Shown here: one piece after another, positions 1 through 64,000 of the stretch
Layout of the letters: each line of letters opens with the position of its first letter
Position numbering within the stretch: the first letter of the stretch is position 1
From: Chiloscyllium plagiosum
Lineage: Eukaryota
Direction: 5' to 3'
DNA length: 64,000 nucleotides
NCBI RefSeq assembly: GCF_004010195.1
Contig: NC_057716.1
Coordinates: 45,040,525-45,104,524, forward strand
Translations under genes and position numbers: made by a program
Notes under the pieces: generated by a model
What the model saw: the letters and a program-made list of their open reading frames with translations, nothing else
Databases searched by the model: none
What the model was told of the DNA's origin: nothing

Positions 1-378
1 AGACCTTCCCTCAGAGCAGGCAACATCCTGGGTAAATCTCCTTTGACTCTTTTCCAGTGCTTCCACATCCTTCCCAAAATATGGCGACCAGAACTGTACA
101 CAATATTCTAAGTGCAGCCACACTAGCATTTTGTATAGTTGCTGCATGATGTTGCAGCTCCAGAACTCAATCCCCCTACCAATGAAACCTAATACACCAT
201 ACACCTACTTAACAGCACTATCAACCTGGGTGACAACTTTCAGGGATCTATGTACATGGACTCCAAGATCCCTCTGCACATCCACACTACCAAGAATCTT
301 TCCATTGACCCACTACTCTGCCTTCTTGTTATTCTTCCCAAAGTGCATCACCTCACATTTTGCTGCATTGAACTCCAT
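1..378 (-). mobile_element. CR1-clade LINE fragment (3' part of ORF2)
   Basis: Reverse complement encodes degenerate LEYCVQFWSP...LERVK and DLGVHVH motifs. Homologous to 4150-4480. Confidence 0.75.
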
Positions 379-414
379 AAAAATAGAAATACTCCATAAA
401 ATTAGAAATACTTA

Positions 415-730
415 AGATAAAGCAGGGTCAGCATGGCTTTATAAAGTGAAATCATGCTTGACAATTTTGCTGAATTACTTGAAGAGATAACAAACAGGAT
501 AGTTCCAGGCCCATGGTATTGGAGGCATTAACATAAATAGAGGATTGGCTAACCAATAGAGAGTTGGAATGAGGGGATATTTTCAGGATGACACCCTATA
601 ACTAGTGAAGTGCCACAACAATCAGTGATTGGGTCACAATGTTTTTACATGATAAATTAATAACATGGATAAGGAAAGTAAACAAACTGTCACTAATTTT
701 GTGAATGACACAAAAGTAGGTGGGAAGGTA
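415..730 (+). mobile_element. Degenerate CR1 LINE RT fragment
   Basis: Decayed QHGF..KSCLTxL..F, SEVPQQSV.G and NFVNDTKVGG (from KFADDTK) motifs. Confidence 0.65.
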
Positions 731-2232
731 AGAGGAGACACATCAGCCAAGCACATTGAGACTGACTTCCTCCTGTATCCAGTGGAGATAGCTTTCAGAC
801 AGAGTTCTCATTTTGGTGATCACACAGATTCTCTCTGTCTATCTGTGATAAGCATTGCAGGGAAGCTTGCAACCTGATCTCAATGGCAACATGAAATACA
901 TTAATCTTATGACAGAGTGGGAATTCAATCTGGCTATCCTTTGGAAACTCCCTTTCAGCTTCCGAATATTAACTGAAATTAATTATCAAACTTATCATGT
1001 AACACCTTTAAGGTCTACTCATCACACTCTCGGAGACTGCAGCTATTGTTTCCAAGACATTGTACACATTCTTTTCAGGAGATCAATCTAAGTTTTCCTT
1101 TGATCACTAATCATCAAACCACCCAGACTTATTCTCAGGCAGATTTCAGAACAGATGGTATAACTTCCTTCATTTTCTTTAAAGTTACAGTCCCCAAGTA
1201 TAATAATGTTATAAACCCCATTATGTAATATCCTTTTATTTTCCCTAAGGAATGAATGGGGAAATGATTTTTAACATGATAGTTTTATTATGAACTGAAG
1301 ACCCAACAACAGAGTTTTAATTGCACCAATGTATTGTTTTCCAATGTCCCTCATTTCATTTTGGTATATTTCATTGTGGAGACTAATTTATTGCCAAATT
1401 CTAGGGAGGTTTCAGCTATGAGTTCAAATCCATCAGGGATTTCAACAGCAAGTGGTACATTTAAGACATAAGAATCTGTGGGAAGAAGGAGGTCTCTGGA
1501 GAAGTGAAGTGCAATATCATGGGAACCACAATGGTCCTCTGTGAAATGTGCTGGATAAATGTGTAGACTGTTTATTCTGAGGCTGTCACTTCTTTCACTG
1601 CTGTCATAAATGAAACTTAGTATTCAAGGATAAAAAATGTTAGTGTTCTTACTGTACATAAGCATGTCCTGTTCTACACAAGCTTAGTTTTAGTTTTATT
1701 GCATAAATTTGATAAATTCATTTGTAAAGAAGCTAAATTTGAGATATGCTATGCAAATAATCTACCCGGGTAATCTGATCAGTCATTGCTTGTTGTGGAC
1801 ATGCATGGTCAAGTATCATATGTGCTGACTTCTCTGAATTAACCACAGAAAATTAAACATCAAAGCAGAGTAATTTTGACAAACAGAAATAATAGGTACC
1901 AAGATCAGATCACCAAGATTTTGTCCTTTTAAGCTAAATATTATGATTCCTAGAGATAGAACAATGCCACATCCAGATATGAATACATTGCAAATTTTAA
2001 AACAATTTTCAAATGTGGGCAATGTATTTAACATGACTGGTATGATGCTGTGGTGGTATACCTACTTTCGAGATGGGGAGGTCTTGGTTGAAGTCCCACC
2101 TGTTCCAGAGCTGTGTAATAATATCTCTGAACAGGTTGATTAGAAAATAGTTTTTTTTTCATATTGGGTGGTATTCTTCTAATGAAAATATCACATGACT
2201 GTGACAATTTCAGCTGCAGTCCGTTCCTGAAA

Positions 2233-2400
2233 TCAGAAGTCACACAACACCAAGTTATAGTTCAACAGGTTTATTTGAAATCACAAACTTGCAGTGCTCC
2301 GAACGCTTGTGATTTCAAATAAATCTGTTGGACTATAACCCAGTGTTATGTGACTTCTGACTTTGTCCATCCCAGTCCAACATTGGCACCTCCACATCAT
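2233..2400 (+). mobile_element. Palindromic repeat, same family as 12372-12567 (centre deleted)
   Basis: Inverted arms AGAAGTCACACAACACCAAGTTATAG.../...CTATAACCCAGTGTTATGTGACTTCT and the same tail CCCAGTCCAACA. Confidence 0.7.
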
Positions 2401-2510
2401 TCTGGAAATACAAAAGCAAATATCAAATTAAAATGGATAATCACAGCCATATGTAGAATTCACACAATCCATGATTTAAGGATAAGCCATCAACAGAAAG
2501 TTAATTTGCC

Positions 2511-2645
2511 AGTTCTGAAGGAGGGTCACTCAACCCGAAACATGAACTCACATTTCTCTCCACAGATTCTGTCAGACCTGGTGATGCCTTTTCCAGCAAT
2601 TTCTATTTATGTCTCTGATTTACTGCATTGACAGTTCTTTGGGTA
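2511..2645 (+). mobile_element. Short repeat of the hammerhead-bearing family (degenerate)
   Basis: AGTT-CTGAAGG-A-GGGTC-ACTC-AACCC-GAAAC-ATG-AACT followed by the family body. Confidence 0.7.
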
Positions 2646-3756
2646 GTTAGATATTTTGTCTTTTGTCTTCACCGAACAATATTGACATCAAATCTCAATG
2701 GGTGTTGGACAAACAAGGACTTGGATCTTATCAGTGTTTTTTTATTGGCACCTCACCCTATACATCAAGACTGTGGCTGTCTGAAATTGTCAGCCAGCGA
2801 AAAGGCACAACACTAGATGTTAATTGGACTGATGCACCAACATACTTAGCAAAGGACATTGGACTTGTAATAGGTCACATGGGTAGGCCAGCCAAGTTTG
2901 TAACCTGTCTTTACAAAAAAGCAGAAGTTGTCCTGGAATAGATATATCTGAAATACCATCTGGATTGTTATCAAAGCAACACAAAGACCACTACACAACA
3001 AGTAAAATGCAGTTTGAAAGTGGAGAACATCTTGTCAAAACCTTATCCAATTTTAAGTTCACCTGACATTCTAACAATTCAACTATATGAAACCTTCCTT
3101 TTAGACGAGACGAGAATTCTTTGCTTTTACAAGACCTCCTTTAAAGCAAAAATATTAGTGCATTGAAGAAACTTCAAGACTGCTATGAAAGAAACTTAAA
3201 TAATTCCAAATTGTGAGCATTTTGTTTTTCTTCGTCTGTTAGCTTTTTTTTCTGTATATGATAGTGTGTGAGATATAATGTTCTAACCCTATGAGGTAAA
3301 GGTGTGAAGATAAATTTATTTTTTTAATTTACAAAAGTGTACTTCTAGACTCATTTAAATTGGTACATAACACTCTAAGGGGAAGAAAGCACAATAACAT
3401 AACAAAAACAATTTGATCATAAACAGTAAAAGATATAGGTTCTCTAAATAGCCTGAGCCATGGAGACAGTGTTGGGAAATCTGTGAGATGATCAGTGAGG
3501 AGCTTCTCAATGTCAAGAGCAAAAAGTCACCTTTCCCAAACAAGTCTTGGTTGGCAAGACAAGATGTTTAAGGCAAGAGGGTAAAGATGTACTAAATATT
3601 GCATGCGCTAATATCTCATTATTAGTTAATCTTGCCTCATTTATGTGCAGTTTTCCATTCCCACAATGCCAGGTAGAAACTAGATGGTGACAATTCCTAA
3701 TATGAAAGTCAAAGTGGTTACCTGGAGACTTCAGGCTCACCACTTGCTCGCCGTAG

Positions 3757-4932
3757 AATCATAGAGTCATAGAGATGCACAACATGGAAACAGACCCTTT
3801 GATCCAAATTATTCATGCCAACCAGATTACCTAAATAAATCAAGTCCTATTAGTCAGCATTTGCTCCATACCCCTCTAAACACTTCCTATTTGTATACTT
3901 GTCCAGATGCCTTTTAAATGTTGTTATTCTATCAAACTCCACCACTTTTTCTGTCAGCTCATTCCATACACGCACCACCCTCTGCATGAAAAAGTTGCAC
4001 CTTAGATCCCTTTTAAAGCTTTACCCTTTATCCTTAAATGCTTGCCCTCCAGTTTTGGTCTCACCCATCCAGGGAAAAAGACCTTGTCTATTTACCCTAT
4101 CCATGACCTCATGATTTTATAAACCTTTATAAGGTCACCCCTCAGCCTCCAACACTCCAGAGAAAATAGCCCCACCCTATTCCGACTCTTCCTATCGCTC
4201 AAACTCTGCAAAACTGGCAACATCCTTGTAAATCTTTTCTGAACCCTTTCAAATTTCACAACATCCTTCCAACAAGAGGGACACCAGAATTGCACACAAT
4301 AATCCAAACATGGCATAACTCCCCAGGACCTTATCATTAAGTGTATAATTCCTGCCCTGATTTGCCTTTCCAAAATGCAGCACCTCATATTTATCTAAAT
4401 TAAACTCCATCTGCCACTCCTAGGCCCATTGGCATTCTGATGAAGATCCATTGTACTCTGAGGTAACTTTTTTTGCTGTCCAGTACACCTCCAATTTTGG
4501 AGTCACTGGCAAACTTATTAACCATATCGCCTATGTTCACATCCAAACCATTAAAAAATAAGTTTCCTTTAAGATGGGTGATATTTTTTAATGAAAATAT
4601 CACATGACTTTGACAATTTCAGCTGCAGTCCATTTCTGAAATCAGAAATCACATAACATCAGGCTATAGTCCAACAGGGTTTATTGGAAATCACAAACTT
4701 GCAGCACTTTGAAAGCTTGTACAATGGACCCAACACCAATCCTTGTGGCACACCACTAGTCACAGGCCTCAAATCTGAAAAGCAATCCTCCACTACCACC
4801 CTCTGTCTTGTACCTTCAAATCAGTTCTGTATCCAAATGATTAGTTCTCCTGTATTCCATATGATCTAACCTTGCTAACCAGTCTACCATGAGGTACCAT
4901 GTGAAACATCTTACTGAAGTCCATAGAGATCA
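3757..4932 (-). mobile_element. 5'-truncated CR1-clade LINE with 3' tail, interrupted at about 4553-4719
   Basis: ORF remnants YCVQFWCP..KDVVKFERVQKRFTRM..LFSLE..RLRGDLIKVYKIM and NKFASDSKIGG. (CTATGACT)-type tail at about 3757-3775. Confidence 0.85.
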
Positions 4933-4989
4933 AACCAAGTACCAAAATCTCAGGCACACTCCATTGTCAGCAATCATATGCATTGGAGT

Positions 4990-5082
4990 CAAAAAGTGTG
5001 GCATTGGAAAAGCACAGCAGGTCAGGTAGCAACCAAGGAGCAGGAGAGTCAATATTTTGGGCATGAGCCCTACATCAGAAAT
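4990..5082 (-). mobile_element. Degenerate copy related to 18909-19032
   Basis: Minus strand CTGATGT-A-GGGC-TCAT-GCCC-AAAATATTGACTCTCCTGCTCC...CTGACCTGCTGTGCTTTTCCA. Confidence 0.65.
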
Positions 5083-5549
5083 ATCATATCCATCCCCCAT
5101 CCATGCACCTTGGCATCTGACACATAAACAGCCTCACCTCGTCCTAATGACACATTTCTGAACCATTTACAGTACGGTCTACACTTCAGTGCTTCACCTT
5201 GGAATGCATTGGTAAATATTATTGCAAGCTTGCTGCCAGGACAATTAGCATGTAGGGACAGGTACCAATCTCTTAGTTTCATCCTGGATGCAGCTCAAGA
5301 ATACTCACTCACTCCTTTCATGCCTACCTCAATGTTTTGCCTTGCTTTAACTTTTTGTCCTCTGGGTCTTCACCTGGAATTTAAAAGCTTCCAGTATCTC
5401 TATCATGGCTTGCCCTTTTAATGCAGAGATAAAGTCAGGCAGGTTAATACAGTTTCCAACAATAACTAGTCGGGGGTGGATATTTGCTGTACATCATCAT
5501 GCTCTGTCAATGTCACACATGCATCAAGTACCAGTGAATATGTGCCAAA

Positions 5550-5662
5550 TACTGCATTTGAAATATTTACTCAGTTTCTCTTTCCACAATTGCTGCCAGG
5601 CCTGCTGACTTTCTCCAGCACTCTGTGTTTGTTTCAGATTCTGAGCATCTTCATTATATTTT
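5550..5662 (+). mobile_element. Degenerate 3' fragment of the same short repeat family
   Basis: TTCTCTTTCCACAATTGCTGCCAGGCCTGCTGACTTTCTCCAGCA matches the family body. Confidence 0.55.
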
Positions 5663-6629
5663 CGTTATTCAAGTGAGAGATGATTTTACATTCAATAGTG
5701 AGAGTAGTAGATTATGAGCATTGGTGGGCTCAATATAATAGTGCTATCTGTAATAAAAACTTCTTTTAAAAGGAAATTACACAGTGTGCTAGTTTTACTT
5801 TTGAATACCTGTGGAATCTGATGTCAATATTTAATATTTGTGCTAATGTAATTTGTAAATATGTATGTGTGTATCATTGGTACAACTGAAATTTTTATAT
5901 TTTCTCTAAAATAAAATACTCTTAATTTACTAACATGGTGCTAGATAGCAGCCAGACCTATAATTTACCCTTGCTGTTTCAGAAAAGCATGATCAGTGTT
6001 TTACAAATGTGATATAATGTTTTTGACCAGGAAGTCATTGTGAATCATGGAGAAAAAAGAGATGATTTTTATTACTTCCTTACTTTCTGACCAAAGAAGT
6101 AACATTTGCTTTAGTTGCTGTTTTTGGTACTCATGTGCTTACTTTATCGATCATAAACAGTAGCATCTAGAGATGAGATGTGCATTTTTTAGCTGCTATG
6201 TTATCAGTTCATGCAATAGTGCAATTGAAATCAAAGTAATTAAATTTGAACAATATTATTTCCATAAAGGTTAAGTGATCAGGATGTGCAATGAGGAGCA
6301 ATCAATAAACGTATCAACAAAGAAGACAATAATATTTCTGTACAACTTTTTCATCAGTAAGCCATAGGACATTCATCATTAGTGGGATAGGCTGGATTAG
6401 CCTTTGTTTTCTTATATGGGTATAGATCACATGGTTTAGGTGGAATTCTAATGTAGAGCAGAAAGGCCTGTAACAGTGAGAAGACAAATTGCACGTTTTG
6501 GAAACAAAATTCCAACTTGTCGTGTAATGATCCATTCATATTTTCTCTCTGACCCTAGTAACTGCCTGATCATTCTCAAAAGTGAGAAAACTGCAGCAGT
6601 AGATAATAAGCAATGACCCTGTTGATGAA

Positions 6630-6712
6630 TTGGAGGTGTCGATGTTGGACTGGGGTGTACAAAGTTAAAAATCACACACCACCAGGTTCTCGTCCAACAG
6701 GTTTATTTCGAA
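6630..6712 (-). mobile_element. Fragment of the palindromic repeat family
   Basis: Reverse complement matches 12485-12560. Confidence 0.65.
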
Positions 6713-7273
6713 GACTCCTCGGTAATGCATTCGAGCTATTTTGAACTGTGAATATTCTTGTATTCACTGCAGCTGCTTGTTTACAAATAGCTACTTAATG
6801 GCTGACCCTGTCAAGATACCTGTTGAAGACATGGTACCTTTCAGTTGTGTGTTTAAACAAAAACATGGCTAGTAGCAGTTGAATGGAGTCCAGTTTTGCT
6901 TTACACTTGGACCACTGGGACGGCGTTGGCTGTAGTTCCCTAAGTAATTTCAGAATTGGAGAACTTTGTGAAGTATAACACACAATTGGGGATCCGCTAA
7001 TTTTTTTTATATAACTCTACTGATTATACAAATAGTAGTTTAGCTCATGCTCGTTATTGAAATATAATCATTAAAATACATGACGTTAATATTTTGAAGA
7101 CTTAATTGATTCATAAATTGAATCTTTTTTTATCGCAAGGCTAAATAAACATAAATAATACCTCGCGCCAGTTCCGTCGCCGTGTGAGATTTAAACTTAC
7201 ATTATTATATAGAAAAGAAGTCTGTACTTTCTGTGTGTATAGGAAATTGATGGAACCAGTCATGTTAATTATT

Positions 7274-7413
7274 CTGTGGAAGGGTCACCAGACCCAAAAT
7301 GTTAAATTTGATTTCTCTCCACAGATGCTGTCTGACCTGCTGAGCTTTTCCAGAAACTTCTGTTTTTGTTTGTGATTTACATACAGCATGCGCAGTTCTT
7401 TCGGTTTTTATTT
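7274..7413 (+). mobile_element. Short repeat of the hammerhead-bearing family (degenerate)
   Basis: 12-bp TSD ATGTTAATTATT at 7262-7273 and 7414-7425. Homologous to 18350-18490. Confidence 0.75.
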
Positions 7414-7769
7414 ATGTTAATTATTGCAGATGTGGGCAGTCAAAAGTTAGTCATTCTATAGGAACACATATGAATGAATTTGTTTCTTCGAAAGACGCTC
7501 GATTACTATCTGCGAATCAAAATGTGTAAAGCAAACACATGAACAGACTTTCTGTAGAATCATTGGATACTGGTTATACACATGGTTCTTGAATTTAAGT
7601 CGACAGGGTAAGATAGTTTATTCCTTCAGACTTGTTTAGGATAAATTGCACTGCTGATCAGTTTTATCGTATAACGAAGGGAATTGAAGCAGTTATTGCT
7701 ATTAAGTTAAGATGTTTATATACTATAACCATTTTACGCTCCAATTGTCTTTATAAGAAAAAAATAACG

Positions 7770-8145
7770 TGCATTTATTCAACCGTCCTGAGCTCAGGGC
7801 GTCTCAAAGTGCTTTGCAGCTAAATGACGTGTAGTCACTGTTGTGATGTTGGGAAAGTCAGCAGTAAATTGGCGCACGGTAAGATCCCAGGAAGAACCGT
7901 CAGATCATGTGGATTTCTGTTCCGCCTCCACAGGTCATTTTTAGTGCTGCTGGTTGATAGATAAGTATTAGCCAATACTGGAACACTCCCCAACTCTTCC
8001 ATGAATTGTGCCGTGGGATGTTTTGGGTATACCTGAAAGGGCAGATAACATTTGGTTGAATATTTCGGTCTAATTCTCATGTTCGTTATATGCTCAGAAG
8101 TCCTGCAGCGAGTTTTAAACCCTAATTCTTCTGTCTCTAAGACTG
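7770..8145 (-). mobile_element. Old DeuSINE (SacSINE1/AmnSINE-like)
   Basis: CAAAGTGCTTTGCAGC..GTGTAGTCACTGTTGT..GCGCACGGTAAGATCCCA..GTGCCGTGGGATGTTTT resembles the Deu-domain SINE consensus as recalled. Confidence 0.6.
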
Positions 8146-9267
8146 AATTAAATGTATAATTTATTTGATAACAGTAACATAATGTTTAAACGTCGAACAA
8201 AGTATTTGGACGGATCGTGTTTTAACGAATGAGTAAGCACATGAATACATAGACACAATTGAACATTAGAGAGATACAATCGCGAGAGCTTTCGGCTGAG
8301 CAGTGACCCAACCTACCTTCATCCAATTCCATCATTGTAATCCTATGGGCCCCTTCGTCACATATATCTGAGCCTTCCTCTAACTGCAAGAATACCCGAG
8401 AATCATCGCAGCCAGTCACTGCTGAATCCTGGTGTAAGAATGTGATTTAATGTGGCATTAACTAATTGCATATTGGTGCCTTGTTTAATATAACAGAAAC
8501 CTAGCAGCCGCACAATTCTGTAACTGAACCTTTTTTTGTCGATTCTGTCATTTCGCAATAAGCACCTTAAAACAGGCTTCACGTGTTTAAAAATGAATCT
8601 TCTCAATTATTGTAAAGTTTCTTAAATAAAAACCAGCTCATTGTGGATATAAATGGAAACTTAGCCAGAATTCTCCAGTGACCTTTCTTCCGCAAGAATG
8701 CGGGTTAGCTAAATTATCTTCGATCCAAATTATGACATACACATGGAAACGAACGTTTGAACCCTCGGTGCAAACATTGTTCAAAACGCTGATTCGCGTT
8801 GGAATACTGTTAGTGGTCTCATTCGGAAAGCCGGGCGGATACAATGGGCAGAATGGCCTCCTCTTGCTCCTTGTGTTCTGTTGTGTATTCTGTCTGTTTT
8901 TCTGTGACCAATAAATTGCAAGAAACTGCAAAAGTATTTATGAATACCAAAATTGCATTCAGCTACGGCATATTTACCTTTATAATAGCAATTAACAGTA
9001 ATATATAAAGCTGAATCCGACACAACTACGTATTTTTAAAAAATATTTGGGGATTACATTGTTTCCATTTTTAGGCATCCGGTGCTATTTTCAAATACTT
9101 CCAGGTCGGATAGAAAGCTTCGCTTTATTTGATCTCGAAATGATGCTCTGTTACACGTTTCTCCACTTTCCATACGAAGTACATGGCCGCTCCTAGTGAG
9201 CTGCCAGCAAGTGTCGAATTAGAATCAGTTTGGTGCAGCAGATTGGTGACAACTGCATATTAAATTC

Positions 9268-9553
9268 GTGGGTGGCACAGTGGTTAGCACTGCTGCCTCA
9301 CAGCGCCAGAGACCCGGGTTCAATTTCCGCCTCAACTGTCTGTGTGGAGTTTGCACATTCTCCCCGTGTCTGCGTGGGTTTCCTCCGACAGTCCAAAAAT
9401 GTGCAGGTTAGGTGAATTGGCCATGCTAAATTGCCTGTAGTGTTAGATGAAGGGGTAAATGTAGGGGAATGGGTCTGGGTGGGTTGCTCTTCGGAGGGTC
9501 GGTGTGGACTTGTTGGGCCGAAGGGCCTGTTTCCACACCGTAAGTAATCTAAT
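9268..9553 (+). mobile_element. tRNA-derived V-SINE (HE1-like)
   Basis: A box TGGCACAGTGG, B box GGTTCAATTTCC, V-domain TGTGTGGAGTTTGCACATTCTCCCCGTGTCTGCGTGGGTTTCCTCC, and CR1-like tail GGGCCGAAGGGCCTGTTTCC. Confidence 0.85.
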
Positions 9554-12371
9554 ATAAATGCAGCCTGCCCAAACTGTCTTTAGGAAGGGCCCCTACAAAC
9601 CCATTCATCTGACAACATTGGATTTGAGTTTAGATGCCAGAGGTCAGTGCCTAATCAACTGAATCTACCCACCCCACCGAACTTTCCAGGTTTCAAGGCA
9701 AATAAGATGTTTAGAATATGAATTGACAAGTTGGTGCATCCTGATTATTTTAGTTTAATATATCCAGAAACGAAAGGCCGGTGGCAGTGGGGAGAATTAT
9801 AGTCTGCTTGTATTGTAGTTGGGGGTAACACCTCATTCAATACTACGTGCATAATTCAAAATAATTTGTAGACCCCAAATGGGAATCGTTGAGTAAAATA
9901 AATACGAGTAATTGTTTCATGTCTGTCAATTTGGAAGTGAATTGTATTATGATTATTCAAATAAGCAGACGTTCACAATTACTTGCTCTGAAAGGAGACA
10001 AGAGAGATGGCTTAAAACTGCGCAAGAAATGTCAAATAGTTCGCCTCCTTTACTCCAAAAATGATTTTATTTTCGACCCTAAACATTCATTTCGCTCCTG
10101 AAATTGTGAAACTATTGTTTCCGAAATCTTCTTATACTTTAACGGTGCGCTGGGGTATTTTGGTAGAACTCATAACAGGCCAGAGATTAGAGGAAGGGTA
10201 GTGTCTCTTCCAACATTGAAGAATTTCTCTGTGGTTCGAATAGGTCGGATCACATAAGAAATTGCTATTATTTCATTATTTTTAAAATACGTGCTGGGAT
10301 CACGCAGAAGCTTTGTAATCTACGCTTATGACTGTTAAATAGAGCTTTGAAAGTTTGTATCGGAGCGGCATATACAAGGCACGCAGTGATTTTCTGATGA
10401 CTTTGTAAAACATATTGATCAGGAGGTTTGTGCCACCTAACCCCTGGCAAATCGAACTTCAACGCATTCCTTTCTACAAAAGGAGAATGGGAATGTGAAG
10501 CTTATCATTTTTGTTTAGCAGGCATTTCGCTGATTGCCGGGAGCAACATAGTTACGGTGCACTTATTGATGCAGGTCATGTTTGGATTAATCCACACTGA
10601 TCGGAATGTACTTGATTCAAATTATCATTCCTTTCCTATATAAAATCCAAGCACTTCCTATAGAAAATGTTTACACTGAATATAACTACACTGCCAAACT
10701 TTACTTACCAATTTCATCACGTTTAGAATACTAATCCGTTTTTCTACCCTGTACTTTATGTTCTACGTTCTTCAGATTTATCGAATTTAATTAATTATTA
10801 AATATGCTGATTTGACACAATGACTCATTTAGTCTATCATTGGCATCAGTCTTTCACCAGAGCTAACAAATTCTGCTAAATCAGAACTGTTTGTTAGTGC
10901 ACGCTTTCAAGTTGAATTACTTTGAATTTTAATGCAAAGATGTTCATCTTTATTGTGCTGTTTCTGTTCATACTGAACCACATTTTAACTAATCCCAGCA
11001 GCAGAGGATACTGCAATTAACTCTTGCTACTGAGTTGCTACAATGCAACCTGCCGATAACAAATGAAGCTTGTCACAATCCTGACAGATTAACTAGTCAC
11101 TTTCTTAGTGGTTAATGTCTGCAGAACAAATCTAAAATTTAACAGCCGACAAGAAGGAATGGCGATGGATTTCTTTAAGCAACCCATTTGCAGGATGATT
11201 TGGAGATGCCGGAGATGCAAATGTTGAACATTTGCAGGATGAGCAGAGTATAGTAGTCCACTTATAAGTCAATTCTTAACCCAAAATATACATAATGTCA
11301 AGGGGTGTTTCTTGCCACTAGTAAGGCCCATGCAAATGAATACATGTTTCAAAGGGTGAAATGAAGCGACTTAACGAAACACATGCACAGAGTTGTTATC
11401 ACATGGAACAGAGTTGATGTGACAATGTGCAATTTCGACTTGCTGGTCCTGCTGACCAAATTTAAACTCAGCGCACGTTCTGTTTGCAGACTCTATGTTT
11501 CAAAAATCTAATTGGCTATAATCTGACACAACGTCATTGGAAGCTAATTGATGTCGCGCTAATTGACGAAGATTGACTCCTTGTTTCCTTGTGGTTGACT
11601 TATTTTTATTTAAGAAAGCGATACCAAAGACAGAGTTGCAAGTCGAAAGCAAATTGTTAAATTAACTGAAATGGTCACACAACATTGAAATTGGATAGCT
11701 GCCAATCTATTCACTGTATAACGAATAAATACGCCAACCACCACATGTAGCAGGTGTCAATATGTAAATTCCATTGTCAATCCTATTATACACACAAGGT
11801 GACTACTGTGCTGTAAAAGGGAATGGTCGGAAATATCAAGAGTCGTATCAGGAGCAATTCTCTTTACATCGGATTACATTGTGTAACCATGAACTAAAAC
11901 CGTAGTGTCGGCACTACGATGCTATACATCTGTATGATGGAAGGCAAGATAATGAAATGCTTTCATTCAGTCTTGCTATTGGCTGTAAACTACAGATTGG
12001 TGCGATAAGTAGCGCGGAATTGGTGGGATTGAAATACTTCAGTTTGCTAGAAGGATGCAAAGTGTATATGTCTAACAACTTTTAACATATTTAGTTGTAT
12101 AATTTCTCAAACATTTATTTAGTTACGATTTGATGTTGTGTCAACAAGTTGAATTTCCGGCCTCCTGAATTTACGTAATGTACGTCAAAATTCTCACTGG
12201 ACAGCCCGATGAAATAACTAATTGCTCAAAGAGTGCCTTAATCCGGTGACAGCTACAATGTAAATAAATACCAAAATAAACAGGAGACAAACGTTATTTG
12301 TCAACATTCATTATCTGAATAATCCGCGTGTTATAATAGGGAAGAGCCAATGAAATGTTACCACTCTACAT

Positions 12372-12567
12372 AATTAAAAATCACACAACACCAGGTTATA
12401 GTCCAACAGGTTTAATTGGAAGCACTAGCTTTCGGAGCGTCATCATCTGATGAAGGAGCGTCGCTCCGAAAGCGAGTGTGCTTCCAATTAAACCTGTTGG
12501 ACTATAACCTGGTGTGTGATTTTTAACTTTGTACACCCCAGTCCAACACCGGCATCTCCAAATCATG
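12372..12567 (+). mobile_element. Palindromic short repeat, probable Penelope-derived element with hammerhead core
   Basis: About 65-bp inverted arms within 12374-12526. CTGATGA-A-GGAGC-GTC-GCTCC-GAAAGC at 12447-12473. 9-bp TSD ACTCTACAT at 12363-12371 and 12568-12576. Confidence 0.75.
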
Positions 12568-13291
12568 ACTCTACATCACCACTGGCTGATTCGAACAGTT
12601 TTTATGGCTGTTCTGCTCGCACCCGAAAATGCCCAGCTAATGGTGATATTCGTTAGACATTTCTCCGGTAAACCGGTGCATTTTAAACAAAACGGATAGT
12701 TCTGCTTTCGAATGGTTTTATGATTGCTTTTACAGTCTTGGAGCATAGAACTTTACTTCCTGCAGCATGCTTTCTATGTGACACTGGGTAAAAATGTCAC
12801 TGGAGACAAACAAAAAGGATGTTTTTCCTGCTCCAAAACGCTTACCACATATGTGTATGATTTTTTTTATTACAAAAACGAAACTCAGAAGTTGATCTAT
12901 TAATCTAACAGCCTAGTTAATCTTTAAATATGCAAGTTTTAGAGAAAAATGCTACAGCGAACAAATAAAACTGCATAACGGGTAACAGCGAATACCCATC
13001 AGCGGTACGTTCTTATTATTTGCCATTAGGTTTTGCTGGTATATTAATTGTTCGTCAGTCATAAAGTGACGTTAAATATTCATACATTCCGTGCTACAAT
13101 GAGCTTTGAACTTTAATAATATATGAAGACAAGCTTGCCTTAATTTATGCCTTCAAACATGTAAAGCAAGTTGGTGGGAAAAGCTCATACAGATATTTCA
13201 CGTCTGATATTGAAACATCTTTACTAATACATTGATCGCAAAAGAAATGGCAGACGCCTAGGGATCGATCTAGATCGTTTTGGTTCTCTCA

Positions 13292-13308
13292 TGAACTTTC
13301 AGTGAACC
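13292..13308 (-). promoter_or_regulatory. DR5 RARE 3' of HoxD1
   Basis: caGGTTCA-ctgaa-AGTTCA about 3.1 kb 3' of the HoxD1 stop, compared with the Hoxa1 3' RARE caGGTTCA-ccgaa-AGTTCA. Confidence 0.8.
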
Positions 13309-16300
13309 TGGTGCTTGGGGGTGGGATCGGTGGGATGCCTGTTACGGTTCACCCTTCCACAACCCCTTTCAGACAGAGTAAATATTGAATAGTCCTTCCG
13401 CTCAGGGCAGAAGTAAAACTGAATATCAAACAAGTGCAAACGACTATTGTGACCCTTACAATACAGTCACAGTTACGAACAGTTTTTGTATTGTAATAAT
13501 AAAATCCCTGGCATCCCCCTACGTCTTCAGGGGCTTTGGGGAATAATCACTACTGGGATCAGAGGTATGATAACATAAAAGCGAACAATAGGCGCCCAAC
13601 AGCTCGGGACAAGACAAAAGACCTGCAAGTTTATAACATGCAATCGCACCAGGATGTGCCATTTCCCGAGGCGTAACCTAGCATTACTTATTCATACTGT
13701 TGAAAATGTCCAATTTTTAAACTGGTCTCCTGGCTTACAAGAAGTATGTGTCACTATCGAAAAACAAAATAAACATCATGTGCAATCAGGTTTCAGATAA
13801 AACGTTTCTTTCTCTCTCTGGGCACGGCGCAGTACGTTTGTCCACTGCGCGCCATCATCAAAGAATTGTGGATTCCATATCAAAGATCTCCGAGCTGATT
13901 CCCAAGGAGACCATAGTAAATTTTACGACCAGCAATTCTTTGAAATACCGCTTCTCGGCCAGTATTGTGTGTTGTTTTAGCCGGACAGTAATTAACACTA
14001 AGTTGTTAGGACCAAATGGCCCAAACGTTTGAGAGAAAAATATCAGCATGCTCATTTGTGTTGCTCCCCTTTGTTGAATTTGACAACCTGGAGTTGATCT
14101 GGAATATGTACTGACATTCTGAGTGGTGATTCTCCAGTTTGTGGTGATACACAAAAGCAAGAAAGCAAACACCCAATACCAAGAGATTATCAAGATTGAA
14201 GCGGTTCGTCTTCTATCGTTAATGGTACGCTTTCCTTGCCTTACAAAAATTAACAATTTTGTAAACAACGAGTAGCCTAAAGATAGGGGTTTGCATATAT
14301 TTTATTTGTATTGTTCATAACGATGCTTCGCAAAGCACGTTTTAACATAATCTGCATATTTTAAAGCATACTGACTTTTTTGTGCAGCATTTTGCGTTTT
14401 TGTTCTGCGCTCATAACTGCAGAGCGGTAAGAGGAATCCCGAGCTCATAATACTTTACAAATATGGTCTTTTGCCATTTCTTTTCACAGCCATTAAATCA
14501 GTAAGTGGTTGCTTGAAGTTATTATTTTATTATTATAAACACGAATTAAACTACCAAGGTGATATGAAACAAAAATTCATTTGGCTGATTAAATCGTTGT
14601 ATTAAATTTAACGTTACTCAAGCCTTAAATCAGTACAAAAAAGCATCACGTTCAGCTCTGCAGTTAGCTTGTAAACTAGCTAACATTAGTGCAACATTGC
14701 AAGTCGCTAGAGGGAATGATCAGAGGTTAAATATGGGAAGTCATTTTTAACTGATATTGCGATTGACAAATTAGACAGCCATAATGTTTCTGATTGAGCA
14801 GCTGTCTGGGCATTTTGTGTCTTTATGGAATGATGTAGATTCTTTTTTTTACAGCACCATCACTGTGTGACTCACTCCCTTGTCCAATGCCAATGAGAGA
14901 TACTTTATGTTTATGTATAAAGATACGCGATATATATCAGATCCATTTAGCTCGCTCGCGTATAGTTGCAAAACAATTCAATATTGAGCACACGCCTCTG
15001 AAATACGAACATCTTTGGTTCAATTGATTAGGAAGCTGAATGAATGTATTCCCTCTTTTGTATCGATCATTAGGTAGAAAGTTGCTGAGTAAAGATGTGT
15101 ATTCCAAATGGACTCATTATAACTTGTTAATAATGCAAAGGCCCATTCTTCCTGGCTTCAGAGGAGAGCTGACAGTAAGCATATTCTTCAAACATTATTA
15201 TTGATGTAACTGTGGTAACAAAAATGACAATAAAAGAAAAAAAAGTTAAAGTCCCTCATTTCAACTTCAGACAATCAACTATATTTTGATAACATAGATT
15301 ATAAAATCAAGAATCATAGAATTACTGCTGATTGAACTAAAATGATAGAGAATGATCAAGAGTTAGTTGAAAACAGAAAGTGACCTTCTTGCTTGTTTTC
15401 TGCACCAGTCTATGAAATTGATTTTACACTGGTTGACTCAACCACATTTGCACTGCACGGATAAAAAGTTTTCTTGATGCACTTTCAAGATCAAAGCAAA
15501 TGTCCTGACCAAACTCTTGAACCCAATTCAGTGCACTTACAGAAAATTCGAGAGATTTTCAAGTGATTGATGTATTCTGATATATTTTATTCCACGGCAT
15601 TTATACATTATTACCATTGGACTTTATGTCGAACAATCGGAATTACTGAAGCTGACAAACGTTTCTGATCATAAGATTAAATTAAAAGATTTAAATTATT
15701 TCATTACACAGCTGAATGCGGCATGACTAGTCTTGAATACACAATGGTAATTAACACAGAGGTAGAGTAGCCAAGTAACATATTTACCAGTGAAAGAATG
15801 CTAGATAGGCACAGTGTTACATTGCAGCAACCACAACCTTTCAACCTGAGGCATAATTGTGCAAACTCCACTCATTGCGGAGCTATGTCGAACATGCTAC
15901 ATTACATTCGTCAATGTCATCACACATAAATCAATTAAAAAATACAGTACATGTAAACAATTTCCTTTGCGCAAGTAGAAGTCTCAGCAAGGCAGTATAT
16001 AGAGGAAAAACCTGCTCCACATTGTGGAAGCTTGCTGTTGTTGAGACTTTATAAAGGCTGCCTAATGCTTGTGCAAACGTATTAAGAAAAGAAAGTCTTT
16101 TCACACTAGTTGAGTGAGATTGTGTTCCGCCTTTGCAAGTAACTGTCAATTCCATTTGTGTTGATACACATTGCAGGTCAAAGTGGAAACTTTGGCCAAA
16201 CAATTGAGTCTAGATTAATATTTTTACAGAACTTAGTCACCTCAAACCAATATATACAAACAACCGAGTTTGCATCACGTGCCAGCATTGTAATAAAGGT

Positions 16301-16373
16301 GAAACTTTGGTCAGGTGCTAAATGATTCCAGCATTTTCGGTCAAAAATTTGATGAAAGTTAAGGCCCAATCCC

Positions 16374-16747
16374 TCAAAGCATTTGCTTCGACTCAACAAA
16401 GTTTAGATTTTCTGATGATTTTTTTGTTGATGGGGAAGGCAAAGGTGAGGCAGTGTCCGATTTATCCGAACTTTCTGTAGAAGGTGAATCCTGAGTAGAG
16501 TTCACAGCAGCCAAATTGGCAAGAAAACCTTCTCTCTCCCTTTTCTTTTGTTTCATCCTCCTGTTCTGGAACCAAATCTTCACCTGGGTTTCACTGAGTT
16601 GTAGTACGTTCGCTATTTCCACCCGTCTGGCTCGTGTCAAGTATTTATTAAAATGAAATTCCTTCTCCAGTTCCGTCAACTGTTTGGTAGTAAAGTTTGT
16701 ACGAGCTGTGCTGGGTGGGCTGGGGATCCCATAGTCAGTTGCTTTAG
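16374..16747 (-). CDS. hoxd1: HoxD1 coding exon 2 (homeodomain)
   Basis: Acceptor TTTTTGTAG|CT. Labial-class homeodomain [31 protein letters not shown]...[15 protein letters not shown]. Spliced product 312 aa. Confidence 0.95.
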
Positions 16748-17108
16748 CTACAAAAAGGCACACAATAGTTAGGCACTGTATTCTGATGGAGTGCAGAAAA
16801 GTTGGTTCGCTCATCCCCCTCACAGTATTACTATCCCACCCCACTCCCACCAACACACTCCGAAAGCGGCATCAAATATGATTCAATTATCCATGATATT
16901 GCCCAAATATACATAATAGGGATCATGTGACTGGGAATGGAAAGACGTTAGGTGAAATTATTCAAACAGTAGTTTAAACTTGCAGGGCACTATTAACATA
17001 ATGAGGCTCTGTCTATGAAAGGGTTAATTTAAAAAAAAACTGTTTTGGAGAACTTTAAAAGGCGTATGGATTTAGTTTTGCTCCAGGTTTCCGAGATAAT
17101 ATACTGAC

Positions 17109-17673
17109 CTGTTTTTGGAGGATTTCGCTTCACTTTCATCCACTCAAAGGTATTTGCTGCAGCGATTTTCTGTCCTGTATGAGACTCCGACCTTTGGTAG
17201 CTGCTCTGAGACGTCGACAGACTCTGATAATGCCCAGGGTAAAAGTTTGGGAACTCCTTGCCATAGGTTTGGTGTTGTTCCTGCTCAACAAAGACATTGT
17301 TGTATTCGTGTTGGCGCGCAGTGAGCGGAAAAGACGCGCTTCCTGAGTAAACAGAGGTGATGTATGGGAGCAGTTCCCCTGTGTCATCCTGCTCCTGGTT
17401 AGCAGCATAAGGAAAGTCACAGCCGACGTTGCTCTGGGGTAAGAAGTGCATATCTGCAGATGGAGAGGAGTCATAGGAAAGTTCGAGAGTAGCAGGCGCC
17501 GACTGATGAAGGTGATGTGGGGTGGGAGATGGATCATCTACTGGCTCAGCTGAAACATACCGACCTTGTCCGAAGCACTGCTGCAGGGAGACTGCTGGAG
17601 GATTACTGTGACAGAATTTAGGCGTAAACGTCAGAATGTCTGTGCTAGGAATGTATTCTAAGTAAGAGTTCAT
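17109..17673 (-). CDS. hoxd1: HoxD1 coding exon 1
   Basis: ATG at 17673 gives MNSYLEY...TPKFC, similar to HOXD1 MSSYLEY...APKFC. Paralog-1 hexapeptide TFEWMKVKRN. Donor ACAG|GTCAGT at 17109/17108, phase 1. Confidence 0.93.
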
Positions 17674-17784
17674 TCTTCCAATGACGGGCTGCAGCAGAAT
17701 AAGATGCGTTGCTTTAGTTGATTGCTGTCTATCTCTGATCACCATAGCAGATTTTTCACTTCCTTCGCAAAGGAAGTAAATATT

Positions 17785-17830
17785 CCTAATATAGACCAAG
17801 GCAGGCACGTGGCTCCAGCCACCCAATCAG
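17785..17830 (-). promoter_or_regulatory. HoxD1 proximal promoter (CCAAT + E-box + TATA-like)
   Basis: CACGTG 17806-17811, CCAAT 17823-17827, and minus-strand TATATTAG near 17793. Confidence 0.6.
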
Positions 17831-18349
17831 AGCGGCTGTCGCCAGCGCGATGCCATGGCGTCCGGAGTTCCTTGCTGATCCACGGAGAGGAGTGGACTCT
17901 TCCAATGCTCACCTTCCACTGAGATCACATCATCAGCACATCCCGCAGAGGCATTCACTAACCTTACTCATACAGCGGACGATCCTCCGATAGCCCGTCC
18001 TAAGGTAAGATAGTCGCTTTGAGTGTGGGCGGAGTGTAACCGCTGCGGAAAAATGTGAGACTTGAGTTGTGTGATAGTGGCACTTACAGTAAAGCACGCA
18101 GTCTTCTGTCAGTAGACTTGGTTAGTTTACGTTAAAACGATCACGAAAGGGGGATGGGTGGGAGGAGTACAATCGTGACAAGCTCCACTGAATTAGTTAC
18201 AATAATTACAGCACCAGGAAATCTAGAATGAACACAGCGTGAAATAACAAAGCAAATGGTCTCTGAAGTTGAGTTTATGGCATGGCACAACCTCTATCCC
18301 TTCGTGTACAGTTTGGAAAGCACCGCCAGCAAACAGCCTTGCTTCTTTA

Positions 18350-18490
18350 AAAAAAAAACCGAAGGAACTGCGGATACAGTAAATCGGAAACAAAAATATA
18401 AGTTGCTGGAAAAAACTCAGCAGGTTTGGCAGCATCTGTGAAGAGAAATCAGAGTTAACGTTTCGGGCCCGGTGACCCTTCCCAGAACAG
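18350..18490 (-). mobile_element. Short repeat of the hammerhead-bearing family (core mutated)
   Basis: Minus strand CTGGGA-A-GGGTC-ACCG-GGCCC-GAAACGTTAACTCTG...CACAGATGCTGCCAAACCTGCTGAG. Confidence 0.75.
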
Positions 18491-18908
18491 TTATGTGCTA
18501 TTTTTCTGTAAAATCATACTAACTGGCATAATAACCAGGTCCATGAAGTAAATAGTTACATTAAGAGATATGTTTATGACATCGTTAAAATTTCGAAGTG
18601 TTTAATAAACGTCCAAAGTACAATTGCCTGGCCGGTGTACTTGTGACTTTAGAAATCCTACCATCAGACCCGTTGAACCCTCTTTAAACAACTAGAGAAG
18701 GCTGACCGTCCCCTTACCAGGGATATAAAGAATATAGAGCTTCCTTCCTTTATAATCGGCAACCTGTCAACTTTCGTTAATAACACCGGACGTTGTATAA
18801 TACCAGAAATATGCTTACATCAGGAATCAACATGTTTCAACTAACTTTTTAACACAAATGGCTGACACAAAAGGTAAACGCGTTAATGACTGGGTTGTTT
18901 ATTTCACC

Positions 18909-19032
18909 TGATGAAGGGCTTTTGCCCGAAACGTCGATTTTGCTGCTCGTCGGATGCTGCCTGAACTGCTGTGCTCTTCCAGCACCACTGATCAGAATCT
19001 GGTTTCCAGCATCTGCAGTCATTGTTTTTACC
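18909..19032 (+). mobile_element. Short repeat with hammerhead core, probable Penelope-derived
   Basis: Perfect 14-bp TSD TTGTTTATTTCACC at 18895-18908 and 19033-19046. CTGATGA-A-GGGC-TTTT-GCCC-GAAACGTC. Confidence 0.8.
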
Positions 19033-22000
19033 TTGTTTATTTCACCACCCATTCTCAAGTAATTTGTCCTGGTTTGTACATCCCTCTATGTCATGCTACA
19101 GAATAAAGTTAAATGGTGTGACCATACGAACTGCAACGTATCACTTTTGTTAAGGCCAAAATGCAAAGTCTGATAAATGAAATCTCGAACTGAACAATTA
19201 CAAGTGCTACGGGAAATTTATAAGTAAATCGAAGTATTTGAATCGTTTGGCTATTAGGTTTCTGAATATTTTCCCCTGGTCTATTTCCGTGATAACGGTT
19301 GACTCAAGAGTCATTTACCTGTCAGAACATTCAGTAACGGAGCTCTAACTCAAAGTCAGTTGATGTGAGTGTGTATAGCACAAGACGACTTGCTCTGTTT
19401 AATCGCCAGGGGCAGTGTGCAGTCAAATTCATATCAGCAGCTTGTTAGGTGCCGTGTCATTAACTCATGCATTTGGTAAAACATAGAATTAGAGTCGTTT
19501 GAACGAAGTTTCTCCATTCATATAAAGAGCAGGGAATATATATTCGGTATTTCACATTCGGAATCTAAAACCCATCTACCTACAGCACAACGTGTCTATT
19601 TTGCCCATCTTTTTGATTAGCACTTTCTGTCTGTCTGTGTATCTACAAGTGAATACTTCTCATTGTACCTTATTTTTAAGTAAGCATCAATATGAGAGAG
19701 GGTTTCAGTAATGACATTCCAGTTGCTTTTCTGTTGCTCGAATTATTGTGTTACATCATATAAAAACCTGCCTCGTTCGTTTTGCGGTCAGCAGTTTTAA
19801 TCTGATCTTGAAAAGCTATGTTATGTATAATTCAGGGGGAAGTGAGTTTAAAGGCTTTGAAAGCGTACAGTTGCCGCGGGATTTGCAAATGACTAAATTT
19901 GCAAATCAGCATATGCATCGGGCCTTCCTATTGACTTCATAATTGTCTTATTTTGTTAACATATCTTTGCAGTTTTTACTTTAAAAGATATATGCTAAAT
20001 CATATATATGGCATAACTTTTTTCGAATAACATGTTAACAGCAATATTTTAAAATAATCGGTCATTGCACAAATTATGTTTCTGTTTAATTACAATGTAC
20101 TAATATTGAGTCCTATTTACCAGATTTCTTAAAATTAGAAATTGGTACAAAGTACCAAACTTTGTTATAGCTATATGGTATATAATCCACTTCTTTCAAA
20201 TGCAATATCAATCATTAGTGACAGATTAGATGAGCTACTGCCTGGAATAGTAATGTAAATGAAATACCTGTTCATTTCGCTGATATCACAATCTAAACAT
20301 TGGCCTAAACATAGAACACAAAATTACTAAATGAATATAGTAAGCTTTCCATATGCGAACTTGTATAATAACACGTTATGGTTTCTAATTAGAACATTAC
20401 AAAGCTTTATGAATTATCATTGTGTTTGTTTACGTGGAGTTTATAAATACAAAATCAACACATTTCAGTTTCCACAATTTCTTCTGAAGTTCATGGGTTC
20501 CATTTTGAAATAATGAAAGAATTTGATTGGAATATTGTTTTCTTTTGACAGTTGCACGCAATACTTCCGTGCAATTTAACTGATTATTTAGTCATTTAAG
20601 TTCATCACACTTAACTATGTTTTTTGTTAAGGATGGACAGTTTCTGACTCGTATATTTGGTAACTTTTGTCAGCACTCGACTATTCTTCGAAGTGCAATC
20701 AGCTCTGAAAGTAGATGATGTGGTTTATACTGTTCAGGGGCATATGATTGAAGGTAGCCTCGTGTAAACGGTCAGAAGAATACTGCAGACTTGTTTTAGT
20801 CGAATGTGTGGAGTCATTGAAGTAGAGTGCGGAACCATTTCCAAATCGGAACGTGTTTCTGCATTTATACGGCACGGTAGTTTCATATGTTCACTTCAGT
20901 AAAACCTTATCGATTTGCATGTTGGATCATCAAGAATCTTGAGCAAACCGGACCTGGCTGTCCTAGCAGCACCGAGCCAAAGATTCTGTGGCAAGCGTCT
21001 TCCAAATAAACGTCAGGATTAATCTATGGTTTCTTAGGACTATTTCATGCTGTAACTTGTGCACGATCTATATCTGAGATTTTACACAGTGTCCTGCTTA
21101 GAACCTGGCTTTTCATAAGGTTAGCTTCCATCTTAGCCTTGTAATATGTTGACCGGGATGTATGGAGCGGTTGGGGATGGTGGAACGGGAGTAGTGGGGG
21201 TCAGTGATGGTGGTGATGACGATGGCCTTCAATCTCTGAACGTGACAGGGTAGGACTCAAAATCAATTATCGAGAAAAGTACCAGGACTGTTTTGCACTT
21301 TTTGAAAGTTGTCACCAGTCTCAGGTTTGTTTTGAACTGACTGCGCGTTTTCTGCATTTTGTTTTGGTGCGAGTTGCCATTAGCCGTTCTACATTCGCAA
21401 ATAGAGCTGAACCTTTGTCGAGCAACAGCACGGAAGTGCATTCAAAAAATATAGAGATTGCACTGAACCAACTGTGCAAGCAACTAGATTAGCTCACCAT
21501 TAACTGGTCTGTGGATCGACCAGAGCAAAAGTGGGTTGTAAATAAAATATAATGTACGAGGTTTTATACGTTAGGGATTCCTGAAAACACATCTATTAGT
21601 GACATGTTTTAAAAGGTTAACGTAAATGACCCAATACCACAAATGCAGTCATACATGACAATAATTTAAGCACACATAGCATTCTCAGCTGAGCCAAGAT
21701 TTCTGGTGCCCTTGAAACGTTTTACCCTCTTTAACGAGCAGTAACGAGGGATCGCAGTTAGACTCCAGATTTCTCGAAGGTTAGTCATACAGGAGGTATC
21801 GTCTGTGGTGTGATTAGACTGGTGCGTGATTCGCTTTTGCATTTGTCCGCCTTGGCAGCGGTTGCTGGAGGGATCCCAGCTGGCCTTGGCATGCCTTAAA
21901 GAGGGAGGAACTGCTGTCGAGGGAAAAGTGCAGATTTCATGATTGATGAACTCTTAACAATACCCCACTGACAGCTATGCATCCAGACAGAGCTGCAAGT

Positions 22001-24650
22001 CTTTCAGCAAAACTCCCTGTTTGTTGGTGCGTTGTTTCAAATTCCAAATGAGCTTTCCTTTTCATTTACAATTGCACTTTTGCAGCCATCACTTTTGCAA
22101 AATGAACGGAAATATTGGCTGTAAATATATCAGGTGGTTGCTCACATAAACATGAAATATGATGACTGATCTTGCTACCACGTGATCCTTTACTCAAGTG
22201 TTCCTGGAGAGCTGCTGGTTATTACTAGGAACAACAAACACAAAACCTACCCTTCCTTTAGGGCTGAATGCTTCAAATATTTGGAAAACGTGCAATATTT
22301 TGTATTAATAGAAATAGTATAAACGTCATAATTTATGCAAGGTCAAAATGTCACTTGTTATTATGATTGAATTGTGAAGGCATGACCTCACCATAGCAGC
22401 ACCATAATACAACACATGAAATTGCAGAAAGAACTACATGAACTTTTAACTTATTCGACAGGCCTCAGAATGCAAAAATAAAGCGGCAAGGAGGCCGACT
22501 AGTATAAATAACTATACAGAAATTTGTTCCTTATATTCGGTATAGCATTCAAAACGAGACCTGGATTTTTCTTGCACAGATTTAAACCAAAATGTTCTGA
22601 ACTTATAATTCCAATAGTATTATCCGAGCGAATATGCGAACTAAAGTGCTTTAAGATCGCCATGTAAATAACTAAATCTAATACAAACTTTGGAACTTTA
22701 ATATTACAGCACTTAATCTTGAAATGCGAAAGGACAAAGCAAGGACTCCTCTAGCCTTTGCACATAAAGTGCACTGTCTTGTCTCATGTTAACAAAGCAG
22801 ACAGTTACGTTTAGAATGTTCACACTACGCTATTTTCCCTGCAAATGAAGTACATAAAATAAAAAATTCAAAAATTAAATATTTATTGGGCATTACAAAC
22901 GTGAAACTTGGGCGCTTTGAAACATATCTTTGTTTAACACAATAAAAAAGTCTGCTAACAGAATTCGCGTGGGTGTGTAAGGGAAATTGAGGTACTTCTT
23001 TCAAAATAGAGTGTTATTCTTTGTTTGATGACGCTTCAAGCAGACTTAAGTAAATGTTTTCCCCTTAATGAAACAGAAAGATAAATTGCATCTTGCCTTC
23101 GAAGTAACTCGTGAATTTCTGGGTTAGATTGTGATGCATTTTATTTCTCTTCTATATGCCATTTATAGGCAATAACATGCTCAATAGATTTCACCACATC
23201 GTGAATCCAATTGCTAAGTGGCTTAAAATACAAGAACTTTTAGATCAAATTGCAGCCAATTGTTTAGCAGGATAGATCTTATGCAACAGATTACATTTAA
23301 CTCTATTCAGTTGCTACAGTTAGTTATTTACTTATTCGGAATTTTTTTTCATGATGAAGTACATGTCATCTGGTAAATATAAACTAAATATCAATAAATT
23401 TTCCACCAGCATGAGCTTGATTTTAAACATCTTTCGGCAGCTGAAAATTTTGCACAGATATCCTATCTAAATCTAGTCGAATTGTTTTGGGTCTTAATAT
23501 TTCACAACTAGTGATAACCTATTGTGAATTTCTAAATAAAATCCAAGGAGAATAAAATTGTAACTATACGTGTTTCAAGCAGCCATCATTACTCGATCTG
23601 ATATATTTTATGATGTAGTTATAACATCACAGGTCTCACCACCGCGTCCTTGTTCGAACGCTATAGGTAGAGATATTTTCTTCATCCAACTCCTCTAAAT
23701 AGGATATAAATGCATTGATCTATTCAGCTCCCGGATTTGATTCGACTGAACAAAATGGCGTCTTTTATGGGTTTATGCCTCAGCCGAATTATGACATCCA
23801 TCGTGTGCTTGTGATTAGTACCAGTTTTTCCATTTCTGTAATGACGGAGTTTCTGAAAAACGATCAATTTGATTTTTCTGGGTGTGAATAGTCAGTCCTG
23901 TTGGCCTCCCTTTCCAATTTCCATGTCAGCTAATTAAATATTTGAAATTATTTTAGTATTTAAACTTAAGTAAAACCCTTGGCGTAGTTTGAGAAATCCA
24001 GTCTTATTGTTTATCAAAACCATATTTTCTTAAAGCATTAAATAGTTTACAGGCATTATTGGAAAATCGTGGAAGATGATCTACAATTTAATACACTTTC
24101 CATGACAACCAATATCTCCCTGTAAATAATTACATTTTGACATAAGCAATCGTTTTTATTCACTTGGTATTATTATCACTTGTCCTGTTTGGTTGCTGAT
24201 TATCTTTTCTTTTATTTTCTAGGAATATTGCTGATTGGAACTTTGGACGAAGGCAATTCAACTATTGAATTGAATGCAATCAGCAGTGTCTGGATATTTA
24301 CCTTTCCTTGCATATTTTCACGCTAATTCATATTTTTACACAAAGCTATTTTATAAATTGTATTTTAAAGATGTGTATTTAATTTTTGAAAATCTGTAAA
24401 TATTTGAAATATTCACCTTATTTAAAATAAAATACTGAAAATACTTTATTTTTTGCACTTCATGAAATTTCTCAGGACTCGTTTCATTTGATTCATAGCA
24501 GAATGACCACATGAGCAGGAGATCCTTAAAGTCTAGGATCAGTAGGCATGTAACAAATGCTATGACTTTCCATTTAGTAATATAGTTCTTGGAATTATCA
24601 CTGTTAAAGAATATCAACAGTGTTTATGTGCGCGTGAATTGGATGTCGAT

Positions 24651-25399
24651 CTAAAACTGCAATTGCTGAAAATCGGTGGAGTTAAAATTGTCACTTATAA
24701 AGTCAAACACGTTGGATGGAATAACTAGTGTGTCCTCGTTTTCCAACAAAGATAGTTGAGGTAATTCGTCTATCAGATTTAGATTTGGTTCGATTGTAAT
24801 TTTATCTAAATCCTCCAGAGATGGGATGCTGAAACTCTCAGGACTGCTAGGACTTGTTCCAGCCGAGCAGTTTTTCAGCATAGGTAGCAGGGAGTCAGTT
24901 TCATCTGAGCTCTGGGGGAAATAATGACAATGGGTTTCCTCGGTGCAGATCAGAGAAGTGCCAATAACAGTGAGCAGGTCACTGCTGATATCACTTAATG
25001 TATCTTGATGAGCAGAATCGCTAATATCTTGCTCAGCATTTTTGTCGCTCTCTAAAGAATTCAAAGTTTTATTTACAGGTGTCTCAGCAAAGCCTCTTGT
25101 GGAAAACCCATTCTGATTAACACTGTTAGCAAAATGGCGTTTTGAATCGGCGTTTTGGCTTTGTTTGAATCGAGTTTGTCTCTTGTGTTTCATGCGTCTG
25201 TTCTGAAACCAGACTTTGACTTGCCTTTCTGTTAGATCGAGAAGAGCTGCGATTTCTACCCTCCGTGGTCTGCAAAGGTAGCGATTATAATGAAACTCCT
25301 TTTCCAGCTCCAACAACTGAGTGTTTGTGTAAGTGGTTCGTAGTCTCCTGGAGCTGTCAAAAGGGCTCCCATTGTCCGGCTCATTAACCTCTTCGTTTT
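24651..25399 (-). CDS. hoxd2: HoxD2 coding exon 2 (homeodomain)
   Basis: Acceptor TTTCCCCTCCCTACTGCAG|AA. Homeodomain [60 protein letters not shown]. Hox2-type C-terminus TDFQQLQF. Spliced product 363 aa. Confidence 0.93.
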
Positions 25400-25795
25400 C
25401 TGCAGTAGGGAGGGGAAAGTTTCGATAAGTTATCACAAATCTTTGCGAATAATCCTGCAACATAAAATGGCCGCCTCCTAGACACAAAAGGCTTCCAGCA
25501 GAAAATGGCCCAGCAGGGCAACTGAAAACAGATACAGATGTCTGGAATTTGCTTATGTGCAGGTCATTGATACTCACAGAATACCAGGAGTTCTGTAGGC
25601 TCGAGTAAGCACTGTTTACATTTTGAATATAGTTGGGTATGTGCGTTTTTCAGGTCTGACATCTTTCAGTCAATGAAACATTTATTACAGCTTCAAAATG
25701 TAATCCTTTATAAAAATATTCTCTGCTCACCAAATATGACCACAACCTCCGTTCCCCCCCTAAAAAAAAGTAATGAAATATATGATGGACCTGAC

Positions 25796-26138
25796 CTTCA
25801 TTAGAAGAACAAGATGAGAATGATCCCGTTGCTTGGACAGTTTTTTTCTTGTGGCTTTTCTTTTCTCTCATCCACGGATATTCCAGAGGTTTGTCCCTTA
25901 ACGTGGCCCGACCAATGCTTTTTGAAGTGTGCGTTTTCTCATTTTGGTTTGTGTTACCATGGTCCAAGCTTCTGAAGCTCTGCTCAAAAGGAGGAGGAAT
26001 CAGTGTCGAATGTGAAAGCGTCGAGTTCTTGATTGATGAACTTTGAAATGTCTCGCCAACAGGAGGAAAGGATGTCAGGCACTCGGCAAGCGATGGTTCA
26101 CTATTGATAAAACCAACCTCTCTCTCAAACTCGTTCAT
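25796..26138 (-). CDS. hoxd2: HoxD2 coding exon 1
   Basis: Paralog-2 N-terminus [27 protein letters not shown] and hexapeptide EYPWMREKK. Donor GAAG|GTCAGG, phase 1. Confidence 0.92.
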
Positions 26139-26209
26139 TTCTGCCCAGGCAGAATCGGTAGAAAATTGCTTATTAGATAGTTTCTTTGAAAATGTATATT
26201 TATATAATA

Positions 26210-26325
26210 TACTGATTACTAACGCTAAGGGACCGTGCTATTATTAAACTATGTCTATTGAATACACAGACACGATGTTGAGATGAGGCTGATTTTATCG
26301 TCACATGATCGCATTAACCAATGAC
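26210..26325 (-). promoter_or_regulatory. HoxD2 promoter and conserved Hox2 leader
   Basis: CACATG 26302-26307 and CCAAT 26318-26322. Leader ATAGTTTAATAATAGCACGGTCCC resembles the Hoxa2 leader as recalled. Confidence 0.55.
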
Positions 26326-29250
26326 AAGGGTGGAAAATAAGACTGGCTTTCTGAATGATTCTGAAATAAAATATATAAAGGTGTAGGCAGCATTTCCCTG
26401 TGGTCTCCAGGCCATGTTTATACTGTGAAGTAGTACAAAATCATTTCTACAAGATAGCAAGTGTACAGTACTATTACAAAGCATCCTGCATCACTTGGTG
26501 GGTGGTTTTAGCCCTGAGAAGAAAAGAACACTCAAGTCTAGATTTCTGCCTACATATGTGTAGCGTGGAGTAATAAACGACAAATCAATTAATCTTCGGA
26601 GCTGTGACATTCATCGCAAGGTTCTACGGTGTGGAAGAATGAATACAAGCTGTGGTCAGAGCAGCACCCTGGACAGTAGGAGCTGGCAGCGAGGCCCACT
26701 GCCAAGTAGAACAGGATCATTTTCAGACGGTCCCTGGATTTTAACATGAATATTAAAAGATATTGTAAACTTTTTACAACTCCACCCCCTCAGAAATGGC
26801 TTAGAGTGTATTTTTTGCACTCTGAACAAGTAGCATCTCACTTTCTCCATCTGGATCAGCACGCCCTGTTTACAAATGACTCCCTGTTCATATGTTATTT
26901 GTTGACTTCATAAACACCCACAAGCCAATGATTTAAATATTTGCGAAGTAACATCTCGCGGATTCTCCTTGAGCACAGCTGTTGTGACTTATGAACTTTC
27001 CGCATTTTAGAGCATCGACTGTGAGTTATTTGACGTTTAAAACCTAAAGGCTGCTCTTTCTGTAATCTGTTATTGGCAAATTAGTAAACGCAATATTTGC
27101 TATTTTGCTCTGCTCACATAATACAAAATGTTTGCGATTAACAAACATTAAACCCCAGTTAAAATGCATCATTATATTTCTTTTTGTAATACTAGCCAGT
27201 TGGTCTGTGGCTTACATAAAATTGATGCGTTAGACTTTTTCTCCTTCTGTCTGATTGGAAAGACAACATTTTGCATTCCTTGACGAGTGGGTGGTGTACT
27301 AACAAAACAAGGTTCTGTTCCACTTTGCGGCGTTGGCGTTCATAATAGGCATCTTTAAAATAGCAACAATCAAAGGAGCTGTGTGCGGGGCATTCGAACA
27401 ATTCTACGTTCATATTTAGCATTTGCTTATGGTCAGGAATTTTTAGTAAATCAGGAGTTTACACTGAGGAGAAATTATAAGTGGTACGCTGACTTCAAGC
27501 TCTAAAACCGTCAACAAAACCTTAGATTGTGGTCTTCGTCAAGCTGTTGAGGTTTTCAGATACCTTCAGGCCCACTTCCTTATTTCAAATAATGACATTA
27601 CTTTCGACGGCTTGGAGATATCTTTGTTTGTTGCCAGAAGGCTTTCAGCGCCCCAGCTTTATTTGTCAAACAAAATGGCGCCGCATGTGTCGGGGTTGCG
27701 GGCTGCTGCTGTGGAGAGAGACAGCAACTAATGTCTGGGACTAGGCTCCCTGTCGCAGGCACCTGACATGGGGCACTTCGGAACACGGTTTTCTACATAA
27801 TAGTGTTGACGCCTTCATAAGATAACGGTAACAGATTGGGATTTATTTTTGGATTTATTCCTGTGTTTATCAGATAACTGCTATGGCAATGTTCACTCTT
27901 TTTATTGGATTGATTGCTCTTCGTGTATTTTGAAAACAAACGCTGTTAACTTTTTCCTTCAATGTCTATCAATGGAGATATTACATTCCAACGACTGTTA
28001 AATTCGGAAAAAAAAAACAAACGAAGTAATAATGGATAATATCAGTTAAAATGTACATACTTGCATCCTAGTTTGCTCTGTTTTATTTATCTCTTGCTAG
28101 TTGACTACATTTCATCGCGATCTAACTTACACAATTGCTCCCCCCCGCTCAACCTTTTCCTTTTCATTATTCTATATGCCTGATTCTTTACGTTTTATGT
28201 CTTATGAGACAATGGTGAGCACAATACAAAAGCGTCGCAATCGTTTTTCATATTATTTCAACATATCATTGGAAAATGCAATATATTGTTTTGCATATAT
28301 ATAATATATATTTAATCAGACCACAGCTCTGCCGAACATCACCAGTCATTGGCTGGAGTCAGCTTGTCTTGTATTAATGAGAAGTGAGGAGACAAGATGG
28401 CGAAGCATACAGCTGGAATGGTGCATATGCATTTATAAATAAAGGCTCCGGGTTTATTCAAAGAACACATTTTTATTCTAAATATCTTTTGGAATAGTAC
28501 CAGACAATTGAAATAAAGTATTCTTATAGAAATGTGTCGTCTATTGTGTAGTGTCACATATTTTCTGATGTACTACAATCATAACTTACAATTTGCTTTC
28601 AGAGATAACCCTTATATAATCTAAAAACACCAGCCACTGATACAACTGCTCAAAAAAACTATCCTCTCATCTAGTTTCAACCCAGGTTTACTAAAGGGAA
28701 GAAATATGATTGTAACAGACATGGATCAAACAGGTTAAAGTCAGATTGTATAAGATCTATAAATCTCACATAAATACATTAAGACGAGGATAAATAAGTA
28801 ATAGAAAAATCTTCTTTTCTTTTCGACTTAAAATAATAAATACATATTATTGATGCTCAATTCAGTTCGTTCATTACTGAGAAGTCCAGAGCTGAAGTTC
28901 TGGGTAGTTAGACCAGTTACGGTCAGAATCCACCAAAGTGGAGTTTAGAATTACCAGTCTTTTAAATTCCACATTAAGAAGGGTTGCTGAAGACTGACTT
29001 CATTATGTCTTACCTTCAAGAGCACCTATTTCAAGCAATTCTTCCTCTATTTGCATTCTGCATTACGTTAGGATCTTAACGAAAGGCATGGTCGACGTGT
29101 AGACCCTTAAATGAATACAGGAAAGCAATGTAACAGGTAGAAAGTGAATGGTGGACAAATACTGTGGCAGTCTGATAGCAGGAGAATATTTGATACAAAT
29201 GAGGTAATAAAAAAGCGAAGTGACATCGCTTGGCAAACCGTTCTAGCCCA

Positions 29251-29999
29251 TTACAGATGTGTTAGTTTGGGCGCTTCTTGAATTCTTCCCTGAGATGTGT
29301 GATGAGGAGTCAGATCTGTGTATGTAGGATGGGGATCACAAGGTCCATGATGATGATTGCCTGGTATTTGAGCAGCGCAGCTATAGTCCACAGTAGCTGA
29401 TGAAGGATGAGGAAGATGGCTAAGGTTGAACATGGGACCAGAAGCTGGCATTGAATCAACAAAGTTCCCTCCAACATATACAGGGCTGCCCTGCAAGTTA
29501 TGATTGGTAAAACTACCATTGCCCTGCAGAGTGTGATGATCGTACTCTGTGCCTGGGTACCTTTTTTGCTGGGGTAGGCAGCTACTATGTGGCGCAGTGT
29601 ATGCAGCCAAACCATACATATTTTGTTGGGATTTGGTGAATGATGTTGGCGAAGGAGCTTCGTAACTCAGACTGTTGACAGTAGGGAGCTGACTTGAGAA
29701 TCCAATATTATTTTGCGCGTTCAAAAGCGGACTTCTCTCTGGAGACTGTCCAACAGGAGAATGCATGATCCCTTTGGATTTTTGGTCTTTTTTATATTTC
29801 ATTCTTCTGTTCTGGAACCAGATTTTAATCTGGCGTTCAGTCAGGTTTAATAAATTTGCCATTTCAACTCTCCGAGGACGGCACAAGTAACGATTAAAAT
29901 GGAATTCCTTTTCCAGTTCCACGAGTTGTGCGCTGGTGTAGGCAGTACGGACTCTCTTGGAAGATGGACCTGGTGGACTTTTATCCTCACAATTGTCAC
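29251..29999 (-). CDS. hoxd3: HoxD3 coding exon 2 (homeodomain)
   Basis: Acceptor TTTTCATTTTGTAG|GT. Homeodomain [40 protein letters not shown]. Hox3 C-terminus [13 protein letters not shown]. Spliced product 410 aa. Confidence 0.95.
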
Positions 30000-30471
30000 C
30001 TACAAAATGAAAACAGTATGTTGGTTCCGATAAATAAACCTGGAAACAAGCACGCCCAGCCTAGAAACCCCACTGCATATTATCTTGACACTGAACTCGT
30101 GAAATAACTGCAAAGGGATTCTGTGACTATTTTGCTTTCCCCGGGCTATTTGAATATAAAGACATAGGTTACCATCTGAAGGGTAACATGCCGATGGCAG
30201 ACAGAAATGTGCTACAACTACAATAACACTCAAATAAGCATTTGACGACACTTCTTAATTACATCATTGGCAAGTTCTTTTTACGCCGTCCTAGACTCTC
30301 GAAAGGCGCTCGTTCACGCACGTTATTTATTTTCTTTTGGTATTGGCTGTTAGTGCTCTTTCCTAATTCATGAACGTTTATTTATGGACTGCTTTTTCGG
30401 AGATTCCACTGGAAGTTTCACTAACATCATAAAACAAGCATTTCACCTGAATCTATTTAAATGAAAAACAA

Positions 30472-30820
30472 CCATAGAGGTTCATAACATCATGAGTGGT
30501 AAGGATAGAATGGATAGCCAAGATCTTTTTTCCCAGGGTAGGGTAGTCCAAAACTAGAGTACTTAGGTTTAAGGTGAACGGAGAACGATTTAGAAAGAAC
30601 CTGAGAGGCAGACTTTTCACGCAGAGCGTGGTGCGTGTATGGAACGAGCTGCCTGGGGAGGTGAACGTTATTACAACATTTAAAGGGAATCTGGATGGGT
30701 ACATGAGTACGAAGGACTTAGAGGGACATGGCTAAATACTAGCAAATGGGATTAGATATGTGGCGACGCGGACGAGTTGGACCAAAAGGTCTGTTCCCGT
30801 GCTGCATGACTATATGACTT
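30472..30820 (+). mobile_element. CR1 LINE 3' end inside the HoxD3 intron
   Basis: Homologous to the reverse complement of 3757-4130 (IEV..IM.G.DR, FTQSVVRVWNELP). Ends GTGCTGCATGACTATATGACT. Confidence 0.8.
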
Positions 30821-30865
30821 TGTATTTAGTCTAATTTGTGAGGTTCTCTACCTTGGAACTGGAGG

Positions 30866-31030
30866 AACAAAATACTGCAGATGCTGGAATCTGTACTGAA
30901 AGCAACAAATGCTGGAGATCACAGCGGAAGTGAGCTCTGACGAAGTGTCATCTAGACTCGAAACGTTAGCCTGCTCTCTCTCCATGGATGCTGTCTGACC
31001 CGTTGTGATTTCCAGTATTTGTTGTTTTCA
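30866..31030 (+). mobile_element. Short repeat with inverted arms and hammerhead core, in the HoxD3 intron
   Basis: Inverted arms at about 30897-30928 and 30999-31030. CTGACGA-A-GTGTC-ATCTA-GACTC-GAAACGTT at 30937-30967. Confidence 0.75.
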
Positions 31031-31446
31031 CCTTAAAACTGAGGTTGAAGGTCATTGGTGCTCGAAGTTCTGTACTTGCAGGAAATGTAACTGAGGGAGA
31101 GAATAAACTGAGATCAGAACAACTAAATTAATTATATTTAAGTGAGATACCAACAAAGTTTTGAAATAACTCTATTTTCTTAGTCTCTACTCTGTTGATA
31201 ACAAAGTCCAGTGTGAAAAAAGTAAGCTAATTTGGTTAAATGCAAGAATTACATCTTTTACAATTTAGTTGCATGATATTTAAGTATGAAAGAGATGAGT
31301 CAACCGAATATTTCAGATATTCGCTTTCTTCCCAGAGCAGTAACTTAGTATTCAATGTCTCATAAATTATCACCAAAATGTTTTGAAGATGCCCTGAAAA
31401 TGTCATGATCCTTAACTCTCTCCAACAATCTTATGGACGGCAATAA

Positions 31447-31805
31447 ATCATAGAATTCTCTACAGTGTGGAAGCAGGCCATTCAACCCATCGAGTCTGCA
31501 TCGACACCCCCCTTTGCCCGAAGGGCATCCGCCCAGACTTATCCAGATTTTATCTCCCTGCAATCCTGTATTCCCAATGAATAATTCACCTAGCCTGAAC
31601 ATCCCTGGACACTATGGGCAATTTAACATGGCCAATCCAACTAAACCGCACATCTTTGGACTGTGAGAGGAAAGTGGAGCACCCAGAGGAAACCCACGCA
31701 AACATGGCGAGAATGTGCAAACTTTACACAGTCATGTAGATGGAGTCGAACGCGGGTCACTGGCACTATGAGGCAGCAGTGCTAATTACAGAGTCACAGT
31801 GCGGT
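31447..31805 (-). mobile_element. V-SINE (HE1-like) inside the HoxD3 intron
   Basis: Reverse complement matches the 9268-9553 head and V-domain, with CR1-like tail GAATGGCCTGCTTCCACACTGTAG. Confidence 0.8.
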
Positions 31806-31923
31806 CCCAAATTGTGCAGACTGGTGGCAATGCTCTTACTTAAGTGCACTGTTTTGGTAACCTTCCTGCTTAATTATCAAAATACGTGATTCAAAATCTA
31901 AAACGCGAAGGGCTGAAGGATAC

Positions 31924-32407
31924 CTGCAACTGTGCAGTTGTTTTTCTGCTTGGCATTTTGACGAGATTCTTTCATCCATGGAAAGATTTGCTTCGTGAGA
32001 GTAGCAGCTGGGCTAGTGGAAGAATTTGACAAAGACTTGGTTCTTTTCTGTGTTGAGGTGTTGCTTGCATTGGGTGAGGGTGGTAAAGGAGGTGGCTGCT
32101 GTGGCTCATTCATGCTTGGGGGCTGGGCAGTGCCCTGGCTGCCGCTTGTTCTCATACAGTTGCCATTAATATCGGTGGGTTTATGGTTTGGGACTCTGAC
32201 ACTAGATGTCTGAATGGGGCACGTCGAGCTTTGATAATCATTTTCAACGGAAGTTGGCGGGTAGGCCTGGTGGCTAGAACTGTAGCTGTATGCATTAGTC
32301 TTTTGGTAGGAGTAACCGGCGAATATTCCGGAGTTGTCGTAGTAAGTCGCTTTTTGCATCTCGCTATTTCGAAATGATAGGGTCTTGACACCCTTATCGA
32401 AGAGCAT
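31924..32407 (-). CDS. hoxd3: HoxD3 coding exon 1
   Basis: ATG at 32407 gives MLFDKGVKTLSFRNSEMQKATYYDNSG, resembling HOXD3 MLFEQG...MQKAAYYENPG. Second in-frame ATG at 32359. Hexapeptide KQIFPWMKESRQN. Donor GCAG|GTATCC. Confidence 0.92.
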
Positions 32408-35400
32408 TGACACTTTCGATCACGTGACACTATTCCACCAATCACAAGTCTGCAGCAGTCCTTTAGTTAACGAAGCAAAAGACAATAATATAAAACATTA
32501 GGAACTCCTAATTCAGAGTGTACAACATAAAAGTCGCATCCAATCCATAAAGTCCCCATTATACGTTGTTAGAAGCATAGGTTTCCCCTCCTTCTGCAAA
32601 TCTGTGATTGATCTTACGGGACTATTAATAAGTTACTGAAATTCAGAACAAATTATTGAACAACTTCTGGAAGACTTTTATAATACAACTTATTTTACAT
32701 TTTGATGCTTTCTTGAATTCCGAGAAATTAATTTCAAATTGTGAATGCAGTCTTGAAGTGATTATTGAAAACAAATTGTTGGAAACATTTATAGTTCCAC
32801 TTCTTGCTCTTTCATTACACTTCATTGGAGTTTACTAATATTTAAATACATAATACATTACTAATCGATTAATGCCTACCAGATGGAATTCTTTCTTCAT
32901 AAATACGCTAGTTTTGATGTTTGACAATAAGTAATTGCATACCAGGCGTGAAATAAAATGTCTCCATCATCTGAAATATTTCACAGCATATAGATAACAA
33001 TCAGCTTTACCACTATAGTTTTACTATTCTACAACACTGGAAGTCAACACTGGTGGGACAGACAGTGCTATTCCAGATGGCTTCACTGGTTGAGGCCACT
33101 TATATAATGATGAGAAACAAAAAGACCCTTCTTAAAAAGAACGAAAATACCATAGTCACAGGCGGCTTATTTGCCTACAGCATTTGCTGTGGGTACAGAC
33201 CGTTTTATTCTGTGATCTAGACAGTGTTACACAGGACATGATGGATCGGACCAGTTCCAAAAGGTGAAAAACCAACGAAGTGTTCCCTCGCCATTGTTGC
33301 CTTCTTTCTCTTCAACGTAAGAGAGGTTTGTGTGAAGCGAATCTGATGCTTTCTGCTATATCTTTCTGTTTTATGACAGCGGGCAGGCAGAGTAGTTAAA
33401 ATATAACTAGCACCTATTCAATCTTTTTGTTCGAATTAAAACAGAGAAATGAGCAAGTCAGCATTTTACATCTCCATTCTGCTGCTTATATCGGCTTTTG
33501 TTTAGGCACCAGTCTGCAACAAAATAGCACATGTAACTGGATGTGATGATCTTTTTGGAACATGTATGACAGAAAAAAAGTCAAACTAACCTAAACTGAA
33601 TCCAAAACAAGCAGTGAATGAGTGCAGGTTTAGCCTTTGCTAACCGAACCTCTCTTAACGTCAATAAACGTTCATAATATTACAATTGTTTTGAAACAAC
33701 GCAGATCAAGCTCTTTAGCTGTGGCAACAGCTGTTCAAATACGTGATAGCACACAAACTGTTTAAATGTTCATATTTTCTAATTTATTTCTGATTGGATT
33801 TATTTATTTTGAGACCCTAATACCAACTTCCTAAATATTCCTTATTCATTTGTGACTTTATTATGACAAAAATTGCATTTTACTTCAATCAATCTCTCAT
33901 CAAAGACTTTTACAAGTTCGCATTAACATTGCGAGTAGCGTTCCCAACAAGTCCACGTCTGCATGAGGTGGGGGGTCCCGCCAAAAAAAGCCAAGACTTT
34001 TTGATTGTGGCATGGTATCTTGCAGTCCAAATTAGGTTCCCTAAGATATATCTTAAAGTCGGAAATTATTTGTGTCTGTAATTAAATGATCAAAAGGTGT
34101 ATTAAAACAACCTACTGTGAAATATACTTGAAATTTACAAGAAAATGGTTGGTCAGTGTTCTATATGTAATATTTAAACTGCAACATTATTTAAATAACA
34201 CATATTACTGTAGAAACCATCATAGCCATTGGACGTGTGACTTATCTAGATACTATATCACGTCACAAATAGATTTTCTATTCATTTAGAAAAAGCCTTC
34301 AGCCATACAAGACTTGACATTCTAATGAAATATGAGGTTTATGATCTGCGGCCTCCAAAGTTGCAGTCAGGCACACGTGCACATTTCAGCTGTTCCTTTT
34401 AGAAACAAGTCAATGTTTTTCTTTTCTGTTCTAACTGTTTTGTTCTCTTTGTGTTTCGTATATTTTGTTTTCTTCTGTTATCCTGAATTCATTTCCATCC
34501 ATTTCGCCGTTTTATTCAATTGTTAGTACATTGCAGTCCTTTGCTTAGTTATCTGAATTTTAATTACATCTCTGTCCCCCCCACCTCCCCCCAGCCCCCC
34601 CCCCCCCCGCCCATCTAATCTGTGCTATATGTAAGAGATAAGAGAGTAACTCAGTATTATTTACTGCCATGGGATCTGAACCTCCGCCATTGCAGCCAGC
34701 CTCCCAGCTTGCAATGGATTTGAAGGCGCTATCTTCAGAATATCAAAACTAACATTAATATGAAAGCATTGTGGAAAGGTTGTGGTGAAGCGGCAGATCT
34801 GGTTCAGAAACTCCAACTGCTTGTGAACTCTGCTTGAACTTAAATCGCAGCCATGGGCCATAAATCATTTGGACAATGGTCAACTGTTTCTGCGTTCATC
34901 TTTCAGATCTTTCTTACCTTACATGTTTTCTAAATGCAAGGGTGCGAGACGTATTACAAAGATTTGATAAGTAACACCTTGTTATGGACCATCATCCCCA
35001 CTTTGGTATTTCCAAATATATTATCCAAAATCACGGGACACATGGCGAAAAAAAGCAAATTATTAAGTACTTTTGAGCAACATCAATGACAAATCTTAAT
35101 GACGAAAACTGCTATTACGAACAGGATATTGGTACCGCATGCACCATGAAAGGATTGAAATCAATGTATTATAATTCTGTTTTTCAGTGTCGCAGATTTT
35201 AAGATCGTCTACAAAAGGCGTTAGAAAAGGTAAATTGCTTTTAAAAAGGCAGGCATATCTATATGGATTGTTATGTCTCTCCCCACCCCCACTCCATGTA
35301 ATGGCTCACAATGCTATGCCATTTGTCCTGTTTTATTTGTCCGAGGCCAGACCACTGAGAAATGGTTACTGTCTTTTTAACTGTTAGTCAAATCATTCAT

Positions 35401-38400
35401 TTATTTGTTTATTTTTCACTTTAATATTAAGTAGCCTAACAATTTAGAAAGCATCTCTAAAGGTGGGCAGTTCGTTAGCAAGAAGCTAGAGCCCTCACAG
35501 TGAATATCAATGCACCTGTCATTGTGGGCTGCGCAAAATTTATGACTGCTAGTGCTACGGTCGTAAACGCTTCACTACAGAATGAAAAGAAAAACACTTT
35601 CCAAAGACTTGCTATCTTCAGAAGTGTAAAACAGCTACAGCGTAGGAGGAAAGTCCTGAAAAAGAATGTCCATACTCGGCAAGTTTCTTATCAACAAGGC
35701 GTTTCGCCAGCACTTGCAGGATTTTATATAAACCATTGAAAGTTGCCAGGGATTTTGAATTACGGACCAGACCAGAAGCTTCTCACATTCAGCAGAAGCA
35801 CATGGCTCGAGCGGGAAGAACTGAGAATTGCCTTGGATAAACATTAGCTGGGAGTCAAATTTGAAATCAAAGATTTGATTTCAGGTATGAAGCTGAGGGA
35901 AAGGGGGAGAAAACCGTTTTCTCTTCCGGCTTGGTGTCTGGCCGGAGTGTCCAATTTAAAGTTATTAGTGATAACTATTTCAGCTATTTTCTAAGTCTAC
36001 AAATACTTGATTAACTTGCTTGATTATATATGTGTCGTTAAAAACCCTCCTGCAATGTATATTATCTTCGGCTATAGCTCACGAGAAGAAGTAGAATATT
36101 GTGGGGACGTCGCGATGCTGATTATGTTTAAACTTAGAGGATCAGTTCTGGCTCAGATTTCTGGTTGGATATCCACATCTGTTCAGATTGCAACTTGGAT
36201 GATTCAATATCTTCTAGGTTTGCGGTTAGTTCCTAAACCATAGGCATTGGAAACTTTGCTTTAACTTGGAATGATTTGCCTTCTGCTGCAATTTCCTGGA
36301 GTCACTGGAAAAATTAGTCCAGGATTACAAGAAAGGCAACAGGATCCCATCATTAAATTAATGATCACCAGGTTTCAGCTGCTAACTTACTTTCAACGTT
36401 ATTTTATTCCTTCCAAAATGGGATAAACACGTTTACTGTCGATTATAAAAGTTGCATGAGTTGTGCGATTCCTGCCTCAAATCACATTTCATCTTGTGAT
36501 TTACACAGAAATGTAACACAAGTGTATGAACAATTAACTTACAAACTAGATATTTGGTCAGAACAATTGTGTCGATCTCTTGGTGAAGTCTGGTACGAGT
36601 TAGAAAAGGAAAAGGAATGGAAACAAATACAGTTTATAAGCTGAAACTCAGCTGGATTGAAAAACGATTTTGAAAGAACTGAAATAGGAGCAGTTGGCGG
36701 AATATCACAGGCTCAAACGAATAATGTTTAATACTCTAAAAATATTACCGACTTCTTGTTTGAACGAATCTCACACAGTTACACATATTTACAAACATGC
36801 CTTTTTGAAGAGTGCATGAAGACTGTCCATAAAGCGATTAGTTTAACTAACATTTAATTCCCTCCCGTTTTCAATAGCATCGATTCCGTTGAAGGCCTCT
36901 GTTCTGCAATCAGATGCCGACCAAATTGCCGGAATTACGGGCTACTTTACAAAAGCCTTGGTCCTAGCACAGGGTAGAGACAAACTCACGGGCGGCTAGC
37001 ACGGGAATAGGCGCAACAGAAGAAACCATGGATCACATTCGAGAACTGTGTTTCAGTTTTGGTATATGTGTTCCGGTCTTTAAAATATGAAAACTTGAAC
37101 GAATCTCAGTTACTTATTGACCATAGTAAGTCCAACAGCTTCAAAAAATGGAAAGTATAAAAACTCACCGCACAGAAATTTTCTGTGTGCTTTTGCTTGG
37201 CTTGGGCTTGGAATCTGTCCAGATTGACCAGAAGGCACTGGCTTTGTTCTGAAAACAGAAAATGTAATTAAATATTTTCTCATTCACTAATGCTATTTCT
37301 CTATATCCTGTATATTTTAGGTCGTTTTTTGGCTCCTATCAAACAAAGAAAGGAAAGGAACTTTGAACAGGCCGTGCAGATCCATCCATGTTCTGCCCAA
37401 AATGTATTTGTTTTATTATTTACATTAAAATGTCAGAAAAAACATTGTTTCCTCGTGAGTTTTAATCTAATGACTTCGTGATTTAAAAAAAAATCACTTT
37501 CAATGCCTCAGAAATTAGAAGATCAATGGTATTAAATAGCAGGGTTCTATGCTTAACGAAGTGAGTTGCATTATCAAGTGAAATTAAAATGAAATAAGGG
37601 AAAGAAGAAGGGATGAAATGTATTTAAAATCAGTAAAAATCAGGATTTCGCGAAGAATGCCTCCCGAGAATTTGAACACAACAAATCATTTATTTGAAGC
37701 GATTTTCATAACTCAAATTGTTATTGCGGAAGCATAAATCTATTAATAGCAACGAGCATTTGGAATAGGAACTTCCATTTAAAAGACCAGAAATGTGCCT
37801 CAAGGGTGGCCTTATTACCCAATGAACATGATATTTTGAGGCCTACTGTACTTGGTAAGAAAATAGATCGTTCTGCAGTGGCCTTTTAATGGAACCTGGG
37901 CCCGAACGGAGTATTAAATAAGAACCACAATATTATATCATGCATTCAGACTTTTGGTTTCTTCGAAATGACTGCAAAAACTAACATCAACAACCTTCAC
38001 AATATAAAATAAGTAATTCTTTATTTTCTTGATGCCGTTTAAATACATGCCTTTAAAGACAAACCATCACCTCTGCCGAATATTTTATAGCAAACTCACA
38101 TAACAATACAAATATGGAGGTTTGGAAGAAAAGCCCTGGCGCCATATATGAAACTCATGAATAATGTATTATATTGACAGGCGGTTATGCTTTGTCATTG
38201 GGATACCAAACATCATGTAATATTTTATATCGATCAAACTTGATCATAATGTTCGCAATAAAGAGCTTGGTTATGCAAAAGGGGGCTAAAATTCAATAAT
38301 ACAGCCCCGCTGGCATCTCCAGACAGGCTCCAAACTCCAAATCAATGTGCAAGAAACAGATGGAAGGTGAAGGGAAGCTGAAGTCAGACAGAAACTGCGT

Positions 38401-41400
38401 TTTTGTCAACGTTATGCCTATTCAAAGCACATGCTTAAATTTGTAAATGCATTTAAGTAAAACAGCAACTGCGGCAGATCAGATGGACAAAGAAATTCCC
38501 GTCATTAGCTGACAATATATAAGAATCATAAGCCTTTGAAATGACCTTTGGCTTGTACAGCAATAACTCACCACTTAATGAACAACCAACGGAAGCGCCT
38601 CTACTACCTCACAATACAACCCATCACACAATTTCACCATGGCCTTTCTATCCGTCTTTAAGCCCACTAAGACACAGCACTTTACAAACTAGTCTCACCA
38701 ACTTGTGTCGATATAATTTGAAGTTAGAAGAGGATCCAAATCACAGTCGGCAAGACATCGCGTCCTCGGTCTGATGCCTCCCACCAGAATGTTTGTAATG
38801 TATTCACGTGGCCATACGTCAAGTTAAAATCTTTTATTTCTTTGTAATGACTGGAATTAAGTTAAGAATTTGCAGAGCAAACTCGCCATTTTCCAAGGAA
38901 AGCGAAGGCAGTCGACAAGCTTTAAACACTTGGTTGCTTTCAAACAGTCAGTGATAACTCAGGTCTGCTCAGCAATGACCTGGATGGTAAGTTTTTAAAC
39001 ATCTTATTAATTTCGCAGCGTTGGAAGAGACCTCTCACACTCCGTCCCTGAGTATAAGTAAGCTACCCATGTAAACCTTGTTGACAGAGTGGCTACGTCG
39101 AAAAGTTTTGAAAACTTTTATTTTGCCATGTTCCTAAACTACCAAACTAGTTTAGGTAGAAAAAGTTTGGAATGGATTCGCGCTTACTACTTTTATTGTC
39201 TGCCAAACTATTGTGGAGGACACTCCGTCTGTGAGCCCAAGATGATTACTGTATATGGTGCCTGAAAAGTTTGGACTTTTCTTTCAGGGGGTAAATATTC
39301 TAAAGCCACACTATAAATAAATGTTAATAGATACCATGATGGGAGTTGCAGGGAGGTTTATTGAAATTTTAGGTGAATTTATAAGTGAGTGGCCCCATCG
39401 AGCAAAATGAAATGCTACTCAGAGTAATTGGATTCAGCTGACTAACATGGCAGCCCAGCAGCTTCGAGGCATACAGTAATGAAAAATGCTCTCCTCAAAA
39501 GTTTTTTTTTGGACCGAGCAAAGCACATATGCACATTGCAAAACTATTTTTATACCTGTGGACATACTGATAAAATGTCCAAATCTGCAAGAAACACTCG
39601 TGAATTTGGACAAGTTATACATACATATTTTCATTGAAAAATAAATGAGAATTCCTCAATTATGGTCATTAAAATTACAGCGAATGATAGTCTTGTTATA
39701 CTAACTTTAAGGCAATTTCATAAAGAAACAACTTTAATCCCACTGCCGATCACACAGACAACAGTCAGACCAAAGCGTTACAGTAATAACGCTGAAATAT
39801 ACATAAAATGAGAATTTTAATGTTTTTAATTTGGAAAATAATGCAGTTACTCTGTTTGGTGCAATTAATGAAGAATTATTTAAAGCGTTTTTAGAACTGG
39901 AGGAGAAAAAAGAAGTTAACTATTAACGTTAAGATTCCACTAAAACGGTCGCCTAGACACCAGGAGTTGGGAGTAAAGGAGACGATTTCGTTTAACAGGA
40001 TTTACCTAACGTGGTTAACGGCGAAGTAGATAACTGCAAAAATATTGAACCTGAGCCATTAGAGATGATCTCCTGACACGTTTGTTATGAATGTAATATT
40101 CGATATTTAATGTATTTAAAAATACGGATATACTTACTTCCTAGAAAATCACAAATTGTTTTCCATGAAAGAAAATAACATTAATTGAGAAATAATTTAT
40201 ACGGGCTGCCGCAATAACTTTAGCCTGCAATATATTTCTGAAACGCATAAATCAAAGAGGACTGCAGCCTGACGATAAGCTAGAGACAACAAATTAATGT
40301 GATTTACGATCTAAGTTTGCTAGTGACAGTTTGAAAAGTTCCCTGGGTTTCTATGCCTTTTTATTTCGTTTTCCTTTTACATAAAACCGCAGAATCAGCT
40401 AAAACACAGCCACAAGACAAATCTGGGACTGCTTTAGTTTGTCCGATCTAACCTTTCTCAAATTGCGCACTTTCGTGGAAGAACAATATTTTTTTCTCTC
40501 TATAAATCGTCATACTTTGCTCCAAAACCAGTTTGTGGTTGTTCCACGGAAATAGAAAGAATACACTAGTTTGTATCAGAATTTCGTATAATTTGGCATG
40601 AATAATATGCCCTCTTGCTGAAGGCATTATCCAAACCTTCTGCTAAAGGCTGCATTTTACCGTACCATTGCTTACCTGTGTGTCAATTTATCATAAATCT
40701 ATGCTTCTCAAACTCAATTTCTTAGCTTGCAGCTGCGAATAATATCCTCTGCCGTTTGTCTGGAGTCAATGCTGCCTTAAACCAGATCTTGCGGTTTTAC
40801 AGACATTTCGATACCAAATGCAGACGCTATTCCCGATAGAAATGGCTTCAGTCTGAGGGACAACTACCAATAAAAACGGTATCCAGTAATGCTTTAGCTT
40901 TTAAATCTAAACCGAGACTTTATAATCGAACATCCAACGAACAATTGGTATTTATAAACCGGTAGATATTCCTTTAAAAAGTTGCAATTTATGAATTTTA
41001 TAGTGCAACGGATACCTTTTATAATCAGAAAATATAGGCACTGCCTTAAGATACAGGCATATTTGTTCACGTGATCTGTGTTACCAGATTGTTCTGATTG
41101 AGCCAGTAAGTTGATCCAGCGCTACCTCACTAACATCTATTTAATATGGATTGAACGGTGTTTCGAGTCACTTCTTACATTAACACCAATGAGGAGCTGA
41201 GTGAAAATTCAGTATTCTTTACTTGAATAAAACACATCGTGAGGCAGTGTCTTTTTTTTTCAGAATAGCGCTACGTTCGCTAAACTGAACAATAGATTTG
41301 TATTTTTTTGCCATTTCATTGCCTATATGCTGTCTGTTGCTAAGCATGCCTTCTGGTATATTGTGTTGATTATTGCACTCATTCATTTAATCAAAAGAAG

Positions 41401-44400
41401 TATTAGTTTGATAGAATCGGAATTAGTGAATACATATATCTCAGACAACGTACGTATAAAAGCATTTAATATCGTTTAGAGTTTTAAAAACAGAAGTTAC
41501 ATCAATGGTTTTCAAAACCAACACAAAAACTTAGAACAAAATGATAAAATATATATCGAAATTACACCAACATATACTGAGGTTATACTTAGGTTTTGGG
41601 GGTGAGCTCAGTAAAACCGTCGAAGGAGCAGGACGTTACATTTATCCTGCTTAGAATTTGAATTAGTTGATAGAAGCCGTTAAAGAAATGAAATTCTGCA
41701 ATAGATACTAGTTCTGTGAAACTGAATCTGTTTCTTTTCTAGAAGGGCAAATTAATCATCGTTTGGAACTGCAGTTTTATGCAATAAATGTGATGTCTGT
41801 GGACTGGGAATTAACGTGATATTTTCCTTCTTCCTTTCAGGAGAAGCAACTTAAATTACCAGAGCCAATTGTCTGGTTAGAGAATGTTTTTCACCAAAGC
41901 GGCGTTTGAAAATTGTTGAATGATGCCTCCGTGTTTATTTTGTACTTTTCTTTCGCAAATCTTTTGTTGAAATATAATTTTTTGGTTAGCGAAAATTAAT
42001 TTTTAGTGAAATTCTATCGAGTTGCTGAATGTTTCTGTTAAATGTTACCTCCAACTGTTCTTAATATCTGAAACATTTGCCTGTAATTTAATAGCAATAA
42101 AAAACATTTCTATTGACAGTAATGCATGACCTTATTGCACCTAGCGCTGGCTTAACGCAACATTTATCTAAATTACTTTACCCTCTGTGGCTTGTATGGT
42201 CGTTATAAAAATATTGCTTTGCAATTACTGCATTATAAATTATTTAAAAGAAAATAAGAGTTACAACTCACTGTTTAGCTAAAGCATCGCTTTCGCCCCA
42301 AACCGATGTTGAGTAATTTTGAATCTTTGTCTTCTGACATTTTTCGTAACACAGATTTTTGTGGGATCTCGTAAAGAAGATAAATCTTTTATATCGTTCA
42401 AATTATCCATGTTTGTGACTTTGAAGTAATTTCTGTTCTGGTATTGTTGATCCCAAAAGTGTAAATAGACCATTTTATTATGGCAAGTTATACCTTCTCT
42501 GATAATTTTACGAGGAGACTAAGATGAAGCAACTATGTGCTAATGCTTGTCACTGTGGGAACCCAACTTTACGGGGAATATAATCAAATGGGGATCTGAA
42601 GACATCTTCCACCGCAGCATATGTTCATGAAGCAATAAAAGGGAGAGATTTACAATCCTCGTCTAGTCTCGGCAGCGTTTCACCCTTTCAGGAATTCCTC
42701 GCAGTGATTTATAACAAAGTGGAAAATTGTTGACCCCCCTCCCCCCCGCCCCACAAAACATAATACTTTATTTCGATTTAATGAAAAAGTTATAATTAAA
42801 GTGTGTTCATTGATTTTTGTCTGCCTAGTTCTTTGCTGGATTAGAATTTAACGGTAGACGAGATTGAGTTGACGTGAGAGTAGAAAAGAAAGTAACTTGG
42901 CGGCACAACCATAGCTTTGTCATCAGTAAAACAGCGCTGCATTTGTCATCGGTGAATAACTGAATTAATAGGTTATTGTTTTAATGCATAATTTATTAAA
43001 AAAGGAAACGAACGTCGACTTTACACACGTGACAACGAAACAAATTCAATTTCCAGAAGTGTTTTGTGACAAAAGCAACGGAAGCAATAAATGCCGACGT
43101 TCATATCGTAAAATATCGCCAAACAAAGTGATCAAATCCTTTTTCAAATATATTTTTATTTACCAGAGTAATTTATGCAGCTTATAGTACACCTATCGAA
43201 AAAGATTTAGGATCCGAGCTGTCAAGATCTGTCACTAAAACGCTATATTGTAATTTACGTTAAAGTCTCACTGCTCATTGCTCCAACTTCAAATGCTTAC
43301 TTAGGATTTATTTTCAGTCTTTACCCTAAAACTAAAACTTTTTCACGTTACTGAAACGGCCAACAATAATAAGATAAATCATTCTTGGGCTTTATTGTCT
43401 TCAATTACCTATATCATGTATGTGAGATATACCTCCCTGTTCTGAACTGACCTCAATTGAACAAATCAGCATTGTGCCACTTTGTTACATTATAAAATGT
43501 ACTAATGGTGAAATTATAACTTGGTCTTGATCTGGGTGGAAATCATAACCATTTATTCTTTAAACGGGTCAAGCACGTTCTTCTAGCTTTGTGGATCATA
43601 ATTTAACAGCTTATAAGAAAGCAATACTCGTTTTTGGGGGGGATTTGGAAATACTCGTGAGTTCAAAGAAGACATTTGTTTCATCTTTTGAAGCAAAACA
43701 TCGACTAAAAAAACACAAAGCGCTCATCAACCTAGTTTCTGTAGACGTGAATACCTGCAATTGTCCTAGTGGAATCTCCTTTACAGACTTTCCAGTACCT
43801 CTCAAAGAAAACAAAATATATGACTCGTGGTATTCAACAATGCTCAGGCCTCTATTTCGCTGTGTACAAATAGGCAGCAGATGCCATGACAGCCGGCATT
43901 GTTTGCAATAAAGCACAAGTAAACCGTAAAATCTACGCCATTTCATTACACTCAACTACGCCTTAATAATAACCTCATCGCAGTCTTACTAACATTTACC
44001 CCTTACTCCAAAATGCAGCCGTTACACATTTCTGCATCTGAAGTTTATCATAGTTGCTCCAAATTGTTAAAGCTAATCCGAATAGAAGGTCAGTATATCT
44101 GCCTACTACAACTTATGACTGTCGCCTGGTAGCACAGAGTAAGAAGCAAAGGGCGCTATTCATCAAATATATATGACAGTTACATTCATTTGCTATCTTA
44201 GCAGAAACAAAACTAAAATTATTTACCTACCAAGCTTCCATTTTTCAGTTTCTTGCAACGAACTACAACAGGAAAGTGAAATAGCGGACCATTTGTATAT
44301 AATATTCTTGGGATCTGTTCACTTTTCAAGTGTGATAGAGTCCTTTGCTTGGCCGATTAATGACGACGCCGTGTTTCTTTCGGGACGTACTGCATTAATT

Positions 44401-44819
44401 ATTTAGTAAATCACGTGGCCGAATCAAATATAAAAGGATACATAAAATCCTACCACCTCCTCTGGACATAACCTTAAAATGCAAAATTCTTTATCATTTG
44501 AGAAACATTAGCTTGGCAAATATGTTTTAAAATTCTAAAAGGAAAGACTAACAAATATGGCTGTTTAGTAGCGTTGGGTTGCATCAGCTTTGTCCCATTT
44601 TGAATGACCAGCCTATGGCATGGTCGCATTGACTCTTTGCCTTCCATTCAGCCGTTTCTCTTTCTACACAAGAAATGAAGTAACCAGGCGGGGTATAGAC
44701 AACAATAAAAATGCAGCGAGTGTTACTCGTTTGAGTTTAAGTTCATTCGGATTTCTTCAATGAAACTAAATATTAAAATTGTTTTATAGAAAGTCAAATA
44801 ATGCATGTCTGTTGCTCTT

Positions 44820-45090
44820 AGATGTGCATAGACGTAAGAACATACACATGTGCATTATCGCAAACACACGCAAACATATAGACATATTCATTCATACATG
44901 CATGTAAATATACATGCAAAAATATCCATGCATGTGCACATGCACACAGGCATATATGCATATATGTACACTGATAAAATTATGTGCATGCTAAGAATAA
45001 AAGACATGCATTTACACAGCATATAGTTAGATATAGGAGTTTTACGTGGCCATGGGAGATGTGCATCGATGGATATAAATATGCACGTTG
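44820..45090. repeat. Low-complexity alternating purine-pyrimidine tract (CATG/TACA/TGCA-rich)
   Basis: Visible degenerate ACATGCAT/ATATGCAC repeats. Confidence 0.55.
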
Positions 45091-46551
45091 ATTGATTGTG
45101 ATTGATATTATATGTGACGTTATGAATTTTGAATGATATAACAGTTCAGAAATCATGATGTTGTTGACTTTTATGTTCTATGTTTCCCATATCTATGTAC
45201 TCAATATTTGTGACAAATTATATAGTGAAAAAACTTGAAAATAATTAAGCTTCTGAATTTAAAACATTTGAATTATAATTTGTAACCAGTACATACACTA
45301 ATGCATGTGGCTGGCTGGTTTAAATATTGATAAATTACATAGCTACATGAATATGAGACATTGTCAATTGACCTTGTTGATAACTGCGGTTTAAAGTCGA
45401 CTGCTTTTCAAGGAGATAGGTGTTATACAAAAGTCAAAGTCATATACTGCTTACAGCCTCTTTGAGCATATATATATTCAGATAATTTAGTTTGTACCTT
45501 GGAAAAGACAACATACGCAGCTGATTAATTGTTCCTTATTTTGGCTGTTCTCACATACTGAATCTCAAATTCAATCAGTGCAGTTTTATTAAATATTGCA
45601 AAATATTAAGAAGTTATTTTAGTTTCTCTTTTCCTGGGGTATTGTAAACAGAAAGAAAACTGTTCCACCCAATTTTCATTGAAGACACTGCGGATTCTTT
45701 GAGGGAGAAGGATGATTATGAATTATAATTTAGCATTAACACAGGTCAGACCAAAACACAAATATGATAGGAAACTGTGTCTATTTGGTTTGAGAATGTG
45801 CCTTCTTTACTTAATGAATAATGAAAAAAAATGCAGCCTTTACTCATAAAAATGATGAAACAGTGTTTGAGAGCAGAATTAGTTGCAACTGAATACCTTG
45901 ATTTTTTGTTTCACTTTTATTTGTTTTGTTGTTCTGCATGTTGCCATAGAATTTAGTTGGCATGAACAGAATTCAATTCTGATTTGACAAACATCATAGA
46001 CCATTATTCAGTACAAATGTCAACATTATTTCGAGTATTTAAAATATATCACTAAATGTGACAAAATATGTTTGTGTGGAATTTTGGAGAAAAATTGAAT
46101 GGGAATGTTGGAAGATGAATGTCTGGGAGTGTTTTTGAATGCTGTTTTTATTCGTGCAGCAAGGAAAATACAGCAAAAGTATACTGTGCTAAAATTAAGC
46201 GAAGTTTGAAGCTGAACAAATCAACAAATTCCTTGCTCCAACATTTGAGATAAAATGCTGGCAACGGTTGTAGTGTCGCTTCTGTAAAGGTGGGGGGACG
46301 GGTGTAATAGAAATCGAGTTTAGAGACATCATAGTAGCATAGTACTATATTATCGCCTAAGAATAGCCGCAAAACTTGCCCCTGCAGAAATTGGAGTAGT
46401 TCATACGTGAGAAACTATTTCAACTGGCTTTAACTAGATGTTGTCTGTGTTAAAACACATAGAAAAGGCGAAGGGTAGGAATGAGTCCAAAAGGTCAAGG
46501 GTTTAGAGGTCAGTCCTTCAGGCTGAAATACAGCTAATCGAATAGAAAATT

Positions 46552-46568
46552 TGTCCTTTTGGTGAACC
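46552..46568 (-). promoter_or_regulatory. DR5 RARE of the Hoxd4 3' neural enhancer
   Basis: GGTTCA-ccaaa-AGGACA about 2.5 kb 3' of the HoxD4 stop. Same half-sites as the Hox4 3' RARE (GGTTCA-n5-AGGACA). Confidence 0.8.
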
Positions 46569-49049
46569 TGTTCCTACAGTTTAGCCGAACTTCAGTAAAA
46601 TACCTTTTCAGCTTCTCAACATGAAGGCGTCAGAAAAGGACATCTTGCTACGCGTGAACCTTAGCGTTTTGTACTGGAGACAATGATTTAAATGGTATAG
46701 AGAATATCACTCATTTATAATATCAAGACGTGGATATATTATAGTAATGTCATGTGCAAGTCTGAGAACTACACGGCTTATCCTATAAAGAACAAAGAAT
46801 CATGGAATTCGCCTTTTCAAGCAGACCATATCCAGCTAAGCCAGCTGCAAGCTTGCAGGTCAGTGAAGGAATAGGAAAAAGAGCTGCACCGCCAACTTTC
46901 TTTGTTACTGAATGTTACGAAATCGAGTTGAGCATCGAAATTCCTAGGAAATAGATTTTCTTCATGCATTTTGACGGAATCCTGGCATTGCCCTCTAAAT
47001 TGCTGCATGATTGCGAATAATGATTTCCTGAGAATTGCTTTGGCTCGGTTTCCTTTTAGCGGATTAGATAGGCCATTAGCCCGAACCCCTCCGGACTTCT
47101 TCCCTCTACATATACGTTTTACCAATGGCTTTAATGGTTTTAAGGTAATATTGTGGATACCAGCCATCTTTCTCCCCCTCGAAACCTCCAATTTTACAGA
47201 CATAAGAAATAAAATGGGCTAAATCTAAAGCATTTAAATTGTTTGAGAATCTACTAATATGTGAGGAGATAACCTTGCACTGCAATAAAGCTTAAACACA
47301 ATATCGCTCCCCTTGTTTGCTCTGATGCTCTCAGAAATTAGAGAAAAAAATAAGCGCTTTATTTTGACGAAGCTATACATCCAAAGGCTGGGCAGCCCCT
47401 CATGGAACCTGACATTAACTGTTCCAACGTTGACTTCGTGAGCATTTGGAATATATTTTCCTATTTAGCTTATGGGGGTAATTTTATTATGGAAATAGTA
47501 CTACACTTGGACTATCAAATGAGCTCTTCCTTAGTGACACTCAACAAGCACTTCATTGCGTTTAAACATCTGGATACTCTGCAATGATTGACCGTTTTAA
47601 AACATTGTATAAAGGAACTGAATGCTGAATCTCCATGACATACCAGTGTGTCTCTGATTGATATCGTGAGAATGTTGGCACAGCACATGCAATCTTGTAT
47701 TTCAGGAAGTTCTGACTCGTTTCGTCTGGTTGTAACAACATTAGCTTCCTTAAAACTGCTAGAATCAAAATATCTTCAGTAATTTGTGTTTAGGTGTAAA
47801 TTGCCTAATTGAAGAGCCTCTCGGCTATTGTCCTTGCCCCTCTAAATCAACCACCAGTGTGTCTTTACAGATTAATAGATTGGAAAAACGAATAGTGCTT
47901 TCACAAAGCAAAATACACACGGTGTCGACCGTTTCTGTTTCTAAACTATGTACCTTGTCGTATTGTTGTTCGCTCATCCGTTCTGGAGAAAATCGAAAGG
48001 AAACACATTCCCACTTGTAATACTAAACGTTCACAGATTGGTGTAACCAACTTACTCATTTATCAACCAACAAACCGAGAAAAGAGTTTAACATGCACCC
48101 TGAACACTACTGTTGTAATATTTATCTAAGCCCGTTTCTCTTTCAGAAATGTTGCTCTAGTAAACATCGGTTTGTGTCTTTACATATTTGGCACAGAATT
48201 GCAGATCCCTCGTTTTTTTTTAGGATTCTGTATTCTTTTATGTAAGGTCTCTTTTCATGACATTTGTTCACGTCTGCCTCGCAACATAAGCTGTTCTCAT
48301 ATATAAGAAAACATGTCCCGATACCAAAAAAGGAAAACTACTCACGCTATTCAGCTTATTACTACTAAATTTATTTTTTTGAATTTTAGTAGCACGAACT
48401 AATTTTGGTATCGTTTTTGAACATAAAAATGTACGCAATCTTGCATTGTAGGCTTGTAACAATAATCCATCCAGCAGCACAATTACAAATACCATTTTCT
48501 CATTTTAAATAAAGAAACCACAAAACACTGTCTAATTCTTGATCACTATAAATCTCGAATATCAACACAATATACACAAAGAGATGGAATCGCAAAAATA
48601 CACATTACAAGCAAAAATAGTTGTGGAAACCACAAATTACCACAACAAATCACTGGGCCTTCATTATAAAATAAAAAAAAGACCATGAACAAGCGTCGCA
48701 GCCTTTCATTTTCATGCTAGCAGACTACACATGTACCTTCCTGAAGTGTACACCTCACCATGTCTTCACCACTTAGTGCCTCGCACTTGTTAAGGTTACT
48801 AAGGTGTGCTGTGTGATAAAAATAGCCACTGACTAGAGTCGCAATGATTTCAGCTGCAGCTAGGGTGACTTTCTCCTTTTTGTTTCATTTGCTACATTTG
48901 AGAACAAAAGTGAGGCACAAGACAAAGTCCCTTCAATGCCATTAAAAATCAGCAGGAAAGCACCTACAAGCCATGTTATCGGTACATGCAATTTCTGCCT
49001 GGAAATGTCTTATTATATACACTTAAGGAGCCATTTATAGGATGTCCTT

Positions 49050-49357
49050 CTATAAACTTGTGAGGTCTGTTTGTTGGTCCTTGGAAACAGTTTGTAACTG
49101 TTGATTGGAAGTAGAAGAACCAGAGGACCTGGTCTTTGTATTAGGCAGTTTGTGATCTTTTTTCCACTTCATTCTTCTGTTTTGAAACCAAATTTTGATC
49201 TGGCGTTCGGAAAGACACAAAGTGTGGGCTATTTCAATACGACGTCGTCTTGTCAGATACCTGTTAAAATGGAATTCCTTTTCGAGTTCTAAAACCTGCT
49301 GCCTTGTGTAGGCAGTTCGTGAACGTTTTGGTTCTCCTCCTGTATAATTAGGGTTCA
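49050..49357 (-). CDS. hoxd4: HoxD4 coding exon 2 (homeodomain)
   Basis: Acceptor TTTTTCAG|[36 protein letters not shown]...[11 protein letters not shown], ending in the HoxD4-type DLTSL. Spliced product 239 aa. Confidence 0.95.
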
Positions 49358-49609
49358 CTGAAAAACAAAACAATTCAAAAACCATTCAAAGCTGGACCTA
49401 AAGTTTTTCAAATGCTTTCACCATACAGTCCTAAATACAGTGTCTGCACCCACACTGCACTGGAACAGTGCCTCTAGCAAGAAGTTGAAATATGTTATTA
49501 AGGATCACTTTAAAGTTCTTTCGGAATTGAAGATCTAACATGTCCCTGTTAATCCCAGGCTCGAGTTTTCACATGGAGTCAGCCACATGGCCAGCGGCCT
49601 ATTTCCTCA

Positions 49610-49640
49610 GCAATAAAAATTTATGATGGGTGTAATTGCC
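49610..49640 (-). promoter_or_regulatory. HB1-type homeodomain-binding element in the HoxD4 intron
   Basis: GGCAATTACACCCATCATAAATTTTTATTGC, clustered TAAT/TTTAT cores typical of the conserved Hox4 intron element. Confidence 0.7.
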
Positions 49641-49776
49641 GGTCTTTTTAAAAACCGCTCATAAATCCTCTCTTGAAGGAGTTATTTACGGTAGACCTAT
49701 ATCAATGGGTCGCAAATATTTGTCAGGGAAAGCGATGCAGCAGGGGAGCGAAAACCAAAAAAAAAGTGGTCCTTAC

Positions 49777-50188
49777 CCGTGTTAACGTGGATTTTCTTCA
49801 TCCAAGGATAAACCACTGCTGGCTGTTTGGTTGCTGCGCCGTTTTGGTTCTTTGAATTATGTTGCTGCTGGCTGCAGGGCCGGCCTATGGACACTTGGAG
49901 CGGTGCAACTGGCTCCCCCTGCCCTGAGAGGTGGCTCTGAGGAGCGGGCTGTGCCTGCACATGACCCCTCTGCTGCACTGGAGAGCCCCGAGCGTTGCTG
50001 CAGCTGTACGACTGGCCGCTGTAGTTTGACCGTGGATAGATTCCTTGGTGCTGAAAATCAGAATCCTGCGATTGACTGTAATACTCTGGGCAGTGGTCAG
50101 GTATGTAGTTATTTTGCGAATATTCCTCGCAAGGAGGAAATTTGGGATCCACATATTTAGTGTTCATCAAATACGAACTCATGGTCAT
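49777..50188 (-). CDS. hoxd4: HoxD4 coding exon 1
   Basis: [23 protein letters not shown] and [16 protein letters not shown] (HOXD4-type). Donor ACGG|GTAAGG. Confidence 0.94.
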
Positions 50189-50312
50189 TAATTTCTGAAG
50201 GTGGAAAATACTAATTTTTCTCGAGTTGTCTTTTTTCCCGTTCCATAAAGCCCTCCTACTTGCTGTCAACTGAATAAAGTTAGTCACCCATGTGACTGTA
50301 CGAGCCAATGGC
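50189..50312 (-). promoter_or_regulatory. HoxD4 proximal promoter and conserved Hox4 leader
   Basis: CATGTG 50289-50294, CCAAT 50305-50309, then AACTTTATTCAGTTGACAGCAAGTAGGAGGGCTTTATGG typical of Hox4 leaders. Confidence 0.65.
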
Positions 50313-51534
50313 GAGGTCGGGCCCGATTCCCGGATAAGGAAACAGCTAATGACAATTTTTTACAAACTTCATCCAGAAAGCCTTGATTTAAAAATAAATT
50401 ATAAACTGCAACGTCTTTGATTTTTTTTCCAGCAGTCACTAAGTATTTGAAATAGATTCCGAAGAATGCATGCAATAGAGGTTTCCATTTGGAGAGAATA
50501 ATGACCACTCACTGAGCGCCCGAATATTGCTCAGGTAATTTGTTCTTTTGTCAAAAGAGAATTTCCACCATTCCTTGCCGCTTTTCAAATAAATCAAGGA
50601 TAGAGAATGCATTCGGCGTCTTTGTATTTTTTGTTGTTGTTTTCTCCCGAGAACAACGTGACAATAGCGAGGGAACTTGGAGAAACGGCCGGCAATCCAG
50701 CGTACGCAGGGTGACAAAGGAAGCATCCCGTTAGACAACAAAAAGAATAACGGAGCTGAGGAAAATAATTACAACTATTACCGATGCAAAGAAGTCTTCT
50801 GGACAAAGTTATTCAAAGACAAACATAGTCTACTCCGATAAAATTAGAACAAAGCTCCATTTAACACAGAAAAACACTTTGCACATGTTGCTTAAGGACA
50901 TTGTAAGATCAACGCTCTTTTCTCTGAAAGTTTAAAAATCTGCAAAGTAGGATATAAGTTTTATATCTGATAGCCTCCAATGTTTTCGCTCCAATTTCTT
51001 CACAATTTGTTTTCCTCCTCTGACATTCACGCACATCTCTGATCTTTCTAAATTAACGCAGCAACTAACTATTCAATTTGTAATATGTATAATTCGAATT
51101 TTAACTTTTGACCTTAAATGTATTTTGATCCGATTTAATTCAAAAGCATCGTAAGTTAGTCAAATGCAATACGAAACCATAGGCCAATCTTTGTAGATAA
51201 TTTATCGCCATCGCCATGGAAACGGGCAGCATTGAGAAAGAAATACTTAAGTTTGTGTAATCTTAGATTTCCGGAGAGTAAATCCGGAAGTTTAGAAACG
51301 ACTAATGATCAGTAAATCAACACGTTAAACATCGCAGTTCGATTGCGAAGGGGAGCCAAAATAAGCCATTCAAAACTGAGCGGCGAGATCTAAAAGCTCA
51401 CTCAATATTGAAAACTGGATTCAAAACCAAAAAAAAAAGCCATTCTTAATCCAATTACTCAGTACTACTTAGAACTAAATCAGTCGAAGCAGTAAAACCC
51501 ACGAAGAGCAAATTGCTGATTTTCGTAGTGTTGG

Positions 51535-51618
51535 CATCGACCATAGACTCCCCTAGAAACGAATCTGTGACCGAAACATCACACAAATTCGGTTCTACAG
51601 GGTATATATAGACGACGG
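51535..51618 (-). ncRNA. mir10b: miR-10b precursor hairpin
   Basis: Mature UACCCUGUAGAACCGAAUUUGUG at 51604-51582. Complementary 3p arm ACAGAUUCGUUUCUAGGGGAGU at 51568-51547. Canonical position 5' of Hox4. Confidence 0.97.
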
Positions 51619-53253
51619 GTTACAAACAAATTCGGTGACTAATTACAACAAGGGAAAGTGCTTTAAAAGACTGCACTTACAAGCGAACTCCAAAGAGTTA
51701 ATTGTGGTCTACTATCAATAGCTAAGCAAGCAAATTCCAGACAAAGCGCTTGTTAAACTATTTAACTGTTTAGCCATTGAAAAATAACAGAAGTCGTTCT
51801 TTTATTTTTAATAGGTGGTAGCAAACATTTCTATGTTCGGCAGTGGCAGCAATATGAATCAGCGTGCAGAGCGGGCTTGTGTATACAGTCTACAAGGCAG
51901 AAGTTATTATTTGTTACTGTGTTTATGAACCCTGCGTATTTCAGAGAGATTTTATAGGAAACAGTTTGTACCGATCCGCTCCAGCTAACATTACTAAGTG
52001 CCCCAGCGTGAATCAATAATTGCTCCAGATGCTAATAATTTGAACTCACCACTAACAAACCGCAGGATGTTATAACAAATATCGCCCGGCCTAAACAATT
52101 CCTAAATCTAATCAAGTTATACATGGGAGCACAAATATTGGTTTATTTCGAAGTGTTTTCCACTTATTGCTCCTTCCATAAAGTGATAGCAGCCCAGGAA
52201 AATAACGATTGTTTGTTCTATTCTAATCTCTACCATTTCCTGGGAGCTGGATCAAATAATACTACCAGCAGTATGCTTCCACATCTAATTAACACAAATC
52301 AGTTGGATCGCCATATGCAAGAACAGAAAATATAATTTAATCTGCCAACTAATCAGGACTCCCTTTGCCTCACACGTCTAAGGTGGTTTCTAAACTCGAG
52401 TGCATTGTAGGTTCCTTACTTTGCTCTCCCCAATGTCCCTGCAGTGCCACCGCGTTGTGTGTTAAAGGCTGAAGGGCACGGGGTCAGACTGAAATCATTT
52501 ACAAACACATCGGAAAGTTGCATTATTATTTTCACTTTAGCGAGTGTCACACGCTGACCTTTTCTAAGTGTGTGAATCTTGCCGAACTAACTGTTTAGCT
52601 AGGTTTACTGTAATCCTCTTCTTACATTCTTGCTGTGTTTTTTGTAAAAAAAAAAGGGCACTCGCGAAACAGGCTGGGAATAATTATAAACGTGCGCCAA
52701 CGAAAAAAAAGAGTAAGTGTATTCAACAGTACAAAGATTACACCTAAATATTTTGAGATGCGCTGATTAACAAAGTAACGTTGAAACTGTACTTTCTGAC
52801 AGTAAATGGGTATGTTCAGTTCCTTATTTAGCTGCTGTTTCTATCGAGCACAACAAAGGTCTCGGTTTATCTACGTTTTATTGTAGAACAACAAAAATGA
52901 CCCTCTGCAAACGTTCAAATTTATACCTCAGCCTTAAATAAGTTGCTGTTTAGATTATTTTACCTTTGCAAGAGAGAAAAATAACCTCGCTAAAAGTTTT
53001 ATCTTATTTACCTGTGATTTTTTTCGTTTACCCCAGTGCATTAGGAAAGAAAAGAGCTAAACTGTTTTCCACAACCAGTGACGCCAACGAATGCACCAGC
53101 AGTGAATTCTGCTTTTAAAAGCCTTTTTGCAAGGAAAATCCCAGATATCGTTACACCAGCCGATATTTCGAAAGCCAATTCCCTTTACAGTTCAAATTAT
53201 CGCACATTGTGAAGCTGATTGGTACTACGCATTTTAATATTTGTTAGACGCTG

Positions 53254-53270
53254 TGACCTGCATTTCACCT
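53254..53270 (-). promoter_or_regulatory. DR5 RARE, 5' Hoxd4-type
   Basis: AGGTGA-aatgc-AGGTCA about 3 kb upstream of HoxD4. Matches the mammalian Hoxd4 5' RARE as I recall it. Confidence 0.85.
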
Positions 53271-55983
53271 TACTGCTCGACTCGTTCAGACAGGTCAATG
53301 CCAAAGAGTTATTGATGAACAAACCCGATTAAAATTCACCTCTTTTTTTAACTGCCCACACAAGTGCTGCGACTTTTGATCTTCCAGATTTTGACCTAGA
53401 GAATGTCAATGCAAAGTAAGTGTTTGGGAAGTGAACCCTATATTTATTCATAGATTCAGTGGTTCAATGAACGCTATTATTGTCATGAGTCTGCTAAAGG
53501 CCTTCCTACGTATACGTACAACAATTTAAAAAAACCAAATTGGATTTTTAAAAAGTTCACCTTTCTGGTGACCCAGAAAGTCATTTTCTTGCAGAGGTCC
53601 GCGCAGCATAAGCAAGACTGTTTTGCTTTTCAGTAGCAATTACTGTTGATTACTTATCAACGCCTAAAGATTCGCATTGTAAAACTTCGTGCTGAAACGA
53701 AGGATCCATTGCGCTGGCCCATTGCTTTACGAATACCGGTTAAACATTATCTGGACCTATTTAAAGTGAGTCCTTGTTTGACGTTTATCTCGTGACTTAT
53801 TGAGGCCGTTACTTGGAGGGAAAATAGTATCGGATATTATGTGTAAAGATGGAATCTGAATTTAATATCCTAGCAGTGATTATAATTAGTTAAGGTGGCG
53901 AAGCAATAGTAGACCTAAGGTGAAGAGAAACATTGACAGTTCCTGACGTGGAAAGAGACAGGATATAAACATTTCCATTACTGGCTTTTGATAGCTAAAT
54001 TGTATTTTGACTGAAGAGGTTTTACTGTCCATTTGAAAGTAGGGGTCTTTAACCTGCCTAATTTGATATGGGGCGTTCTCGGTTTTGGTTACTTTGAAAT
54101 TGTCAGATTTTCTTTAAATATGCAGTTTTAAAATATTAGCGTCACATTATATTTGTGAACATATTAATAAGCCATTTTCTTAACTAAATCATTCATGTCT
54201 AACCAAACAACAACGAAGTACTGAAAGCTACCTTCATTTAAAAAGTAGCAAAATGTTACAATGAGTAATATGAACTTTTAATAAACTATTATTTTATTTA
54301 CTGGTCAACCATTACAAAAAGCAATATGAAATCGTAGGCCTAGCCGATATAGTCCACGAAAAGGAATGCCCTGGTTTAGTTAACTGAACAGTTTATTTGA
54401 TGAACTGGCAGCCATAAGTCTTGCTGTTGACCTACATGTTTATAGTGGCTGTGATATTACATCTGAAGAGTTTGGAATTTGCTGTTGTCTACACGCCTCT
54501 GTTGGCTCTAAAGGAGTACACTTTAAATATCTGCTTTAATTACTGCCACGTCACTCGACAAAGTGATTTTACAGATGTTATTAAAACCGAAACCATAATT
54601 TTCCTCCAAATGACCTTTTGGAAATACAGCCTTGCACTGGGAGGCGCTGTGTTGAGCATCACCAGTTCAAAATAACAAGCCAACTAAATCTGGCTGTGGA
54701 TCGACACTATCACAGTAAGACTTAAACACGATTATATTTTATCTGAATTTATTCTGTATGTATAAGAATCTTGTTCCTTTCAGGAAAATTGAATGCAACA
54801 TCAGTTCTTCTATGCCGTTGTACAAATTAAACAGAGAATCGTAAAGAACGTTAAGTTACACACAGTTGTATCTAGGGCCATTTTAGAATCCAGGTTACTG
54901 CTCCCATTTAGACACATGATGTGACCAAATCATTTTCCATACAAACCACATTCGAAACAATTAACCGCGTCCAATTATTCGTCACGATTTACGAGATAAT
55001 AGTTACTTACGAAAGAGCTTCCTCCATTCTGCCATATCTGTAATAAAATTTTTAAAAATTCAACAGTTAATATTAAGTGAACCATACATTAAAGATGGAG
55101 TTCAATACAACATATAAACACGTGGGCTTTCTTATCCAAGCTACTCATAAATAAACTGAAGTACTGTAACCGCCATGAGTTCTTCATTACATTATTTTCA
55201 AGGGTAAATATTTTCATTTTGATCCATAAAAAATCTTTACAAGAGTAGATCTGCGTTTTTACATGCAGCATTTCAAACAATTTGTTTTTGGCCTACTAAT
55301 TAACTTGACATTACCAGTTTTTTGAAGTTGCTTAAGCACGTAAAATGGTATGTACTGTCATGTATTCTAGGTAAACTGTAATTTCAACATTGCCTTTACG
55401 TAGTCGTAGCTGTTAATTGCATCTGAGAATGCACATTTAAACCGTTCATAAGTTAACGTGACCACTCATTGAACTTTTACAATACATCCGTAAGCTTAAA
55501 ATATCGATCTGTAATGAAAAGCGACATTAATAAAAAAGCCCTATGTGGGTAGTAATCCATTCTCAAATATTTTCTCGTCTATCTTGGCATGCCTCTTTTC
55601 TCAGTGTTCGGTTTGGTATCCTCGTCAGTTGCCGTGTTATTGAACATTTAAAGCAGAAATTGTTTTCACTCCTGCTGCCACTCCAACTTCTCTAACTTCG
55701 AAGAATTTCTACAGCTTCATTTTTATTTTATTTTAAATTACGTAGTGATCAATTCAACTAAACTAGGTTAAAAGGGCGAAACTACCATTCAAAACAAAAC
55801 AAATCCGAGTTCCTTCTGGCTGTACTGCCCACAATTTAATTTTTTCAACCTAAACATCCTTCGACTCAGCTGTTTGGGCAGAACCAGCCCCCTGTCATGT
55901 TTAATTTTTTTTTTCATTTTTATTTGAGTGAAAATTCAGATTTCAGATCCCGTCTTCCACTGCTTCTGAATTTCTAGTCCGCT

Positions 55984-56005
55984 CCCCCCCCCCCCCCCCC
56001 CCCCC
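55984..56005. repeat. Poly-C tract
   Basis: About 22 consecutive C. Confidence 0.9.
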
Positions 56006-58781
56006 AAACACTTTTAAACCTTGCAATGTCATTCTATGTTTCAAATAACATTTGGTCATAGCTATTGTCGATATATAACAAAAACAATTAACACGGCCGG
56101 TTCATGGCGACTTATCTCATTTCTGCGGGACATAAAAAGGGGTTCCCTGAGAATTTCGAACAAGGTCTCGCCGATTGCAGTGTGCTCTTATTACAGCGCT
56201 TCTCATATTGAATAGTTGATTTGCAACTTTTAAAAAAACATTAGAACTTTATTACTTTTTAAAAAGCACTTTAAGCCGTATATTGTTAGCCATTGTGTTA
56301 TATTTCTAGTCTAATTTGTTCGGAATCAGACCAGTTAGAAAATCTTCGGGACTGTGGACGAAATTGCGGCATCTATAACCGGTCAAATGCTTTGAAAATG
56401 TCGTACAATCTCAGCAAATTAATATAGAGGAAGATCGGCAAAGAATATGCAAACAATGTCTTACTCTTCTTTAAACTTGCAGAATTATTTCTCACATCAG
56501 GTTACATTTCCCAAACAGATTTTCAATTAATCTCGTACAATTATGCAGGAACAACGCGAACTCCCAAAGCTGGCCTAAGAAAATTATATATCTACCAGAC
56601 GTGATCGTGCAGCACAAGGTCTTTTTGCTAAAAATAAAGAATTCTACTTATACTTGCTTAAAGGGTTAGGTAAAATCTATAGTTTATTTCTGCATTTTTC
56701 AATTAATAGTTAAACAGAATAATAAAACACATTGTTTATGATTATAAATTTGAAACTATAATTAGAAATTTTTGAACATATATAAAGTATATTTTGTTAA
56801 GAATATTGTGATATAATTTCCCTAATTGAACATGTATCGTGTAACTGCTAGTTGTTGAAACTGAACTCACGTTGCGTTGTGATTTTGGTTTTTTTGGCTG
56901 GCCAAGAAATTGTGCATGCGCCCAAGAGCTCCGAATGACATCAGGTGTCATGCGTTCACTTGCTCTTTTACCGATTTGAAATAACTTACTTGCGACTTTT
57001 CCAGTGCGAAAGTACCAGGATACGAGAACACTACCAAGTCATAACCGTGGAACAGGACAGCTTGCTTCTTGGTGTCACTTTCCACGGACCCTCTCAAAAA
57101 CACTAACCATCTGCACTTGTCTGCTCTTAACCTAATATATGATGTGAATTATATTTTGGCTTGTCAACTCCCAAACCATAAAACAAAGTTTAATGACATC
57201 ACGTGCCCCTCCGTAGCCAGTCAGGACGTTGCTCTGTGGCGTCCCTATAAATAACCCTTAAACTTTAAAACTTTTATTCACTAAAGACAGTCAGGTTCAT
57301 CGAAAAGCTCTCCCACTAATATAAAGCTAAACGTCTGAGCACACAGACGAAACGTGCCTTGGAGAATAAGATGCCCTTACTTTAATACGCAATATGGACA
57401 GTAGTTCTTATGCAGCCAAGGGGATCTAGTCGACTTGGTAAGTGCAAATACCCTACAAATATACGTGACTGATAGCTGCTAACTTACAGTGAAATAGATA
57501 TAGGTCGACTGAGAATGGAGAAAAAAGTCTTTTTACAGTTGCTGCTACCTATGACTTTGTTTCCCTATTTCTGTCGCTACGACGGCTTATTATTTCCTTC
57601 TGCTTTTCGGTACACAAATATTCTCAGAAAAGTTAGCATGAAAAATTATTCTATGCAATGGATGCCGCTGCAAATCCTTCTTATAAGTAACATAATTTAT
57701 GCAATACGTCCTATAAATTGCGGCATCACTTTCCTAAGTATTTATGTCAACATCCATTAATAAAGACAAACTCGAATTATTCTTCCATTCAGTAAAATCT
57801 GTGAAATTATCTTTGGACATTTGACGTGTTTGTAGTCGAGCTGCCGAGTTTCTGAAGTATGAGTCATATTCTTTAATTAAATAAAGTTATTGGAATAGTA
57901 TGAACTCGACCATCAGTTCTTGCCAACAATAATGTTTTTTTTCTAATTCAGAAAAAACATTGAAAGACGGTTCAATCCAAGGAACTTTTTTGAGTTCAGA
58001 AGCATTGGGGCTAATATTCGGAGAACTTGGGTGTCAACCCAATAGGTGTAAAGTGAGAAAGTGAATGGCTTTTTGTCTTTTCACAAGAAACCAATTGTTC
58101 GTCTTTTTACACATCATTAGAGTTCAAACGCCAGGTGAAATATTTATTGATAAAACTGACTTTATTTCAATGTAGGCAAAATGAAAATCACTTATTTCAT
58201 GTACATAGGACAAAGTCAGACATTCAGACATTATATCTGTACAGAATATACAAGACATATATACCTGGGACCACAGCAACACTTGTGCCATAAACATTCC
58301 AAGGCAAAATCAAACAAAAGAAAGTTTGATGTAAAAAGAGATGACAGGAACAATATTCATCTAAGTTTATAAAATATTATTAATTTAAAATCTTAGCGAA
58401 GCTCTATTCCGGTATGGGATTCGTTTGTTCAGAAACCAGATATTCAGCACAACTTCATTCTGTTCTCAAGAGATAAATGGCTTGCTTGGCTACATTAAGT
58501 CGTTTGACCCCTCTCTCGCTCGCTGTCTTATAATCTAAATTTAGGCATGGCTATTACCATCAATGTATAAAAACATGATTTAACATCTGTTGGTGACAAC
58601 TGATAAATTGTATTCTTTTCTTGGTAAATTGATAGCAAGACGTTGTACCCATATGAGAACAACGTATTAATAAACGCATCTCATAGAGGAGCACCTAATG
58701 TGGCCAAACAACCTTTCCTATTGCAACTTAAAAGATCATCTGGACAGTAATATTGTATAGCCAGAATTAGGATGAAACAAG

Positions 58782-59075
<294 letters not shown>

Positions 59076-59396
59076 TTACGAACTTATACAATTTCAGACA
59101 AATAGATTAGTGCCTATGTCCATTATATTACAAAGTGTTAATTGTTCGGATGGTTTATGTGAAAATAATATAAAATATTTGCATTTTCAGTCGGTAAGAT
59201 GCAAGGTATGGTGCAACTTCTGGCTAATTGCTGTCCTAGTTCGGAGCAACAGTCTTAATGTTCCCATATGATCTAAACTGTCATCCTTTTACGATTAATC
59301 ATTATATATTTAGCTCATACTTGTTATTTAATTACTCAGTCTGAACAATTAATTCGATCAAGAATAAAAGGCATGTCAAAAGGTCGAACTGCGTAC

Positions 59397-59904
59397 CTTG
59401 GTTAAGGTGCATCTTTTTCATCCATGGGTATATCTGCATTTGCAGTGCTGGATCCTTGTCTAGTTGCCCACTTTCCGGTTTGGGGCTGTTCGTCCCCTTA
59501 GGATGTTCATCGTTAACCGGCGATGTGTCCTGGTTACCGTGGTATGAATGATTGGATTCTGTAATAATAGCCCCCGTCTTAATAGCACTATCTGATGAGC
59601 TTATTAAAGATCCCGAACAGAAGGCAGGTTCAGGCGATTTCATTTTCACCCCAGATGAACTATGAAAGGTGTTATTGACTGTTTGCAGGTAATTGGTGGA
59701 CCTTTCATTGTCACCACACAGATTTGAGTTCGAACGAGTCATGCTGAGGTCTATCCCGGTGTAATCATAGCCATACCTGGCGGAGAGCATCGTCGACTCC
59801 CTGAAATGCTCGCCGACAGAAGCAGTATTTCCATAACTCGGCAACTGATAATCGTGGCCATTTTGGTAGCGACCTGAGAAGGAGTTTAAAAAGTAGGAAC
59901 TCAT
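59397..59904 (-). CDS. hoxd5: HoxD5 coding exon 1
   Basis: Paralog-5 N-terminus [32 protein letters not shown] motif, and [10 protein letters not shown]. Donor CAAG|GTACGC. Position 5' of HoxD4/miR-10b. Confidence 0.92.
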
Positions 59905-60044
59905 CTGCCTTTAACGGGTTTTGATTTGTGGTTCTTAGACGTTTATTCGGCACTAGACCGAGCGATATATAATGAAATATGGAAATAAAAGGCACATGTC
60001 ATTTCTCTGCTTTCTACGTATGCAACCAAATATGGGGCACAAGT

Positions 60045-60110
60045 TTAGATCACGTGCTTTTGTTGACCAGTCGTAAATTCTTGTGCCTGACCCTGGGGGT
60101 AATTCATGCA
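60045..60110 (-). promoter_or_regulatory. HoxD5 upstream conserved promoter block
   Basis: GATCACGTGCTTTTGTTGACCAGTCGTAAATTC: E-box plus a Cdx/Hox TTTACGA site, resembling Hox5 promoters. Confidence 0.6.
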
Positions 60111-60148
60111 GTGAGAATACTTGCTATGATTTAGCCAGCATGATCCTG

Positions 60149-60167
60149 TAGCGCCCCCTGCTGGCAA
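60149..60167 (-). promoter_or_regulatory. CTCF binding site 5' of HoxD5
   Basis: Minus strand reads TTGCCAGCAGGGGGCGCTA, a near-perfect CTCF core consensus. Confidence 0.85.
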
Positions 60168-63100
60168 ACATGAGTAAAGCCAGATTCGCATCAGCAAAAC
60201 ATAATCTGAAAGGTCTGACGTTCACACTTTGCAACCTATTTTCCATATAGGTTTATTTATAAAATGGTTCACACTTAAAACCCTGTTAAACCTTGGGTAT
60301 GAAAGCTGATTTCTGTTACCTGAAATTCGATTTTATTTAACTGACGACATATACAGGAACACAGACACAAAATGTGTATGCGAGTAAAAAATTCCTGTTT
60401 AGTAAGTTTGTAAGTGCATAGGTTTGTGTATAATGCATATGTAAAGTAATTTGTGGAATTGGCTTCTGCTGACGATAGGTACAACTATTAAGAAGCTGCA
60501 AACGTTGATCTGATCCGTTTGTTATTCAGCATTACACCCTAATAATTCAAAATATTTTGTAACTCAATTAACGTTTTAAATTCAATTCAATTTAAAACGT
60601 TTATTTCGTATTAATCATGTATGTAATCCTTTAGTTTGATATTGGTTGAAAAAGAATGATTTGCTTGTGGCGAACTGCATAAATGGAAATAAATAACAAG
60701 TAAATCTTCTCGATATCCGACTCTGATTTTTACTCCAAGGTTTAGGATGTTTAACTTCTCTTCCTTGTAGGCAACAACATAGGGAAAGTTCGTTTCCCTG
60801 AAAGACAGCTTATCCCTATATAGGATACAGAGGCAGCCTTCCCTCACTTACACACACAGCCCGGGTTTCAACATCTACAACGATTACAATGTCGTTTTCA
60901 TAGAACACTGCGCACAGCTATTTCCACATTACGTTGATATCTACATACACTGCGCATTCACAAAGTTTTCCATTAGTTTTCCCAGGCAATCCCACAATTT
61001 GCCCATGAAATTCCGGTTTCTGGATAATTGTGTGTTGTCTGTTATGATTGGGGATCTGTTTTTTAAAACAACCAGACCAACATGGTAATTTATTTTGTGA
61101 CTGGTTAAGTCGACCCTGAAACCAACCTGAATCGACTGAGAAGCTAAGCGGGCGTGGTATAGGGTTTATTTCTATTTTCGCCGCGGAATTCCTCGCGAAC
61201 GTTACTACAGTTGTCCCTTGTACAATCTATGTTTTATTTAGATGGACGCATTTGTATAAAACTCTTATATCTGATGCATATTCCTGTGTAGGTGCTGATG
61301 GAATTAAAACAAATTTAATTGTGCAAAGATAGCCTTCGGGCAAATATATACAGATTTCCAAATCATATCGTGCAGTCTCCAATTTTGCTCTGTTATCGTT
61401 CTCTGCCATGCAGATCCAAACAATCTGAACCAGCCAGAAGGGCAAGGAAACGAACCAAGAAATAAATGCAATATTTGTAATCAAGATTTTTCTTTTTCGG
61501 TTTGACGAATAGGCTGCTTATAAATTTTAGATTGCGATTTGTAAAGGAGTTGATAATGAAGGACAAACGTGTCAAGCATCGACCGTGATAATGCGGGCCT
61601 TGCAGGACTTCTTACAAAGATCCGCTCAGAATGGCAGTAATCTTTCAAACAGGTGGAGTACATCTATGCTTTGTTTCTTTTTCTTGGCAAAAAAAGGATG
61701 TTCCTATAGATTAGTCAATGCATCGGTTAGCAACAAAATAGGGTTCTTCGGGTTTATGTTTTGACCGCCCCACCCACACATATTAGTTTCTTAATCAAAA
61801 CCGTACAGAATTTGATTTCCTTTCTATCGCAGAAACATTTAGATGTCATTTACCGTGACACCTTGCAGCGCTGGAGAATTGAGTTACTTTTATTTATTTT
61901 TCTGCTCGCTATCACCCAAGCTTTTAAGAATTGAAGGGCCAAAGTATTACCAATTAATTGAAGTCTAAGCACATTTCAATGGAAATATTATTGTAGTTTG
62001 TAATCACAGCCCGTGCAATCCATGCCAGGATACAACATAAACCCACAAAGACCCCAAGTATTCTGGGCTCCGGTTTCAAGGTGGAACTGCATAGGCCTTC
62101 ATTAAAAGTGCATTGATTCCAGATCAATCATGGATTACAATTTATAGCTTAAGAAGTAAAAATATAACATTTTAACAAGTGTATTTTAAATAAAATGCCA
62201 GACTATAGGGATGGTTTTATTTATCCTTTGTGAAGTTTGATTTGTGTACCCTTGCAATTCTGTTCGAAGAACACAGTTGCGACACTGTCCAACTGACTCT
62301 GTCTAAAGCTCGTAAATCTAAGGCTGCGGCAGCCATGTGACAGTCGGCAACAGAAATACTGTCTTTGTCCTGCACTAACAAATCAGGCCGTTCTTACAGT
62401 ACTCGTTATGGAATAGAATGGTTTTTTGCTGCTGACTACAATGATTTTATTTTTTTTCTACTTCACCGAATATTTGTACTCTTGAAACTTTTGAAATAGA
62501 ATACCCAACAGTCAAATATTTTACACTTTCACCAGGCACGATTGTGGATTATGTTCTGACAATGGAAAGTAGAAATTATTGCGTGCATCACATACTAATT
62601 CATTTTTGTTGATTGTCATTTTCCAGTGCGTCTCCCTTATGACAAAATTCAGAAGATCGCGTTCTGGAAATTCGTTGGTTTGCCAAAACTACGATGATCG
62701 AATTGTCTTTGAGATTGCAATAGACCATTTCCCTCGAATCTGTGCGAAGCGTTTGCATTAAGATTTACTTACTTTCACAACGAGATGCCAATATAAAGCA
62801 GTGCAATAAATGGTTTAATGCAAACTGGTATTGGGAATCAGACCACCTTTTGTTGCAGAAGTTAAATGAAACATGTTTCCATGAAATTATTGATTGTAAT
62901 ATTTTGTTATTATGCTGAAATTATTTGGAAATTATATTTGAGCATGGTTGGTACCGAAGATGTAATATGAGCAAAACGTTTTCGGGTAAAGTTTCTAAAT
63001 GCACAATTGGACGCTTAGCATGAATTATACATACACGCAAACAGACAGGCAGATATTCACACACACATAGATATACACACAGAGACAGATACAGTGGTGC

Positions 63101-64000
63101 CTGTTGAGTACTTTAGTCGGTTTAGCAAAACCACGACGACATGACGCATAATAACAAAAATTAAATAATTCGATTCTAAAACTAGAAAATGAACTGAATA
63201 GCAAATATCCGCTTTCTGGTGATTATAATTACAATGACATTACTGTTGCTCAGTTTTCTTTTTCCATATGTTCATGCTAAATTACGGATTATTAAGAAAA
63301 ATCTGCGAAATCACTTTTCATATATTGTAAAAAGTGCAGCGTGTAATAGTCACATAACTCCGAAAAATCAGCTTTATTTTAACGAAAATTATACTTGAAC
63401 AATTTTATCTCATTTAATTATTTAATGGAGGCAAATAATGCTTGATTTGCAAAGTCTGTAAAATAATTGCCTGACAAATTGGAATGAAGATGGGCGATGC
63501 ATTGAGAATTAAACAAAAGGTATTATGAACAGAATTAATGTCAAATGTTGCCTGAAAATTAGGGTAAATCTGCAAGTGCTTTGTCAATAGTTAAAATAAC
63601 ATTACTTCTTCAAAACTGATAGAATTCGAGTGTACGTACATTGCTGTTTGTGAGTTTTGACTAAAAAAGTCAATATTTAATATAGAAACATTCACAACGT
63701 TATAAAGAATATGATGAAATTGCACATGTTACGCTATCGATGCACACTCTTTGATTCTAGCTTCATTTTGAACAGCCTCGTTTTCACTTTCACAATATGT
63801 CTGTTGGTCTATACGTTAGACAGATAGACAGACATTTTGCTCGGTGTTTAATACTATTTTCAAAAACAAATAGGTGACAGATGCACAACAAATCAAGATC
63901 GCTATAACTATGGACAAAATGGATGGTCAAACTATAGTCGTTTAATCCGTTTTCACTAAAAGAAGATTGAAAGACAAATCAATTTTCAAATTCTGAATAT

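Follow-up and report, generated by a model that had tools for sequence, protein, structure and literature searches.

The short dispersed repeats in this stretch of the Chiloscyllium plagiosum genome most probably come from at least four coding families of Penelope-like elements (PLEs) and are 3'-end pieces, pseudo-LTR and tail, that lack a promoter and decay neutrally. Their commonest short form is likely run-off cDNA of the first 90–130 nt of a capped element RNA. Most of the pieces in this genome begin at the front edge of a minimal hammerhead ribozyme motif. The window analysed here is the whole 64,000-nt stretch (NC_057716.1, 45,040,525-45,104,524), and positions within the repeats (-/+) are counted from core base C3.

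PLE ends and their hammerhead motifs in the window

The window holds 14 arms, as against the seven copies of the sequence-only reading (2515, 5078(-), 7274, 12447, 18485(-), 18908 and 30937), whose places and strands were correct. The arms are the following:

2230..2400, arms 2230-2297 (-) and 2291-2400 (+): older F2-like inverted pair without core, absent from the sequence-only reading
2511..2652 (+): F3 PLE end, -4 to about +134; stem II GGGUC/GACCC, stem I AGUU/AACU; damaged core
4639..4689 (-): F2-like arm within a local duplicate of 2177-2280
4991..5082 (-): F1 (GGGC/GCCC) PLE end, -4 to +86; damaged core
5560..5670 (+): decayed F3 end, beginning at about +22
6621..6713 (-): F2 end, +32 to +125; without core
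7272..7408 (+): F3 PLE end, -2 to +131; damaged core; 12-bp target duplication at 7262 and 7414
12367..12439 (-): F2 inverted arm, +15 to +88; AGCU tetramer, ATTAAA, without CUGAUGA
12442..12566 (+): F2 direct arm, -5 to +123; exact core at 12447; stem II GGAGC/GCUCC, stem I CAC/GUG; poly(A) signal ATTAAA at 12487-12492; 9-bp target duplication (12363, 12568) enclosing the arm pair
18355..18491 (-): F3 PLE end, -6 to +131; core A deleted, ACGU intact
18907..19033 (+): F1a PLE end with exact core, stem II and ACGU-C, without stem I 5' strand; 14-bp target duplication at 18895 and 19033
30860..30927 (-): F4 inverted arm, +63 to +130; without ribozyme core
30933..31030 (+): F4 direct arm, -4 to +94, preceded by a G; exact core at 30937; GAGUC/GACUC with one stem II mismatch, stem I AGCU/AGCU; inside a Hox3 intron, antisense to Hox3

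Target duplications (9, 12 and 14 bp) surround three of the 11 window insertions (null for at least 9 bp, 0.003).

A CUGANGA...GAA core, with varying decay, had been claimed for all seven copies; it is exact at 12447, 18908 and 30937 only, and no copy is flawless. Elsewhere, the core carries A9>G and a G at position 17 (2515), A9>U and G12>A together with an AUAU tetramer (5078(-)), A6>U and G12>A (7274), or has lost one core A (18485(-)). Likewise, the self-complementary tetramer said to replace stem III is an intact palindrome (ACGU) at 18485, 18908 and 30937 but not in the other four; the AGCU of the 12447 locus lies in the inverted arm, while the direct arm has AGCG. The quoted stem I CAU/GUG and stem II G(U)GUC/GACUC reflect decay of individual copies, the family pairings being CAC/GUG and GAGUC/GACUC, respectively. 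At 18908, the stem I 5' strand is missing because the 14-bp target duplication extends up to the first core base.

By itself, the window is weak evidence for hammerheads, whereas the genome is strong evidence. A strict descriptor matched once in the window and never in 12 shuffles; when a single mismatch was tolerated, it again matched once, compared with 0–2 matches per shuffle. An Rfam scan of the window returned no hammerhead model at E<=5. An Rfam MIR845 match at 12410-12493 is merely the inverted pair. Predicted monomer folds of the seven window copies lacked the active three-way form, RNAalifold found no common pairs downstream of the ribozyme (12 copies, two of them truncated), and a single fold of 18904-19036 (z=-0.63) does not support structure beyond the ribozyme.

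Hammerhead families across the genome

Throughout the genome, a relaxed core pattern has 207,371 matches, compared with 1,238 for the reversed pattern, and family-specific patterns match 26,543 (GGGC-type), 1,523 (GGGUC), 633 (GAGUC) and 20,593 (GGAGC) times, all reversed controls giving zero. Comparison of ten families, in line with the at least three subfamilies originally proposed, bears out the covariation of stems I and II at the family level: 65 of 70 stem pairs are Watson-Crick (shuffled mean 30.1; 0/20,000 shuffles reach 65), with stem II partly built into the underlying searches, and stem I, which was not selected by the search, contributes 28/30. Pairs were counted by an anchored script, since a MAFFT alignment had shifted the F2 rows by one column. 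A compensated GAGC/GCUC family comprises 1,865 mostly uniform copies, and the 2,826 A-C mismatch copies are a mixture of parental types.

Family majorities keep the core CUGANGA / GAAA / UH in 13/13 tabulated classes, CTGA.GA and GAAA having belonged to the search pattern. The place of helix III is taken across families by a palindrome, either ACGU (part of the F1a genome query), with CpG decay to ACAU/AUGU, or AGCU, which is present in 59/67 F2 copies. Conserved core, covarying helices I and II and palindrome together argue for the suggested minimal type I hammerhead fold, as judged from sequence.

Long copies continue into Penelope-like coding frames

The link to Penelope was supported: long copies of the four families tested continue into reverse transcriptase (RT), CX4CxxC and GIY-YIG frames, although no RT/GIY-YIG frame lies inside the 64-kb window. 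At F1a locus L025, GIY-YIG (Pfam E=4.9e-5) ends about 215 nt upstream of the motif, and L188 combines a 5' motif with RT containing YIDD, CX4CxxC and GIY-YIG; upstream frame remnants were found for F1b (L035, L036, L040, L053), F3 (L083) and F4 (L092, L107). The RT+GIY-YIG frame of F2 is a separate one that shares 29% identity with that of F1, and the motif lies downstream of it in seven of the 12 loci examined. GIY-YIG scored above the Pfam cut-off and RVT_1 below it (E=0.004-0.008), YIDD being directly visible. A PDB sequence search gave zero matches. Since the CX4CxxC linker from RT to endonuclease occurs in both F1 and F2 frames, the elements would be Neptune-type by the CX2-5CxxC linker, which Nematis shares.

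Because long copies run into Penelope-like frames, the repeats are truncated element ends rather than an amplified mini-element family.

5' ends, upstream box and extra G

Junctions were surveyed in 780,863 unselected bases with downstream-only queries, which gave 238 copies, 233 of them mapped. The 5' ends show a pile-up where stem I begins (-12..-1; 77/128 at risk, 0.050/nt), compared with 15/197 at the ribozyme cut site (+26..+35; 0.008/nt) and 8/51 at -30..-13 (0.009/nt). F1 and F2 copies at least 88% identical gave 28/64, 5/94 and 3/36 for the same three bins.

About 30 nt upstream of this pile-up lies a TATA-like or AT-rich box, which short copies lack. The junction mode shifts together with the box among F1 (box -35..-37, mode -3/-4), F2 (TATAAA at -38/-40, mode -8) and F3 (box -33, mode -4/-5). 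As only two copies served as F3 upstream references, part of the older F3 ends may reflect a mismatch of subfamily. For F4, the junctions are scattered. The F1 box itself is TTATCT-like and thus non-canonical as a TATA box.

The first non-native base is a G in 23/29 junctions at the predicted +1 and in 22/78 elsewhere (Fisher p=2.4e-6). Judged by eye, an adjacent inverted or duplicated arm could have served as the template for about 10 of these 23 Gs, which leaves roughly 13/18. The Poseidon-type family F6 has TATAAA near -50, with 2/41 copies ending at -18/-22 and one at 0; as it lacks a pile-up despite its TATAAA, box-linked run-off is not general.

3' ends and polyadenylation

The 3' ends cluster at +80-100 and +120-135. 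F2 RNA is polyadenylated after +57/+60, 12-15 nt past ATTAAA, in 749/2,255 reads (one RNA run, 2% sampled, organism by label only), and an A6 run at this position was present in 0/67 genomic F2 copies. F1a, F1b, F3 and F4 lack AAUAAA/AUUAAA within +28..+90. F1b reads come from both strands and are mostly read-through, without start or end pile-up; neither the F1b nor the F2 read set shows a pile-up of starts.

Origin of the short copies

Most pieces begin at the front edge of the motif, likely because the element mRNA starts there. An LTR-like U3-R-U5 layout, with the stubs as run-off cDNAs of the capped RNA 5' end, is the likely arrangement. The hammerhead would form the first ~35 nt of the capped RNA, with Pol II initiating at the A with which stem I begins (-4; -8 in F2). 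The element protein would nick host DNA and start reverse transcription at an internal position of the RNA, near +90 or +125; an internal start of this kind was shown in vitro for an Anolis element (PMC11167929). It would then copy through the uncut hammerhead and run off the RNA 5' end, where the cap may be read as an extra base. Inverted arms, claimed before and seen both in the window (12367..12439, 30860..30927) and in F1b and F2 short copies, could arise head-to-head from fold-back or a second priming event. PMC3846280, as far as its accessible text goes, took head-to-head palindromes to imply self-priming on an antisense template, an argument that counts against the run-off explanation.

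The ribozyme would be kept through selection on active master elements, cutting only with the aid of protein or as a dimer joined through the ACGU/AGCU palindrome. In the window copies it would be inert. Selection on genomic copies was rejected, as their core decays at the flank rate (57/1,230 versus 52/1,311 sites, p=0.43).

A further possibility, which we advance tentatively, is that shark Neptune pseudo-LTRs (pLTRs) act as true LTRs. U3 would carry the TATA box, and R would start with the hammerhead, its end being set by a poly(A) site in F2 and by the ribozyme cut in the other families. The tail, where reverse transcription starts, would be U5. A strong-stop cDNA of 90-130 nt made on the 5' R would jump to the 3' R, the stubs representing failed jumps, and two minimal hammerheads of one RNA could pair through the palindrome and bring the ends together.

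That the pile-up stems from enzymology—pausing or fold-back of RT at the ribozyme, or endonuclease nicking of new DNA—instead of marking an RNA 5' end appears unlikely. According to PMC11167929, the endonuclease of the Anolis element has a preference for ATT close to the boundary between ORF and pLTR, and F1 has ATT at -4, yet F2, F3 and F4 have none there. An adjacent inverted arm is common in short copies (F1b 23/33, F2 16/28). Against this stand the facts that RT, coming from the 3' side, meets stem I at about +30 and not at -4, that the junction mode follows the box with enrichment of the extra G, and that F6 copies pass through their hammerhead unstopped.

Quite unlikely, too, is the originally favoured view of non-autonomous mini-elements, by which the short copies would be self-propagating, SINE- or retrozyme-like derivatives of Penelope. 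Their rather fixed length, target duplications and density of about 300 arms per Mb fit such an origin, and PLE-derived tandem retrozymes, one chondrichthyan included, appear in the part of 10.64898/2026.07.22.740005 available. However, no upstream box is present in the short copies, whose 5' ends vary by several nt and pass gradually into those of copies with an ORF, and whose core decays neutrally. In the window, tandem units carrying at least two intact motifs are absent. Internally deleted units with two motifs do exist, but the two clear F1a examples (L012, L030) among the 37 same-strand motif pairs have different junctions.

Ribozyme cleavage setting the template 5' end, as for R2 elements, is highly improbable and was rejected as the main route on the junction counts. 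The cut-site bin exceeds +40..+59 (0.003/nt), and 2/19 listed junctions begin exactly at +28. But this bin does not rise above +10..+25 (0.007/nt) and reaches one sixth of -12..-1, several of its junctions resemble internal deletions, and cleavage was dispensable in vitro in PMC11167929.

Relation to known systems and implications

Minimal hammerheads in Penelope ends have already been published (PMC4209133). In the portion of that paper available, the metazoan motifs likewise lack helix III and have a palindromic 15.1-16.1 tetramer, a short helix I, an extra base between 9 and 10.1, and G10.1-C11.1; several covarying families occur per genome, mostly as solo motifs of truncated PLEs with some opposite-strand pairs. 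That portion gives about 4,000 (coelacanth) and 9,000 (Xenopus) motifs by another search method, compared with 207,371 pattern matches here, names no shark, and does not report a 5' pile-up, extra G or poly(A) use.

Neptune EN+ PLEs, in the accessible text of PMC8557442 and PMC3846280, share RT, CX2-5CxxC linker, C-terminal GIY-YIG, heavy 5' truncation and an adjacent inverted copy, and rotifer pLTRs share TATA plus Inr-like motifs. The optional 30-40 bp tail is shared too, the 3' ends here lying at about +90 and +125. These accounts give no transcription start relative to the ribozyme. For the Anolis Poseidon element PAc, the available part of PMC11167929 describes two internal RT start sites that define the tail, which fits the two 3' clusters, and uncut RNA as template, as proposed here; unlike the Neptune-type shark elements, PAc belongs to the Poseidon clade and its ORF begins within the ribozyme. 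The shark's own Poseidon-type F6 shows no 5' pile-up. The retrozymes of 10.64898/2026.07.22.740005, as far as accessible, are likewise PLE-derived with type I hammerheads but are tandem arrays in which at least two motifs are complete, in contrast to the solo or head-to-head window copies.

A literature search, with most subscription papers, Repbase and bioRxiv supplements outside its scope, found nothing on shark PLE hammerheads, nor, within that same mostly non-subscription literature, on a PLE start site at the ribozyme or strong-stop copying. As motif and host elements are known, the finding as first described is mostly ordinary; going beyond the published motif are the 5' pile-up at stem I, the extra G and F2 polyadenylation.

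Extrapolation from 781 kb (305 arms per Mb) gives about a million footprints genome-wide, from which a transcription start, a base derived from the cap and, for one family, a poly(A) site in actual use are predicted. Through the stubs, poly(A) signals are spread over the genome and reach the 3' end of a Hox cluster as well. A start at the front edge of the motif would offer a testable clue to how PLEs are copied and, if the pseudo-LTRs do act as true LTRs, the roughly one million stubs would be a base-resolution record of PLE replication in which the ribozyme has a job.

Hammerhead-Bearing Repeats in the Window and Their Hox Setting

The window is animal Hox cluster DNA with homeobox frames of paralogue groups 1–5 on the minus strand, which we take to be the HoxD cluster of a cartilaginous fish from the miR-10b seed region and Hox3 N-terminus. 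Repeats are usually excluded from Hox clusters. Those under study are confined to 2230–31030, where family references of Penelope-like elements (PLEs) identified 14 arms, i.e., single repeat copies, direct or inverted; the same references recovered neither a PLE arm beyond 31030 nor a PLE reading frame in the window.

51540–51611: mir-10
2230–31030: PLE arms (n = 14) at the 3′ end of the Hox cluster
12367–12439 (−): inverted arm of PLE family F2, which puts ATTAAA in the Hox-sense orientation, ~4 kb 3′ of the Hox1 frame
9272–9385 and 31686–31797, opposite orientation: one SINE-like, tRNA-derived repeat, present twice
2177–2280 and 4586–4689: local duplication (87%) taking in host flank and an F2-like arm
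3866–4079 and 30527–30731, inverted orientation: a further dispersed repeat

The ATTAAA of the inverted F2 arm could provide read-through RNA with a poly(A) site. The SINE-like repeat presumably resembles shark HE1, and family-reference comparison ruled out the further dispersed repeat as a PLE end.

All seven hammerhead cores listed by the sequence-only reading (2515, 5078(−), 7274, 12447, 18485(−), 18908 and 30937) are present, with decay greater than its title implied. The core is exact in three: 12447, which has lost the palindrome (the tetramer replacing helix III) in the direct arm; 18908, which lacks the 5′ strand of stem I because a 14-bp target duplication abuts the core; and 30937, with one mismatch in stem II. 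Matches to a strict descriptor inside the window barely exceed chance.

Genome-Wide Abundance and Conserved Pairing

Across the 3.56-Gb genome, in which the window lies on contig C7, the relaxed core pattern gave 207,371 matches versus 1,238 for the reversed control. Individual patterns gave 26,543 (GGG-type plus ACGU), 20,593 (GGAGC), 1,865 (GAGC/GCUC), 1,523 (GGGUC) and 633 (GAGUC) matches. Queries consisting of downstream sequence only found 238 arms in 780,863 unselected bases (~305 per Mb), which, if extrapolated, amounts to roughly a million arms genome-wide.

The claimed covariation of the stems was borne out. Scored on anchored family majorities, 65 of 70 pairs over 10 families are Watson–Crick (shuffled mean 30.1), and 0 of 20,000 shuffles reach 65, a figure that is not a true probability because the families are related. 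The search patterns partly fixed stem II but left stem I free, and stem I by itself has 28/30 Watson–Crick pairs. Its majority pairs are C-G/U-A/U-U or U-A in F1, C-G/A-U/C-G in F2, U-A/U-A/G-C in F3, U-A/C-G/G-C in F4 and A-U/C-G/variable but paired in F6; the tetramer reads either ACGU or AGCU. Copies with the G-C to A-U double change in stem II form a genuine family, largely uniform among those listed, whereas the single-change A-C copies (n = 2,826) are a mixture of parental types.

Individual genomic copies are not under selection: mismatches affect 57/1,230 core versus 52/1,311 flank sites (p = 0.43). G12, a CpG site, is altered in 37/123 copies, and core, palindrome and cleavable base 17 are all kept in 45 of the 123 copies reaching stem I.

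Link to Coding Penelope-Like Elements

The proposed Penelope link was supported by long copies extending upstream into a coding frame. In F1a locus L025, the GIY-YIG domain ends ~215 nt before the motif, and L188 runs from a 5′ motif through reverse transcriptase (RT; YIDD) and CX4CxxC to GIY-YIG. F1b, F3 and F4 copies carry reading-frame remnants upstream, and F2 has a separate RT–CX4CxxC–GIY-YIG frame, 29% identical to that of F1; the GGAGC motif follows this frame in 7/12 loci examined. The CX4CxxC linker is the Neptune/Nematis mark (PMC8557442). Arm 3′ ends form two clusters, at about +90 and +125 (counted from core base C3), matching the 30–40 bp tail and the two internal RT start sites demonstrated for an Anolis element (PMC11167929).

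Family F6 is absent from the window by family-reference search. Its endonuclease, which we take to be Poseidon-type, lacks the linker. F6 loci (L227, L269, L267, L287 and others; 41 arms in 781 kb) have a hammerhead in which stem II is longer and stem I is CA/UG; TATAAA lies near −50, and the frames extend into the ribozyme.

Judged from sequence, both the RNA motif, a predicted ribozyme, and the element belong to known kinds by every feature tested; a limited literature search found no shark-specific account.

Where the Copies Begin

5′ ends were mapped for 233 arms, 5/238 being left out. They fall at −12 to −1 in 77/128 arms at risk, at −30 to −13 in 8/51, and at the predicted cut site in 15/197; the starts of all seven window copies lie no more than ~7 nt ahead of the core. 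An AT-rich box lies ~30 nt upstream of the junction mode in F1–F4: TATAAA at −38/−40 (mode −8) in F2, TATAAA or CATAAA at −33 (mode −4/−5) in F3, a box at −34/−35 with scattered junctions in F4, and a non-canonical TTATCT-like box at −35 to −37 (mode −3/−4) in F1. Among 137 junction copies, an extra G accompanies 23/29 junctions at the predicted +1 A versus 22/78 elsewhere, although ~10 of the 23 possibly derive from the adjacent arm (by eye), leaving roughly 13/18. In F6, 5′ ends do not pile up at its own ribozyme (1/41 arms), so the presence of a hammerhead is not enough to halt RT; only 2/41 lie at the predicted start, which counts against a general rule.

By eye, L293, L198, L208 and L302 (all minus strand) apparently keep native upstream sequence and lack the ribozyme core, in one case through a CTGA microhomology deletion. 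F2 copies L116, L125 and L127 mix subfamily markers (upstream TATA at −40 or −38, downstream GTGC or GTGTGC), a mixture that intra-repeat crossover or intermediate lineages could explain.

Raw single-cell poly(A) reads were placed on F1b and F2, and no RNA 5′ end was seen among them. F1b reads occupy both strands and mostly continue into unrelated sequence. On F2, poly(A) follows +57 or +60 in 749/2,255 reads with strong strand bias (one run, of which 2% was read, organism known by label alone), compatible with element or signal-borrowing host transcripts. ATTAAA precedes the site by 12–15 nt, and a GU-rich stretch follows it; ATTAAA or AATAAA occurs at +38 to +41 in 55/67 genomic F2 copies, and an A6 run at the poly(A) place in 0/67. 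F1a, F1b, F3 and F4 have neither signal in the corresponding range; F1c has AATAAA at +76.

Origin of the Short Copies

The earlier view of the short copies as non-autonomous mini-elements is contradicted by neutral core decay and by deleted units with differing junctions. Retrozymes were rejected on the same observations and on the lack of a two-motif tandem in the window. Two internally deleted F1a units (L012:1501-2130 and L030:1501-2305) each have two direct ribozyme-bearing ends, spaced 604 and 776 nt, with a distinct junction in each; they are possible seeds of retrozymes.

A bolder reading, in which the elements follow an LTR-like cycle and the strong-stop product jumps from the 5′ repeat to its 3′ counterpart, seems to us rather unlikely. 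In F2 the poly(A) site precedes the points at which RT begins, so those points would be available only in the 5′ repeat.

We consider it probable that the short copies arise as side products of coding PLEs. The transcript would begin with the opening base of stem I, and RT, starting at +90 or +125, would read through an uncleaved ribozyme to the capped RNA end and run off there. The inverted arm, present in 23/33 short F1b and 16/28 short F2 copies, may arise from fold-back or second priming. Activity of the ribozyme is predicted to depend on a second copy or on the element's protein (PMC4209133; PMC11167929; PMC6765202). The resulting stub would have no promoter and would decay, and the ribozyme would be maintained only in master elements.
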